Below are positions 1 to 64,000 of a stretch of 64,000 bases of DNA, piece by piece (position 1 is the first letter of the stretch; every line of letters begins with the position of its first letter). The translations under genes and the position numbers were made by a program. The notes below the pieces were generated by a model that was given only the letters and a program-made list of their open reading frames with translations, was not told the DNA's origin and made no database searches. The stretch lies in IMG/VR virus record IMGVR_UViG_3300025600_000001, positions 53,569 to 117,568 of that record. One strand, 5' to 3'. This DNA is from a virus.

Positions 1-8
1 GAGAGCAA

Positions 9-431
9 ATGAAACAAGTCACACTCTCAAGAACGCTGCAAGCAGAGATTATAGGAAAAATGTTTATAGAAGCAGAATTTATTAAGTCTACTCAATTGAA
101 TATTATCAAAAGAGAACTTGATAATCCTACACATGATTATGGAGATCCTAATAGTTTGTGGTCATTGTATAATTATACAACTTTTGCAATGCGTGAATTG
201 CATCCATCTTTATATCTACAGGATCATATTGATGCTCATTCATTCTTTGTCACTGAATCAGGAATCATAGTTAATACTCCTGAACCTATTACAATTCGTC
301 CTGTAGAAGATAAGAGACAATTAAACTTGTTTGATGAACTTCTTAATCAAGAAACAGAAGAAGTCTTGGCTGAAGTGTATAATAGTGAAGAAGAAGAAGA
401 AGAGGAAGAATGGGAACCAGAACAACTATAG
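9..431 (+). CDS. C-terminal part of a conserved phage protein (possibly DUF932-like), probably truncated by the window edge
   Basis: ORF near window start; SLWSLYNYTT motif; acidic C-terminal tail. Confidence 0.45.
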   Translation: MKQVTLSRTLQAEIIGKMFIEAEFIKSTQLNIIKRELDNPTHDYGDPNSLWSLYNYTTFAMRELHPSLYLQDHIDAHSFFVTESGIIVNTPEPITIRPVEDKRQLNLFDELLNQETEEVLAEVYNSEEEEEEEEWEPEQL

Positions 432-652
432 GTGCAAAACCTGCAATAGTAAAAGTTCCAGGAACTTTTATTAAGATTGGTGATTACAGAATAATAAAAT
501 CAAGTGTGAAGAGGTATCAACCAAGTAAAAATGGATATATCAACATCTATTTTAACTCCTCAATAAATCATCCTGATTTTAAGAGTTTTCACTATACATC
601 AACTAAGTTACAACAAGAAGTTTTAGACTATTTAGATTCAATTTATTTATGA
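410..652 (+). CDS. hypothetical protein
   Basis: 80-aa ORF overlapping both neighbours in the operon. Confidence 0.6.
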   Translation: MGTRTTIGAKPAIVKVPGTFIKIGDYRIIKSSVKRYQPSKNGYINIYFNSSINHPDFKSFHYTSTKLQQEVLDYLDSIYL

Positions 653-676
653 ACAAAAGTAAAACAATACTATCAG

Positions 677-699
677 AAGAGGCTTTTGAGCCTCTTTTT
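677..699 (+). terminator. intrinsic terminator-like hairpin inside the UDG remnant
   Basis: AAGAGGCT-TTTG-AGCCTCTT followed by TTT. Confidence 0.45.
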
Positions 700-741
700 G
701 GTAGTTGGTGGCCTAAGATTAACAAATTCTCTGTTATTTTA

Positions 742-773
742 TTTGTATATTCTACTTATTTAGTATATATTTG
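742..773 (+). promoter_or_regulatory. Bacteroidota-type sigma promoter for the LAGLIDADG gene
   Basis: TTTG, 20-nt spacer, TATATTTG, matching the -33 TTTG / -7 TAnnTTTG consensus. Confidence 0.65.
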
Positions 774-801
774 TTAGATTAATTTAATACAACATTACTA
801 T

Positions 802-1782
802 ATGACATATTTTAAACTTACTCCAGAAATTCATAAAAATATAGCAGATGAATATATTTCATCTATAACTACTCAACAAGATTTAGCAAAAAAATATAAT
901 GTTAGTACAGTTATGATTTCAAATATATTAAAAAAATTTAAAATTCCTACAGATCATCGAAGAGGATTTTATAATGTAGATATTAATTATTTTAAAATTA
1001 TAGATACACCTAATAAATCATATTTTTTAGGTTTATTTCATGCCGATGGAAGTAACTCTGAGGAGCATAACTGTGTTAGAATTTCTTTACAGGAAAAGGA
1101 TAAAGAAATATTAGAAAAATTAAAAAAAGATATAAAATATTCAGGTCCTTTATATTATTTAAAAAAACAAGGAAATAGAAGTAATCAATTTTCATTAAAT
1201 ATTGTAGCAAAAGAATTATCACAAGATTTGGTAATTCTAGGTTATCCTAAGAATAAAACTTACAAAGTAGTATTTCCAGAATACTTAGAACAGTCATTAG
1301 TAAGACATTTTATTAGAGGATTGTTCGATGGAGATGGATGTATTCATGCTAAATATAAACATAGTTTAAGTATCGTTGGTACATGTAATACTTTGTTAGG
1401 AGTAAAAGATTATTTACAAGAAATATTAAATATAAATTCTGTAATAGTAGAAAGTAAATCTAAAAATATATTTAGATTAAGTATATGTAAAAAGATAGAT
1501 ATATTCAATACATTATGTCATTTATATGAAAATAGTGAATTGTATTTACAAAGAAAATATGACATCTTTCATCAAGTGTACATGATTCAGAAAGAACATT
1601 TATATTGGCAAATATACTGTAAAAATTTAAAAACTAATGAAATTAATATTTTTAAAAATATGCAAGAAACTAAAGAATTTTTTGGATTAAAATCCTATGC
1701 AGCAATATCTTATTGTATCCATAAAAGTAAAACTAAAATTTTTAGAAAAACGTATTATATAAATTTATTGAAAAATGAATAA
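802..1782 (+). mobile_element. free-standing LAGLIDADG homing endonuclease
   Basis: Two motifs, YFLGLFHADG and FIRGLFDGDG; N-terminal HTH-like and C-terminal NUMOD-like segments. Confidence 0.9.
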
Positions 1783-2566
1783 TTTAGATTGGAAGAAATT
1801 CGAACCACTTTTTGGTACATGGGCTTTAAAAATAAAGCCTTTTTTTGACTTAGGAGGTTTTGATAAAATATATGAGTTTCTTAAAAAAGAGTCAAAAAGA
1901 GGTAAAGAAATCGCACCTATGTCATCTCTTGTATTTAGAGCATTTCGAGAGACAGACATAAATACTCTTAAAGTAGTAATTGTTGGTTTAGCACCATATC
2001 ATACCTTTTATAATGGATCGTCTATTGCGGATGGTTTGTGTATGAGTTGTTCTATTACTAGTAGATTACAACCTAGTCTTTCTAATTTCTATAATGCTAT
2101 AGAACGAGAACTTTATAATGGACTTAATTTAAATATGTATAAAAATCCAGATCTTACCTATTTAGCCAGAGACGGAATTCTTCTATTGAACTATGCTCTC
2201 ACCACTAGTAAAAATAAACCAGGGGATCATTGTGTTCTTTGGGAACCTTTTATGAAATTTCTATTTGAACAGGTGTTAGATACTATTGGAGCTCCTGTTA
2301 TTTTCTTAGGACGTGAAGCAGCCAAACTAGAGAGATATACAATGCCTTTTAATTGGATATTTAAGTTATCTCATCCTGCCTCAGCAAGTTATCAAGGTAT
2401 CGAATGGGATTCTGAAGGAACATTTAAAACTATAAATAAGATTTTATGGGAGCGAAATAAAGAAACGATAAATTGGTTACAATTAGATAGTATAAACGAA
2501 AAGGAGATAAAAAATGAAGACAAAGTTAAAAAACCAGGAAAACCTAAATTTAGAAGTTCAAATTAA
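1775..2566 (+). CDS. ung: uracil-DNA glycosylase (family 1-like)
   Basis: KVVIVGLAPY (GQDPY-like), ADGLCMS, GILLLNYALT, HPAS motifs. Confidence 0.9.
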   Translation: MNNLDWKKFEPLFGTWALKIKPFFDLGGFDKIYEFLKKESKRGKEIAPMSSLVFRAFRETDINTLKVVIVGLAPYHTFYNGSSIADGLCMSCSITSRLQPSLSNFYNAIERELYNGLNLNMYKNPDLTYLARDGILLLNYALTTSKNKPGDHCVLWEPFMKFLFEQVLDTIGAPVIFLGREAAKLERYTMPFNWIFKLSHPASASYQGIEWDSEGTFKTINKILWERNKETINWLQLDSINEKEIKNEDKVKKPGKPKFRSSN

Positions 2567-2578
2567 AAAGAAATACTC

Positions 2579-4885
2579 ATGATTTTAGAAAAACAAACAG
2601 ATAATATTATACTAACAGAAGGAGATGTCTCAGAGAGTATAAATATGGAATTGGATTTGGATTCTGCTCAGATTTTGATGCAGATGTTAAGTAAAAATTT
2701 GTATTCTGATGCTATTGGTAGCACTGTTAGAGAAACCTGTAGTAATGCTTTAGATAGTCATCGAAAAGCAAATACAGATGATCCAATTATTGTTAGTTTT
2801 AAATCAAATAATGATAATACCTATTCGTTTTGTGTTCAAGATTTTGGTACTGGTCTGGATGCTGATGATGTAGAAAACATCATTAGCAAATATGGAAAAT
2901 CTACTAAAAGATTAGAAGCTAACTCATTGGGTATGATGGGATTGGGCTTTAAATCACCATTGGCTTATTCATCAAGTTTCACTTTTGTATGTCGTAAAGA
3001 TGGTATGGAATGGACATATATGATGTATGAAGGAGAAGATAGTAATAAGATTGATTTGTTGTATTCTCAGAAGACAATCGAAAAGAATGGTGTAAAAGTT
3101 ATTATTCCTGTAAAGTATTCAGATAAAAATGAATTTCTTACTAAAATTAGGGAACAACTTGCATATTTTGAAAATGTATTCTTTGATACAGGTAATGTTA
3201 GTAATGATTTTATAATTCATCGTGCTGAACATTATCAGATCTCTCCATTAGTTAATTCTAGTTTGATGCACATTTGTCTGGATAATGTCTATTATCCTAT
3301 TGATTTTGAGAAATTAGGAATTCCTCCTATTCATGTAGTTGTTGGTTTACGATTTGGTCTTAGTGATGGAATCTTTCCAACACCAAATAGAGAAGCAATA
3401 AGAATGACCCAAGAAGCTAAGAAGACTATTTTATCTAAAATAGCTAAAGTTGCAGATGTTTTTATAACTATGTATAATAATACAATAGTTGCTACTTCTG
3501 ACATACAAACTGTTTTTGAATATTATAAATCACAAGACAGATTGGTAACAATTAGTGATAAAACCTATAATGTATTTCAGCTTAAGAACTATAGTAGTAT
3601 AAAGATTACATCTCCTACATTAATAGGAGTTGAACTACTTAATTTAGAAGATTTGTATGAAGATAGAGAGAATATTCTTGGTGAATATCAAATCAGATAT
3701 AATATCAAGAATAGAAAAATGAGTGAAGTAAAATCTGGAGGGAGCAGAAATATACGACTTTATGATTTAAATAACACTCACTATTATCTCTATAATCAAC
3801 CTATCTCTGGAAAGAAAAAAGAATATCTTAAAAGTATATGTAGTTATGGTGATAGTCATGTTTGCAAAAAAATAGATCCTTATAAATTAGGATTTAATTC
3901 TAGAAAAAGTTGGTCATCTACTAGTAGTTATTACAGTATACTCAATCTTAAAAACTATAAAAGGACTGAATGGAGACAAAGAATTAAAGAGTTTCAATTT
4001 ATTCAACAGAAATTTACAGAAAAGTTTATTGGTGTTGATAGTATGGAGATTCCTCAGAGTTACATAGATGCTAGAAAAAAAGAGAGAGTTTCGTCTTTAA
4101 ATAATGGTAATGGAAGAAGAGTTAAACTTACAGGAGAACTTTTTGGTAAAACTGCTATGCCTCTTGAGAGATATGTAAGTGGTCAAAATTGTAAATTTGT
4201 TGCAGACACTTATATTCTTGCTGATATTCCTAAATATAAAGGATTGACTGTATACGACAGTTACGACAATCAACCTCTACTTGATAGTCTATATTACGTA
4301 ACACGTAACTGTAGACATAAACTAAGAATTCTAAGTTTCTCAAATAGAGAGATGAAAGTTCTAAATGACATTAATATTCATAATCTAATATCTTATAGTA
4401 AATTTATGGAAGGAGAAAATAAACCATTTAAAAGATTAATTACAGCACATTTAATTAATACATTAATGTCTACGTACAATCATGTATTTAGTAAACGAGA
4501 TTATCTAACTAGTATTTCACAACCTCTTTTAGATAAACTTAATAAGTTATCTGACTATAAAAATGATTATTATTGTTATGCAGATAGTAATATCTATGTA
4601 AGTATGCTATCTGTAGCAGAAGAACACATGTTATTTGATATGAAAATCTATTCTGATTATTTAGATATTAAGAATGTATTTTTGAAATTAACTTTTCTTA
4701 ATACTGTAATGAAAACTATAAAAGATTATGAGAATGATCCGATGATTCCTATACTTGTAGATTTGTTTAAATATTATAGATATAGAATTGATTATAAGAA
4801 CTATCATATCCCTCTTAATGAAATGATTGATTTCGATTCATTACTACTAACAGATGAAACTGTTAACGAATTAACTATTATTTAA
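2579..4885 (+). CDS. rIIA: RIIA-like protein with N-terminal GHKL ATPase domain
   Basis: LYSD..VRE..SNALDSH, DFGTG, YGKSTK, GMMGLGFKS motifs; followed by an rIIB-like gene. Confidence 0.85.
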   Translation: MILEKQTDNIILTEGDVSESINMELDLDSAQILMQMLSKNLYSDAIGSTVRETCSNALDSHRKANTDDPIIVSFKSNNDNTYSFCVQDFGTGLDADDVENIISKYGKSTKRLEANSLGMMGLGFKSPLAYSSSFTFVCRKDGMEWTYMMYEGEDSNKIDLLYSQKTIEKNGVKVIIPVKYSDKNEFLTKIREQLAYFENVFFDTGNVSNDFIIHRAEHYQISPLVNSSLMHICLDNVYYPIDFEKLGIPPIHVVVGLRFGLSDGIFPTPNREAIRMTQEAKKTILSKIAKVADVFITMYNNTIVATSDIQTVFEYYKSQDRLVTISDKTYNVFQLKNYSSIKITSPTLIGVELLNLEDLYEDRENILGEYQIRYNIKNRKMSEVKSGGSRNIRLYDLNNTHYYLYNQPISGKKKEYLKSICSYGDSHVCKKIDPYKLGFNSRKSWSSTSSYYSILNLKNYKRTEWRQRIKEFQFIQQKFTEKFIGVDSMEIPQSYIDARKKERVSSLNNGNGRRVKLTGELFGKTAMPLERYVSGQNCKFVADTYILADIPKYKGLTVYDSYDNQPLLDSLYYVTRNCRHKLRILSFSNREMKVLNDINIHNLISYSKFMEGENKPFKRLITAHLINTLMSTYNHVFSKRDYLTSISQPLLDKLNKLSDYKNDYYCYADSNIYVSMLSVAEEHMLFDMKIYSDYLDIKNVFLKLTFLNTVMKTIKDYENDPMIPILVDLFKYYRYRIDYKNYHIPLNEMIDFDSLLLTDETVNELTII

Positions 4886-4910
4886 ATATAAACATTAAAA
4901 ATAAAAACTT

Positions 4911-6326
4911 ATGGATTTTTCATTAAATTGGTTTAAGAGTAAAAAGAAAGAAGAAAATGTACAGAAGATATATGTTCCTCAATCAACAACATCTTATGGT
5001 GTTGATCCTTTAGATCACAATGTAGAGTTTATGCATGTGCCTTATAAGTCTATTAAGATGGTTAATGATGTAATTACTGTGGTGTTACTTGATGGAACAA
5101 TTATTATCAAACCTTCTGCAGTAGAACTAGATTTTATAAAAATTTCAAAAGCTACTACGATTGCTGAAATCTTAAACTTAGTAACTCTTCCCGAAATACT
5201 AGAAGAAAAACTTAAAGTTAAAGCTGAAGAAGAACGTAATATTGTTCTACATAAAGGAATCGAACTTCTAAAAGAAGTTAGTGATTTTAGAGTTGAAGAT
5301 AATACTGTTTATATGGTAGGAACAAATAGAAGTGTTCCTGAACTCTTAGTTAATGAATTTATTGAAATTGTAGGAAGTTATGACTTTTCATCAATTTCTA
5401 TGTCTATTAATGAGTATGTAGCAAAAAATGAAAAGTATCAAAGTTTAAAGAACTTCTTTCTTTGGGCATGTCTTAATCCAAGAGCTGAAGTAGCTAATGA
5501 TCTATATGACTTTCTAAAAAGAAATAGTTTTAAGATCACTAAACAAGGATTCTTTGCAGCTCTTAGAAATGTTGTCACGCTTAATGATAATAGTGAAGAG
5601 TTTGATAACAATAGAGCACTTGTTGATTTTGTAAGTAATTCTTACAATAAGATTAAAGCTGTTTGGAAACAGAAACCTTCTAAATTTGATGTTTATAGAA
5701 ATACTGATCATTTTGGAGAAAACTCTTTTTATCTTTGGAAAATTGAAGAAACTCCAAATATTAAGAATAATGGAAACGAATGTATGGGTAATTTAGAAAC
5801 TCTTTACAAACAGGATATGCCAGAGATGAAAGGTAATCGTTTCACTGATGATCACACAAAAACATTCGACATTCGTGTAGGAAAAGTTGTAAGTATGCCT
5901 ATGAAAAAATGTAGTTGGTCGACAGCAGATTGCGATAAAGCAGGTTTACATTTTACTTCAGATCAGATTCACTATGTAGGATGTGGAGATACTTCTATGT
6001 TAGTACTAATCAATCCAATGAAGGTTGTAGGAATAGGTACATCTAAAGGAAGATGTTATGAATATCTTCCAATTATGACAGTTCCTCGTGAAGAAGCAAC
6101 ACAACTTCTACATGATTTAGATTTTGATACTCTTGAATTAGATGAAGACTATGTCATTCATGAATTAGAAAGTCTTAGTGAAAAAGTCAAGAGTGGTTTC
6201 ATAGCAGAAACTACTAAATATAGTTTCAATCTTCCAGCAACATCTACAGAAGAAATTGAGACTATTATAAAATCTTTATCATTAATGAAAGAACTCATTT
6301 CTAAACGAGTAAGTGTAATTAAATAA
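4911..6326 (+). CDS. rIIB: RIIB-like protein
   Basis: NP..LYDFL..ITKQGFFAALR, CDKAGLHF, VLINP..VV, KGRCYEY motifs; adjacent to rIIA. Confidence 0.8.
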   Translation: MDFSLNWFKSKKKEENVQKIYVPQSTTSYGVDPLDHNVEFMHVPYKSIKMVNDVITVVLLDGTIIIKPSAVELDFIKISKATTIAEILNLVTLPEILEEKLKVKAEEERNIVLHKGIELLKEVSDFRVEDNTVYMVGTNRSVPELLVNEFIEIVGSYDFSSISMSINEYVAKNEKYQSLKNFFLWACLNPRAEVANDLYDFLKRNSFKITKQGFFAALRNVVTLNDNSEEFDNNRALVDFVSNSYNKIKAVWKQKPSKFDVYRNTDHFGENSFYLWKIEETPNIKNNGNECMGNLETLYKQDMPEMKGNRFTDDHTKTFDIRVGKVVSMPMKKCSWSTADCDKAGLHFTSDQIHYVGCGDTSMLVLINPMKVVGIGTSKGRCYEYLPIMTVPREEATQLLHDLDFDTLELDEDYVIHELESLSEKVKSGFIAETTKYSFNLPATSTEEIETIIKSLSLMKELISKRVSVIK

Positions 6327-6331
6327 TTCAT

Positions 6332-6371
6332 GTGGTGTATTCCTTTAATTTAGGGATACATCACTAATTTT
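6332..6371 (+). terminator. putative intrinsic terminator
   Basis: GTGGTGTATTCCT ... AGGGATACATCAC stem-loop right after the rIIB stop. Confidence 0.5.
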
Positions 6372-6376
6372 AATTT

Positions 6377-6778
6377 ATGAAAATAAAAAAAGTAGTTATA
6401 AAAAAAGTAAAACCTCGTAATGGAGGAACAATGACTAATAGTCAGTATTTTTCTAAAATCAGATCAATACTTAGAAATGGTTTTAGATACTATAGACCTA
6501 TGCAAGATGCTCTTAATTTAGTAAGTAGACCTTCTCAGTCTTTAAATAAAAAACTTAAAAAAGAATATCAGTGCTTTCATTGTAAAAAATGGTTTAAACG
6601 AGATGATGTAGAAATTGATCACATTGAAGAATGTGGTAAACTAAATTGTTATGACGATATTGTACCATTTATTCAAAGACTTACCAGAGAAGAAGTTAGT
6701 GCATATCAAGTATTATGTAAATCGTGTCATAGTATAAAAACTGAAAAGTATAAACAACTTAAAAATGAAAGACTATGA
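6377..6778 (+). CDS. HNH endonuclease (zinc-binding)
   Basis: CFHC..EIDHI..QVLCKSCH..KT. Confidence 0.85.
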   Translation: MKIKKVVIKKVKPRNGGTMTNSQYFSKIRSILRNGFRYYRPMQDALNLVSRPSQSLNKKLKKEYQCFHCKKWFKRDDVEIDHIEECGKLNCYDDIVPFIQRLTREEVSAYQVLCKSCHSIKTEKYKQLKNERL

Positions 6779-7044
6779 TAATTCGTAGAAAAAAAGATTT
6801 ATGGAAAGGATATCTTGTAGATGGTAGAGTTTATCAAACTGAGACACATACAAGAAGAGACGATTTACTTGCATGTATTGCACGTAAAGAAAGTGTTATG
6901 TGGATATTAAATGATGGACGGAAAATGACTCTTACCTTTGATCAATTAAAGGATGAAGTTGAAGATATAGGTACTCCACAGAAAAGTATAAAGAATACTT
7001 CACCTTATAGTTTATGGTGTTATACATTTATAGAAGATAACTAA
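6775..7044 (+). CDS. hypothetical protein
   Basis: 89-aa ORF with ATGA overlap to the HNH gene. Confidence 0.65.
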   Translation: MIIRRKKDLWKGYLVDGRVYQTETHTRRDDLLACIARKESVMWILNDGRKMTLTFDQLKDEVEDIGTPQKSIKNTSPYSLWCYTFIEDN

Positions 7045-7045
7045 A

Positions 7046-7210
7046 ATGAAACAGAAATTATTAAAATCGACAATTAGTGTACTAGAAGCCTTAAAAGAAG
7101 ATGCGAATATGGCATTGAATGGAACTTGGGATTGTACTGAACCAGGTTTCAGAGCCCAAATTAGAGCAATTAATGGAGTTTTATCAGAACTAAAAGCAAA
7201 ATTAAAATGA
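7046..7210 (+). CDS. small hypothetical protein (54 aa, not in ORF track)
   Basis: MKQKLLKSTISVLEALKEDANMALNGTWDC...; fills the operon gap exactly. Confidence 0.6.
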   Translation: MKQKLLKSTISVLEALKEDANMALNGTWDCTEPGFRAQIRAINGVLSELKAKLK

Positions 7211-7275
7211 TAGAAGGAATTAAAAAAATAAATTCTGAAAGTGATTATCGTAAGATACAACTTGATTCAAGTTAA
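7207..7275 (+). pseudogene. orphaned 5' end of the nuclease gene at 8123
   Basis: MIEGIKKINSESDYRKIQLDSS* versus MIKGINKNIDEKSYRTICLDSA (12/22 identical, ungapped). Confidence 0.85.
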
Positions 7276-7343
7276 AAAAGAGAAAAGTTATAGGATTATA
7301 TATTTAATTTTTGTATATTTATATATAACTAAGTTATAATAAG

Positions 7344-8117
7344 ATGATTGGAATCTATAAAATAACAAGTCCTTCGAATAAAGTTTATATAGGACAAAGT
7401 TGGAATTTGATTAAAAGAGAGAAAGATTATAAGTCTTTAGCTAATATAATTAGACAAAGAAAAATATATAATTCTATGAAAAAATATGGAGTAGATAAAC
7501 ATATTTTTGAAATACTTCATATTCTTTCAGATACTACTATACAAAAAGAATTAGATTATTGGGAAATATATTATTGGAAGTATTTTATATCTCAAGGATT
7601 TGAAATGCTTAATATTAAAGAACCAGGAAAAGGAGGAAGATTAGATATTGAAACTAAAGAAAAGATATCTAAATCAAATAAGGGAAGAATTAGAAGTGAA
7701 GAAGTAATGAGTAAAATTAAGAATTTAGATAGATATAATCTTCCTATTCTAATGTTAAATTTAAATGGAAAAATCATAAGAGAGTTTAGAAATATAAATT
7801 CATGTTCACGAGAATTACATGTTAGTTCTTCTAATATAAAATCAGTAATGAATGGTAAAACTAAAACATGTTTATCTCATATTTTTATAAAAAAAGTAGA
7901 TTATGATGAATCTAAATTTACACAAATAATAGTTCCTGGTGGATGTACTGAGGTAAATCAATATGATTTAGATAATAATTTTATTAAAAGTTTTTTAAGT
8001 TTTAAAAATATTAGATTAGAATTAGAATTAAAAATAGGATGTGATCCTAATATTATAAGAGCTTGCAAATCTGAAAATAGAATAGCTTATGGTTTTAAAT
8101 GGAAATATAAAAATTAA
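7344..8117 (+). mobile_element. free-standing GIY-YIG homing endonuclease
   Basis: GIYKIT..KVYIGQS; NUMOD3-like ETKEKISKS and NUMOD1-like C-terminal repeats. Confidence 0.9.
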
Positions 8118-8122
8118 TAAAT

Positions 8123-9181
8123 ATGATTAAGGGAATAAATAAAAACATAGATGAAAAAAGTTATCGAACAATTTGTCTTGACAGTGCTAGTTCTTTAAAA
8201 GATTTTTCACTAGATAGAAAATTATATTTTAAACGTTACGTTTTGTATGAGGTAGTAGAAGAGAAGTTTAATCAATCAATATTGATGGGAAATCTTGTTG
8301 ATTGTATGTTATTAACGCCTAATTTATTTGATAATAAATTTTATATGTCAGCATGTGCATCTTCGCCTTCTGGATTGATGTTAGAATTTGTAGAAGCTCT
8401 TTATAGAGCAACTAGAGATGCTATGGGAGAGGACAAAATCTTAACAAAGAATTTTGAAGAACTGTCAAAGATTGCATATTTAGCCAGTGGCTTCAAAATT
8501 AAATATGAAGCAGTGATAGGTAAGTTTATGGATTCTGACAATCAAATTTACTATGACGAATTAGTAAAGGTGAGAACTAATAATCTACTAGTAGTTACAA
8601 TTGATCAGGTAAATAAAGCTGAACAAATTGTTGAAGAATTAAAAGTTAATTTTGTAACTAAAGAAATTCTTACACGTATAAATAGTCAAAGATGGACTGT
8701 TCTAGTACAACATCAGGTAGAAAACTATTTGGTTGATAATCATCCTTTTAAGAGTATGATGGATTTATGTATTATAGACCATCAAGAAAAGATTATTCAG
8801 ATTTATGACTTGAAATGTGTATGGACCGTTGAAGGCTTTTTTTCTGACTACTATCTTTTTCGTAGAGCATACATTCAGGGATATTTATATTGGAGAGCTG
8901 CTATGTATATGAGTAATGATATTAATAGTGAATTCTACGAATATACTGTTCTACCTCCAAGATTTATTGTATGTGATAGTATTAACTATTTTAATCCCTT
9001 AATATATACAATGTCAAATGATGATCTAAAGGATGCGTATGAAGGATTTGAACACAAAGGACATAAATATCCTGGTGTAAAAGAGATAATTTTAAATCTT
9101 GATTGGAATATAAATAATAATATCTGGGGGATGAGTAGAGAAAACTATATTAACAATGGTATAGTAAATATTAAAGATTAG
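8123..9181 (+). CDS. PD-(D/E)xK exonuclease-like protein
   Basis: SASSLK, GNLVDCML, KSMMD..IYDLK, YIQGYLY motifs. Confidence 0.75.
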   Translation: MIKGINKNIDEKSYRTICLDSASSLKDFSLDRKLYFKRYVLYEVVEEKFNQSILMGNLVDCMLLTPNLFDNKFYMSACASSPSGLMLEFVEALYRATRDAMGEDKILTKNFEELSKIAYLASGFKIKYEAVIGKFMDSDNQIYYDELVKVRTNNLLVVTIDQVNKAEQIVEELKVNFVTKEILTRINSQRWTVLVQHQVENYLVDNHPFKSMMDLCIIDHQEKIIQIYDLKCVWTVEGFFSDYYLFRRAYIQGYLYWRAAMYMSNDINSEFYEYTVLPPRFIVCDSINYFNPLIYTMSNDDLKDAYEGFEHKGHKYPGVKEIILNLDWNINNNIWGMSRENYINNGIVNIKD

Positions 9182-9191
9182 AAACTATAAA

Positions 9192-9746
9192 ATGATGTTA
9201 AAAAAAACAATCACGACTGTGTTCATGGTCCCAACGTTAGGTATAAGTAGTAAACTTCTTAATGATAATGGATTTATTAATGGTTATTCTAAAGATCTTC
9301 AGCAAGACATAGAATATAAAGATTCTGTATATTTATTATTTCAACCTAAAAATCTTAATCAATTTAAAGAATTTTTAGAGGATGAATATGAACGAACTAA
9401 ACAGATAATTGAAGACTATGATCTTGCTAAAGGTTTTGTTGTTGTAGTATATAAGTTAGATCCTTTATATAAAGTTGATTTTGATTTAATACGAAAAAGT
9501 AAGTATTCAAAAACTTCTCCAGGTTTTCAAAATTTATTTCCAAGAATTAAAAAAATGAATCTTAACGGAATATCAAAAGATGAGATATCTTTGCAATATC
9601 GAATTTTTAATAGAACACAGGATCTAATTACTTTTTGGGAAGATAAATTTGGAATTACTCTTGAAAAAGAACAAGAAGTCTGGAGTGGATTTATTGAAGA
9701 AAATGAATGTTTAAATATTGGTAATACTAAAGAAATAGCTGAATAA
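9192..9746 (+). CDS. hypothetical phage protein
   Basis: 184-aa ORF in the operon. Confidence 0.75.
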   Translation: MMLKKTITTVFMVPTLGISSKLLNDNGFINGYSKDLQQDIEYKDSVYLLFQPKNLNQFKEFLEDEYERTKQIIEDYDLAKGFVVVVYKLDPLYKVDFDLIRKSKYSKTSPGFQNLFPRIKKMNLNGISKDEISLQYRIFNRTQDLITFWEDKFGITLEKEQEVWSGFIEENECLNIGNTKEIAE

Positions 9747-9807
9747 TTGTTGTTGTAATCTGATTTAATTGGGAGTAATATCTATCAGAATCAGATTCAT
9801 TTTTTGT

Positions 9808-9848
9808 ATCCTCTTAGGTTCTTTAATAGGAACTTAAGAGGATTTTTA
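9808..9848 (+). terminator. intrinsic terminator
   Basis: ATCCTCTTAGGTTC ... GAACTTAAGAGGAT stem plus T run; a TATCTTTA -7-like box follows, upstream of recA. Confidence 0.6.
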
Positions 9849-9868
9849 ATCAAATTTTCGTATCTTTA

Positions 9869-10936
9869 ATGTTCACAAACAATGAAAAGATAATGGCAAA
9901 AAAAGCAGAAGAAATAAAAGAAAAAAAGGATAAATTGCGAGAAGCAATAGATCAAATGAATAAAAAATATGGTGTAGGTTCAATAATAACTCTTGATAAT
10001 AATAACTCTTTAGAGAAATATGAGGTAATTAGTTCTGGATCTATTGGATTTGATTATATCACTCTTGGAACTGGGGGATGGGTTAAAGGTAAATTATATG
10101 AACTAATGGGCTGGGAAGGAGTTGGGAAGAGTACTATTTGTGGACATGCTGCTGCTGAGTGTCAAAAAACTGGAGGAAAAGTTTTATATGTAGATGGTGA
10201 ACATGCTTTAGATAAGAATTATTTTCAGGCATTAGGAGTGGATACATCTAAAATGTTAATAGCTCAACCATCCTCAGGAGAAGAAGGATTTAATATTGCA
10301 GAAGAAATGATGAAATCAGGGGAACTTGATTTGGTTATTATTGACTCTGATAGTTCTTTAATTCCAAAAGCTGTGTTAATGGATGGAGAAATTGGAGATT
10401 CTTCTATAGGAAAAAAAGCTAAGTTAAATAGTAGTGCTTATCCTAGACTAAAAAATGCTCTTGTAGAAACTAAAACTTGTGTTTTAGTGGTTAGTCAATT
10501 TAGAGAAAAAATTGGTCAAATGTTTGGCGATCCAAAAATTACCCAGGGAGGACACGCACTAAAATATTATAGTGATGGAAGAATTGAAATAACCAGAACA
10601 TTAGCTAAAGAAGGAGATGAAATCTATGGTGCAATTATAAAGATAAAAACAATTAAGAATAAAATGGCTCCACCTTATAAGAAAAATGCGTTTGAGATTA
10701 TTTATGGTAAGGGAGTTGATAAATATAAAGAACTTATTGAACTTGGACAGGAATATCTAATTCTTAAGAAATGGGGAGAAAGTATTACTTATACTGGAAC
10801 TAAATACAAAATAAGTGAGTTTAATACTCTTCTTAGAGATAATGATGAATTCTTTGAAGAGATCAAACAACAACTTATCAATATCTTGATGCATACAGAA
10901 GAGTTACCAATTGATGAAATATCTGAAGAAGACTAA
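9869..10936 (+). CDS. recA: RecA recombinase (true start possibly ATG 9893)
   Basis: Walker A GWEGVGKST, YVDGEHALD, SQFREKIG, GGHALKYYS, KNKMAPP. Confidence 0.95.
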   Translation: MFTNNEKIMAKKAEEIKEKKDKLREAIDQMNKKYGVGSIITLDNNNSLEKYEVISSGSIGFDYITLGTGGWVKGKLYELMGWEGVGKSTICGHAAAECQKTGGKVLYVDGEHALDKNYFQALGVDTSKMLIAQPSSGEEGFNIAEEMMKSGELDLVIIDSDSSLIPKAVLMDGEIGDSSIGKKAKLNSSAYPRLKNALVETKTCVLVVSQFREKIGQMFGDPKITQGGHALKYYSDGRIEITRTLAKEGDEIYGAIIKIKTIKNKMAPPYKKNAFEIIYGKGVDKYKELIELGQEYLILKKWGESITYTGTKYKISEFNTLLRDNDEFFEEIKQQLINILMHTEELPIDEISEED

Positions 10937-10956
10937 ATAATGTTAATAAATAATGT

Positions 10957-11391
10957 ATGAAAAATGAAAAATATTATACTCCTAATATCGAGGATATTAG
11001 AGTAGGTTATGAATGTGAGATATGTCCTAATTTAGGATATGATGATGAATGGATAAAAGTTATTGGAAAATGTAAAGAAGTTTTAGGAAATGGAGTAAAA
11101 GATTGTAATTTAGCTGAATTAACGTATGATTGTTTAATAGATAGTCATATTGGAATCAGAACTTCCTATCTTACTAAAGAGCAAATAGAAAAAGAAGACT
11201 GGTTATTCAAAGTTTCTTATGGTGATGCTGAAAGATTTAGTAAAGCTAATTACAATATATTTTATTATTATAAAGATTGTATGTTAAGTGTAATTATGAC
11301 AAAAGAAACTAAAGAAGATATTTCAATTTTTGGAGGTAAATGTAATTCGATTAATGAATTTAGATGGATATGTAAATTATTAAATATTTAA
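10957..11391 (+). CDS. hypothetical protein
   Basis: 144-aa ORF in the operon. Confidence 0.7.
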   Translation: MKNEKYYTPNIEDIRVGYECEICPNLGYDDEWIKVIGKCKEVLGNGVKDCNLAELTYDCLIDSHIGIRTSYLTKEQIEKEDWLFKVSYGDAERFSKANYNIFYYYKDCMLSVIMTKETKEDISIFGGKCNSINEFRWICKLLNI

Positions 11392-11400
11392 AAATAAATA

Positions 11401-11763
11401 ATGAATAACTCAATTAATCTATTAGTAAAAGTTTGTCACGATGCCTCAGTAACTGCTGGATGGTATAATGATCCTATTACAGAAAAATCTCTTAAAACAA
11501 ATAAGGGAGAAAAGTTAATGTTAATGGTATCAGAAATAGTTGAAGCTATGGAAGGAGAAAGAAAAGATCTAATGGATGATCATCTTCCTCATAGAAAAAT
11601 GGCAGAAGTTGAACTAGCTGATGCAGTGATTAGAATTTGTGATTACTGTGGAAGATTTAAATATGATCTAGGAGGAGCTATTGTAGAAAAACTTGAATAC
11701 AATCGAACTCGTTCAGATCACAAAATAGAAAATCGCACAAAAGAAAATGGTAAAAAGTTTTAA
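11401..11763 (+). CDS. MazG-like nucleotide pyrophosphohydrolase
   Basis: LMVSEIVEAMEGERK..EVELADAVIRICD..KLEYN. Confidence 0.8.
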   Translation: MNNSINLLVKVCHDASVTAGWYNDPITEKSLKTNKGEKLMLMVSEIVEAMEGERKDLMDDHLPHRKMAEVELADAVIRICDYCGRFKYDLGGAIVEKLEYNRTRSDHKIENRTKENGKKF

Positions 11764-11781
11764 ATAAAAAATCTTAATTTT

Positions 11782-11940
11782 ATGAAAGTACTACTAATTA
11801 TCGTAATATTATTAGTTACAGTTATTTCTATAATATTAATATTTATTTCTATAAAAGGAATAATTAGATCTCATTATGAATTAAAAGAGATAGATAGACA
11901 AATTAAAGAATTACAGAATGAAAATCAGAAAAGGGTTTAA
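11782..11940 (+). CDS. small membrane protein (52 aa, not in ORF track)
   Basis: MKVLLIIVILLVTVISIILIFISIKG..., one TM helix plus a coiled-coil-like tail. Confidence 0.5.
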   Translation: MKVLLIIVILLVTVISIILIFISIKGIIRSHYELKEIDRQIKELQNENQKRV

Positions 11941-12235
11941 AAGAACAATAAAACCAATAGATAAAGAATCTCTCAATAAAATGAGAGATTTCTTTCTCTC
12001 TATATGGTCTAAGAAATCTCATAATTGTGAAAACTGTAAAAAGTGGCTTGGAAACGAACCACTTTCTTATATGTTTGATCATCTTCTTGAAAAGTCTAGG
12101 TATCCAGAACTAAAATATGAAGAAGAAAATATCATGTTAGTATGTTTAGAGTGTCATGATAATAAGACTAGAGGATTTCCTTCAGATACAACTAGATTGA
12201 GGATTGAAAAAGTTAAAGAACGATTTGACTTATAG
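11918..12235 (+). CDS. HNH endonuclease
   Basis: CENC..FDHLL..ENIMLVCLECH. Confidence 0.8.
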   Translation: MKIRKGFKRTIKPIDKESLNKMRDFFLSIWSKKSHNCENCKKWLGNEPLSYMFDHLLEKSRYPELKYEEENIMLVCLECHDNKTRGFPSDTTRLRIEKVKERFDL

Positions 12236-12305
12236 TTATCAATATTCTCTATCTATAGGAATAACTATAAGAAGGAGAAAGATAGTAATACTAAAAACTT
12301 ATAAT

Positions 12306-12560
12306 ATGAAAATGCCCTATGGAAAATATAAAGGAAAAACATTAGAATATATTATTAAAATAGACAAGTCCTATGTGAAATGGTTATATACAGATTGCAC
12401 AGATGATGATATAAGTTACTATGCAGGAAAAATACTAGGGTATACTTCTCATCATAAAATCGAAGATATAGTTATAGATTGTATAATTAGTAGAGGATAT
12501 GCTCCTACTGAAGCCAATCTCTTTATTAAGAAATTAAAAGGATTAGGAGAAGGAAAATAA
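12306..12560 (+). CDS. small protein with MPxGKYKG motif (DUF3820 / ExoX C-terminal-like)
   Basis: MKMPYGKYKGKTLEYII..SYVKWL; ATG 12306 preferred over TTG 12204. Confidence 0.6.
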   Translation: MKMPYGKYKGKTLEYIIKIDKSYVKWLYTDCTDDDISYYAGKILGYTSHHKIEDIVIDCIISRGYAPTEANLFIKKLKGLGEGK

Positions 12561-12574
12561 GAATAAAGAGAATA

Positions 12575-12602
12575 GAAGGAGAGGAATTTTTATCTCTCCT
12601 TA
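12575..12602 (+). terminator. putative terminator hairpin
   Basis: AAGGAGAG..CTCTCCTT inverted repeat after the ORF end. Confidence 0.45.
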
Positions 12603-12776
12603 ACTATTTCACTTTAAATGTGTTAACTCAATTTAAAATGTGAAGATGCTATGAACTTTATTAATAACCCAAGAGATAGTTATTAATAGTCTGATAGATA
12701 AATATTAATATTTTTTGTATATAATAGTATTTGTATTAATATTTTTGTATATTTGTATGGACTAAAAATTAAAAGT

Positions 12777-13277
12777 ATGAATTATGTAGAAGGTAATGAA
12801 TTTGAACTTTTTGATGATACAGATGCATCTTTAGGAAAGAAATTAGACTTAAGACATAGAAAATATAGAACTGACGAACCTATGTTTGTAAAAGCCTATC
12901 TTAATGACTTAAGTCAAATTCTTAGTGTAAATAGAGGAGATATAGCTGTTTTAATTGAACTTATGAAATATATGACCTATGACAATATTATTGATATCAC
13001 TCCTAGAATAAAAGATAAAGTAATTGAAGGTATGGGATATGGTACTCAACAAACTGTTGGTAATAGTATTTCTAAACTTAAAAAAGCCTTTATTATCCTA
13101 TCTCTAACTAGAGGATCTTATTTGATTGATCCTAAACTATTTTCTAAAGGAAGTTGGATAGATATATTAAAAATTAAAATGCAAATTACTTATAACAAAG
13201 ATGGTACTAAAACTATTAAAACTAAGTTTGAAAAAGAAGAAATTAGTAATGAAATACCAATTAATCAAGAAGGATAA
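12777..13277 (+). CDS. RepL-like winged-helix DNA-binding / replication protein
   Basis: FVKAY..VLIELMKYM..TVGNSISKLKK..RGSYLIDPKLFSKG; TATATTTG box at 12748-12755 favours ATG 12777. Confidence 0.6.
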   Translation: MNYVEGNEFELFDDTDASLGKKLDLRHRKYRTDEPMFVKAYLNDLSQILSVNRGDIAVLIELMKYMTYDNIIDITPRIKDKVIEGMGYGTQQTVGNSISKLKKAFIILSLTRGSYLIDPKLFSKGSWIDILKIKMQITYNKDGTKTIKTKFEKEEISNEIPINQEG

Positions 13278-13394
13278 TGAATAAGACTGAATATGCCAAA
13301 TTGTTAAAAGATCCTACATATATAGGAGGACCAACAAATTCATCAGTAACTGCACCAAATACTATAGCAACATTAACTTAAAATAATTTATCAC

Positions 13395-13703
13395 ATGAGA
13401 AATCAATTCGTTTATTCTAGTAGAGTAGAACTTCAAGTACAAGTAGAAGGTCAGGAAAAGCAATTTAAAGACCTACAGAACAGTTTTAGTCTTGATATGG
13501 TCTTATTGTCCATAGAAACACCAACAGGGCGTACAGTGGTCTTAAATCACATACATGAACGTACTCAGGAAGTTCCTGTTAGAAACAAACAGGGAAAAAT
13601 TACGGCAATGAGAAATGAACGAGGAATGTATCAGACTGAGGTTGCCCTTAATCAAGAGGATAGTGAACGATTTTTAAAAGTTACATCAGTTGATGTCGAA
13701 TAA
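13395..13703 (+). CDS. hypothetical protein
   Basis: 102-aa ORF. Confidence 0.7.
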   Translation: MRNQFVYSSRVELQVQVEGQEKQFKDLQNSFSLDMVLLSIETPTGRTVVLNHIHERTQEVPVRNKQGKITAMRNERGMYQTEVALNQEDSERFLKVTSVDVE

Positions 13704-13920
13704 AGACTATATTAATCTATTCCAAATGAAAAAGAAACTTTATAAATACAAACTACCAAAGATAATTAAAGAAACTCTTGGTAAAGATATATATGACAAA
13801 ATGTCTAATGTTATATCTGAACCTACTTCTGAAAGAGAATGTGTTATATATGGATCTCCTAAATGTATTGATATTATCGAGGAAGCAATTACTGAAGAAT
13901 TTAAAAATCGAATTAAATGA
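13690..13920 (+). CDS. hypothetical protein
   Basis: 76-aa ORF overlapping both neighbours. Confidence 0.55.
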   Translation: MMSNKDYINLFQMKKKLYKYKLPKIIKETLGKDIYDKMSNVISEPTSERECVIYGSPKCIDIIEEAITEEFKNRIK

Positions 13921-14684
13921 TTGATATGAATAATAAACTTCCAGGAATTAGTTGTCGTGTGATGACCTATGGGCGTGTTTCTACTCTTGAAGAAACTATT
14001 CAATCCTTTTTACAACAAGATTATTTAGGACCAAAAGAACTCATAATAATTAATGATTATAGCAAACAAACTCTAGTATATGATCATCCTGAAATAAAAA
14101 TATTTAATTTTACAGAACTTTTTGAAACTTTAGGAGATAAAGAGAATTTTTGTGTAGAACAATCTCAATATGAGATAATTGCAGTTATGGATGATGATGA
14201 TTTATATTTACAAAATCATCTTTCTAATATTGCTAAGTATTTTATTGAAGGAAGTGACTTGTTACATTGGAATAAGGGTATTTATATGTCATGGCCTAAG
14301 ATTGAAGCTATTACTGGTATTGGAAATTCTGGTATAGTTTATTCTAAAAAAATATGGAAAGAAATAGAAGGATATTCTAAAATGCATTCAGGATTTGATA
14401 TGGATTTTGTAGTTAGAATTAACTCAGTATCTTCTAATATTATTTTTGCTTCTCCTCCTGATAAAGAAGTGTCTGCTATCTATGTATGGGGAAATAGAGG
14501 TTATCATTGTAGTGGAAATGGGACAGATACTCCTGATAGACCAAATATATTAATACGTCATAGTGAATATATAGAATCTGAAAGAAAAAAAGGAAATATA
14601 CCAACAGGAATTATTCAATTAAATCCACATTGGAAATATCCATATGATGAAAAACTAAAAACTTTTATAAATGATCATAAATAA
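13917..14684 (+). CDS. glycosyltransferase family 2
   Basis: TYGRV..LEETIQSFLQQDY..ELIIIND; DxD in MDDDD. Confidence 0.9.
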   Translation: MIDMNNKLPGISCRVMTYGRVSTLEETIQSFLQQDYLGPKELIIINDYSKQTLVYDHPEIKIFNFTELFETLGDKENFCVEQSQYEIIAVMDDDDLYLQNHLSNIAKYFIEGSDLLHWNKGIYMSWPKIEAITGIGNSGIVYSKKIWKEIEGYSKMHSGFDMDFVVRINSVSSNIIFASPPDKEVSAIYVWGNRGYHCSGNGTDTPDRPNILIRHSEYIESERKKGNIPTGIIQLNPHWKYPYDEKLKTFINDHK

Positions 14685-15351
14685 TATTGTAGTAGACTCT
14701 ACAAATTCTGTTACAGATTTGTGTATGCTTGGAACATTATATCCTACAGATAAAAGTCCATATAATAAGAATGATAATTTACACAAACATGCTTATACAA
14801 GTATTTATAATCTTCTATTTTCTTCTATGAGGTATAAGACTATTAAACTTGGAGAGATTGGAATTCTTGATAATAACTCTATGAAGATGTGGAGAAAATA
14901 TTTTCCATATGCAGAGTTACATGGGTATGAATGGTCAGACGATTATCTTAAAAAAGCTACATCTGATAATCTTCCTAATACTTTTTATACTAAGATGGAT
15001 GTCACAGATAAATTTTCAATAGAGAAAGAGTTTAATAATATACTATTTGATGTTCTTATAGATGATTCTACACACAAATTTGAAGATCAAATTAATCTTA
15101 TTAATGTAGCTTGTAAGTATATGAATGTTGGAGGAATATTAATTATAGAAGATATATTTACAAATTTTGATCAAAAACAGTATGAAGATAGTATTGATCA
15201 TCTAAAGGAATATTTTTCAACTATTACATTTATAGAAACTAATCATCTTCTAAAATACTCTCCAGGATGGAATAATGATAAACTCTTAATATTATTTAGA
15301 AACAACATTCCTTACAATGACTATAAAATTAGTAATAATAACTCCATGTAG
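14671..15351 (+). CDS. class I SAM-dependent methyltransferase (possible sugar O-methyltransferase)
   Basis: KHAYT..Y, LGEIGI..SMKMW, FDVLIDDSTH, GGILIIED. Confidence 0.85.
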   Translation: MIINNIVVDSTNSVTDLCMLGTLYPTDKSPYNKNDNLHKHAYTSIYNLLFSSMRYKTIKLGEIGILDNNSMKMWRKYFPYAELHGYEWSDDYLKKATSDNLPNTFYTKMDVTDKFSIEKEFNNILFDVLIDDSTHKFEDQINLINVACKYMNVGGILIIEDIFTNFDQKQYEDSIDHLKEYFSTITFIETNHLLKYSPGWNNDKLLILFRNNIPYNDYKISNNNSM

Positions 15352-15862
15352 CAGAATAGAAAATCTATTTGTTTTGGAAAAAGCAATAAAAAGTATTCCT
15401 GAAACTAATAGAAGATGGATAGTTGTATTTGATAGAGAAGAAATTCCTTTAGATATACCAAAGAGTTGCGAACCTTATGCTTTTAAGGATAAAGAAAGTG
15501 TATTTGGAAATGCACAAAGAAACTATGCTTTTCAACTTATAGATGAAGGATATATCTATTTTAACGATGATGATACAGTCATTCATCCTCATCTATGGGA
15601 TAATATAAAAAATTCTACAGAAGATTTTGTCTATTTTAAACAAGAAGATAAAGAAGGAAAGATTAGACTTGAAGGAGAAATTGTAGCTCCTAATTATATT
15701 GATAGTGGTAATTTTATTGTAACACGCCAATGTATAGGAGATATTCGATGGGATTTAAAGAGATATGATGCAGATGGAGTATTTGCACAAGAATGTTATA
15801 AGAAAGCAAAAACTAAAAAATACATTCCTATTTCTCTCTCTATATATAATTCACTTAAATAA
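15317..15862 (+). CDS. GT2-like (GT-A fold) glycosyltransferase
   Basis: IITPCSR..NL, GNAQRN, YFNDDD, IDSG, YDADG. Confidence 0.8.
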   Translation: MTIKLVIITPCSRIENLFVLEKAIKSIPETNRRWIVVFDREEIPLDIPKSCEPYAFKDKESVFGNAQRNYAFQLIDEGYIYFNDDDTVIHPHLWDNIKNSTEDFVYFKQEDKEGKIRLEGEIVAPNYIDSGNFIVTRQCIGDIRWDLKRYDADGVFAQECYKKAKTKKYIPISLSIYNSLK

Positions 15863-15867
15863 TAATA

Positions 15868-15899
15868 AGAAAGGCTCTGTAAATAAGAGCCTTCTTTTT
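15868..15899. terminator. bidirectional terminator between the converging gene blocks
   Basis: AAGGCTCT-GTAAATA-AGAGCCTT stem with A-rich and T-rich flanks. Confidence 0.7.
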
Positions 15900-16062
15900 A
15901 TTTAGACAACTTTTTGCCTGTAAGTGGTTGCATCGGACTCTTCCCTTTTTTCCTAATTAAATCCGATTCCTGCATGAAATTGGGTTTTTTAGGATTAGGA
16001 GGTTTTACTTTTGGTGCGTTCCTAGGACTCCCTGACTTAGGTGCTTTTCCAAATGTTGCCAT
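15898..16062 (-). CDS. Lys/Pro-rich basic microprotein (54 aa)
   Basis: MATFGKAPKSGSPRNAPKVKPPNPKKPNF...KKLSK; ATG directly follows the upstream stop. Confidence 0.7.
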   Translation of the reverse strand: MATFGKAPKSGSPRNAPKVKPPNPKKPNFMQESDLIRKKGKSPMQPLTGKKLSK

Positions 16063-16224
16063 TTAATGTCCCTTCTTTTTCGTAGATCCTCCAGTTTTCA
16101 TCATCGGTGGACCCCCTCCCCCCATAGGATTACTACCTGTAGGAGGTACCTGCATAGGAACTTTCATACGAGATTTCTTCACTGGAAGAATTCTTTTAGC
16201 TTTTGCAGCGATTTTCTTTTTCAT
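16063..16224 (-). CDS. basic microprotein (53 aa)
   Basis: MKKKIAAKAKR...MMKTGGSTKKKGH. Confidence 0.7.
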   Translation of the reverse strand: MKKKIAAKAKRILPVKKSRMKVPMQVPPTGSNPMGGGGPPMMKTGGSTKKKGH

Positions 16225-16228
16225 GATG

Positions 16229-16390
16229 TTATTTCTTTTTAGAAAGTTTTTTACTTTTAACTTTTCCACCTTTTTTCATAAGAGTACCAGACCCAGTTTG
16301 TACTGCTAATTTTTTTACCCTTATAGGAGATCCTGGTGTAGACGTATCATGATACGTATCTGCACTTTTTGGTTTAATTCGCACTGCCAT
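16229..16390 (-). CDS. basic microprotein (53 aa)
   Basis: MAVRIKPKSAD...LMKKGGKVKSKKLSKKK. Confidence 0.7.
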   Translation of the reverse strand: MAVRIKPKSADTYHDTSTPGSPIRVKKLAVQTGSGTLMKKGGKVKSKKLSKKK

Positions 16391-16392
16391 AA

Positions 16393-16488
16393 CTATTTAG
16401 TTGATTTTTTGGCAGTTTTCACTTTGACCTTTGCTGATTTTTTAACAATCTTCATTTCGACCTTTTCTTCTTTTTTTTCATTTTTCAT
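16393..16488 (-). CDS. basic microprotein (31 aa)
   Basis: MKNEKKEEKVEMKIVKKSAKVKVKTAKKSTK. Confidence 0.55.
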   Translation of the reverse strand: MKNEKKEEKVEMKIVKKSAKVKVKTAKKSTK

Positions 16489-16522
16489 GATAATATGATT
16501 TAATAAATATTTAGAAACTTTA

Positions 16523-16684
16523 TTATTTACCTTTTCTAGTTCTTCCCATTTTTTTGAAAGTTTGGGCAAGTGTATACCGTTTACTTCCTGGAGGACATGT
16601 TTCACTACCAAATTTAGAACCTGTACAAGGTTTTGATTTTACCATAGTTTTAGTAGTAGTTTGTATCCAATTTTTCTTAGCCAT
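16523..16684 (-). CDS. basic microprotein with Cys pair (53 aa)
   Basis: MAKKNWIQ...PCTGSKFGSETCPPGSKRYTLAQTFKKMGR. Confidence 0.7.
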   Translation of the reverse strand: MAKKNWIQTTTKTMVKSKPCTGSKFGSETCPPGSKRYTLAQTFKKMGRTRKGK

Positions 16685-16687
16685 GAT

Positions 16688-16855
16688 TTATTTCTTTTTT
16701 GTTTTCTTTTTTCCACAACTTATACAAGTACCAGTTTTTGCTTTCTTTGTAGAGGCAATAGTTCGTTGTTGTACTTTAGTAAATGCTCCTTGAGGATCTA
16801 CCATAGGAGATTTTGTAGTTTTGTGGGCTATCCCACCAGCTTGATATTTTTTCAT
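16688..16855 (-). CDS. basic microprotein (55 aa)
   Basis: MKKYQAGG...KAKTGTCISCGKKKTKKK. Confidence 0.7.
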   Translation of the reverse strand: MKKYQAGGIAHKTTKSPMVDPQGAFTKVQQRTIASTKKAKTGTCISCGKKKTKKK

Positions 16856-16861
16856 AATTTA

Positions 16862-17119
16862 TTACTTTAATATATTCATTTCTGGTTTTTTCATAGCTGA
16901 TGGTTCAACTTCTGTAACAGTTCCCTGTTCTACAGCTTTTGCCATCATACCCTCAATAGTTCTATTAGCTCTATCGAGCATCATTATTCTTTCAGCTTCG
17001 GGAGTTTGAAGTACAGCTCTGATAGCATTAAGAATTGTTCCAAACTCATTTCCAGATAATTCAAATTTATCTTCTGGTTGCCAAGTATAAAACTTAGAAG
17101 GATCATAAGTATTACTCAT
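16862..17119 (-). CDS. hypothetical protein
   Basis: 85-aa ORF in a tightly packed operon. Confidence 0.75.
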   Translation of the reverse strand: MSNTYDPSKFYTWQPEDKFELSGNEFGTILNAIRAVLQTPEAERIMMLDRANRTIEGMMAKAVEQGTVTEVEPSAMKKPEMNILK

Positions 17120-17129
17120 ATTTTTATAT

Positions 17130-17903
17130 TTAAATTGTTATTACTGTCACTGTGTTATTATCCATTAAATATTGAATATCTCCATCTGGTAAACCACCAT
17201 TGATAGTCATCAATGCAATGGGAACTGTTAATTGAATATTGTTTCCACTTATACCAAAGAATACACCATCGTCACCTGTTGAAGATCCTAAATCTGTACA
17301 ACTATCAAGATATACAGAAGTCATACTTGTACAATTAGCAAATGCACTAGGACCTATATCAGTTACTAGAGGAAGATTAATAGTATCAAGAAGAACACAT
17401 CCTGATGCAAAATTAGATGGTATAGATGTTGCTCCAAATAAAGTTAGATTATTTAAATTAGTATTATTTTGAAGAGCAGTACTTTGTCCTGATTCAATTG
17501 CAAATGAGGTATCCACAATTCTCAACAAATCTGTTAGAAAACTAGAAAATATTTCTGTTCTTATATAAATGTGTGATCCACCAAATAAATGTACAATGTT
17601 ATTAATAATATCAAAATTTATAGAAGTGAAAGGATTTCCATTAGCAGGAAGATCAAAGAAAGTATTCCAATCACTAACATTTGAACCTACATCTACAATT
17701 GGATCTGCTGTAGGTATAAAATATATATCAACTGATAAAGGAATAGCAGTAGTAGTAGATGTAGAACTAAATTCACAACATAGATCCGTAGAGATTTCTT
17801 TCCATATTCCTATTTTAGGTCTAAAATTTGCAAGAATTAAACTTCCTCCTACAATCTTATTATTAGCATATCTGACAAATGCTTTTAATTTATTCTTTTC
17901 CAT
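17130..17903 (-). CDS. putative virion decoration protein with BspA-type leucine-rich repeats
   Basis: VTDIGPSAFANCTSMTSVYL and TSIPSNFASGCVLLDTINLP repeats; N-terminal module shared with 18608-19492. Confidence 0.7.
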   Translation of the reverse strand: MEKNKLKAFVRYANNKIVGGSLILANFRPKIGIWKEISTDLCCEFSSTSTTTAIPLSVDIYFIPTADPIVDVGSNVSDWNTFFDLPANGNPFTSINFDIINNIVHLFGGSHIYIRTEIFSSFLTDLLRIVDTSFAIESGQSTALQNNTNLNNLTLFGATSIPSNFASGCVLLDTINLPLVTDIGPSAFANCTSMTSVYLDSCTDLGSSTGDDGVFFGISGNNIQLTVPIALMTINGGLPDGDIQYLMDNNTVTVITI

Positions 17904-17910
17904 AGTTCAT

Positions 17911-18195
17911 TTAATCTAAACTAATATTAAATGTGATAGTCGATGTATGTTTAATACTTTTTCCTAAATCTAAATGTATCGAAAACATGTTATGAAACTT
18001 CAAAATCTCTTGTAATAACATATTGGTATATACAGGAAGACTAGGAGCCAATCGAAATTTATAAGCTTCAGGAACTTTTGTTATTTCAAGACTTGCATAT
18101 TCATCGACAGAAGAAATAATCCCTTCAAGTTGAGCCAGATAATTTAATTCATTATCTAACATGATCTCAGGAAAGAATCTCTTATGTATTTGCAT
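17911..18195 (-). CDS. hypothetical protein
   Basis: 94-aa ORF with TAATG coupling. Confidence 0.7.
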   Translation of the reverse strand: MQIHKRFFPEIMLDNELNYLAQLEGIISSVDEYASLEITKVPEAYKFRLAPSLPVYTNMLLQEILKFHNMFSIHLDLGKSIKHTSTITFNISLD

Positions 18196-18608
18196 TAGGA
18201 TTGTGTTAACAAATACAAAGTTTTTGCTGCTTTGCCACTAAGATCTTGGGCTAAATTCTCAATATTAGAATATCCTTTAGAACTAGCATAGTTTTCTAAT
18301 TGACTTGCAAAATTCTTTAATTCTATAAGAACTTTTTCAGGAGCACCTGGAATATAATCAATAATTGGTTCAAACTTATAGACTTTTACCTTTCTTCCTT
18401 CATACCCCATTAGTTCTTCTAAAAATGTATCTTTTGCATTTACTACATCATCCCAAACATTTAATGCAGAGTGTTCAGCATGAGAAGGAGTCTGTAAATG
18501 CAGTAGGTGTATCTGCTCAAAAAAATATGAAAATCTTTGAGCAATTGTTTCTAAAGATAACTCTCCCCCTGAGGAGGAGAGCATATTTTGAGGAAATAAT
18601 GATTTCAT
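18195..18608 (-). CDS. ferritin/Dps-like four-helix protein (DUF5856-like)
   Basis: HLLHLQT.SHAEH.AL..D..D.FLE..MG and C-terminal KTLYLLT. Confidence 0.65.
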   Translation of the reverse strand: MKSLFPQNMLSSSGGELSLETIAQRFSYFFEQIHLLHLQTPSHAEHSALNVWDDVVNAKDTFLEELMGYEGRKVKVYKFEPIIDYIPGAPEKVLIELKNFASQLENYASSKGYSNIENLAQDLSGKAAKTLYLLTQS

Positions 18609-19492
18609 TATCCTAAATTTGTAGTTGTTGTCGTTGTTGTACTACTTGTACTGGTACTAGTAGAACTAGTAGACGAACTAGTTGTTGATGTAGAGGTAGT
18701 AGTAGGACAAGGATTAACTGTACAAGTTGCACCAGTGATATTATTACCATCAAGAGTTACAGCAGCAGTTAATGCAAATGCTCTACCTACTAATTTAGCA
18801 GAAGTAGTCATTGTTACAGATGCCTGTGCAATAATATTACCAACCATATTTGAGAAAGTACCAAGTGTAGCAGAGGATCCTACTATCCAATATACATTTC
18901 CTGCTTTAGTACCATTAGTTAATGATACATTAGATGATGAAGCTGTAACTAATGTTGAAGGAACTATAAATACAAATAATGCATTTGGATTACCTCCGCC
19001 ATTTAATGTAAGAGTTCCTGTAATAGCAGCAGAACTTCCAAAGGTATATACACCTGGTATAACGGTAGTACCACCGATATCTGTACTTAGTGTAGAAGTA
19101 GGAGTTAATGCTCCTAAACAGTCAAAAGCAGTTTGTGCACTTACTTTTCCAGCAGCAGCAACTCCATCAGTTATAAACTTTGTTCCATTTACAATTCCTG
19201 GTGGAAAACCTACCACTGATGTTCCTGGGGATAAACCAAGATCACCATTTACTACTGATGATCCTGTATTTGTAACAGTAGAAGCACCTAACACTACAAA
19301 GTGTGCAGCATCTCCTAATGTGGTACAAGTAATAGGACCAGGTAAAAAATTACAACATTGATATGCAGGGATTTCCTGCCATTTTCCTACTCTGGGCATC
19401 TTTCTCCTAAGGATTAAAGATCCCGCTACAACTCTCCCAGATCCATCGTATCTAACATAGGCATTGAGCGGACGTTGACTAATAGTTCCCAT
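18608..19492 (-). CDS. putative virion protein with DUF3494 ice-binding-like domain and Ser/Thr tail
   Basis: LGDAAHFVVLGASTVTNTG..GDLGLSPGT..GFPPG, PGVY, NVYWIVGSSATLG, GRAFA. Confidence 0.85.
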   Translation of the reverse strand: MGTISQRPLNAYVRYDGSGRVVAGSLILRRKMPRVGKWQEIPAYQCCNFLPGPITCTTLGDAAHFVVLGASTVTNTGSSVVNGDLGLSPGTSVVGFPPGIVNGTKFITDGVAAAGKVSAQTAFDCLGALTPTSTLSTDIGGTTVIPGVYTFGSSAAITGTLTLNGGGNPNALFVFIVPSTLVTASSSNVSLTNGTKAGNVYWIVGSSATLGTFSNMVGNIIAQASVTMTTSAKLVGRAFALTAAVTLDGNNITGATCTVNPCPTTTSTSTTSSSTSSTSTSTSSTTTTTTTNLG

Positions 19493-19568
19493 AATTTTAT
19501 TTTTTAATTTAAAAATTTATACAAATATATAAAATATTTATCTAATAATAATTAATTTATTTTAGTAT

Positions 19569-19934
19569 CTATTGATTTGTTTTTATTTCTGATGATTCTG
19601 ATTTTGATATAGTTGAAGAAGATGTTCCTCCTGATTTCATTTCAGCAAATTTCTGTAAAAATTTTGGAACAAAAGCAGCAATTAAGAGTATTGCTACAAT
19701 ATCCCAATCAAATAATTTTTGACCTGTTATAAGAACATTAAAACTTTGCTCTGAAATAAAATTCTGGGCTCGCATTTGAATGAATTTTAAAAAATGAAAC
19801 TCATAAGAAATACCTGCAAATATCATATATATAAAAAAAATAAGTAATGCAATAGCAGAAGCTTCTCGCATATAACTTGATGCAATTTTACCTGATGGTA
19901 ATTCTTCCTGAAATATTCCTATTTGCGATTTCAT
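19569..19934 (-). CDS. holin-like membrane protein
   Basis: Two hydrophobic helices; SSYMR at the N-terminus, PKFLQKFAE at the C-terminus; near the endolysin. Confidence 0.5.
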   Translation of the reverse strand: MKSQIGIFQEELPSGKIASSYMREASAIALLIFFIYMIFAGISYEFHFLKFIQMRAQNFISEQSFNVLITGQKLFDWDIVAILLIAAFVPKFLQKFAEMKSGGTSSSTISKSESSEIKTNQ

Positions 19935-19936
19935 TA

Positions 19937-20953
19937 TTAATATTCTAATTTATATTTATCTTTTACTTTCTTTAATTCATTTGTATAATACCATGTACAA
20001 TGTTTCTTGCTTTCTTCACTCTTCAATACGTCATAAATATGCTGATCTTTGAAAGGATCATTACCATTAATGTATTTACCTTTATAGAAACATGGATAAC
20101 CATCTTGGATTGGTCCAGAGATACCAGCATTGTGATAGATTGTACATCGTTTTAATTTATTGATATCATCAGGAGCCCAACTAAATTCTAATTCATCTAC
20201 TATTTTAGTTTCATATCCTGTTCTCCAAAGTTCCCATAACACTAACCACATATCACTTGTCCATTTTTGATATCCTTTATTTTCATTCTCAAAGAATTGC
20301 TTATTTATTTTTCCTAAGTACTTTAACAAAGGAATACATTTATCAAATACATTTTGCCAAAATTCTTTATTTGTATTTTTTAATAAATATTGGGTTCCTA
20401 TAGAGTGTAAATTATTCTTCTCACATATCTGTCTGCTTATTCCTACAATTTTCGCTGATTCTTCTAATACATCAATTGTTCTATATTCTTCTAATTTATT
20501 AGGAAGCACATCGTTAATTTTACTATCAAAATATGAAGCATTTATATAACTATTAGTATCTGAACCATAAATAATATCATCTTCTAATAAATGGTCAATA
20601 TTAAAATTCTCTAAAAATAAAATATCACTATCACAATAAAACACTGCTTTATTTGCTATCTCAGGGAACTGCTTACAATATTTAATCATACAATAAGGAC
20701 GAAGAATAGGAATATATGTTGATAGTAAAGGATCAACAGTTCCATCATCCTTATAAAAATGAAATTCTGCTTCAGGATATAAATCTATTATCTGCTTCCA
20801 TTTAGGATTTGTTCTTCCAAGAGGTTCGAATAATAATACTATAGCTTTATCTGAATGTCCAATATTTTTTAAACTTTCTAACCAAGAATGTACTTGCCAT
20901 GTGAAGTAATTATCTATCGGGCAAATTGTCAAGAACTTCAACTCTCTTCTCAT
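19937..20953 (-). CDS. GT-A glycosyltransferase resembling peptidyl-serine galactosyltransferase / Hyp-arabinosyltransferase (GT96/GT95-like)
   Basis: YFTWQV, YIPILRP, FYCDSDILF (DxD), GTQYLL, WTSDMW, IYHNAG. Confidence 0.65.
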   Translation of the reverse strand: MRRELKFLTICPIDNYFTWQVHSWLESLKNIGHSDKAIVLLFEPLGRTNPKWKQIIDLYPEAEFHFYKDDGTVDPLLSTYIPILRPYCMIKYCKQFPEIANKAVFYCDSDILFLENFNIDHLLEDDIIYGSDTNSYINASYFDSKINDVLPNKLEEYRTIDVLEESAKIVGISRQICEKNNLHSIGTQYLLKNTNKEFWQNVFDKCIPLLKYLGKINKQFFENENKGYQKWTSDMWLVLWELWRTGYETKIVDELEFSWAPDDINKLKRCTIYHNAGISGPIQDGYPCFYKGKYINGNDPFKDQHIYDVLKSEESKKHCTWYYTNELKKVKDKYKLEY

Positions 20954-20974
20954 ATATGTAGTTTATAAAATATA

Positions 20975-21124
20975 CTATGGAATTGTTGTAGTGGTAGTAG
21001 TGGTAGGATTAGTGTTGGTAGTTATTTTACCAAGTAATCCTTTTATTTGTTCTAACTCTTTTGCAATATACCACAACATTTGTGATTGTGGATCTTGACC
21101 GATTGGGCGGGATGGAATAGCCAT
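20975..21124 (-). CDS. 49-aa protein with poly-Thr tail (not in ORF track)
   Basis: MAIPSRPIGQDPQSQMLWYIAKELEQIKGLLGKITTNTNPTTTTTTTIP. Confidence 0.7.
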   Translation of the reverse strand: MAIPSRPIGQDPQSQMLWYIAKELEQIKGLLGKITTNTNPTTTTTTTIP

Positions 21125-21152
21125 GATAATTAAGATTTTATGTGTTTATAAA

Positions 21153-21623
21153 CTAAATATAATTTGAGTATGTAGTATTACCATTAACTTTATTTGATAC
21201 TAAAATATTCTTTCTATTTTTTCCTTTATTATAGGATACATGAACCCATGAGGGATAATCATTGTCATCTGGGAATTCCGATATAATTTGATCAAATTCC
21301 ATGTTGTTCCTAATATAATCAAATATTTCTTTGTTATTTGGATTACTTTCATTATCAATATCCATAGCAGATCCGTTGTTTGCCATATGTTGACTATTAG
21401 TAGCTCCTCCTACTGCAACATTGAGTTCTGCACTACGAAAGAATGAACAAAGTTTTATAGGAGTTCCGAAATGTGCTCTTAAAGGTTCAAATACATTTTG
21501 AGCAAGTTCTTTCATATGTATTAATTGAAATTCATTAGGAACATTTTTTATCCCTAATCTTGTACCCGTGGCACTTATAGTACCTTCTCTAAAGCTGATA
21601 TGTTCGCTAATATTTGGTTCCAT
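21153..21623 (-). CDS. endolysin, peptidase M15 family
   Basis: SFFRS..LN.AVGGA.NSQH..AMDID..WVHVSY. Confidence 0.9.
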   Translation of the reverse strand: MEPNISEHISFREGTISATGTRLGIKNVPNEFQLIHMKELAQNVFEPLRAHFGTPIKLCSFFRSAELNVAVGGATNSQHMANNGSAMDIDNESNPNNKEIFDYIRNNMEFDQIISEFPDDNDYPSWVHVSYNKGKNRKNILVSNKVNGNTTYSNYI

Positions 21624-22252
21624 TATTTACGTCTTAAATTTATTTTCCAATAGGATTGGATTCCTAGGTTAAAGTTAATGTTTTTATCAATACCGCCGTA
21701 TATTCCATAAATCTGATCTCTCTTATTTTTTAAGAGGAATCCAACATCAATTTGATTTATAGGATTGAGTTTATTACCTTCTAAACTTCCTCCTATATAT
21801 ATCTGATTTCTTAATGTAGGAGGTAAGGTAATAGTGTTGGTAATAATAGGATATTTTAAATCATAACTAAACTTTCTACCAGTAATCAGATTCTTAGTAA
21901 CTGTATCTGTAATAAATACAAAACCTATACTATCTATCTTTATTTTATTTTGCTGAATATTTTTTACAAGATATAGTGATAGAAGATTTTGGTATTGAAT
22001 AAGAAGTTTGTGGTAGTTCGTATCGGGAAGATACTGAATCTCTTTAGTAAGTCTATCTACAGGATAAGGAATACTGTTTATTAATGAAGGTATACTATTA
22101 CCTGTTGACGTGTGTTCTGTCCAGATAGTATCTCTAACTATCGTCGGAGCAATTGGAGCATCTTTTTTTTGACTACATCTGTCAATGAGCAGTAACCCTA
22201 CTAATATGACGACTAGTAGAGTCAGAAAATTGGTTTTTAGAAAAGTAATCAT
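21623..22252 (-). CDS. membrane-anchored lysis protein (spanin-like)
   Basis: N-terminal hydrophobic helix followed by Cys; beta-strand-rich C-terminus; coupled to the endolysin. Confidence 0.5.
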   Translation of the reverse strand: MITFLKTNFLTLLVVILVGLLLIDRCSQKKDAPIAPTIVRDTIWTEHTSTGNSIPSLINSIPYPVDRLTKEIQYLPDTNYHKLLIQYQNLLSLYLVKNIQQNKIKIDSIGFVFITDTVTKNLITGRKFSYDLKYPIITNTITLPPTLRNQIYIGGSLEGNKLNPINQIDVGFLLKNKRDQIYGIYGGIDKNINFNLGIQSYWKINLRRK

Positions 22253-22300
22253 TTGTAGTTGTTTTAAATATTTTTATACGAAATTTATTTAAATAAGTTA

Positions 22301-22801
22301 TCATTTAAAGATATGAAGTAGCATAAGAGTAAATAAAGCACCAACAGCAATCATTAGTAGACTTACTGTAATCATGTATCTGGATGACTTATCTTCTATT
22401 GCTCTAATTCTTTCTTCTCTTGGTCCTCTAATCTCTGTAACTAATAAATCAAATTCAGTTTTATTTGCTTTACTAATTTCTAACTGTTCAATTTTAGTAC
22501 TAACACCATTAGATAAACTCTTAATATCATCTCTAATGAATTGATTTCCAATTTTTAGTTCGATTAACAAATCATGATCATCGGCATTTTTAATACTTAG
22601 TACTTTAACTGATACAGCTGCTGCCTCTGCTATTACTTTTGATGCTTCTGAGGCTGCTGATGCTATTACATTCTTTGCATCGGTTGCAGCATCCCTAATT
22701 TCATCCTTATGCTTTCGTAAAGTATTATAGTCAGATTCTTGTTTAGTAATAGGTTCTGTTCTTTTCACTACCATAATTAAGAGTTTATAAAAAAACCACA
22801 T
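22301..22801 (-). CDS. coiled-coil protein with C-terminal TM helix (holin/lysis accessory?)
   Basis: YMITVSLLMIAVGALFTLMLLHIF at the C-terminus; start may be ATG 22774. Confidence 0.55.
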   Translation of the reverse strand: MWFFYKLLIMVVKRTEPITKQESDYNTLRKHKDEIRDAATDAKNVIASAASEASKVIAEAAAVSVKVLSIKNADDHDLLIELKIGNQFIRDDIKSLSNGVSTKIEQLEISKANKTEFDLLVTEIRGPREERIRAIEDKSSRYMITVSLLMIAVGALFTLMLLHIFK

Positions 22802-22845
22802 TTCTTTTCTAAAGAATATGTGGTTTTAGATATGTAATTTCGCAT

Positions 22846-22893
22846 CAAACTTACAATTATTATTTTATATTACCAACTTATTTATTAATTTTG
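22846..22893. promoter_or_regulatory. divergent Bacteroidota-type promoters
   Basis: Minus strand: TTGG, 19 nt, TAAGTTTG (22876-22846). Plus strand: TAATTTTG at 22886-22893. Confidence 0.5.
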
Positions 22894-22914
22894 AAGTAAT
22901 TAAATATAAAATAC

Positions 22915-25026
22915 ATGACAGACTTATTAATTGAAAAAAAACTTCGTATAATGGTTATACCTAGTCATCTTTCGACAGGGGGAATGCCAGCCTTTTTATT
23001 AAAAAGAATCGAAGCATTGTTAACTTATACAGAATTTGAAATATTTGTTGTAGAATTTAATTGTGTGAGTTTAGACTATGTGGTACAGAGAGATAAAATA
23101 AAAAATATAGTACCATATTTTTATATTTTAGGGGAGAATAAAAATGAACTATTAGATTTAATTAAAAAAAATAATATAGATATTTTACAATTTGATGATC
23201 CTATAGAGTATATCCCCAATATGTCTTTTAAATTAAGTTGTCAATTATACTCTAATGATAGAACTTGGAGAATATGTGAAACTATACATACTACTAGTTT
23301 TAAACTAGAACACAAAAGATTTTTTGCTGATGCTTATCCTTTAGTCTCTCCTTTTCATTTAGATATATTAAAAACTCTTCCAGGAATAAGAGGAGTAATT
23401 AGATATCCAATTGATAAAAAAGAATTTACTGTTTCTGAAAAATGTGCTGCAAAAAAACTTTTAGATTTTCCTATAGACAAACAATTATTTATAAATATAG
23501 GTTTATGGAATAAAAATAAAAATCAAGAGGAATTTATAGAAATAGCTAGACGATATCCTGATAAAGAATTTGCAGCAATTGGTAATTTAGCTGAAAATTT
23601 TAGTTCTTATTGGGAACCATTAATAAAAGACATTCCTTCTAATTTTCATATCATGGGAGAACGAGAAGATGTCTCTACATTTTTATGTGCCGCAGATGGC
23701 ATGGTATTTACATCTTTGTATGAGTGTATGCCTTTATGTTTATTTGAGGCTATCGAAGTTCATTTGCCTATTTTAGCTCATAATTTAAAAGAATATGAAG
23801 GAGTATTTGATCAGTATATTCAATCTATTGATACAGACTTAAACAACCTTACCTATTCTTATTCTGTTCCTACAGATAATACAATTGAGGATTTTGGTAA
23901 AAATTATAAAGCTCTATATGAATATATAGTAAAAAAAGATATTATTACAAATGATCCTATAAGTAAAATAAATATAAATCAACATTTTGTAGATGGTCCA
24001 TTTCTTGAAATAAAAGGAGGGAGTGATAGTTTGTTTACTGTTAGATTTTATGATGAAGAAGATGTTTGCCATTATGAACACACTATTACTTCTAATTGTT
24101 GGGTGAAACTAAATAGAAAATACTACACTAAATGGACTACTAAAGTATGGCAGGACGGTATTCTTATTTATGAGAATATTCTTAATTATACTGGTAAAAG
24201 AGTATATATTGCTTTTGATAGTGAAAGTTTGGGAGATTCTATTGCTTGGATACATTATGTTCTTGAATTTCAGAAGAAACATAACTGTCATGTAATTGTA
24301 AGTACCTTTAAAAACTTTCTATTTGATTATCCTGAACTAGAATTTGTCAAACCTGGAACAGTAGTAAATAATATTTATGGAATGTATAAGATTGGTTGGT
24401 TCTATAATAGTGATATGGAACCTACTTCTCCTAATACTATTCCTCTTCAACAAACTGCAACAAATATTCTTGGATTAGACTATAAAGAAATTATTCCAAA
24501 AATGAAATTTACACCTAAAAAAAGACAGTTTAAGTATAAATATGTAACAATTGCAACAAATTCAACTATGGCCTGTAAGTTTTTCCCCAAAGAAACATGG
24601 CAAGAAATTATAAATTATTTAGTATCTAAAGGATATAAAGTAATTAATGTCTCTAAAGAGAAGAATTCTTTTAAAAACTGTTCACAAATAAAAGATGTAT
24701 CTATAGAGAATACTATACAGGTTATCCATTATAGTGAGTTTGTTTTAACTTTAAGTAGTGGATTAGGATGGCTTGCATTTGGAATGAATAAACAAACTGT
24801 ACTTTTAAGTAACTTTACTGAAGACTGGCACGAATGGTCAACTAAGTGTATTAGAATTACTAATAAAGAAGTGTGTCATGGATGCTGGAACAAAAAAGAT
24901 ATAATATTCTCTAAAAATGACTGGGAATGGTGTCCTTATAATAAAGGTACAATAAACCAGTTTATATGTCATTCAGCAATATCTTCAGGAACAATAATAG
25001 AAAGAATTCAATCATTAATTATTTAA
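22915..25026 (+). CDS. bifunctional glycosyltransferase: GT4-like domain plus autotransporter O-heptosyltransferase (Aah/TibC)-like domain
   Basis: HLSTGGMP, NIGLWNKNKNQ, SLYECMPL..EA (GT4-like); DSESLGDSIAW, LSSGLGWLA, CHGCWN..WCP..FIC (Aah/TibC-like). Confidence 0.8.
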   Translation: MTDLLIEKKLRIMVIPSHLSTGGMPAFLLKRIEALLTYTEFEIFVVEFNCVSLDYVVQRDKIKNIVPYFYILGENKNELLDLIKKNNIDILQFDDPIEYIPNMSFKLSCQLYSNDRTWRICETIHTTSFKLEHKRFFADAYPLVSPFHLDILKTLPGIRGVIRYPIDKKEFTVSEKCAAKKLLDFPIDKQLFINIGLWNKNKNQEEFIEIARRYPDKEFAAIGNLAENFSSYWEPLIKDIPSNFHIMGEREDVSTFLCAADGMVFTSLYECMPLCLFEAIEVHLPILAHNLKEYEGVFDQYIQSIDTDLNNLTYSYSVPTDNTIEDFGKNYKALYEYIVKKDIITNDPISKININQHFVDGPFLEIKGGSDSLFTVRFYDEEDVCHYEHTITSNCWVKLNRKYYTKWTTKVWQDGILIYENILNYTGKRVYIAFDSESLGDSIAWIHYVLEFQKKHNCHVIVSTFKNFLFDYPELEFVKPGTVVNNIYGMYKIGWFYNSDMEPTSPNTIPLQQTATNILGLDYKEIIPKMKFTPKKRQFKYKYVTIATNSTMACKFFPKETWQEIINYLVSKGYKVINVSKEKNSFKNCSQIKDVSIENTIQVIHYSEFVLTLSSGLGWLAFGMNKQTVLLSNFTEDWHEWSTKCIRITNKEVCHGCWNKKDIIFSKNDWEWCPYNKGTINQFICHSAISSGTIIERIQSLII

Positions 25027-25032
25027 ATTAAC

Positions 25033-25062
25033 ATCCCAGGATTAAGAGTCCTGGGATTTTTT
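25033..25062. terminator. terminator between converging genes
   Basis: ATCCCAGGA-TTAAGAG-TCCTGGGAT plus T run. Confidence 0.7.
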
Positions 25063-25099
25063 AGAATTTATGTCCAACTTTCATCATTGAATTATATTC

Positions 25100-25342
25100 T
25101 TAACTAATAATTTCTTCTATTATTGGGTTATCCTCAATTTTTACATCTACCAATTTACTAATTATTCCTACGTCATCCGAAGATTTTGTATTTAATCTCT
25201 TAACATTCATTATTTGAGCATTAAATATATTTCCGCATTTACACTTAAAAATAGCCCTTCTTTCTCCCACATAAGGAGTATCTTTGATATAAGAAACTTG
25301 TCCTATTATTTCCCCTTTTTTGTAGATTATTTTTGATGACAT
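25100..25342 (-). pseudogene. truncated HNH-type homing endonuclease remnant
   Basis: RRAIFKCKCGNIF..VKRLNTKS matches RREAIFKCYCGKKF..IKRGITKSCGC in 60365-61051, then breaks off. Confidence 0.6.
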
Positions 25343-25349
25343 ATATTTA

Positions 25350-26981
25350 TTATTGTACTATAACCCAGTCAAAAATTACGGAACCTGTAAGTCCAGTGAG
25401 AAAAACGACATCGAAGGAAGTTGTTGTTTTATTATTCACATAATGTACTGCGGAAGACAAAACGTTGTTTCCTTCCGTTACGACTTTATATGTAGTATTT
25501 GCCATTGTTTGCCCGATTGTTACTGTAAATGTTGTTGTGGCTGTTCCTGTTCCAGAAAATGAACCTGCTATGGCACTCTGTTGGTCTAATTGATACCTAG
25601 TGGGAGTAGAAGATGTCCAATAAATATGAGTTCCATCACTTTCTACATTTCCAGTTACAGGTGTTGTAGTTACTACTCCAGCGTCTATTTTAAGTGAAGC
25701 GGTATTTGCCGAAGCTGTTGATGCCTTCAAATGTAGTACTGCAGTTGGCGATATAGTCCCGATGCCGACGTTGCCGTTATTTGTTATTCTCATTTTCTCT
25801 GTGGGAGGGGTATTTACTAACCCAGTACCAAAAGAAATATAAGAAATACCAGTAGCACCACCGTTTGAATTATTTATATAAGTAGTCCCATAAGTAGAGT
25901 AATCTACTGTATTTGCATTGGCATTCCAGTTGTTGCTGATTAACAAGTCGGAACCAGTTGTTCCATTTATCCCAATACGGTTATAGTATGGCCAACCATT
26001 CGCACTAAATTTAATTCCATTATTATCAGATGTTGCAGAACTTAAATGTAGTTGTGCATACGGCATCGTCGTACCAATCCCGACGTTAGTTCCATCATCA
26101 TAAATCATTGCACCAGTGTCACCAATAGTTGTAGCACTTGTAAATTTAGCAACGTAATTTGTTGTTCCACTTACTGCTACAGATGTACCACTAGTTCCAG
26201 TAGTACCTGAAGTTCCATTTATACCAGAACTACCTGATGTTCCACTAGTTGATGAGGTTCCTGATGTGCCATCTATAGCACTACTTCCACTAGTTCCATT
26301 TGTTCCTGAAGACCCAGATATACCGCTAGTTCCGTCAATAGCAGAGGTACCACTTGTACCATTTAATCCTGATGTACCAGACGTTCCATTAGTTCCATTG
26401 ATACTTATTCCTGATGTACCTGAAGTTGAACTACTACCTGAACTACCAGATATTGAAATACCTGACGAACCTGAACTTCCTGATGTTCCACTCACACCAC
26501 TACTACCAGCAATTGTTATTCCTGAACTACCACTTAATCCAGATGAACCAGATGTACCTCCAGTTGATGAAGTTCCTGAACTACCATTAGTAGAACTACC
26601 ACTAGTTCCACTTGTTGATGATGTACCAGAAGTTCCAGGAATAGTAAGACCACTAGTACCACTAGTAGAACTTGTTCCACTACTACCGTTTGAACCATTA
26701 ATAGCACTTGTTCCTGATGTTCCATTTCCACTAGTACCACTTGTAGATGAGGTTCCTGATGTTGATGAAGTTCCACTAGTGGCAGAAGTACCACTAGTTC
26801 CTCCTGTTCCTGAAGACCCATTTAATACTCCTGAATGCAAAGCATTATCTATTTTTACAAATACTGTTTCAATAGTATCATTTGTATTGACGTGAAGATA
26901 TATTAAATTAGGACCTTCATAAAATACACAGGTAGAACTTAATATAACAGGACATGGAGAGGGATTACAACGTATCTTCAT
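25350..26981 (-). CDS. fibre protein with Gly-Thr-Ser collagen-like stalk
   Basis: About 220 aa of G-T-S / G-S-S triplets; two NVGIGT motifs; beta-rich C-terminal tip. Confidence 0.85.
   Translation of the reverse strand: MKIRCNPSPCPVILSSTCVFYEGPNLIYLHVNTNDTIETVFVKIDNALHSGVLNGSSGTGGTSGTSATSGTSSTSGTSSTSGTSGNGTSGTSAINGSNGSSGTSSTSGTSGLTIPGTSGTSSTSGTSGSSTNGSSGTSSTGGTSGSSGLSGSSGITIAGSSGVSGTSGSSGSSGISISGSSGSSSTSGTSGISINGTNGTSGTSGLNGTSGTSAIDGTSGISGSSGTNGTSGSSAIDGTSGTSSTSGTSGSSGINGTSGTTGTSGTSVAVSGTTNYVAKFTSATTIGDTGAMIYDDGTNVGIGTTMPYAQLHLSSATSDNNGIKFSANGWPYYNRIGINGTTGSDLLISNNWNANANTVDYSTYGTTYINNSNGGATGISYISFGTGLVNTPPTEKMRITNNGNVGIGTISPTAVLHLKASTASANTASLKIDAGVVTTTPVTGNVESDGTHIYWTSSTPTRYQLDQQSAIAGSFSGTGTATTTFTVTIGQTMANTTYKVVTEGNNVLSSAVHYVNNKTTTSFDVVFLTGLTGSVIFDWVIVQ
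26170..26820 (-). repeat. degenerate 9-nt tandem coding repeat (SGT)n
   Basis: Recurrent ACCACTAGT / TCCTGATGT units on the + strand. Confidence 0.85.
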
Positions 26982-26992
26982 TTTAAAAGGTA

Positions 26993-27229
26993 TTAATACA
27001 GTATAGTTGTAGAAGTAGTTGTTGTGCTACTACTACTTGTTGTTGAGGATGTACTAGTAGAACTAGTTGTAGGAGTTATTGCTGTAATAGCAACTTCTAA
27101 CTTTGCAAGAATTACATCAAGTGAATCTCCAGGAGAGATATTTGTTACTGGTAAAAAAGTTCCTTCATATATAACACATTTAGTATTTTCATATGTAGGA
27201 CATGTTGGGCAAACTTTGGCTGTACGCAT
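26993..27229 (-). CDS. small Cys-containing structural protein with Ser/Thr tail
   Basis: CPTCP..CVIYEG..GDSLDVIL resembles the N-terminus of 25350-26981; TTSSTSTSS tail. Confidence 0.75.
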   Translation of the reverse strand: MRTAKVCPTCPTYENTKCVIYEGTFLPVTNISPGDSLDVILAKLEVAITAITPTTSSTSTSSTTSSSSTTTTSTTILY

Positions 27230-27247
27230 GATATTTAAATTTAAGTA

Positions 27248-30200
27248 TTATTGCTGAACTCTTGGTTGACTTGTTACTACATATCCATGTTCTTTAGACC
27301 ATTCTGGGAATAGTAAAGGAGCATAATCTCTACCAAATTGTGATGCTCCAGGAATAATATTCATAAATTGTTTTAATGGATAATTTTTATTAGTTAATTC
27401 TTCATTATCTGTAACTGTTCCATATACTTCCTGACCTAGAGTATTTATTGCTTTCCATGCACTAGCAACAGTTCCTAATGCTGGAAGAAAACTACCCTTA
27501 GTCATTTGTGTAAATGAGAGAGGATTATAATAGAAATCAATTTCATTTTTTACTTTTATAAATACTTTAAGGAAATACTTATATTTATTTTTTGTGAGCA
27601 AGTCATCGTCATCATCAGGAACAGCAATTTTAGCTGCAAGCATTAATACTACAAGTCCTAATAATAGTCCAAGTTCTTTCATTTCATTCGAAAGAGTTTG
27701 TCTCATCATATTATAGAATTCCTCGTTAGTTATTTTTAGTTCTTTTCCATTTTTTTTATAATATTCCTGCTTTTTTTGTTCCAACATATCATCCAATATA
27801 GCAAGTCCTTTATCTGTACCATTAATAATATCTATCATTCTAAATACATTCCAATTAGCTGCCTGAATATAGGCTTTCATAAAAGCTCTTGCTCTACCAT
27901 ATCTCCATTCATGTAAAGTAGTATCATAGGTAATCTCGTGAGCTCTTACCTCTACTTGTTTTACAATCCAATTTCTAAACATAGCAAAAGATTTTAAAAG
28001 AATATCCCTTCTATAACCAGCTTTATTTTCCTGACTCATCTGACCATTTAGTTTTCTTCCCCATTCTACAATAGTTGTTCTAAATTTTGCAAGTTCTTCA
28101 TCAGAAATACCAGGAATAACAATTTGATCATCCTCTATTTTTACTATTTTATCTAATGATGATGATTCCTGTAATTCTTTTATTCTATCATCAAAAGTTT
28201 TTTCATAAGATTTTCTTTCCTCCTGAGACATAATAAAATTTCCTTGTTCATCTTTCGCATATCTTTTCTCATCCTGTTTCCTTAAATATTGTGGAATATT
28301 CACAATTCTTCCATTTATAATCATTGCATTATCAATAAAGGATAAAGCATTAGTAAATTGTAGATTTCTTTCAGGAAGATAATTGGTAGATTGCATTGCA
28401 TCCTGTATAGTCCATGTTCCTAACCATTTAATATATCCTTGTTTCCATGCAATTTTTCTTCTTGCTTCTGTATAAGGATCTCCATTTAAAGGAACAATTA
28501 AATCAAGAAGTCCTTTTTGTATTGTAGATAAATTTATTCCTGTAATTAATTTTATATGATTGGGAAAATAATTACCAAAATATGTATAGAATTCTCCATT
28601 ATTAATAAAAGATTGAAAATGATTACCAAAATAGTTAGGAACAGCAATTAGCCATCGAAGTCCCACAGCTATATTTTGTGTAAGAGAATTCATATTCTCA
28701 AATCCTTTTTTAATAGATACTACTTTATCATTTACTTTATCTTTATCTTTTGATAGTGTATTAGTAATAGATGTAAGATTTACAGTTCCTACAGATGAGT
28801 TATCTTCATGCTGTCCATAAATTTCATCATTAGTTTTTGTAATCATTAAATCAGCATTCTTATTACTAGTTAAATCTATTTTAGGGGATGTTCCTTCCCA
28901 TTCAATATCTCCATTTTTATCTACAACAACATGTCCTTTTGATTTTTCTACTTCTGTAAGTGTAAGTGCTGTCATTTCCAGATTCCTTGCTCTCTCATAT
29001 TCTAATAAGGATTTAATCCATAATGGAAACACTCTTGTCAAATCTCTGGAGAGTTGATGTAATTCCTTATCTGTTCTTGTAAATAATTTAGGAATCTTTA
29101 ATCTAGGTAAATTAGTATCAGGATCTGTAGAGGAATATTGGTTTTTTTCATTGATTCGTACAGTATAGAAATCTTGAAATAAATCTTTTGTTTCTGTTAA
29201 TATATTACCTGTAGCAGCTAATTTATTGAGCATGGAAGCTTCTATTAATGCAAAGAATGATAAACTACCATTAGGAATATATCCAGCTCTTATAGCTCTT
29301 TCATTTAATGCTGTTGCAAATTCCCACATAGCAAACGCTTCTTTATTTTTGATCATTTGTTTATAATCTTCTGATTGACGCAACTCTGTATTTCTTGCTT
29401 TATTAAATAAGTATGAAAAATTTTTATGATCATTATAGCCATCAAAAGAATCACTCCATATTTCAAGAGAATTTACTAATTGTTTTTTTGCATATTCTTT
29501 TCTTCTAATATTCTCATCTTCATCAGAAGAGTATTTTGTCAAATCAATTTCTTTTATACCATTTTCGATAGTTTCTTTTGCTATTTTAGTATACAATTCC
29601 ATATTTAAATTGTCTATCAGAAATTGTTTATTCTTTTCATTTTTTGCTTTTACCAATTCTTCTTTAAATTTATCATCTGTTTTTTCAATAAGATGCAGTT
29701 CTCCATTTTTTACTTTTGCAAATAAATCAAAAGCTGATTTTTCCATTGATTTTGCTCTTTCTTCCAAGGGTAATATTAATTTCTCAAATTCAGTGAGTAA
29801 TTTACCCATATTGATATTTGTATTACTTCTTGTGTCTAAGGACAATTTAGTAAAAAAATTCATAATGCTTGAATTAAGCATTCCTTCTTCTGATAAATAT
29901 CTGAATATACCTTTAATTTCTTTTTCAGGTAAAAGTATATCTTCTTTATTTTCTTCTGTACTATATCCTTTTAATATAGCATATTGTACGATAAACAGTC
30001 TCTGAAGTTCAGTGATTTTGGCAATCATTCTTTCTGTAGAGACTGCAATATCTACAAGTCCTGGAATTTTATTTCCTTTACTATCTATATAACCATTTAA
30101 AGTTTTCTTTTCTTCTTCTGATAAAGTTTCCTTTGGATGAATTATTAGAAATGTTTCATCAATTTTTGCAAATTTTCCTGCCCTTATTTTAAATTCTGTT

Positions 30201-32221
30201 AATTCTCTCTGTTTATCATCTAAGACTTTATCATCTAATTGTTTATAATCAATATCCTGAAATGTTTTAAAAGCTTCCTTAGCATCAATAAGAAATTTCT
30301 GTCCTATATTAGTTAAAGGAGTAAAGTCTAATTTTAATCTTAATACACGAATAGCTTTTGATAATTCTTTAAGTCTAATATCTTTTACAATTTTCTGTTC
30401 AGGTTCAACATGTAATTTCTGTAACTTTTCATAGTCAGCTTCTAATGCCAATATTAATGATTTTGCAGGATTATCTTTTAGTTCATCATCTGTAGGAACA
30501 GGAAGCAAATATAGATTTGTTTCTGTAAGACTATCTAATTTTCCTATTTCAATTGACGCTGCATATTGAAGATTCCCCTTTGTATCATATTTATAATTTA
30601 CCTGAAAAGGAATCATTCTTGATTTTCTTAATTGTGCTTGTGTAGCACCATAAAGCCTATCAATTTTATTGTATTCTCCCATTTGAGGAATCCAATCTTT
30701 TTTCTTAAACCAAGAAACATCTTCCTCTCTTGTTTTATCAATACTCATAAATTTCCAATCTAAGGTATCAATTCTGATATCTTCTTTTTCTTTAATTACA
30801 ACAGGTTCTATTGCTTTAAAATCCACTGTAGAAGCAAGCATTCCTTCTTCTTGGGTATTTATTACCTTTCTTTCGATGATAAATCTTGTTCCTGGAGCAT
30901 AAGAGTTTATTAGTTCTATTGCAAAATCTACAAGCTTCTTTTGAATTGCTGTATTGAGTTTACTTGTAATAGGAATATTGAGAAGAGTTTCTCTTTTATA
31001 ACCATCCTTGTCAATTAAATTATTGGTAATATAATTCTCCATAAAACTATGTCCTTCAATCCCCCAATCTCTTTTTTGATCATCTTCTAGTTTTTGTGAA
31101 GGAGTTCTGTCAGGCATTTTGTTACTTTCCTTAGTTTTCTCTGTAACACTCTTTGCTACTCTAACACCATCAAATGTATAATGCCTTTTATCAGTTACTG
31201 TTTCTGGATTTAATTCCAGTCTACTATCCATTTCAATTATCTTGTCATATAATTTATCTACAAGAGGATTTTTGATTTGGAGAAATACTCCTTCAGATGT
31301 AATATCATTGACTGTTCCTATATTTTCATTAAGAATTTTCTCTCCTACTAAATTAAAAATATCAATATTGGTTTTTTTGTATATTCCTTTTATGTAATCC
31401 TTAATGGCATTCCACCATTGTTGAACCATAGAAATGTTTTCCTCTTTAAGAAGTTCAGGAAAGTCTATTTTGTTTTCGGAGTTATTTATAATAATTTCTA
31501 CTATTAATTTATCAACTACTTCTTTCTTTATCTTTCTAATATCAGGTTTACCATTGGTCAGTTGATATTCTTTTCTTTTTCCATAAGTGGCTAATATTGT
31601 CTTATATATTTGAAACCTATCTATTTTCGATATAAGTTCTGTGATGAGTTTTGGATTGGTTTGTTCGAGTATAGATGTAGCTATGTGTACAATCTCTTCT
31701 GTAAGAGTTGCATCTTCTTTTCCCTGAGCAACTGCAACAACACCTTGCACAAGATCAGCTAGTCCATTTACTCCTTTAATATCCACATTAGGATTACCTT
31801 TCAAGTAGTCTTGTAAATTCTGAATATCAATTCCCATTTTCTTTGCAGCCTCTTTAATTTTAGAAAGAGTTTCTGGAGATGATTTAGAAGTAGGAACATC
31901 ATTAGTTTGAAACATGTAATCATTAGTAAATTCTTCTCCTACACGTTGAGTATCTTCAATTTGTATATTTGCTGCTTCTTTAGTTTCTATATTAGTAAAA
32001 AAAGCATGATATTTATCTACAAGTTCTGAAGGAATATCAATTACTACTTTATTAGTATAATTATTCTCTCCCTCAAAAACTTTTATAACATCAGCATTAT
32101 AAGAAGAGTTAATCTCTTTAGCTTTTTGTTGAGCAATTTTTAAGTTTGCTCCTTCTAATTCCACTGCTCTTTTAGTAATTTGTTCTTCAAGAGTTTGTCT
32201 GATATTAATTTTACAAGCCAT
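27248..32221 (-). CDS. large virion cargo/ejection protein with zincin-like and PD-(D/E)xK-like segments
   Basis: 1657 aa, next to the RNAP; EEIVH motif; ASTVDF..LDWKF. Confidence 0.7.
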   Translation of the reverse strand: MACKINIRQTLEEQITKRAVELEGANLKIAQQKAKEINSSYNADVIKVFEGENNYTNKVVIDIPSELVDKYHAFFTNIETKEAANIQIEDTQRVGEEFTNDYMFQTNDVPTSKSSPETLSKIKEAAKKMGIDIQNLQDYLKGNPNVDIKGVNGLADLVQGVVAVAQGKEDATLTEEIVHIATSILEQTNPKLITELISKIDRFQIYKTILATYGKRKEYQLTNGKPDIRKIKKEVVDKLIVEIIINNSENKIDFPELLKEENISMVQQWWNAIKDYIKGIYKKTNIDIFNLVGEKILNENIGTVNDITSEGVFLQIKNPLVDKLYDKIIEMDSRLELNPETVTDKRHYTFDGVRVAKSVTEKTKESNKMPDRTPSQKLEDDQKRDWGIEGHSFMENYITNNLIDKDGYKRETLLNIPITSKLNTAIQKKLVDFAIELINSYAPGTRFIIERKVINTQEEGMLASTVDFKAIEPVVIKEKEDIRIDTLDWKFMSIDKTREEDVSWFKKKDWIPQMGEYNKIDRLYGATQAQLRKSRMIPFQVNYKYDTKGNLQYAASIEIGKLDSLTETNLYLLPVPTDDELKDNPAKSLILALEADYEKLQKLHVEPEQKIVKDIRLKELSKAIRVLRLKLDFTPLTNIGQKFLIDAKEAFKTFQDIDYKQLDDKVLDDKQRELTEFKIRAGKFAKIDETFLIIHPKETLSEEEKKTLNGYIDSKGNKIPGLVDIAVSTERMIAKITELQRLFIVQYAILKGYSTEENKEDILLPEKEIKGIFRYLSEEGMLNSSIMNFFTKLSLDTRSNTNINMGKLLTEFEKLILPLEERAKSMEKSAFDLFAKVKNGELHLIEKTDDKFKEELVKAKNEKNKQFLIDNLNMELYTKIAKETIENGIKEIDLTKYSSDEDENIRRKEYAKKQLVNSLEIWSDSFDGYNDHKNFSYLFNKARNTELRQSEDYKQMIKNKEAFAMWEFATALNERAIRAGYIPNGSLSFFALIEASMLNKLAATGNILTETKDLFQDFYTVRINEKNQYSSTDPDTNLPRLKIPKLFTRTDKELHQLSRDLTRVFPLWIKSLLEYERARNLEMTALTLTEVEKSKGHVVVDKNGDIEWEGTSPKIDLTSNKNADLMITKTNDEIYGQHEDNSSVGTVNLTSITNTLSKDKDKVNDKVVSIKKGFENMNSLTQNIAVGLRWLIAVPNYFGNHFQSFINNGEFYTYFGNYFPNHIKLITGINLSTIQKGLLDLIVPLNGDPYTEARRKIAWKQGYIKWLGTWTIQDAMQSTNYLPERNLQFTNALSFIDNAMIINGRIVNIPQYLRKQDEKRYAKDEQGNFIMSQEERKSYEKTFDDRIKELQESSSLDKIVKIEDDQIVIPGISDEELAKFRTTIVEWGRKLNGQMSQENKAGYRRDILLKSFAMFRNWIVKQVEVRAHEITYDTTLHEWRYGRARAFMKAYIQAANWNVFRMIDIINGTDKGLAILDDMLEQKKQEYYKKNGKELKITNEEFYNMMRQTLSNEMKELGLLLGLVVLMLAAKIAVPDDDDDLLTKNKYKYFLKVFIKVKNEIDFYYNPLSFTQMTKGSFLPALGTVASAWKAINTLGQEVYGTVTDNEELTNKNYPLKQFMNIIPGASQFGRDYAPLLFPEWSKEHGYVVTSQPRVQQ

Positions 32222-32224
32222 GTT

Positions 32225-35200
32225 TTAACATTTAATAGGAGGTCTTTTAATTTCTGGTAATCCTTCTGGTGCACCTGTTAATAATTCTTTAATCTCCTGA
32301 GAAGATAATTTTGATACTATTTCATTAATAGGAGCATTTTTTAATACTTCAAATTCTATAGCTGCAGCACCATCTTTGAATCTGTCTATAACTTTAACAT
32401 CATCTGCTCTCCATCCCTCTTTACTCCAAGTTCCTTTCCATCCTATAGTTCCTTTAGGATGTATAGCAGTAACTTTAGCATAAATAGTTTTAGTTGTACC
32501 ATCTGCAGATTTACCAAAGTTTTTAATAGTGTCTCCTATCTTAATTTTATATTTAGCCATTTCAGATTCACTTCTTGTGGTTCTTGTTCTAAATCCAGCA
32601 TCAATCATATCAATAGAATGAGGATTATTTCCTAATACCTTCTTAACTTCATCATTCGCAGTAGTTAAAGAACCATAAGACTCAATACCTGAAATTTTAT
32701 TTTGAGGAATATCTGCCATAGACTTAGTATTTAATAATTCATTAATAGGAGCATTTGCTGTTATTTCTTTTTCTCCTGCAAGAATATCTGTAATTATGTA
32801 ATCTTCCACTTCATTATATTTATCAAATCCATTATCAAGAACAGATTGTTGTCCTAATGTTGAGAGAGGATTATTAATCAATCCATCATATAATTCCTGA
32901 GCTTTATAACTATCACCCCAAGCATTGATCGCTTTGTAAATATACTTGGTATATATTATTCCTGTTTTCTTATCAATATTACTGAGAATCATTGGCGATC
33001 CATCAGAATTATATACTTTTTTCATCAAAGCTTTATGTATATGATTTCTGTCTCCAGTTTTTCTTGCTACTATTCTATTTTTCTTAGAAATATAAGTTTC
33101 CCATGAATAGACGATAAATTCATCTCTTGCTTCATAGGGGTTTAAGCCTACTAATTTTGGAATAATACCATCATCCATTGCTTTTTGTAGTTTTCTTTTT
33201 GGATCAAGAAACATATTTGCATCTTTCCAAACCTTTATTCCAGAAACATCTGTAATAGGTTTCATATTTGCTCTAATGAAAGACGTAACATTCTCGTTAT
33301 TCCAATTGTTTCTTTCAAAAACATTTAATCTGCTAAAGTTAGATAAATTAGACATTGTTTCCAAACTGGAAAGTGTTTCATTATAAATGGCTACAAAATC
33401 ATTATAAGGAAGTAAACTAGTAAAAGCAATTGGTGAATTTGTAAGACCACTTTGTAATACAACAAGTCTTACAAGTTTTCCATATAAATCTTTGTTTTCA
33501 TCCTTGAGTACTTTCTTTAATTCTTCAAATCCATAGATAATTAAATTTTGATCATATACATTATCTCTTCCAGTAATAACTAAATTATTTACTTTCCCTA
33601 ATTTATCTCCTCCCTGTTGTTTGATCTTTCTAAGAATTAAATTATTATATAAAGGATGTTTAGGATTTGCTAACACTTCGTCTCTATATGCAATAATTTG
33701 TTCTGCAGCACTTTTCTCAGAAGAGTTTCCTAAGAGAATACTTGCTATTTTATTATTTACTCTTGTACTATTCTGCATAGCCCAATCAAACATGTTACTA
33801 ACAGCAGTTTGACTTATTTTTATAAAATCTTTAGAAGATGTGTCTACATAGGAGCGAAGAACATCTTCCATAACTCTTCTCATATTGGGTTTATCCGCAA
33901 TCAGTATTTCTGCAAAAGCATCTTTAATATCAAAAATTAGATCTTTAAGAGGACCAACAAACGAACTCTTTAATATATTATCAACTGCTGGAACAACATT
34001 ATTGTTTTCATCAAGACTACTAAATATAGTTTTTTGAGCTTTCTTTAATTGTTCCTGTTTCTGGAATATTAAGAATGAATCATTTAAGTTTGCTGTATCA
34101 TAGTTACTGGCTTGTGTTACTGTGAACATCTGTTGAGTCATTTTAGCATATTTTGTAAATTCCCCTAATATAAATTGTTGTTGATTTTTTTGTTTATTAG
34201 TAAGATCTTTTGTTTTTTTACCTATCATGTCGAACAACTCTCCTTCAGATGGTAATTCTGTTTCATCTGCCATTTGTTCCTGAACATTATATATATCTAT
34301 CATATCAGAAAAGATATTATCAACGAAAAGCCAGGAATATCCTTTATTTTCAATATTACGTAAATAGTCTTTTATAATTGGTTGGTTTAGAAAATACGCT
34401 ACAGATTCTTTACTTACACCACTATCTAATAAGAATAATGCTGTAGCAATAACATTAGGAGTAAATCCTAATTCTATTAACCATGTACCATTTGATACAT
34501 CCACTGCACCATCTATAATAGCACTATTTACATTAGAAATAAAATCCTTTCCATTATCACTTTTTATTTTAGAGAGTACTGCTACTTTCTTACCATTAAT
34601 AATTTCTGAATTATATTCCTTAAATTTAATCTCTCCATCTCCTAACCATTTCTTATCTTCAGGAGTAATTTTAGAAGTATCACTATAAACAAGTGTACGT
34701 TGTCTTTGTGAATGACTCGCTTGTCCTACGGCAGCAATACCAATGATTTGCTTACCTGTCACAAAAGCATGTCTTAAATAGGACATAAATGACCATTTTA
34801 ACATGTTTCCTGGAGATGAATAATCAATTTCTTTTCTTCCTAATTTAGCATTTATTTTTTTTGTTAAGTCTTTTAAATCCTTTGCAGAATTAGGTCGTGT
34901 TAATTGTGCAAAATTTAAAGGATGTGATGTGATTCTTTCAAGAGATTGTATGTATTCATTCTCTAAAGATTTTTTATACATCAAATCAATTATCATTTCA
35001 CGTTCTCCTTCTTCTATTACAGAATCCATGAAATCTTCTGTAATTTCTTCTTCTGTAAATACACCAAGTTCTCCAAATAACGATTGTATAAATTGATGTC
35101 CAGGAGCTATTCCTTCTGCCTGAATTTCTGCTTGCAATTCCTGATATAATTTTTTAGAAAGAAATTCTCCCTTATCAAACATTTCACCAAATTTCTGTTT

Positions 35201-38200
35201 GGCTTGTTCTCCTATTCCTAAATATGGAACTGCTTTTATATTTCCTTTATTATCCTTATAAACATTCTTTAAATAGACAAATAGTTTATCCACATCAAAG
35301 TCACTTCCCACTTTTCTAACTAAAGCAGAAGAAACCACAACACTATCACCAAAATCTTTAGGAAGGAATTTTTCTATTTTGAATACATCAATTGAATTCT
35401 TATCTTGTGTTGGAATCCTAAATGCAATCCCTCCTAATATCTTCTGACCTTCAGGGGTATTATTTAAATAATTAAGAAGTTCCTCATCAGAGAGAAGACT
35501 ATCAAACCATCTTGACGCCATAATACCACATACTCTCTTTCCATCTTCATCTATGTACCAACTTAAAACATCTGATGTATATATAGTTTTACCATTATCA
35601 AGTGTTTCTTTTACTATTTTATTTTCCTCCAGAAGGGTTGAAGAAATTTGTACAAGTTGTTTACCATTAATTTTAGGACGTACAACATTCTTATCAGCAA
35701 TAGAATATAAAATATTTCTAATTTGTTTGTAAATAGGTGTAGCTTCCAATACTACTTTTCCATCTTCAAATCCTTCAAGAGCATCTACAATATTACTATT
35801 TACTTCTTGTTTTAATACTTCATCTTTAAGAGTAGTGATTAATTTTTTAACATTAGTTATTTTAAATCCTTTGTTAGTTTTCTCAATCCCAAGTTTTTTT
35901 AATAAAGTCTGATAACCATGAAGTTGTTTAGCCTCCAATAATTCCTGATTATGAGTAATCTCTTTTCCAAGTTCTATATCTATAGGAACACCCATTTCTA
36001 TAAGATCCATTGTAGCCTCTTTTGTCATCTGACTACCTGTAGTAACTGAATGACCTTCTTTAGAGGGAACTTCTGATTGTGTAGATATAATTGAGAATGG
36101 TACATTAGTCACTCCTTGAAGAGAAGTAGGATTATCTATTTGCTGTTTAGTTTCAAATGGAGTATCATTAAATTTCTCTCCAATATATAATTGATGAATA
36201 ACTTCTGCCCCTACTTTTCTTCCTGATTTATACACTGCATAATTTACTTGTTCATTTTCTAACTTATTATAAAATCTTACGGCATTTGAATTTGGATTTA
36301 ATTCATGTAGTATTCTAAAAGAATGTACCACCATAGCTATCTTATCAAGAATAAGATCATTATAATTTCTTCCATTTTCTTTATTTCCTCTTATAATAGG
36401 TTTTTTTGGTGTATATGTACTTTTTATATTAGGATTCTTTCCAATATAAGATACACTACTATCTTTATTTGTTCTCTTCTTTATTTCAAAAGCTTTTTCT
36501 TTTTCACTAAGAGTTAATCCTCGTCTTGCTCTTTCTTGATTAGAAAGATTTTCTCCTTGTACTGTTTTTTGATAAGCAATGTCATATCTAAATTGCTGTT
36601 CGTTATCATCAGTCCAGGTTCCTGCTCTTAAACCAAATATTCTATTAGCTTTTAATGCAATAATAGCACCACCATCAGTTTCTTCCCAAGGAGTTGTATA
36701 ACCTTCTGAATCATTAGCACTTTCTACATCAGCAAGTGTAACAGTTCTATAATATTCCTGTTTAAAATCTGTCCAGCCAATATCTTTTTTTTCAAATCCT
36801 TCATTATATTCTCTGTCAAGAGTTTCACTAAAAGATTTATTACTATGTATTAATGGTTGTGCTGGAGAACTAAAACTTTTAACACGTTTTAATTCTTGTG
36901 AATATTGATAAGGATCTGAATAAATTAGTTTATGAAATTCAATGTTAGCAATGATATAATTAGTAGTCAACACTTGTAATTTCGTATTTAGAATTTTTTG
37001 AGTTAAATCTACATCCTGAGAAAATAAAAAGTTTTCTGCTATTATATTCTCTTCACTACCTTCAATAAGTCCATATTCTCTTAAAAGATTTTCTTTATCT
37101 TTTGATTCTATTTCAATGAATAATTTTATAGCAGCATTAATTTCAGATTTATTATCTTCATATACTTTTTCAGAAGATTCTTTATTAGCTATCACTTTTC
37201 TATGAAGTGTTTCTCCTAATATATCTTTGAAAAATCTAAGATCAGTAGCACTTTTTCCTTTTACAACATGTCTATTATCTCTGGAAAGCTCTATCTCTGA
37301 AATAAAATAATTCTTGAATATTTCAATATATCTTTTTTCCAGAAAGTCTTCTTCTGAAACAAAAGGATCATTAGAGTTATGCAATCTTGTTCCCCATTCC
37401 ATTGATGCATCTCCAGGAACCAGTGTAAGATATATACCATCAGAATTTAAATTTAATTCCTGAAGAAGTCTTTGTCTATATTTTAGTCTGGAGGATTCGT
37501 TTTTCTTTCCTGTTTGTTCATCTATTAAACCATCTGCCACTTGTGTATGAAGAATGTTATCTGTATTACTTCTTCTTGCTCCTTTTCCTGTAGATGATAT
37601 ATTGAATATCTTTTGCAATACTACTGAACTACTTACAATTTTAGTTCCTACACGTTTAGATGTAAATACATCTGTAAGAAGATATTTGTATCTTGTATCT
37701 TTTAAATCATCAATGTTCTTCACCTTACTGATTATATCATGTAAATCACTTCCTGTATTGGTTCCAATATAAGTTTGTGTCTTTTCTCCATTTACATTAA
37801 AATATGTACTATCATATTCTGGATATTCAATAATTGCCTGAATAGTTCCAAGTCTTAATAAATCTCCTTCGATATTTAATGTTTTTGAAGAAAGTGTAAT
37901 CAGACTATAGTCTATAGGTTTCTTAGTCTCATTATCATACACTTGTTTTCCTTCTTTATTTAGAAGAGGTTTCATTTTAGAGAAACTGGTCTGAATTCCT
38001 TCTATAGCACTTTTGAATACATCTTTCTGATTAGATGTGAGATGATTTATATCTTTAAATTTGAAATCAATATTTAGATTTTTTAAGAAGTTGATATAAC
38101 TTTGAATATCTGTTAACTTGTAATCTGTTAATATTTTTGTTATTGTATATTTTCCTGTCTTTCCTTCATATGAGAAATAAGGAGTTTTGTCATTCTTAAT

Positions 38201-41200
38201 AACATCTACTAATGTATAGAACAAACTTTTCTTAGATTGTCTTGCTACACTATTTAATGCACTATCAGCAATCTGTACTTCACCATCGGGTTGAATAAAT
38301 ACACTTATTACATCTGCATTCTGTTTTTTCATTGCACTCCAGAAAGCTCCTATTAATTGTATGTCATGTCCTTTTAAATTAGTAAAATCAAACTTTTGTC
38401 CTTCAGAAGGACTCAGTTTAGTAATACGTTTATATAAAGCAACGTAACTTGGATTCTTTAAAGCAAAATCATTAAACTTTGAAAACATATCTTCTGGATC
38501 AATTGCATCATATAATTGATTTAATAATTGAATATTTACTACATCTGCTGCTAAAAGTTTTACACCACCAATTGTAGAAGGAGTCCAAGATGTTCCGTTT
38601 GTTGTTTGTGCCACTGTTCCAAATAGAAGTTTAATAGCTATATGAGCTTTTCTAAAACTATCAATTTTGTTTGCTGCCTGATAATCTCCTTTTCCAGAGT
38701 TCTCATCATCATTAATTATAACATCATCATTCTCGTCAAATTTGATATTAGAAGACAATAGACGTTCCTGATGTGCTTTAGCAATACTATCCCATTGTTT
38801 CTCAACAGTATTGTATAAAGTTTCTATATTGTTGTATTCATGAGTAGCTTGTTTAGCAGAGTATTTACCATTAGCAATACCATCTTCTACAGTATCACCT
38901 ATAGCTCCTATATAGTCTAAAATCTCTTCTTTTAATCTATTGTACAGTTCTGTTTTCTTTTTCTTAAAGTTTTCAGAAACAGTGAATAAACTTTTATTAT
39001 TGAGTGTCAATTCAGTAATGGTACTATATGTCATTTGCTGTAAGATATCATGCAACTGTACATATGGAATTTCTTTCACTCTACTAAATTCTGCATGTTG
39101 TCCTGCAAATACATCTTCTATATCAATTATTCCTTTAGATGTATAATTCAATTTACTTTCATAAGGATTAAACTGTGTATAGTATCCGTTACCAATTTTA
39201 TCAAATAATTTTTGAGTATTATTAATTGCATCTTTTCCTGTAAAGAAATGAACAATAAAATTCTTTAAATCATAAAATAGTTTACTAATCCAAGATTTAC
39301 CTAAATTTCTTTCAACAAGTTTACCTGTAAGTCTAAAATCCCTAAACTCTTCAGAAAGTTCCTCTTTTAATTCAGCCTCTGTAGCTTTAGAATATTCAAT
39401 ATTTTCTCCTGTAATCCTATCCTGATAACTTCCTTGTCTATTTCTAAACTCATTTATAATAAGGGATTTTTCTTTTGGTCCAGCAAACATTTTCCATACA
39501 GCTTCAAATACCTCATGATATCCTGTACCAATTTCGGCATTCTCATAAATATAAATAGCTCCATCTTGAAAAATACCCCAAGCTTGTTTTCCATTTGTTG
39601 CCTGAATAATATTTTTTACTCTATATACAGGAATATTTGGAAAAGCAGTTTTTAGAAATTCTTCCAGTTTTGTCCAGTTTTCTCCTTCAAAATCATTAAT
39701 CGTTTTAGCAAGTCTTGCTTCAAATTCTGGATTAGAAGGTTTTACTCCTCTTTTTCTATTTTTAAAAGCTGAAGATTCATTAGAGGTTGTATCATTAATT
39801 GCTGGTTCAACAGGAATAGCATATGCTATTAATTGTGGTTTTAATTTATTAAGAATAGATGCACCAATAATATCTCTAGCTTTTTCTTCTGTAAAACCTT
39901 TTTGTGTTATTAATACTTGTACTAATTCACCATTGAATGTAGGAGTGAATCCTTCTTTTCCTTCAGATGCTATATATTTTTTTGCATCAAGTTTAAATGT
40001 TGTACTACCAAATGTTCCTATTTGAATAGTATTATCTTTAACACCATCTAATACAAATTCCTCAGTTTTTCTTTCTTCTACTTTCTCTATAGGTGTAGCA
40101 ACATGATCATCTATTGTACTTGTTATTGTAAAATAAATGTTCTTTCTATTAAAATCATCTTCTCCTTTTATAGGTCTAAATTGTGTAACAAGAGGAATCT
40201 CTTCAGTTTTTCTTTGACTACCATCAGGATTTGTATTAGAAAGTAAATAGGTTTGATAATTTGTCCATTCTCTCATAATAGGTTCTCCTTGACCATCTAT
40301 TCCTATTAGTTCAGAATATTTAACTGATGTAGGTTTATTTATTTGTGTAGCATTAGTATTATTGTACAATTCCTTAATAAGAAGGATAATATCATTTTTT
40401 GCATTAAGAAGTCCTGTTGGTGTAAATGTAAATCCTTCTGTATTCTTTCCTGATATTTTTAATTTTGAAACTGGTTTACCGTTTTCAATTATATCTTCAA
40501 ACCAAATATTATTATATCCTGCGGGTTTAGGTTCTTTGGTAGTAAAGTCTTTTGCTATTCCCCAATAAACAGTGGTACGTAACCAATTAAAAAGTCTATC
40601 AGATTTGGTTCCCTTTTTAACTGACCCTTCTTCCTGAGCGTTCTTGGTAATCTGAAGAAGACCATCAAATATTGTATTTGCTTCTTTGTCAGAAAACTTT
40701 CTATTAAAAAGTTTAGCAAGTCCTATTCCAGGAATTTTTAATACAACAGCACCAGTAAATAGTTTAAATGTAACACTACCTTCTGTAATATTATCATTTG
40801 TTGTTAATACTTTTATCACTTGTGTTTCTCCTAGCATTTCTGGAGATACAAGTCCTGAATCTTCTACAGGAGTTCTTGCAGAATAATCAATAATCTCTTT
40901 ACCATTTTCATCTAATCTTGTTACATATTCCACTGTTCCAAAAGAAGGAGTAAAGTCATATGATTTTCCTAATTTATCTTGAATAAGAATCTGTTTTCTT
41001 CGTTCTGCATATTGTAATTCTAATTCCCTTCTTATATCTTCAGGAGTATCATCCCTAAACATAGTTTCAGAAACATCATGATTACTGCTATCTTTATATG
41101 TAGCTGTAAGATGAGGATGTCCTTTTGCATCAAGTTTAGGAAGAGGTCTTACCTGAAATAATGCATATTCAAGAGGATTTGTATTCTCTTCTAAAGGATC

Positions 41201-44200
41201 ACCAAATTCGTCAACTAACTGTCCTTTATCATTAACTATGACAGCAACAATCATTTCATCAGCTTTATAAATGCCTACATCTATAGGAAGCATATGTCTG
41301 ATTAATCCTAAAAGTCCTACTTCTTCTTCTGTTGCCTGTGTAACATCAAGTAATTTGAATGTTTTTCTTTTTTCCTCATCAAACTTGGCCCATCTATTTC
41401 CAAAACCATCAGTTCTCTTTTGATAAGGAACATCAGCATTATTAGTAATAGTACTATCTCTTACCTGTTCATTAGTTTTTTTAGAATTTAATTCATAATG
41501 CCTTTCATCAAAATTACTCTGTACATCAGTATCCATTGTACCAATGTATTCATCTTTTAATTTTTCATTATGAGAGAGAAGTTTCTCTTCTGCTTTTTGT
41601 TCTTTATAAATATCTGCTATTTCTTTAAATTTTGAATATATTGTGTCAATTGCTGTATATTCTTTTTGAACATCTTTTAATTGCTCCTCCAGATCTAACA
41701 TTTGATTAGAGAACTCTTTTAATTTTTCTTGATTAGGTACAATTTCAAAATCTTCGGTTTCTATAATTAAATCTTCAAGAGATCCTAAATCTTCTTTAAA
41801 ATTAGGTTTAAGTTTTAAAAAGTTTGGATTTGATTGTAAAAAATCAATCCATGTTTGTCCTAAAATAGCCATTGGTGTTTTAGGATATTTTTGTTGAAAT
41901 TCTTTTACAAAGTCATTTAATACTTCAAAAGTAGAATTAATCAACTTATTAATTTTTTCAATTAGTTTTGCAATACTACTAATTTGATTAGTTATTTCTT
42001 TTTGAACATTCTGAAGAAGTCCTAAATGATCTTTCAATTCATTCATTAAATCCTTACTATCAATAGGAAGTTCATCAATATTTTGAGACATATCTTCTAC
42101 ATAGGCAATTGTATTGTCTATATCATCTTTCTGTGATTCTAAATCTGAAAGTTCTTGTTCAAGTTGTTCCTTAGTTCTTGTAAGTCTAACACTAGCTTCT
42201 AAATATTTTTTAGTAAGTTTCTTAAATTGTGTAGTTTTTTTAACTCTTTGATTTATAGCATTTTCTGATTCAATATCTTCTCTTAATAATTCAAGTCCAG
42301 TATTGATATTGTGTAATTCGTTTGTTTTTCTTTCAATAAGAGATTTGATTTTCTCCTGTTTACCAGAAAGTTCATCATATAAATCACTAAGAATTTTTAA
42401 TCTATTCTCTCGCTGAAAATTACTACGTTCATCTTTTGCCTTAATAAACTCTTCTGTTGATTTTTGTTGTCCCACTGTAAGTTCTCCTTTAGCACTAATC
42501 ATAGGATGATTGTATCCTTTTTTAGTTTGAAAGAGCTTTCCACTTACTTCTCTATGTTGAATTTTTCCTTTTGCATCTTTATAGGTAAATACTAATATAC
42601 CTTCTTTAGGAGAATATTCAAGTCTACCAATTGCAGGTTTTCCATTAATTTTTATACCAAAGTGTTCATACACTGTATTCCAATTATCCTGAAAGAATTT
42701 AGCTTTCTTATTTCCTTCAACTGATTCTACTTTTCCAAGTTTATAATCAGCAAGTTCTTCTTTTGAAATATTCTTTACATTTCCATTAGAACTTTTTATT
42801 TGAATTGTTCCATCTTCATTTTCTCCAAGAATAGTTATTTTAGGTGTTCTATATACTTCATTACCATTCTTATCATATTCAACTACTTTCCCTAAATAAT
42901 ATTCTGTTCCAATTTCAAATTCATTATTAATATTTTTAGTCTTAATCTTTACAGTTGATTTAGGAATAGGTTGACCATTTTCATCTACTATAGGAGTTAT
43001 TTCTACAACATCCTGAAATTTCTTAGGAGATTTCTTCATTTCTGAATACTCTTTCAGAAATTGAGTTTTATAAAGATTCATTCTTACTACATCACCAAGA
43101 GCTATTTTAAGAGATACTTTTTCCTCATCAATAATTTTCATTGCATCAATCTGAGCAACTGCAGCAATATAACTAGTATCGATATCATTATTGACATCAT
43201 CAACTATCTGATTTACATCAATACCTTTAAGTATAACCTCAGGAGTTAACCTAGCAATACGATCATCATAGTCTGTTACCTTAGAAGAAGCGTATACTAA
43301 TTTATCCATTAATGTAGGAGTATATATAGGAGTATTGGAATTGTCTACCTGAGAACCATATCTTAAATGTAAAGACTGATACATAGTCTTTACATTCTTA
43401 GCAGTTTGTTCAAACCCAATAAGACGTTGTAAATAAGCTTCCTTAGTATCTTCAGTAAGAGCTTTTCCTTCAGATTGCAATTGAGCAAATCCTTCATCTG
43501 AACTAGCAAGATCTCTGAAGGTATCGATATCTGATTGCACAAGATCATATCTTCCATACTTAATACGAGGTGCTAAGTAATTTAAAATATAATCAGCTTC
43601 TTTATCTTTACTTGCAGAGAGTTCACCTGCTTTTAATAAAGTTTCACGATCTTGTTGTAATACTGTTCCACGAGCAATACTACCCAAGGTCTCTTTAGTA
43701 AAATCAGATATTTTAAATCTATTAAACTGTTCTATAGCTTCTCTAGTATTTGTAGATTTATTTTTAGCTTCTTTATATTTACCTCTACCTAACATTAATG
43801 CTCCTGATAATCCACCAATTAGTACTTGTTCCATACCCTCATCAGTACTAAGAGTTTTACTAACTCCTTCATAAAGACTATCAAAAAAATCAGTATCGGT
43901 ATTACTATACTTTTTATTATAATAGTCTTCAGTTCCTACTTGTATTGCATTTTGAGCACCTTCTTCGAATCCTTCAGATATAGAAAATGTATAGGGTCTG
44001 ATTTTGTTTAGAGTTGAAAGAATTCCTTTTTTTCCAACTTTCTCACTATATACTCCAGCTTTTTCAATTATCCCACCAGTTTCTTTTGCAATTGAATTAA
44101 TCATTCCTTTTTCCACTTTATAGGATGATCCAAGTATTTTAGGAAACTGAATATAGTTTGTAGCAGAAAGTAATCCTACATTTAAACTAAATGACCAATT

Positions 44201-45151
44201 TCCTACACTATCAGCTTCTTTATTAATTGATTCTAGATCTGTACCTATAGGAGCTTTACCATGATTATTATCTTTGAATTCCTGGATTTTATTATTTCTA
44301 AATTGATTTAAATTTTGATAAGCTTCAAATCCAGCTTCACCAGTTGTAGCAAGTCCTGCAACAAGAATACGTTGACCAGGATTTAGAACCTTATAAGTTG
44401 ATAAGAACTTGTCAGAAACAGATTTTACTTTACCAACAGTTTCAGCAGCCTTTTCAACACCAAGCAATGCCTCTTCTGTAGCAGCAGCAGCTTCTGCAGC
44501 TTTTCCTATAGATACCAATTTACCAAGTTGAGGAATAGTTCCTAAAGCTTTACTTATTGCACCTATTCCACCAGCGAACGTCATTCCTGCTAATGCTGCA
44601 CCAGCTGCAAATCCTAAATTTTTTACAATACCATCCCATATAAAATTACCAGAAAGTATTTTACTAGGAGAATACCAATGAGCATCTCTCTCAGCATTTG
44701 TATAATAATTTGCCCATTTGTCTTCTAAGGTTTTATTAAATTTATCTAATGACCTATTCATTTCATTGTCATAGAAAGAAGCAAGTCTTCCATCATGTAT
44801 TGATTGTCCTATTCCGTTTACTAGTCCTACAGTTGATTGAAGAAATGTGGTTCCTGTAAGAGCTAATCCTTTACCTACACCATTGACCATTTTAGAAGGC
44901 CAAGTTTGTTGTTGTCCAAACATTTCTTCATAATCTGTACCAGGTCTAGTTTCATTATATCTTTCTCCTGTATAGATAGATGACATAGGGATTTCTTCTA
45001 CTCCTAATGAATTAGTAGTAGCTAAACTATTTTTCCACATATCTGTTGCAGAAACATTTAAACTAGAATCATCAGTTGGAATATTACCAACAATAGGTGT
45101 AACAGGAAGATTAAGTGCTACAGCAGGTCTGTTAATTAAATTTTCTGGCAT
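32225..45151 (-). CDS. virion-packaged DNA-dependent RNA polymerase polyprotein (crAss-like)
   Basis: 4308 aa; RIPTQ and GSDFDVDK catalytic-loop motif (35288-35302); ETDG motif; flanked by large cargo genes. Confidence 0.9.
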   Translation of the reverse strand: MPENLINRPAVALNLPVTPIVGNIPTDDSSLNVSATDMWKNSLATTNSLGVEEIPMSSIYTGERYNETRPGTDYEEMFGQQQTWPSKMVNGVGKGLALTGTTFLQSTVGLVNGIGQSIHDGRLASFYDNEMNRSLDKFNKTLEDKWANYYTNAERDAHWYSPSKILSGNFIWDGIVKNLGFAAGAALAGMTFAGGIGAISKALGTIPQLGKLVSIGKAAEAAAATEEALLGVEKAAETVGKVKSVSDKFLSTYKVLNPGQRILVAGLATTGEAGFEAYQNLNQFRNNKIQEFKDNNHGKAPIGTDLESINKEADSVGNWSFSLNVGLLSATNYIQFPKILGSSYKVEKGMINSIAKETGGIIEKAGVYSEKVGKKGILSTLNKIRPYTFSISEGFEEGAQNAIQVGTEDYYNKKYSNTDTDFFDSLYEGVSKTLSTDEGMEQVLIGGLSGALMLGRGKYKEAKNKSTNTREAIEQFNRFKISDFTKETLGSIARGTVLQQDRETLLKAGELSASKDKEADYILNYLAPRIKYGRYDLVQSDIDTFRDLASSDEGFAQLQSEGKALTEDTKEAYLQRLIGFEQTAKNVKTMYQSLHLRYGSQVDNSNTPIYTPTLMDKLVYASSKVTDYDDRIARLTPEVILKGIDVNQIVDDVNNDIDTSYIAAVAQIDAMKIIDEEKVSLKIALGDVVRMNLYKTQFLKEYSEMKKSPKKFQDVVEITPIVDENGQPIPKSTVKIKTKNINNEFEIGTEYYLGKVVEYDKNGNEVYRTPKITILGENEDGTIQIKSSNGNVKNISKEELADYKLGKVESVEGNKKAKFFQDNWNTVYEHFGIKINGKPAIGRLEYSPKEGILVFTYKDAKGKIQHREVSGKLFQTKKGYNHPMISAKGELTVGQQKSTEEFIKAKDERSNFQRENRLKILSDLYDELSGKQEKIKSLIERKTNELHNINTGLELLREDIESENAINQRVKKTTQFKKLTKKYLEASVRLTRTKEQLEQELSDLESQKDDIDNTIAYVEDMSQNIDELPIDSKDLMNELKDHLGLLQNVQKEITNQISSIAKLIEKINKLINSTFEVLNDFVKEFQQKYPKTPMAILGQTWIDFLQSNPNFLKLKPNFKEDLGSLEDLIIETEDFEIVPNQEKLKEFSNQMLDLEEQLKDVQKEYTAIDTIYSKFKEIADIYKEQKAEEKLLSHNEKLKDEYIGTMDTDVQSNFDERHYELNSKKTNEQVRDSTITNNADVPYQKRTDGFGNRWAKFDEEKRKTFKLLDVTQATEEEVGLLGLIRHMLPIDVGIYKADEMIVAVIVNDKGQLVDEFGDPLEENTNPLEYALFQVRPLPKLDAKGHPHLTATYKDSSNHDVSETMFRDDTPEDIRRELELQYAERRKQILIQDKLGKSYDFTPSFGTVEYVTRLDENGKEIIDYSARTPVEDSGLVSPEMLGETQVIKVLTTNDNITEGSVTFKLFTGAVVLKIPGIGLAKLFNRKFSDKEANTIFDGLLQITKNAQEEGSVKKGTKSDRLFNWLRTTVYWGIAKDFTTKEPKPAGYNNIWFEDIIENGKPVSKLKISGKNTEGFTFTPTGLLNAKNDIILLIKELYNNTNATQINKPTSVKYSELIGIDGQGEPIMREWTNYQTYLLSNTNPDGSQRKTEEIPLVTQFRPIKGEDDFNRKNIYFTITSTIDDHVATPIEKVEERKTEEFVLDGVKDNTIQIGTFGSTTFKLDAKKYIASEGKEGFTPTFNGELVQVLITQKGFTEEKARDIIGASILNKLKPQLIAYAIPVEPAINDTTSNESSAFKNRKRGVKPSNPEFEARLAKTINDFEGENWTKLEEFLKTAFPNIPVYRVKNIIQATNGKQAWGIFQDGAIYIYENAEIGTGYHEVFEAVWKMFAGPKEKSLIINEFRNRQGSYQDRITGENIEYSKATEAELKEELSEEFRDFRLTGKLVERNLGKSWISKLFYDLKNFIVHFFTGKDAINNTQKLFDKIGNGYYTQFNPYESKLNYTSKGIIDIEDVFAGQHAEFSRVKEIPYVQLHDILQQMTYSTITELTLNNKSLFTVSENFKKKKTELYNRLKEEILDYIGAIGDTVEDGIANGKYSAKQATHEYNNIETLYNTVEKQWDSIAKAHQERLLSSNIKFDENDDVIINDDENSGKGDYQAANKIDSFRKAHIAIKLLFGTVAQTTNGTSWTPSTIGGVKLLAADVVNIQLLNQLYDAIDPEDMFSKFNDFALKNPSYVALYKRITKLSPSEGQKFDFTNLKGHDIQLIGAFWSAMKKQNADVISVFIQPDGEVQIADSALNSVARQSKKSLFYTLVDVIKNDKTPYFSYEGKTGKYTITKILTDYKLTDIQSYINFLKNLNIDFKFKDINHLTSNQKDVFKSAIEGIQTSFSKMKPLLNKEGKQVYDNETKKPIDYSLITLSSKTLNIEGDLLRLGTIQAIIEYPEYDSTYFNVNGEKTQTYIGTNTGSDLHDIISKVKNIDDLKDTRYKYLLTDVFTSKRVGTKIVSSSVVLQKIFNISSTGKGARRSNTDNILHTQVADGLIDEQTGKKNESSRLKYRQRLLQELNLNSDGIYLTLVPGDASMEWGTRLHNSNDPFVSEEDFLEKRYIEIFKNYFISEIELSRDNRHVVKGKSATDLRFFKDILGETLHRKVIANKESSEKVYEDNKSEINAAIKLFIEIESKDKENLLREYGLIEGSEENIIAENFLFSQDVDLTQKILNTKLQVLTTNYIIANIEFHKLIYSDPYQYSQELKRVKSFSSPAQPLIHSNKSFSETLDREYNEGFEKKDIGWTDFKQEYYRTVTLADVESANDSEGYTTPWEETDGGAIIALKANRIFGLRAGTWTDDNEQQFRYDIAYQKTVQGENLSNQERARRGLTLSEKEKAFEIKKRTNKDSSVSYIGKNPNIKSTYTPKKPIIRGNKENGRNYNDLILDKIAMVVHSFRILHELNPNSNAVRFYNKLENEQVNYAVYKSGRKVGAEVIHQLYIGEKFNDTPFETKQQIDNPTSLQGVTNVPFSIISTQSEVPSKEGHSVTTGSQMTKEATMDLIEMGVPIDIELGKEITHNQELLEAKQLHGYQTLLKKLGIEKTNKGFKITNVKKLITTLKDEVLKQEVNSNIVDALEGFEDGKVVLEATPIYKQIRNILYSIADKNVVRPKINGKQLVQISSTLLEENKIVKETLDNGKTIYTSDVLSWYIDEDGKRVCGIMASRWFDSLLSDEELLNYLNNTPEGQKILGGIAFRIPTQDKNSIDVFKIEKFLPKDFGDSVVVSSALVRKVGSDFDVDKLFVYLKNVYKDNKGNIKAVPYLGIGEQAKQKFGEMFDKGEFLSKKLYQELQAEIQAEGIAPGHQFIQSLFGELGVFTEEEITEDFMDSVIEEGEREMIIDLMYKKSLENEYIQSLERITSHPLNFAQLTRPNSAKDLKDLTKKINAKLGRKEIDYSSPGNMLKWSFMSYLRHAFVTGKQIIGIAAVGQASHSQRQRTLVYSDTSKITPEDKKWLGDGEIKFKEYNSEIINGKKVAVLSKIKSDNGKDFISNVNSAIIDGAVDVSNGTWLIELGFTPNVIATALFLLDSGVSKESVAYFLNQPIIKDYLRNIENKGYSWLFVDNIFSDMIDIYNVQEQMADETELPSEGELFDMIGKKTKDLTNKQKNQQQFILGEFTKYAKMTQQMFTVTQASNYDTANLNDSFLIFQKQEQLKKAQKTIFSSLDENNNVVPAVDNILKSSFVGPLKDLIFDIKDAFAEILIADKPNMRRVMEDVLRSYVDTSSKDFIKISQTAVSNMFDWAMQNSTRVNNKIASILLGNSSEKSAAEQIIAYRDEVLANPKHPLYNNLILRKIKQQGGDKLGKVNNLVITGRDNVYDQNLIIYGFEELKKVLKDENKDLYGKLVRLVVLQSGLTNSPIAFTSLLPYNDFVAIYNETLSSLETMSNLSNFSRLNVFERNNWNNENVTSFIRANMKPITDVSGIKVWKDANMFLDPKRKLQKAMDDGIIPKLVGLNPYEARDEFIVYSWETYISKKNRIVARKTGDRNHIHKALMKKVYNSDGSPMILSNIDKKTGIIYTKYIYKAINAWGDSYKAQELYDGLINNPLSTLGQQSVLDNGFDKYNEVEDYIITDILAGEKEITANAPINELLNTKSMADIPQNKISGIESYGSLTTANDEVKKVLGNNPHSIDMIDAGFRTRTTRSESEMAKYKIKIGDTIKNFGKSADGTTKTIYAKVTAIHPKGTIGWKGTWSKEGWRADDVKVIDRFKDGAAAIEFEVLKNAPINEIVSKLSSQEIKELLTGAPEGLPEIKRPPIKC

Positions 45152-47889
45152 TATTTTTCAATTAAATATTGTTCAACTAATCCAGGAGTTATTCCATTCT
45201 GTAAAGATATTATTACTTTCTGTAAACTTGGATCACCATCTAACTGTTCTATTGTAGATTTTGTACCATCTGTCATAAACACATAAGGATAATATTTTCC
45301 ATTAGAATATATTATATTTGCCTGAACATCATATCTATTACTTTTTGACAAATTTGGAAAGTCATTTTTACTATAATAAGAATCTCCACTTAAATATGTA
45401 GATAACTCACTAGGATCTCCTATAGATGTTCTATTATTATTACTATTTATTTTACTTCGTAATGATGATACTTCTCTATTTTCATATATATCATTAATAT
45501 TTATTCCTAATCTACTTGCTTCATCTGGTTGTATAGTCATTCCTCCTATACGTTTATTTTTTTCTCCATAGGATATAATTTCTATTTGTGGATTATTATT
45601 TGCATCCATTATAACACTCATTTCTAAATTATTTTTAGTTAGATCATCAGATAAACTACTTCTAAAATTATCAAAATCTCCTGAGAGATTCTGATTACTT
45701 GTACCATAATTTCCTGCCCAACGTTTGATATTATAAAGAATATTGTTATCAATTTTAGTATCTCCAGTAAGTACTCCTGATTTTAAATTAGGTCTAGTAC
45801 CATAAGATTCTTTTATAATATCAGCTTTTTTTGTCATAGCTTCATTGTATTCTTTATTTGCAATTACATCTTGAACTTTTTTAACTTGTGACCAATCTCT
45901 ATTACTTCCAAAACCCTCAGAGTTATATCGTAGTCCTCTATAAACATCTTTTATATTAACAGGTATACCTGATGCATTAACTTTTGATTGTTCATCTTCT
46001 ATAAAAGCTTCTACTAAATTACCTTTTCCTCGTTGAGTAAGTCTTTGCAAAGCGTTTTCAGATTCATGTTCATAAATTCTAGCTTCTTCGGGATTTACTA
46101 TAGCATTTAGTTTTGCTAATCTTCCTTTATTGTATATTGCTAGATCGAATATATCAGATTTTGTTAATTCATAAGATTTATCTAAATATGTTATTGTTTG
46201 AGGTTTAATATCCATTGTAGAAAGTTGTTTTCCTACTTCACCTAAATTCTTTGTAGTTTCTTGATCGATCCTTTTTTTAATTATTAATTCATTATCGAAT
46301 ATACGTTTTGATTTTTTATATAAATTATATGAATCATTGATTAGTGAATTCTTTTCTTTCTCTATAGGAGATAATTTATTAAACTCAACTGTTGATTTAC
46401 CTAGCCAGTTAGTTCTAAAAATTTGAGGATCTTCTTTTTGTTGAGTAGCAAGATTGTCAATAGTCGCTGATATAGCTTGCTCTCTACTTAAACCGTTAGA
46501 CATTAAAGTTTTAACTTTATTTTGATTTATTGGATCTTTATTAAATACTGTTTGCCATATCATAGCATCAGAAGAATTTGTAAAATCTGAAGCAGCTTTA
46601 TCAAAATTTGTTTCTTGTAAACGAATTACATCAATATCGCTAAACTGATTTCCTTGTTCAAAACTATTACTTCTATTACTACCTATTAATTTATCTGCAG
46701 CAATATCAGCATCTTGTTTAAGTTTTTCAGTTCTAAAACTTTGTTCATCTCGATGTTCTAATTTTCTTTGTGCAAGATCTTGTGACCATCTGGATTGGGC
46801 ATTTGCTTCTTTTTGCATATCAAACTGACTTCTCCATCCAGGATTTTCCATCACTTGTTCTTTTGTTTTTATTTGTCCAAACATTGTAGTATATCTAGAA
46901 CTAACATCGTCTGAGTATAACATACCTCTTACACCATCAGGATCAGTATATGCTGATTTAGCATACCTATCGTAATTAGCAGATACAGTTGTCATTCCAG
47001 ATTGTAAATTATCTATTTCTTTTTGTACATTTTTACCTAGACTTTTTTGAAGAATTAAATCATCCATTTTAATTTTATAATTGGAAAGTATTTGATCTTT
47101 TTGATATCCAATTTTTTCACTCAATTGTTCAGGACTTGCTCCTCTATAATTATACTGTCCTGTAATATTTAATTGTCTATTTACTCTAGGATCTGAAAAT
47201 ATCTGAGCAATTGTTTGTTGTACTTTTTCAGGCATTCTTCCTTCTTTCTCCATTCTAGTCATAGTAGGAGAATATACAAGATTTCCTCTTTTATCTGTTA
47301 TAGGTTTGCCATCAGCTCCTATTTGATAAATTTGATCAAATGTCATTCCATCAGGAAGTATTTCATCGAAAGTTTCTTTTGCAAATTTAAATATATCGAA
47401 ATGAGGAACGTAACTACCTCTAAAAGAAGATTTTATATCTGGATTATTTAACCATTCACCTGCTTGTTTATTAAAAAGATATTCATTGTCTGGTGTAAGT
47501 TTTCCTGCTTTTCGATCAGTATCCATCATAGCAGATTCTTTTCTATATTTTATTGTAGAGTATACAGCATTCTGAATATTCTCATCTTTGCCAATTTGAT
47601 TAACCATTCCTCCTACAGAATTAGTTAGTTGATAATTAGAGAAATCTCCAGCAGCAACATATTTTAAATTGTTACCTAACTCACCCATTTTAGATTGTAA
47701 ATATTGTTTATCTACATCTTTCATGACATCCATGCCAGCAACATTATCTATCTGAGTTTGGATTCTCTGAATACCTTGATCATATTTTCCCTGTTTTTCA
47801 AGACCAACTTTTGACATTTCTTCAACGATGGGAAGTTGAGAAATATACGGATTGAATTGTGTAGGACTATTTGAAGCGAATGATGCCAT
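45151..47889 (-). CDS. virion cargo/ejection protein
   Basis: 912 aa, helical; position upstream of the RNAP as in crAss-like phages. Confidence 0.65.
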   Translation of the reverse strand: MASFASNSPTQFNPYISQLPIVEEMSKVGLEKQGKYDQGIQRIQTQIDNVAGMDVMKDVDKQYLQSKMGELGNNLKYVAAGDFSNYQLTNSVGGMVNQIGKDENIQNAVYSTIKYRKESAMMDTDRKAGKLTPDNEYLFNKQAGEWLNNPDIKSSFRGSYVPHFDIFKFAKETFDEILPDGMTFDQIYQIGADGKPITDKRGNLVYSPTMTRMEKEGRMPEKVQQTIAQIFSDPRVNRQLNITGQYNYRGASPEQLSEKIGYQKDQILSNYKIKMDDLILQKSLGKNVQKEIDNLQSGMTTVSANYDRYAKSAYTDPDGVRGMLYSDDVSSRYTTMFGQIKTKEQVMENPGWRSQFDMQKEANAQSRWSQDLAQRKLEHRDEQSFRTEKLKQDADIAADKLIGSNRSNSFEQGNQFSDIDVIRLQETNFDKAASDFTNSSDAMIWQTVFNKDPINQNKVKTLMSNGLSREQAISATIDNLATQQKEDPQIFRTNWLGKSTVEFNKLSPIEKEKNSLINDSYNLYKKSKRIFDNELIIKKRIDQETTKNLGEVGKQLSTMDIKPQTITYLDKSYELTKSDIFDLAIYNKGRLAKLNAIVNPEEARIYEHESENALQRLTQRGKGNLVEAFIEDEQSKVNASGIPVNIKDVYRGLRYNSEGFGSNRDWSQVKKVQDVIANKEYNEAMTKKADIIKESYGTRPNLKSGVLTGDTKIDNNILYNIKRWAGNYGTSNQNLSGDFDNFRSSLSDDLTKNNLEMSVIMDANNNPQIEIISYGEKNKRIGGMTIQPDEASRLGININDIYENREVSSLRSKINSNNNRTSIGDPSELSTYLSGDSYYSKNDFPNLSKSNRYDVQANIIYSNGKYYPYVFMTDGTKSTIEQLDGDPSLQKVIISLQNGITPGLVEQYLIEK

Positions 47890-47923
47890 TAGATTTTATT
47901 TTAATATTAACAAAGATATGAAA

Positions 47924-50900
47924 TTAAATAGTCTTTAATGCTCTAACAATTGATCCATTTCTAGCAATTATCTTTTTACCATTTTTTGCATTATCATTTG
48001 GATCTTTAGTTCTTCTTTTAGTTCCTTGAAAGTTTCCCTGTTCATCTCTTAACATCATCCAATCACTAGGAATATCTCCCATTCCCCCACCAGTTCTTGT
48101 AGGTGTTCCTGCTGGATTAAATTGAGCAAAAGGATTCATATTAATTGGTCTTCCATTATTATCAAATCTATAGTTGTATCGTTGTTGTTCAAGATTAGAT
48201 ATTTGTTGTTCCTCTTTATATCTACTTAATTTATCTGAAATTGATTTAGAGATATTAAGAGCTTCTTCTTGTGTCTTGACTTTAGCACTAGTTTGTCTCT
48301 CGTATTGTTTATCCATGATACCAAGATTTGTAAGTTGTGCCTGATTAAGAGTATTTCGATTTTGATTATACACTTGATTCTTTTCATTCTGATTCTGTCT
48401 AAATTGTTCTCCTAACACTTGTTGATTAGCTGAATATTTCTGAGCATTCAATTGAGCAAGGAATGCAGGATTGTTTTGATACATTCTTTCTGCTGCTCTA
48501 ATATCTCCCTGATTTTTATTAAGAATATCCTGATATGATATATCGTAAGGAACATCTAACTGAGGTTGGAACTGTCTAGCCTGTACAGGTTCTTGATTAT
48601 TAAATCCCATAGCCATCATTTCAGGTGTTAAATCTGGTCTATCAAGTTGATTGTTTGGTCTTAGATAAGGAACTACAGCATTGATAGCATCCATCCATGG
48701 AACTTTATTTTGAGAAGTAGTCTGATTAGGAGTATTTGAAATATTCATCTTACCAAGTGTATGAGTATCTATAGGAGTCGATGAAAGAGATGATATTCCT
48801 CTAGGTTGTAAAAAGTTATTGGTATTTTCATCTAATGCTGTTTTATATTGTTCTGTTCGTTTTCCAAAAATACTATCAACATTGCTTGTAAGATCTGCAC
48901 TTGTTAATCCTTTTGTTTTTCCATAGTTTGTCGTAGGTTCTTTTGATAGAACTGATTTAGCTACATCTGGAGCAAGTCTATTAAATTCTGTCTGAAATTT
49001 TTCTACAGCTGGACCTTTTCCTTCTTTTTGTGCAGCATTATATAATTTAGTTAGATAATCACGATCTTCTAAAGATACACCATTTGCAGCAGTAAATTTA
49101 CCACCAAATTTAGCTTTCTTAATTTGACCTCTTGCTAAATCATCAGCAACTATCCCATGTTCATCTGCTGTATCGTTAATTGCTTGCTGAAGAGCTGCCG
49201 CACTTTTTGTTTTTTCTGCAATATCCTTTAGATGCATATTAGCACCCATTAGATTTGCTTTCCAAGAATCAAATCCTATTTTATCAAATGAGGTATTCAT
49301 TGGATGATCATTTATCTTATCTGTAGATTTATCTACAAGTGTGTTTAATTTATCTGTTTTCTTTGTAAGTTTATCTACCATACCCTTAAACTTTTGTCCA
49401 TTAAACTCACCTAATCCTACTGATTCTAAATGAGTTCTTGAAGGCTTTAAATTTCCAAACACTGTAAGAGATGGACCAGTATCCCCCCCATCTTGAAGTT
49501 TTACAGCAGGTTCTCCTCCTTCTACTTCTACACCTTGACTACCATACTTGATAGGCATACCACCATTATCGTGAGAAGGTCCTCTGAACATTACTGATTG
49601 TCCTCCTTCTGGTAGATAAGGATTAGTTGAGACAGGTTCTGCTTCTCCTTTATATACTTGAAGACCATCCATTGCAAATTCATCCTGAGGATAATTGTAA
49701 TTCTCTCTAATATTACCTCCTGTACGTAAAGAATCCATTCCTTGATGAGCAATATTGTGAAGATCCGTTACATCGATATCACCAAATTTCGTAATAAGCT
49801 GAGGATTATAATTAGGATTCATCCATCCACTAGAAGTAGTTCCTCCATCTTTTTGATATGAATTACTCCAATCTGTCTGAGCAATATCTGCAGCTTGTTG
49901 ATTTCTATTTCTCTGATCATTATATTTTGATATCTTATTATCTGTTCTATCAATAGCTCCACCAATAAAACTTCCTGCAGCTTTACCAATAGCTCCACCA
50001 AGAGGACCACCAAAGAATGTTCCTGCAGCAGCACCAATACCACCACCAATCATAGAACCTGCATCAGGACCTTGTCCACTATTTGTAAGCATTTGTGAAC
50101 CTTTTCCTAAAAGATCCATACCAGTATTACTACCCATTATATTATCAAAACTATTCTGTGTATTCATACTACCACCACCCCAAAATGTTTTCATTTGATC
50201 AGAGTCATTAAGTGGTTCAAATCCAAGATCTTGATATAAATCATTTGGAGCATAAGTATTTTGAATCTCTCCTCCATCTCTTTTTTTATTTATAATTTTA
50301 TCTGTTATAAAATTATATTTTCCTGGAAGTTCATCCAGTCTATGTTGATCGTACATTTGATTAAAATATCCTCCTTCAAAAGGACTATTAATAGTTAAAC
50401 TATCTGGCCAAACTTCGTTAATAGCTTTTGGAGATCTATATCCTCCTACAAATTGAGCAGAGTCACTAGTCATTTTGTCGTTACCCATTTGAAGATCATT
50501 AGGTGTAGGATATGAAAATAATTTTGAAGCTTTCTTTTCTTCGAATGAAGGTTTTATCGATCTTCCATTTTTACTTTGAAGAACATTTGTACCTACACCA
50601 TTTATAGGAAAGAATTCTTCTCCTGTAGTTTGTATATCTTCAGGACGGATATTCAATTGTTGATTCATTGTATTAGCATCAACATTTTTACTTCTGGCAG
50701 CTTGTAGTTGTAATGCTGAAACATCAGCTTGCGCTTTTGCATCTTTTACTTTATTTCTTTCACCTTTTATCATACTAAGTCCCTGAGCAATATCTGTTCC
50801 AGCTTGAATATAAGGCATAGCTCCAGCAACACCACTTCCACTATCACCTGCATTTCCCATAGGTAGTAACTTCTTAGTATCAAAAGCTTGTGTAGGGAGA

Positions 50901-51277
50901 AGTCCATTAGGATTTCCATTAATTTGATCTCGTCTTAACATAGGTGATAATGGATTTCCATATTCATCTCCAGAGGTAAGTCCATTCTGAGCCATTGGTA
51001 TATATCCAGCATCCTGAGAAACTACATCTTTATTTAGAGTGTTATTCCATTGATTAGTTAAATCAAAACTATTAACTGTACCAGTATTATTAGGATTACT
51101 ATTTTGCCAATTGTTAGATACATTGGATATTTGACTTGTACCATTTAAAGCTTTTTCTAATTGAAGTTTTTTAAACGCTTTTCCATGAACTTTCATAAAA
51201 GCATCTTCTGTTGGATATTTAGAATAAAAACTTTTATCATCCTTATATTTTGCTAGTTTTAGTATTTCTGCTTTCAT
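47924..51277 (-). CDS. virion cargo protein with repeated xxGG motifs and Gly-zipper segment
   Basis: GPSHDNGG, VEVEGGE, GGGIGAAAGTFFGGPLGGAIG; Gln-rich C-terminus. Confidence 0.7.
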   Translation of the reverse strand: MKAEILKLAKYKDDKSFYSKYPTEDAFMKVHGKAFKKLQLEKALNGTSQISNVSNNWQNSNPNNTGTVNSFDLTNQWNNTLNKDVVSQDAGYIPMAQNGLTSGDEYGNPLSPMLRRDQINGNPNGLLPTQAFDTKKLLPMGNAGDSGSGVAGAMPYIQAGTDIAQGLSMIKGERNKVKDAKAQADVSALQLQAARSKNVDANTMNQQLNIRPEDIQTTGEEFFPINGVGTNVLQSKNGRSIKPSFEEKKASKLFSYPTPNDLQMGNDKMTSDSAQFVGGYRSPKAINEVWPDSLTINSPFEGGYFNQMYDQHRLDELPGKYNFITDKIINKKRDGGEIQNTYAPNDLYQDLGFEPLNDSDQMKTFWGGGSMNTQNSFDNIMGSNTGMDLLGKGSQMLTNSGQGPDAGSMIGGGIGAAAGTFFGGPLGGAIGKAAGSFIGGAIDRTDNKISKYNDQRNRNQQAADIAQTDWSNSYQKDGGTTSSGWMNPNYNPQLITKFGDIDVTDLHNIAHQGMDSLRTGGNIRENYNYPQDEFAMDGLQVYKGEAEPVSTNPYLPEGGQSVMFRGPSHDNGGMPIKYGSQGVEVEGGEPAVKLQDGGDTGPSLTVFGNLKPSRTHLESVGLGEFNGQKFKGMVDKLTKKTDKLNTLVDKSTDKINDHPMNTSFDKIGFDSWKANLMGANMHLKDIAEKTKSAAALQQAINDTADEHGIVADDLARGQIKKAKFGGKFTAANGVSLEDRDYLTKLYNAAQKEGKGPAVEKFQTEFNRLAPDVAKSVLSKEPTTNYGKTKGLTSADLTSNVDSIFGKRTEQYKTALDENTNNFLQPRGISSLSSTPIDTHTLGKMNISNTPNQTTSQNKVPWMDAINAVVPYLRPNNQLDRPDLTPEMMAMGFNNQEPVQARQFQPQLDVPYDISYQDILNKNQGDIRAAERMYQNNPAFLAQLNAQKYSANQQVLGEQFRQNQNEKNQVYNQNRNTLNQAQLTNLGIMDKQYERQTSAKVKTQEEALNISKSISDKLSRYKEEQQISNLEQQRYNYRFDNNGRPINMNPFAQFNPAGTPTRTGGGMGDIPSDWMMLRDEQGNFQGTKRRTKDPNDNAKNGKKIIARNGSIVRALKTI

Positions 51278-51279
51278 AA

Positions 51280-52647
51280 TTATTCATATTTAGACAGCCA
51301 ATTTTTCTTAGATTGACCAAAGTTATTAAAATTTATGAGTTGATCCAAAAGTTTTAATTGTTTTCCATCTTTTGCTAAAGGATATTCAATTACTTTTGTT
51401 CCATGAAACTTATAATTCTTATTAGGAGTCATCATTTTTGTATCTCCCTCATCAGAAATTCCAATTAAATTCTGATTTACTCTATACATTGTAATATTAT
51501 TACTATTAATTTCTACAGGTTTTCCCCAGTTATTAGGATTCCAATATCCATTATCATCCTGAATAATTCCACCATCTTTTTTATTTTCAAACAGTTTCTT
51601 GCTTCGTATATATTCTGCTCCTTGATTAACCATCTCTGGATAAGATTTTTTTACTCCTTTTAATTTTTGTTGCTTAGGATTTACACTACCAAGTCCAAAC
51701 TCTGAGAGAAACATTGCATGTGCCTGTATTGGAGATTCTATACTATTCAATGTACTATCGACTTTATTAAAAGCTGGTATCCATTCCTTAATTTTTTTCT
51801 CTAATTTTTTATTATTAATACTACCATCTTTCATATAAGCTCCTGCATTCTTAGCTAAATCATCTACTGTTATTTCTCCTGTTATTCCAGTTGTAGAAGA
51901 ATAAGCAGGAATACCTATCTTTTCTAACATTTTTAATGCTAAATCATTAGTATTATTCCAACCATTAGCTGTAACTTCTGGACCCTCAATAGATATTGCT
52001 GATAGTAATGTATTAGGATCTAAATTATATTGCTTAGAGTATTTTACTATATCTTGTTTAGCATTAGAACTTATCTTAGCATTTCTTAAATATTTTAATT
52101 CAGGTTTATCTTCTCCATATGTACTAACAGGACTATCATCTTCTACTACATTTATATTAGATAAATAATTAATAAAACTACTATTGACTCTATCTCTAAA
52201 ATTTGAAGGATTATAATCAGGAAAATGTTTATCTAAATCAGAATAAGTTAATTGATTTTTTTCAGGAATATCAGTAGGAACTATAGAAGATATATGTGTA
52301 ACGTCTTGAGGAGTAATAATAGAACCATCCTGACTAATAGTCTTAGGTTTAAAATCTAATCCATTTTGATAGAATGTCATACCATCCTGAGCAGAAGGTT
52401 TAGTTTTCTTTGCATGTTTTCCGTTAGAAGGAGTTGATCCTGTACGTGCATATGTGAATCCTACAGATCCTGGAATACCTCCACCATTTTGAAATGATCC
52501 TCCCCATGCTGAATTATATCTATTAGGAGTATTAATATATCCATCTCCTACAAAATTAGGAGGATATAATACTTTACTATCATTATAATTTGGTTGATGC
52601 TCCTGCATATTCCCACCATCTTGATATTTATCTAACCAACCTTTCAT
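51280..52647 (-). CDS. virion cargo protein, possible lysozyme/SLT-like central domain
   Basis: xxDGG motifs; IVKYSKQYNLDPNTLLSAISIEG. Confidence 0.6.
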   Translation of the reverse strand: MKGWLDKYQDGGNMQEHQPNYNDSKVLYPPNFVGDGYINTPNRYNSAWGGSFQNGGGIPGSVGFTYARTGSTPSNGKHAKKTKPSAQDGMTFYQNGLDFKPKTISQDGSIITPQDVTHISSIVPTDIPEKNQLTYSDLDKHFPDYNPSNFRDRVNSSFINYLSNINVVEDDSPVSTYGEDKPELKYLRNAKISSNAKQDIVKYSKQYNLDPNTLLSAISIEGPEVTANGWNNTNDLALKMLEKIGIPAYSSTTGITGEITVDDLAKNAGAYMKDGSINNKKLEKKIKEWIPAFNKVDSTLNSIESPIQAHAMFLSEFGLGSVNPKQQKLKGVKKSYPEMVNQGAEYIRSKKLFENKKDGGIIQDDNGYWNPNNWGKPVEINSNNITMYRVNQNLIGISDEGDTKMMTPNKNYKFHGTKVIEYPLAKDGKQLKLLDQLINFNNFGQSKKNWLSKYE

Positions 52648-53507
52648 TTGTATGAGATTTGACTTGGGGTTAAAATGAATTGACTTACAAGATGAACATC
52701 TGATCGTGAGTCAAGAATAAGTCGTATCTTTAATTCTTTAGCTCGTATAGGGACTTTATTAAAACTTCTAAAAGTATAATCCATATTAGATTGATTTACA
52801 ATTTTATCTATAGATAAACTCTCACAAGAAGTTATAAAAAGTTGTTTATTCTTATCTTTTACAATTGACCAGAAGGTATTAAACTGATAGAAGTTATCAC
52901 TCTTTGTGAATGTGATTACTTTACTATCTTTCCTATATATAGGATATTTCATATAAGTACTTAGATTGTGCAAAGGTTTTGCTTCCAATTCAAGAATTCC
53001 AGTACTTTGTTGACCATTATAACACACTGTCTTATTAAACCATACGTCATCTAATTCAATTTTATCTGTATATGCAAACACACCTGTACCATCAGGAAGA
53101 TATTTATACGTCTTTGTGTAATTAATAACATTCTGAAGGATCTCATCTTGATATTCGTAACTAAATGGATACTCTATAATATAAGGTTCTATATTTCCAT
53201 AGTAATTATTGTATAGTTCAATGTTTGTTAAGTGACGCCATAAACAACCTGTATGAGTTTGTGTAAATTGTGTAAACATTAATTGTGCAGAACTGATTAT
53301 CCCTATACTTTTTGATTTAGAAGATTCACATTTACCAGTTGAGGTAATAGATACAAGAGTTACATTATCTGATACAGTATAACTAATACTATTAATAAGA
53401 GTATCTTTAGAAACATCACTTGCGATAATGTTTCCAAAGTCATCTTTTATTATAAAAGGACCTGCTCCTTTACTAGCTTTCGTTAATTTAATAGTTATAG
53501 TTTTCAT
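52644..53507 (-). CDS. muzzle/tail stabilization protein, C-terminal part
   Basis: LWRH..YNNYYG..PYIIE, FNK..YN.QQSTG; ATGA overlap favours start 53507. Confidence 0.7.
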   Translation of the reverse strand: MKTITIKLTKASKGAGPFIIKDDFGNIIASDVSKDTLINSISYTVSDNVTLVSITSTGKCESSKSKSIGIISSAQLMFTQFTQTHTGCLWRHLTNIELYNNYYGNIEPYIIEYPFSYEYQDEILQNVINYTKTYKYLPDGTGVFAYTDKIELDDVWFNKTVCYNGQQSTGILELEAKPLHNLSTYMKYPIYRKDSKVITFTKSDNFYQFNTFWSIVKDKNKQLFITSCESLSIDKIVNQSNMDYTFRSFNKVPIRAKELKIRLILDSRSDVHLVSQFILTPSQISYK

Positions 53508-54670
53508 GTAGCTGTAGAATAAGGATTTATAGTACATTGACAATGTGTAATAACATTAGTATCTAGTGTTACTGAACCAGTTAACGCAAATACCTTTCCA
53601 GTTAAAATTGCACCTGTATCACAAGTTACTGAAATCTCAGCAATAATGTTACCAACTACTACTGCACCTGTAGCTAATGTGGCAGAAGAACCTGTAACCC
53701 AATATACATTACAAGGTTGCGCGTTATTTATTAATGATACAATAGCACTACTGGTTGGAAGAAATGTAGTAGGAATTTGAAATACGAATATTGCATCAGG
53801 ATCACCACCACCATCAAGAGTAACAATTCCTGTTATAGTTAAAGAACTAGATGTACTATATATACCAGGAGTAATGGTCGTTCCTCCAATATCTGCTAAT
53901 ACAGAACCTGTTGGGGGTAATGTTCCTAGATAAATAAAAGCAGCAGTTGCATCATCTTTTGCATTACTTGCTGTTGTATCAGTAATATGTTGTACTCCAT
54001 TCACTATTCCTGGAGGAAATCCTATCACCGAAGTTCCTGGATATAACCCTAAATCTCTATCTATAATTGTTGATCCTGTACTAGTTATATTTACATGAGC
54101 CAATACATCAAAATTACTAGCTCTACCTAAAGTATTACATACAATAAATGTAGTGGTAGTGGTAGTAGTACTAATGGTAGGACATACTATATCTATACAA
54201 TTATCTTGTTGATCTATATCTAATATAAAATCAGTAGGTACATTCCTTTGACAACCTTGATCACTATCTATATGAAGTTTTTCTCCTATTCTAGTATTAT
54301 AATACCATTTTCCTACAGTCAAAGGTTGACTATTAATTACCCCTCCAGTTCCAGATATTAAACATGTATCACAATAATATGTAGTTACATCATATCCATA
54401 TGATTGACATATAGTTACGTCTTCTGCATTTCCTTCTAAAGAACAATCTATAGTATTCTCAATAACCCCTACAATAAAATCAAGATCATCACAACATCCA
54501 TTAATTCCTGAATAAAAGAAATTATTTTCAGCAATGTAAAAGTTAGGAAGATAACTATGAAAACTTATCCATGCTTTTGCATTAACATGATATGAAACTG
54601 TCCAACTCTTATTACAAAAGTATTTTGGATCATCTAAAGAGATTAACTTTCTTGTTATAACTTTTGCCAT
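53504..54670 (-). CDS. muzzle middle fragment fused to a DUF3494 ice-binding-like domain
   Basis: FCNKSWTVSY..WISFHSY, then poly-Thr, then LGRASNFDVLA..GFPPG..PGIY..NVYWVTGSSATL. Confidence 0.75.
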   Translation of the reverse strand: MAKVITRKLISLDDPKYFCNKSWTVSYHVNAKAWISFHSYLPNFYIAENNFFYSGINGCCDDLDFIVGVIENTIDCSLEGNAEDVTICQSYGYDVTTYYCDTCLISGTGGVINSQPLTVGKWYYNTRIGEKLHIDSDQGCQRNVPTDFILDIDQQDNCIDIVCPTISTTTTTTTFIVCNTLGRASNFDVLAHVNITSTGSTIIDRDLGLYPGTSVIGFPPGIVNGVQHITDTTASNAKDDATAAFIYLGTLPPTGSVLADIGGTTITPGIYSTSSSLTITGIVTLDGGGDPDAIFVFQIPTTFLPTSSAIVSLINNAQPCNVYWVTGSSATLATGAVVVGNIIAEISVTCDTGAILTGKVFALTGSVTLDTNVITHCQCTINPYSTAT

Positions 54671-54690
54671 AGCTTATAATTTTGTAAACT

Positions 54691-57600
54691 TTATGGTATA
54701 AAATTTATAGTACTAAATGAAGGTAACTGTGATGCTCCATTTATACCATATGATAAAGAAGATAAATAAGTTAATGTATAAGGAGTAGTTATATCTATAT
54801 TATAAAGAGTAGCAGAATCAGCAATATATATACCACCACTATATTCATACAACCCAAAAGGAGCAACAAGAGTTATAGGAATGTCTAAATCAACTGCCCC
54901 AGTTGTATAATCATACTGAGTTACAAATTTATTACCCCCACTATTATTATTAAGTACTATTAATTTATTAGTTGTAGTTAATACGAAGTCACCAGTTACA
55001 GTTCTACCACTAATTGAACTAAATTTTAATGTATTTACACTTGTAGTTGTAGTAATATCACATTCGTATACATCTCCACCAGCATTATTTATAAGAGTAA
55101 CATCATCTTTAGCACATAATCCAGCAGACCCATTAACATTAGTAATCGATCTATTAAATATAGCAGTAAAAGGACTTAAAGTAATATTCCACTCATCAAT
55201 CCCATGACTAGAATAGAGCCATAATTTATTTGCCGTATGGGCAATATCACTACTCGTAGTAAGTATTCCTGGAATAGTCAATAATGATGAAATATTTGTA
55301 ACTGGATCATATGCATAAACTTGAGTTGGATTATCAGATGTATTAAATAATACACTACCTTCAGATACTATTATAGTGGTAGTAGTTGTAGTTGTAGTGG
55401 TACTAGTTGCTGGATAACATGGAGTTTCTGAATCATTATATATAGAATATGCTCCATTAGTTGCTGCGATCCAAGTAGCGTTACTATTAGCATTAGTAAT
55501 AGGTGTAAGATTTCTATATAAAGTTTCTTTTAAATTCTCAGTAATCCAATATAATTCATTAATACAAACTGCATTATAAAGTTTTCCATTATTTCCTATA
55601 TAAGTAATAGTTGTACCATCTAATATACCAACAGCATCACTAACAAGTCTTACAGGATTTCCCCAATTCATAGTACCATTTGTTGCAGAAATTGCATTTG
55701 GATCATTATATGAAAAATCTATTTCATCAGTAATACCATTTCCATAAGAGTAAGCAGTATATTGGTTAATACCAAAAAAAGTACCATCAAAAGCATTTCT
55801 ATATCCAACTGGAAGTAGATGTAATCCAAAACTATCTAATGCATTATCATTAGGAGATAACCAATTTATACATAAATCATCTATAGATTTATATTGTCCC
55901 ATATTTATATAAGTAGATACCAATGGAGTTTGACTTCCTGAATATAATTGAGTCCAATCTCCTCTAGTAGCTACTCGCCAACCTGTATTAGCAAGACTTG
56001 CTCCATTTATTCCAATTTGTGAATATCCATTATAATAATATTCATAACAACATTCAAGAACAAAAATAGTACTTGTAGTAGTGGTAGTAGTACTTGTAGT
56101 AGTAGGTATCTCCTCCTCAATATAGAACTGATTGGTAACATTATCAAATTTAATTTGATTTGTAAATTCAGGATGAGGAATATAATCTAGTTTTGTGATG
56201 ATCACTCTGTCATATTTACTATCATAGACACCATGTAATCCTATTCCTGCAAAATGATTATCTGTATTTACATCTGGAAAATAACGTAAGATTTCAAATG
56301 CTAAATGATCTGTAAAGAATCTATTCATCCCTGATCCAAATGCTGATAAATCAATAGCCTGAGTATCAGAAATTAAAAAGATCTGTCCTCTTTTAGCATC
56401 AACTGTAATTTGACCTTGTGGTATCCTTAAGAGAAATTTATTCTGGCTTCCTACATATCCTAAATCAGTTTCTGCAAAATCAATAGGAGGAGCACCTTTA
56501 AATAACGAATCATTACCTACAAATGCTGCCTGAGGGTTACTTGTATTAATAGTAAGTAGATTGTTATATAAAAGACTTTTGTCCTCAAAACGAGCTAAAA
56601 CTGCCCTATTTTGAATACCATCTAAAGAAATAAGAGGTCCATAGTTTTGAGGAAAATCAAAATACGATAAAGCTCTAAATGTAAGCCATGCATTCACTCT
56701 ATTGTCAGCAGCGGATGTTTGTACATCAGAGTAGATTGCTCTAAAAGGAAACTGAGTAAAACAAGATCTATCCCAGTCTATAGGAATATGTGTAAATGTA
56801 TTTTCTGTATTCTGTTTAGAATAAGTTGTATTGTAATAATAGGTATTATCCTGAGCAATTGGAACCCAAGATTCTTGTACCCAATCATCAGGAATTGATG
56901 TAGTAACATGTGGATAGAAATCTCCTTCTCTATTATTAAAAGCTTGTCTTAAATCTGTATTATAAGAACTCTCACAATAGAAATAAGGAACTCCATAAGC
57001 AAATAAATAGAAATATCCACTATAGAATAATAAAGTATTACTAACAACTGTACTTCCTGGAGCAAGTGTTGTACTAGTTGTAGAGGTAGAAGTATTTATA
57101 GAAGCAGTAGTGTTTCCAGTTGGGCAATCAAAGTTGTGTGCCTTATACGAAATAATACCTGGAAGAATACCTGCAGAAGATGTCACATAGTCTTTAGTTA
57201 TACTTCGTGCAGAATGCCAATATTTAGGAAAAGCAACATTACCAATCTGATCGTAAAACACATCACTATCATCAGGAGCATTCACTCTATTATCTAAAAA
57301 GAATGGAAGTTTAGTTTTAAATCCAAATCTACTAATAAAGGTATCTCCACCAAATACTGTGTTATTAGTTGAAGGAACCTCGAATACTCTCTCAAATCCA
57401 GTATCAATAGTTTCATAAGAATACATTTGACCCCATTGATTCACAATGTCATTCTTTAAAGAAGCATAGTATGATACTACTGTGATATCTTCTATATTTG
57501 AAGGATTCTCACAATTTCCTTTTCCTGAAATAGTAAATCTTGAATGATCAGATATTTTATTATTAATACTTATCTGATCATTAGGAAAAGGTAAATTAGT

Positions 57601-60372
57601 ACCATTTGTTTTTAAGAAGATAGAAGACTCTCGTTGGTAGTTATTAACAGAATGATCATCTCCTACAGATTCAACAATAGGGATGAGGTATCTTGATATA
57701 TCTAAATTACGTTGTTTTACTCCTGTATTATTTGGAACATAGTCTGCATAGTTATAATCTGCAATAGAATTAAATGAATATGCGTAATTCTGTCTAGTCA
57801 TTCCATTAAGATATATTTGAATATATGCTTGATAGGATGCAATCAATAATGTAGTATCTGCTCCTGCTACTTTTTCTGAAGCAGTTAATGCCTGTCTTTG
57901 TGCTTCTTCTGTTAGAAGTTTATATTTTGCATTATTTCTTACTTGTATAAAATGAGCAAGTCCTTTACCATATATAACATTTTCTAGTTTTAATATATTA
58001 CCTAAAAATGGTTGACCAAAGGATGTCTCAGGAGAATTAAAAATAAGTCTACCATTATCAAATAAAGGTGGTAAAGAATTAGTTGTATCATCAGTAGTAC
58101 AAGTTGTATTATTAACAACTGATTCTTGAAAAGTAATAAATATACCACAATGATCACAACCTTCTATACATCCTGGTTTAGTTCCTGGAATTACATTTAC
58201 TAAAAGAACATCGTTATCAGGAAAACCACGTAACCATGTTGAACTAAGTCCTTCTATACGATCTAACCATTGAACTCTCCAACCACTACAAAAATCAAAA
58301 CTACCACTACTAGACTGAACTAAATACGTGTCATAGTTGGAATAAGAAATTCTAGATTGTCCAATAGTACTTGTAGGTTTAGTAAGAGAACAGATTGACT
58401 GTTGTGTACCTAAAGTAGTATATTTATCTGATGATATAGACTTTCCTGTAATACAACTTGTATAACTTAGTTGAGTAAATCCATCAGGACCTAATGCTGT
58501 AATATCAATATCAAAAGATGTACATGACTCAGCAAAAGCATTATTTGTAATATCAAGAAAGGGATCAACTCCTAAATCGTTATATGGATAATTTGGATAG
58601 TAATAGTCTTGATTATCTTTTGTATATTTTCCAGCATTTCTTAAAATACCTTTTGCAACAATGGACTTATTAGTACTACGATCACCTCTTAATATTTTAT
58701 ATCCTATTATCTCAACTTTCTGACTATGAGTTAAGTTAGATGATCCGATAAGTCCTAATATTTGCTGAGTATCTACATGTATACCAATTGGAAATACAGC
58801 ATCGTTACCCATTACTAAATGAGTAGAATCTATAAAAATCTTTGATTCAAAAATAGGACTTACAAGAACATCTGGAAATTTATGATGTCTAATTTTCTGT
58901 CCACCAAGATCTCCCCACACATTAGTATTACAAGGATATTCTTCTGTTGACTCCCAATAAGCCATTTCTCCAATTTGATAAGGACCTCTATAATTAATAT
59001 CTGCTGAATAACCAGGTGAATTACCAGTTACAGAAGCAGTATTATATATTTTCCAATAAGGAGAATAACCTACTCCTCCAGATACATAATCAGGATTACC
59101 AATAAAATCAGGATTTGTATTAGGAATATCTGGTATACTTTCACTATTACTTTTAGTTCTTCCAGGAATATGAAAACTATCTGTTTGTTTACCATTTGCT
59201 AAAAGAAAAGCAATCTCATATGGATATACTTCATCTCGTAATTGTGAACGAAGATTTGTAGCATTTAATTCATCTGCATAATTTTCTATAGCAGGAATTC
59301 TCCAAGTTTCCCATTGAAGATGAATCTGACTTGCAATACCCTGATAGTTAAGTCTATCAAGCATAGAAAGATTACTAAATACTAATATCTCTTGTGTAGC
59401 AGTTACATCCTGAGCAGTATCATAAAAAGGAAATTTCTCAAAAATATCCTGAATAGATAATGGTATTGATGTTACATTTTGTCCTGTATAAGTTATTTTT
59501 ATAGTGGAATTAGTAATATAAAAAGTTCCTACCAATTCTACTGTAGATATAGCATTGATTGTTTTTATAACAGCAATATTGAAATATTGGAATTGTCCTG
59601 TAATATCTAAATCACTCACTTGAATTATAATAGATTTATCTACAGGATAATTAAAATTTAATGTAGTGACATGTATATCTGCAATAGGTGTAGGATTTGT
59701 AATAGACTGATATGAATTATAAGGATTTCCTAAAGCATCTGAATATTGAATAGCAAATTGATAAGTTCCAGCAAGTAGATTTCCTCCATTTACTACATCA
59801 ATAACTGATAGTAATGGTGTATTAAATTTTGGTTGAATACTTAATTGATTACAATCAATTTGGTCTGTAAACAAAGGATCACATAGAGTTGATCCAGGTT
59901 TTAACGTATTAGGAACATCATCAATATTAAGAAATCTTAGAGGATTTAAACCATCTGTCCAATAAATTTCTGTAGCACAAGTATTAACTTTGTGTGCCAC
60001 TTTAAGTATAGGATGATTAATATCAAAATTTAAACAAGGAGCATTGACTAATGTATGATATATACAATCGTTATTATCCAGATGTCCAATTTCACTCTCA
60101 CCAGTATCAGGATTAGTTAGAAAGAATATATGTTTATTCTTTTCACTAATGAATTGTGTACCTATAAGAACAAGTCCACTAGGAAATGTAAGACATAACT
60201 CATTACCTTCTTCATTTTGGTACGAAAAACTATTAGCATCATAGTTTTCCATAGCTGCATTTAATGCGTAGGTCAATACCCCAGGTTGCAACTGGTTAAT
60301 TGAACTATCCATATTTAAACCTGCTCTTGCAGTATTCTGATGGATTTTAATATTTGATGGTTCGTTATCCAT
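54691..60372 (-). CDS. muzzle/tail stabilization protein, N-terminal part, with appended FISUMP-like and beta-propeller-like domains
   Basis: GLNMD..YALNA, IYWTDGLNP, GTYQFAIQY, RDEVY, IRHHKFPD, FGGDTFISRF; lies downstream of a tail tubular gene. Confidence 0.8.
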   Translation of the reverse strand: MDNEPSNIKIHQNTARAGLNMDSSINQLQPGVLTYALNAAMENYDANSFSYQNEEGNELCLTFPSGLVLIGTQFISEKNKHIFFLTNPDTGESEIGHLDNNDCIYHTLVNAPCLNFDINHPILKVAHKVNTCATEIYWTDGLNPLRFLNIDDVPNTLKPGSTLCDPLFTDQIDCNQLSIQPKFNTPLLSVIDVVNGGNLLAGTYQFAIQYSDALGNPYNSYQSITNPTPIADIHVTTLNFNYPVDKSIIIQVSDLDITGQFQYFNIAVIKTINAISTVELVGTFYITNSTIKITYTGQNVTSIPLSIQDIFEKFPFYDTAQDVTATQEILVFSNLSMLDRLNYQGIASQIHLQWETWRIPAIENYADELNATNLRSQLRDEVYPYEIAFLLANGKQTDSFHIPGRTKSNSESIPDIPNTNPDFIGNPDYVSGGVGYSPYWKIYNTASVTGNSPGYSADINYRGPYQIGEMAYWESTEEYPCNTNVWGDLGGQKIRHHKFPDVLVSPIFESKIFIDSTHLVMGNDAVFPIGIHVDTQQILGLIGSSNLTHSQKVEIIGYKILRGDRSTNKSIVAKGILRNAGKYTKDNQDYYYPNYPYNDLGVDPFLDITNNAFAESCTSFDIDITALGPDGFTQLSYTSCITGKSISSDKYTTLGTQQSICSLTKPTSTIGQSRISYSNYDTYLVQSSSGSFDFCSGWRVQWLDRIEGLSSTWLRGFPDNDVLLVNVIPGTKPGCIEGCDHCGIFITFQESVVNNTTCTTDDTTNSLPPLFDNGRLIFNSPETSFGQPFLGNILKLENVIYGKGLAHFIQVRNNAKYKLLTEEAQRQALTASEKVAGADTTLLIASYQAYIQIYLNGMTRQNYAYSFNSIADYNYADYVPNNTGVKQRNLDISRYLIPIVESVGDDHSVNNYQRESSIFLKTNGTNLPFPNDQISINNKISDHSRFTISGKGNCENPSNIEDITVVSYYASLKNDIVNQWGQMYSYETIDTGFERVFEVPSTNNTVFGGDTFISRFGFKTKLPFFLDNRVNAPDDSDVFYDQIGNVAFPKYWHSARSITKDYVTSSAGILPGIISYKAHNFDCPTGNTTASINTSTSTTSTTLAPGSTVVSNTLLFYSGYFYLFAYGVPYFYCESSYNTDLRQAFNNREGDFYPHVTTSIPDDWVQESWVPIAQDNTYYYNTTYSKQNTENTFTHIPIDWDRSCFTQFPFRAIYSDVQTSAADNRVNAWLTFRALSYFDFPQNYGPLISLDGIQNRAVLARFEDKSLLYNNLLTINTSNPQAAFVGNDSLFKGAPPIDFAETDLGYVGSQNKFLLRIPQGQITVDAKRGQIFLISDTQAIDLSAFGSGMNRFFTDHLAFEILRYFPDVNTDNHFAGIGLHGVYDSKYDRVIITKLDYIPHPEFTNQIKFDNVTNQFYIEEEIPTTTSTTTTTTSTIFVLECCYEYYYNGYSQIGINGASLANTGWRVATRGDWTQLYSGSQTPLVSTYINMGQYKSIDDLCINWLSPNDNALDSFGLHLLPVGYRNAFDGTFFGINQYTAYSYGNGITDEIDFSYNDPNAISATNGTMNWGNPVRLVSDAVGILDGTTITYIGNNGKLYNAVCINELYWITENLKETLYRNLTPITNANSNATWIAATNGAYSIYNDSETPCYPATSTTTTTTTTTIIVSEGSVLFNTSDNPTQVYAYDPVTNISSLLTIPGILTTSSDIAHTANKLWLYSSHGIDEWNITLSPFTAIFNRSITNVNGSAGLCAKDDVTLINNAGGDVYECDITTTTSVNTLKFSSISGRTVTGDFVLTTTNKLIVLNNNSGGNKFVTQYDYTTGAVDLDIPITLVAPFGLYEYSGGIYIADSATLYNIDITTPYTLTYLSSLSYGINGASQLPSFSTINFIP

Positions 60373-61051
60373 TTAATTCATTTATTATATCAGTTCGTCT
60401 TTTAGTACTAATTGATTTTTCTAATGACCAATTTAAATCTTTAAATCTATGACGTACCATAGGATAATCAACATTTAATTTTGCACAATAATCTTTTAAA
60501 CACATAGATTGATCATCTAATGATACTATTATATTAGTTTTTCTATTACGAGCTTGTTGTGCATAATTGGCTATTCTACAATTTTTTGGCTCATAATTTC
60601 CATCGTTATCTATTCTATCTATCTGAAGTCCCAATTTCCAATTATTACATTGAGCCCAATTATAGAAAGATATAAATTCAGTTCTCCATTCTTCACAAAC
60701 TATAATTCCTTTTTCTCCATAAAAATTATAACCTATATTATTCTTACAATAACATCTATTTTTCATATTTTGCCATTGCCCGTATAAAGGATGTTTATTT
60801 AAACCATGTATTATATTTGTTTCTTGAATTCTTTGTTTATTATAACATCCACAAGATTTAGTTATTCCTCTTTTTATTACAGAAATTGAAGATTTGAACT
60901 TTTTTCCACAATAACATTTAAATATAGCTTCTCTTCTTTTCTTTCCATATTTAGGATCAGTTCTATATCCTGCCTCTTCTAAATATTCTATATTTCCAAA
61001 CATATGTCCAGTAATATAATTTTCTCTTCTTGTAATTTTATAATTTATCAT
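60365..61051 (-). mobile_element. free-standing HNH-type homing endonuclease
   Basis: FKCYCG..KSCGC, W..MK.RC, YGEKGI.VCEEW, IDRIDNDGNYEPKNCR. Confidence 0.85.
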
Positions 61052-61092
61052 TAATATTCCTGTTTAATATTACCTTGTTCCTGATCAGCCAT
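61051..61092 (-). pseudogene. orphaned 5' end of the muzzle gene
   Basis: MADQEQGNIKQEY* versus the muzzle start MDNEPSNIKIHQ; stop overlaps the HNH ATG (TAATG). Confidence 0.6.
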
Positions 61093-61097
61093 GATAA

Positions 61098-62063
61098 TTA
61101 ATTATTACGTCTTCCTAATCCGTGTCTATTTGTGCGATTAGGAAGTTCATACATATTAAATCTATTCAATGTTTGTTTTATCTGCATTTGCTTTTCATTA
61201 ACAGTTTTTTTCATTATCTCAGTGTTAGCTAATATAAATGTTTCATCTGAAAGTTGTTTATAGTAAACCATTTTTTGTTGAAGCTGATTAAATGTTTCAT
61301 CATTTGTTTGATTAGTTAATGTCTCAAACATTTTAAATTTAATAAAAGCTTCAATATATTCTTTAATACGATAGTTATCAGGAATCATTTGATTTTGTAC
61401 GTCATCATATTCTGTACTATAGAAAATTAAATAGACAGCATTATTTCTAAAATTGACTACAAATTTATTATCTCTAACATCAAATGTTAATGCGTCACTA
61501 CCATGTGGATTAGTTTCATGAACATGTGATTGTTTCTCCCAATCGTTCATATAATTTACGTCACAATGTTTTCTTGCAGATATATTACCTGGTTTAAGTA
61601 ATTGTTGTTTTCTAAAAGATCTTGTAGATTGATGATTTGTTTTATAAACAGCCTGTAGAATTTCAGGTAGACATGTACCAGTACAATTTGGATCTTGACA
61701 CAAAGGATTACCACAAGGTTTTCCTCCTATAGTTAGAGGTGCGATTTGAATAGTTGTAGAAGATGTTTGTGAATAAAATGAATTAGCAGTTTGATGAGTG
61801 ACATCATCCATCTCTATACATAGCCAAGCTTCTCTTACAGCAACAAAGTTATCTGGAAGTCTTGCCTGAAAATCCTCTATATACAGCATTTCCTCACTAA
61901 TCACATAACTGGATCGTCCTAATTTTCTAAGACATTTATCTACATAAGTAGGAAATAGTAAATCATCAATCGCACCAGTATCATAATATGACTTAAATTC
62001 CTCTTTTATAATAGCGAATATAGATTCTGGACTTATGAAATTATATTTGTAGTAATAGCTCAT
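61098..62063 (-). CDS. tail tubular / ring protein
   Basis: Position between the IHF-like gene and the muzzle; ARLPDNF..VRE, QMIPDN..YIEAFIK. Confidence 0.65.
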   Translation of the reverse strand: MSYYYKYNFISPESIFAIIKEEFKSYYDTGAIDDLLFPTYVDKCLRKLGRSSYVISEEMLYIEDFQARLPDNFVAVREAWLCIEMDDVTHQTANSFYSQTSSTTIQIAPLTIGGKPCGNPLCQDPNCTGTCLPEILQAVYKTNHQSTRSFRKQQLLKPGNISARKHCDVNYMNDWEKQSHVHETNPHGSDALTFDVRDNKFVVNFRNNAVYLIFYSTEYDDVQNQMIPDNYRIKEYIEAFIKFKMFETLTNQTNDETFNQLQQKMVYYKQLSDETFILANTEIMKKTVNEKQMQIKQTLNRFNMYELPNRTNRHGLGRRNN

Positions 62064-62512
62064 AACTTACTGTATTTACCTGATTTAATATACTTATATA
62101 CTTTAGAAACTGCTTCTTCTATAGATAATCCCTTTCTTAATCTTGCTTGTATAGTTTGTTGAGGAATTCCTATTTCATTAGCTAAATCTTGTAGTATATA
62201 GTTTTTATTTTTATATACTAAATATACAGAGTCTCGTCTATTTCTATCCTGAGTATATCTAGTAGACCATTTACAATTTTCTTTACAATAATTTCCATTA
62301 ACATCTAGTCTATCTAAAGAATATTTTTTACTTGGTTTATCTCCCATATCTTCAAAAAAACCATCAAACATTAACCATCTATCACAAACGATAATTCCTC
62401 TTCCTCCATAGTTTTTAAAATGTTTATTCTTTGAATTAAAACATCTTTGTTTCATTGATTCCCAAGAACTATATTCAGTAGTTGTTGATTTTGTATTATT
62501 AATCTGTTTCAT
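62060..62512 (-). mobile_element. free-standing HNH-type homing endonuclease
   Basis: EYSSWESMKQRC, YGGRGIIVCDRW, SLDRLDVNGNYCKENCKW; own promoter-like TTTG..TATCTTTA upstream. Confidence 0.85.
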
Positions 62513-62572
62513 ATCTTTGTTTTATATTATTAAAGATACTATATTTAATTAAGAATACCAAAAATATGATTT

Positions 62573-63058
62573 TTATATTTTATTGTGTTGCCATTCTCTA
62601 TATATATGTTGATACTTTGGGTCAACTCTCAAGTAATGTGTTATCATTCTTGAAGTAGTTCTACATGGTTTAAAATACCATACCTGAGGAAGTATAAATT
62701 GTGCTGTTCGTTTAAACCAGTACCATTTAAAAAAGTATCCTTCAGTTTCGTAATTTAAGTTATATATCCTCTTTCCTTTTGCCATTGTTTTAACCCAGTC
62801 AATAGGAAGATTTATTCTCTTTTCTCCATTGACTATCTTCATACAATTTCGTTTCATCTTTAGAATAGAGAATTCACCTAATCCATTAGGAAGTTTTGCT
62901 TTCTCACCACTTTCAAGAATGTAATTTCTAAACCATTCACTATATCCGTATATAATATTTTTCCATTCTAAGAAGGATATAGTTATAGTAGGATGAGTTT
63001 TACAAAAATCCTTGTAGTTTGTTTTACTTGCACTTCGCCATTCAATCTTCTGCCTCAT
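62573..63058 (-). CDS. IHF/HU-like DNA-binding protein
   Basis: GEKAKLPNGLGEFSI..IDWVKT..YFFKWYW; conserved crAss-like position before the tail tubular gene. Confidence 0.6.
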   Translation of the reverse strand: MRQKIEWRSASKTNYKDFCKTHPTITISFLEWKNIIYGYSEWFRNYILESGEKAKLPNGLGEFSILKMKRNCMKIVNGEKRINLPIDWVKTMAKGKRIYNLNYETEGYFFKWYWFKRTAQFILPQVWYFKPCRTTSRMITHYLRVDPKYQHIYREWQHNKI

Positions 63059-63061
63059 ATC

Positions 63062-63802
63062 TTACTGTGGTTGTTTAGTTTGTGAACTTTGTTGTGATGC
63101 TCCTTGAGAGTCAATACCATCCTGAGAAATATCTGCTTTAATTCTAAAATATGTATTTAATAATTGTTGTGAAGTCATTTGAAGAACTGGTTTATGTAGA
63201 TATCCAGGAAGAGCAAATTCCTTATCCAATGGATTCTTACACCAATCATCATCCGAAATATTATCTCCACAATCACAACCTGTATACATAACCTCATTTG
63301 GTATATCTTCTTCAAAAAATGCCACTAATCGTATTGATTGAATCATAGGATTAGTAACGTAAAGATAATCATTTGAAATCCAAAAATACTCATCCTTTTT
63401 TATAAAAGGAAGTTTTAATAAATTTAGATAACGATTTACTGATATCTCTTTAATTTTCTTACCTTTTCCACCCATAGCATTTATAGAATACACACCTTGT
63501 ATAACATATTGGTAATTTCCTTCAGATATATGAGGAATTTTAAATTCACTTCTGGCTATATTACACTGATCTACATAATCACAACATTCAGAGATAGGAA
63601 CTTCCTTCATCTTTACACAAGGGATTGTTGTAAATAATGTATCGGTTGCCCATAATTTCCTAAGATTAGTCTCTCGTTTGACTAACATCAATGTACATTG
63701 TCTAATCTCCGAGGCTATAACTCTGTCGGTTATGAGCGAATCTGTACTTAACAATTTATGTTCTGACCTGATCGAAGAAACTAAAACTCTGAGTGTTGCC
63801 AT
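63062..63802 (-). CDS. structural (ring/neck-like) protein
   Basis: 246-aa ORF in the structural block; YFWISNDYLY..FFEED. Confidence 0.6.
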   Translation of the reverse strand: MATLRVLVSSIRSEHKLLSTDSLITDRVIASEIRQCTLMLVKRETNLRKLWATDTLFTTIPCVKMKEVPISECCDYVDQCNIARSEFKIPHISEGNYQYVIQGVYSINAMGGKGKKIKEISVNRYLNLLKLPFIKKDEYFWISNDYLYVTNPMIQSIRLVAFFEEDIPNEVMYTGCDCGDNISDDDWCKNPLDKEFALPGYLHKPVLQMTSQQLLNTYFRIKADISQDGIDSQGASQQSSQTKQPQ

Positions 63803-63851
63803 GATAAACTGTTTGAAATTTTAGTAAATATATATTTTTTAATTTTATAAA

Positions 63852-63998
63852 TTAACTGCATAGATCAATTAATACTATTGTTACATCTGTAGTACTTAAA
63901 GAATCTACTAACAAACAAGGTGTAGTGATACTTTCATCCATTGTCAACTCGGCATTAAATAATCCACCTGAACAATATTGTGCTGTAAAATAAACTCC
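63852..63998 (-). CDS. C-terminal end of a Cys-containing protein, cut by the window edge
   Basis: Open frame GVYFTAQYCSGG...IDLCS*. Confidence 0.45.
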   Translation of the reverse strand, partial: GVYFTAQYCSGGLFNAELTMDESITTPCLLVDSLSTTDVTIVLIDLCS

Positions 63999-64000
63999 AC

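Follow-up and report, generated by a model that had tools for sequence, protein, structure and literature searches.

How can a phage gene stay whole when an endonuclease gene sits inside its first codons? The question is raised by three loci in a stretch of 64,000 nucleotides (the window, positions 53,569 to 117,568 of IMG/VR record IMGVR_UViG_3300025600_000001), which belongs to a crAss-like phage. An earlier note, made from the sequence alone, had claimed that the three loci share one layout, and this layout is present at all of them: a stub of gene X, coupled to the upstream gene, is followed by an endonuclease gene and then by a full-length gene X with a diverged start (Table 1). The host genes are kept whole by a foreign replacement start. 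We interpret the loci, with a probability of roughly 0.7, as homing cassettes without an intron, by which the 5' end of the target gene is replaced; cleavage by the enzymes, resistance of the new starts and expression without splicing are predicted from the sequence.

Table 1: Features of the three cassettes and their neighbours (positions are those of the window)
Feature	Position	Strand	Remarks
DUF932 gene, 3' part	1..431	+	host of fifth cassette
Upstream ORF, 80 aa	410..652	+	stop overlaps stub 1 ATG (ATGA)
Stub 1, dead 5' end of UDG gene	649..777	+	UDG-start likeness to ~729, then non-homologous to stop at 777
LAGLIDADG endonuclease gene, 326 aa	802..1782	+	LAGLIDADG_3 PF14528; phrog_4645
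Full-length UDG gene, 263 aa	1775..2566	+	start 8 nt before endonuclease stop; PF03167, E 4.3e-9
Upstream ORF, 54 aa	7046..7210	+	stop overlaps stub 2 ATG (ATGA)
Stub 2, first 22 codons of resident PD-(D/E)xK gene (7207-7272) and stop (7273-7275)	7207..7275	+	
Imported tract: spacer, GIY-YIG gene and ~68 foreign PD-(D/E)xK codons	7273..8325	+	BLAST against L089
GIY-YIG endonuclease gene, 257 aa, I-TevI type with NUMOD1	7344..8117	+	TIGR01453, NUMOD1
Full-length PD-(D/E)xK-type nuclease gene, 352 aa, chimera	8123..9181	+	begins 5 nt after endonuclease stop
Full-length muzzle gene, 1893 aa	54691..60372	-	crAss_MUZ, PF25731, E 4.5e-43; start 8 nt before endonuclease stop
HNH-type endonuclease gene, 228 aa	60365..61051	-	phrog_374, E 4.6e-49
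Stub 3, first 13 muzzle codons (61092-61054) and stop	61051..61092	-	stop overlaps endonuclease ATG (TAATG)
Tail ring protein 1 gene, upstream neighbour	61098..62063	-	CrAss_Ring_1, PF24228, E 2.3e-10
Second HNH-type gene, intergenic, without stub	62060..62512	-	ordinary free-standing insertion, for contrast

Detection of the Stubs and Identity of the Genes

The start of each of the 49 ORFs of the window was compared with its own upstream 2.5 kb. This self-similarity scan gave scores of 55 for cassette 1 (ung), 51 for cassette 2 (PD-(D/E)xK) and 27 for the muzzle gene of cassette 3, while most other ORFs scored 22-38 and two paralogous gene pairs 44 and 53. The muzzle score lies within the background, and cassette 3 was therefore established by relatives instead. 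Shuffled stub peptides matched the observed score in 0 of 2000 trials for cassette 1, 0 of 2000 for cassette 2 and 1 of 2000 for cassette 3. Stub and current start are identical at 13 of 23 aligned residues (ung), 12 of 22 (PD-(D/E)xK) and 6 of 12 (muzzle).

Three endonuclease families had been proposed, and curated models support two of them. The LAGLIDADG enzyme matches LAGLIDADG_3 in two stretches (PF14528, E 8.6e-13, 48.8 bits against a cut-off of 22.5) as well as phrog_4645 (E 3e-45), and has two paralogues elsewhere in the same genome. The GIY-YIG enzyme matches TIGR01453 (69.2 bits, cut-off 56.05) and NUMOD1 (E 1.2e-7, 32.2 bits, cut-off 22.8), the Pfam GIY-YIG domain staying at 17.3 bits, under its cut-off of 22.6. 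The third enzyme takes its HNH name from PHROGs only (phrog_374, E 4.6e-49). No Pfam or NCBIfam HNH match was found for it even at E <= 10, nor any PDB sequence match, and its structure model (pLDDT 93.1) gave zero Foldseek matches at E <= 0.001. VIA-align superposes residues 83-173 on PacI, an HNH enzyme, with Z 6.3 (rmsd 2.7, 76 residues aligned), a value that an unrelated chain ties at Z 6.4. Its assignment to the HNH family is tentative.

The PD-(D/E)xK label of the second host gene derives from a weak PHROG match to exonuclease VIII (E 5.9e-5), the annotation given to a crAss-like phage gene of 26% identity and a precomputed PF12684 match for 3 of 120 relatives.

Endonuclease-Free Alleles of the PD-(D/E)xK and Muzzle Genes

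Contig L089 is an endonuclease-free allele of the PD-(D/E)xK locus and matches the window by BLAST in two pieces. Its positions 1-154 fall on 7119-7272 of the window (154 nt, 97.4% identity), ending exactly at the last stub codon, and its positions 292-1640 on 8326-9674 (1349 nt, 94.5% identity); between the two matches, 1053 nt of the window stand against 137 nt of L089. The last 88 nt of the upstream ORF are the start of the contig (88/88 identical). Stub 2 agrees with the gene start of L089 in 21 of 22 residues and 62 of 66 bases, as compared with 11 of 22 residues for the current start. The four base mismatches all lie in the 3' half of the stub, which fits a crossover inside it. ORF 7241-7339 of the ORF list is not this stub, the stub being the frame 7207-7272.

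The full-length PD-(D/E)xK gene is a chimera. Counted in 30-nt intervals, 15-21 of 30 bases are identical to L089 up to ~8332 and 30 of 30 from 8363; the nucleotide identity is ~60% before this sharp breakpoint and ~95% after it. The protein shares 56, 76 and 52% of its residues with the L089 protein (P0122) in the first three 25-column intervals and 86-100% thereafter. The first ~68-73 codons are foreign and the remainder is L089-like.

At the muzzle locus, stub 3 is separated from the ring gene's stop by 5 nt. None of 80 ring-gene loci of relatives has an endonuclease between the ring and muzzle genes, and in 79 of the 80 the muzzle frame begins at the ring stop or at most 12 nt from it, the remaining locus being cut off. 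In the relative L004 the muzzle gene starts after the same 5-nt gap and shares 12 of 13 residues and 34 of 39 bases with the stub; the current start shares 5 of 12 residues. L004 and L045 are the closest relatives in muzzle residues 200-400, whereas residues 13-40 of the current muzzle start are closest to another lineage (81% versus 62%). At the cassette's left junction a small number of shared bases resemble microhomology.

The unit of endonuclease and new start is present in a second phage. In L087 an endonuclease 68% identical to that of the window overlaps a muzzle start of the current type by the same 8 nt, and no stub is present. The cassette can therefore persist without a stub, and a stub-less donor such as L087 would leave none by normal two-sided homing. 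The second HNH-type gene of the window is missing from L087.

The ung Locus

The upstream ORF of cassette 1 has a 63-aa relative in L092, directly before an uninterrupted UDG gene, and starts of the stub type are also found in intact UDGs. The UDG gene (412 relatives at E <= 1e-10) is a mosaic when compared with relatives. The stub outscores the current start in only 7 of 119 relatives, the overall closest relatives resemble the current start, and no empty site sufficiently close in sequence was found. Either of the two, stub or current start, may be the older copy. The earlier note had expected insertion-free relatives to resemble the stubs more than the current starts; this holds for the PD-(D/E)xK and muzzle genes and, in comparison with L140 and L092, for the two cassettes outside the window described below, but not for most relatives of ung.

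Cassettes Elsewhere in the Genome

The loci had been counted as three. This is correct within the window, but two further cassettes lie upstream of it, in a helicase gene and a DUF932 gene, making five in the genome. The DUF932 cassette has its stub and a GIY-YIG gene just upstream of the window (genome ~52029-53127). Its stub scores 83 against L092 and the current start 55; L092, the closest of 46 relatives, is the only one to resemble the stub, the other 45 being like the current start.

For the helicase cassette the empty site is L140, to which the flanks are ~97% and 100% identical. The stub matches it in 24 of 26 residues but in 61 of 78 bases, and the current start in 14 of 26 residues. 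Since the stub is far more diverged than the flanks, it moved along with the cassette. The helicase gene is 50-70% identical to that of L140 and then 100% identical over the last 483 nt, the imported part measuring ~140-200 codons. The replacement gene starts that had been predicted are there, but the imported tract, here as in the PD-(D/E)xK gene, exceeds the duplicated codons.

No stub was seen beside six other endonuclease genes of the genome, and none scoring at least 48 was found in 46 related loci. A second genome in which the same stub-bearing cassette sits in another backbone was not found; L088, a second contig with cassette 2 (98.9% identical over 2817 nt), is the same phage.

Possible Origin of the Cassettes

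In the mechanism that we propose, the endonuclease would cut an endonuclease-free allele of gene X within its first 13-30 codons, at a conserved motif, and a co-infecting cassette-bearing genome would serve as the template for repair of the break. On the left side the cut gene start would pair with the stub and upstream gene of the donor, on the right side the gene body of the recipient with that of the donor, and the endonuclease gene together with the diverged gene start of the donor would be copied in between both arms. The recipient's own start would persist as a dead stub next to its old upstream gene, and gene X would restart at a new ATG at, or a few bases from, the endonuclease stop, making RNA or protein splicing unnecessary. 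The enzymes probably cut at the junctions, and the new starts probably resist cutting. The stub may serve as the left homology arm, and the very first insertion may have been a one-sided, illegitimate break repair.

One-sided illegitimate break repair, summarised for T4 intron homing in PMC2988022, also speaks for another explanation, in which a single illegitimate recombination between diverged phages carried the endonuclease along, the stub has no role and no unit is homing now. The microhomology-like bases at the left junction of cassette 3, the retention of endonuclease and new start without a stub in L087 and the failure to find the same stub-bearing cassette in a second backbone all speak for such passive scars. 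Against them, the same layout occurs in five cassettes with three enzyme families in one genome, the junctions lie at conserved motifs of the target genes, the helicase stub travelled with its cassette, and the mismatches of stub 2 are gathered at its 3' end. We regard this explanation as unlikely. A duplication of the gene start in place, followed by insertion of the endonuclease between the two copies and by their divergence, would account for the homology between stub and current start at the three window loci. Here, however, the copy that is nearly identical to relatives is the non-functional one and the functional copy is diverged, and this divergence extends past the duplicated codons and then stops sharply. 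The identities of stub and current start to relatives contradict such a duplication for cassettes 2 and 3 and the helicase, and overall we find it very improbable.

If instead the stub were a first exon, with the endonuclease in a self-splicing intron (or with protein splicing or ribosome bypass as variants), the loci would resemble the short unannotated first exons found near phage endonuclease genes, for example in the ICP1 terminase according to excerpts of PMC10448857. No match to Rfam was obtained at gathering score for the whole window, nor by cmscan at E <= 1 for 300-9500 and 59800-62700, in agreement with the earlier note, to which no intron core was visible. The downstream host genes are already full length and run parallel with their relatives from their own ATG, so that adding the stub would duplicate the N-terminus, and each endonuclease ORF has a start and a stop codon of its own and is no in-frame part of the host gene. 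Full-length genes with their own ATG and the lack of an intron match fit expression that would need no splicing, and we give the first-exon reading hardly any credence. Chimeric contigs come to mind since the genome is a metagenome assembly. Cassette 2, however, occurs in the separate contig L088, which at 98.9% identity is a different sequence, and contigs of two runs, possibly the source runs, agree with the window across junctions 1 and 2 (depths near 577 and 297), leaving an assembly artefact with a next to negligible chance. We therefore retain the homing cassettes as the preferred reading.

Comparison with Known Homing Elements

An end fragment, an endonuclease gene and a full-length host gene, as found at the three window loci and two elsewhere in the genome, are also the parts of the WHO elements of Torulaspora and Lachancea yeasts at the aldolase gene FBA1, for which a mirrored 3'-end model was proposed and partly tested and cleavage was shown experimentally (Coughlan et al. 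2020, PMC7282813). As described in excerpts of that paper, the endonuclease gene lies next to a full-length host gene whose end each homing event replaces, the leftover gene fragment is proposed as homology arm, a sharp breakpoint marks the host gene as a chimera, and, with no splicing involved, the functional unit is the endonuclease gene plus the gene end that gives resistance; in these points the systems are alike. They differ in that WHO elements replace the 3' end, belong to one intein-derived enzyme family and move in eukaryote meiosis, whereas the present cassettes replace the 5' end, involve three families and reside in a phage. Here, unlike in WHO, the gene begins again at a new ATG that is coupled to the endonuclease's stop, and cleavage is a prediction.

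The parallel with fungal mitochondria drawn in advance is borne out by the mORFs, which form "gene hybrids" in atp6, atp9, cox2 and nad3 (Beaudet et al. 2013, PMC3630166, citing also the Allomyces atp6 case). In the excerpts of this paper, LAGLIDADG or GIY-YIG ORFs bring a foreign copy of a gene end and the native end stays alongside, being more similar to the gene in a near relative than the inserted copy is. By residue identities, a close relative's empty allele is likewise matched better by the leftover stub than by the copy in the gene, in cassettes 2 and 3 and the helicase cassette. In mORFs it is the C-terminal end that is duplicated, often in frame with the endonuclease ORF and in an organelle; the present cassettes duplicate the N-terminal end, keep the ORFs separate and belong to a phage.

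Among phages, the free-standing homing endonucleases of the T4 type are named Seg and Mob. Their genes are located between genes and are not known to leave a duplicated gene fragment, unlike the present insertions, which lie inside coding sequence and left a stub. The endonuclease ORFs described here are outside introns and inteins, have their own start and stop, and are present or absent among relatives (empty in L089, L140 and the 80 ring-gene loci). Excerpts of PMC2988022 describe the same for the T4-type enzymes, with genes outside introns and inteins, variable presence, intron-less homing and co-conversion of flanking markers, by which flanking host sequence is imported. In ICP1-like vibriophages, nuclease genes lie where recombined tracts end, beside essential genes (Barth et al. 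2023, PMC10448857); the position at exchange boundaries is shared with our cassettes, while the excerpts of that paper describe no duplicated gene starts. Group I introns differ from the three window loci, around which no RNA core was found (cmscan, E <= 1) and where the downstream ORFs are already full length. In the literature searched we found no description of a phage homing nuclease that replaces a gene start. In all five cassettes the replaced end is the 5' end and not the 3' end, which makes them a variant of the end-replacing homing elements rather than a member.

Layout of the Cassettes and Identity of the Enzymes

The virus record comprises 117,568 bases with direct terminal repeats, the window being bases 53569-117568, and crAss-type tail proteins are encoded in the window (ring, PF24228, E 2.3e-10; muzzle, PF25731, E 4.5e-43). 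Megablast of window 1-10000 and 54000-64000 against a phage collection gave no match, and protein searches of this collection returned relatives of at most 34% identity only. Known phages, cultured or named, are distant relatives only.

The earlier note had proposed that a dead 5' end of a host gene (stub), an endonuclease gene, and a full-length host gene with a diverged start follow one another at three loci. This layout was borne out and can be read in the sequence of all three cassettes (see the table). The host gene restarts 8 nt before the endonuclease stop in cassettes 1 and 3 and 5 nt after it in cassette 2. When each of the 49 ORF starts of the window was compared with its own upstream 2.5 kb, the UDG gene scored 55 and the PD-(D/E)xK gene 51, most other ORFs scored 22-38, and the muzzle gene, at 27, lay within this background. 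The observed score was attained by 0/2000, 0/2000, and 1/2000 shuffled versions of the stub peptides of cassettes 1, 2, and 3, respectively. Similar N-termini were also seen in two pairs of neighbouring genes on the minus strand (17130-17903 and 18608-19492, score 53-54; 25350-26981 and 26993-27229, score 44); these were rejected as endonuclease stubs and are paralogues.

Features of the five cassettes (window positions unless marked as genome)
Feature	Position	Strand	Remark
Cassette 1, stub ORF	649-777	+	ATG overlaps stop of ORF 410-652
Cassette 1, LAGLIDADG gene	802-1782	+	
Cassette 1, UDG gene	1775-2566	+	
Cassette 2, stub	7207-7272 plus stop codon	+	ATG overlaps stop of ORF 7046-7210
Cassette 2, GIY-YIG gene	7344-8117	+	
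Cassette 2, PD-(D/E)xK-type gene	8123-9181	+	
Ring gene upstream of cassette 3	62063-61098	-	
Cassette 3, stub (13 codons)	61092-61054	-	stop overlaps ATG of HNH-type gene
Cassette 3, HNH-type gene	61051-60365	-	
Cassette 3, muzzle gene	60372-54691	-	
Helicase cassette, GIY-YIG gene before SF2 helicase gene	genome 43952-44776		score 92
DUF932 cassette, GIY-YIG gene before DUF932 gene (end = window 1-431)	genome 52156-53127		score 62; DUF932 by Pfam

As for the enzyme families named in the earlier note, the LAGLIDADG and GIY-YIG assignments stand above curated cut-offs, while the HNH assignment of the third enzyme is likely but falls short of established. Its family is very large (107,990 representatives at E <= 0.001) and carries the PHROGs name HNH endonuclease, but the protein had no match in Pfam, NCBIfam, or PDB sequences. 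A Foldseek search with its structural model (pLDDT 93.1) returned nothing at E <= 0.001, and residues 83-173 of the model align to the HNH enzyme PacI with a Z of 6.3, a value tied by an unrelated chain.

Relatives Free of the Endonucleases

As far as comparison of sequences can do so, an empty site proves cassette 2, and relatives prove cassette 3. The closest relative of the cassette 2 nuclease protein (P0122, 87% identity) is encoded on the metagenome contig L089, whose first 88 bases are identical (88/88) to the end of the upstream ORF of the window. In agreement with the expectation that insertion-free relatives should match the stub, the L089 gene start equals the stub at 62/66 bases and 21/22 residues, against 11/22 residues for the current start. 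BLAST of L089 against the window falls into two pieces (1-154 on 7119-7272 at 97.4%; 292-1640 on 8326-9674 at 94.5%), so that 1053 window bases stand in place of 137 bases of L089. Counted over 30 bases at a time, the current gene agrees with L089 at 15-21/30 positions up to ~8332 and at 30/30 from 8363; along the protein, successive 25-column windows give identities to P0122 of 56, 76, and 52% for the first three and 86-100% for those that follow. The first ~70 codons resemble another lineage of the nuclease family (P0133, P0146, and P0170). Taken together, these breakpoints and the foreign first codons indicate that the imported piece consists of a spacer, the endonuclease gene, and ~70 foreign codons. 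Of the resident nuclease gene, codons 1-22 survive in the form of the stub, and those from 23 to ~68 were lost. Cassette 2 is also carried by the contig L088, which is 98.9% identical over 2817 bases, and a locus scan for the GIY-YIG gene gave two loci, both in unrelated contexts.

For cassette 3, 80 related ring-gene loci were compared. An ATG-started muzzle ORF lies 6-12 bases past the ring stop in 66/80, the muzzle frame runs from the region of the ring stop in 13/80, and the one remaining locus is cut off; none of the 80 has an endonuclease gene between the ring and muzzle genes. The expectation for insertion-free relatives holds here as well: in L004, the muzzle start equals the stub at 12/13 residues and 34/39 bases, it is separated from the ring stop by the same 5-nt gap as the window stub, and the likeness stops at the endonuclease ATG. 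L004 is also, with L045, the closest relative over muzzle residues 200-400 (73% and 72%, respectively), but the current muzzle start (residues 13-40) is closest to a different lineage, at 81% versus 62% for L004. In L087 (~74% DNA identity) the endonuclease gene is 68% identical, with the same 8-base overlap and a current-type muzzle start, so the two occur together in a second phage; no stub was found in L087. Directly before the ring gene, the two relatives L071 and L072 (3363-4004) have a 213-aa gene where the window has a stub-less HNH-type gene (62060-62512).

The ung locus gave a divided answer to the same expectation. The stub scores higher than the current start for 7/119 relatives, but the closest ones (69-72% identity) have starts that resemble the current one. 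Mosaicism is seen in the UDG family itself: the last third of the window UDG is 82-100% identical to the related protein P0002, against 44-80% for the first two thirds. UDG directly follows the DUF932 gene in 38/46 related loci, and in L092 the small upstream ORF of the window stands directly before an uninterrupted UDG gene. Cassette 1 appears real, its stub being a genuine UDG start of the type seen in intact relatives. Locus scans found neither UDG with LAGLIDADG on viral contigs nor ORF 410-649 with LAGLIDADG on genome contigs. In one contig of the run X1 (depth 10.5 versus ~577), window positions 653 and 2240 are joined across a stretch of unknown letters, one side being 30 letters of 80% likeness; the contig may stem from a relative in this community that is free of the endonuclease, or it may be noise.

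The spot between DUF932 and UDG is occupied in other ways elsewhere. L118 (3256-3880), from another phage, has a different GIY-YIG gene there; an apparent 5-codon UDG stub, too short to prove, overlaps the DUF932 stop, and the new UDG start lies inside the end of the endonuclease gene. Four relatives (L131, L132, L134, and L135, ~4470-5360) have at this spot a gene of 286-290 aa with an N-terminal glycine-rich motif of the nucleotide-binding type, possibly a sugar epimerase or dehydratase. The spot therefore receives cargo genes besides endonucleases.

Splicing and Expression Signals

The reported absence of an intron core was upheld, with no Rfam match at the gathering score in the window or at E <= 1 near the loci. 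Each gene behind an endonuclease has its full length and runs parallel to its relatives from its own ATG, so joining of the stub would duplicate the N-terminus. These observations fit cassettes that would do without splicing. A Bacteroidetes-type promoter pattern was seen at 742-773, ahead of the LAGLIDADG gene, but the window holds 8 matches to this pattern versus 4.7 expected and 13/100 shuffles reach 8, so no promoter is claimed. A scan for sigma-70 promoters and terminators remained at chance level.

Cassettes and Endonuclease Genes Elsewhere in the Genome

The same self-similarity scan, extended to the whole genome (134 ORFs, median score 30), revealed two further cassettes upstream of the window. 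The helicase cassette has an empty site in L140, whose upstream gene is ~97% identical and whose helicase start equals the stub at 24/26 residues. Identity of the helicase gene itself to that of L140 is 50-70% over the first ~420 bases and rises to 100% in the last 483. Despite near-identical flanks, the stub matches L140 at only 61/78 bases and is far more diverged than its surroundings, so it arrived with the cassette; such an imported stub is what a stub serving as homology arm would look like. The helicase stub is without an ATG of its own, and an extra 57-aa ORF, absent from L140, lies between it and the upstream gene (genome ~43668-45845, locus L138). In the DUF932 cassette, the stub-type start is found only in the best relative, L092, and the other 45/46 relatives resemble the current start.

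Another six endonuclease-like genes in the genome were inspected and show no stub beside them, and no further stubs were found in the 46 related loci at a score >= 48. An 80-aa ORF at window 25100-25342 (minus strand) resembles the N-terminal domain of the HNH-type endonuclease (E 8.3e-7) and could be what is left of a decayed endonuclease gene. The HNH gene at 6377-6778 (plus strand, phrog_1985) is kept at this position in two distant relatives (L001 and L092) and looks resident rather than mobile.

Proposed Homing by Replacement of Gene Starts

The data fit homing cassettes that replace the start of their host gene, for which cleavage and resistance of the new start are predicted. The stub would serve as the left homology arm, renewed from each recipient, and first insertion into a new backbone could have occurred by illegitimate, one-sided repair of the break, a route described for the homing of T4 introns (PMC2988022). 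We give about even odds (a probability near 0.5) to the wider reading, that start replacement with a stub so renewed serves phage endonucleases generally as a mode of mobility, by which at least three families free of introns and inteins settle in conserved motifs of essential genes, and that this process makes the 5' ends of core genes mosaic throughout the phage group.

A selfish nuclease gene could in this way inhabit essential phage coding sequence without splicing machinery; here this concerns the genes of a DNA repair enzyme, a nuclease, a helicase, and a tail component. In such genes, tens to hundreds of codons at the start may differ in ancestry from the rest, and gene trees would be misled. 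In annotation, stubs pass for small orphan genes and chimeric starts mimic fast evolution. Since empty-site alleles are known for three cassettes, a guess at the target sites of the enzymes can come within a few bases, and direct cleavage tests would be cheap.

Duplication of a gene start next to an endonuclease gene was not found described for any phage in the accessible text of the literature, including PMC10448857, PMC8351571, and PMC2988022; supplements may hold examples. The phage cassettes can be seen as the mirror image of the model proposed for yeast WHO elements, in which a gene fragment left behind acts as homology arm and resistance stems from the replaced gene end (PMC7282813). They also mirror the fungal mitochondrial mORF gene hybrids, in which the sister species resembles the native end more closely than the inserted copy (PMC3630166). 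The similarity to gene-fragment-carrying endonucleases of fungal mitochondria that the earlier note had pointed out is sustained, in a mirrored arrangement.
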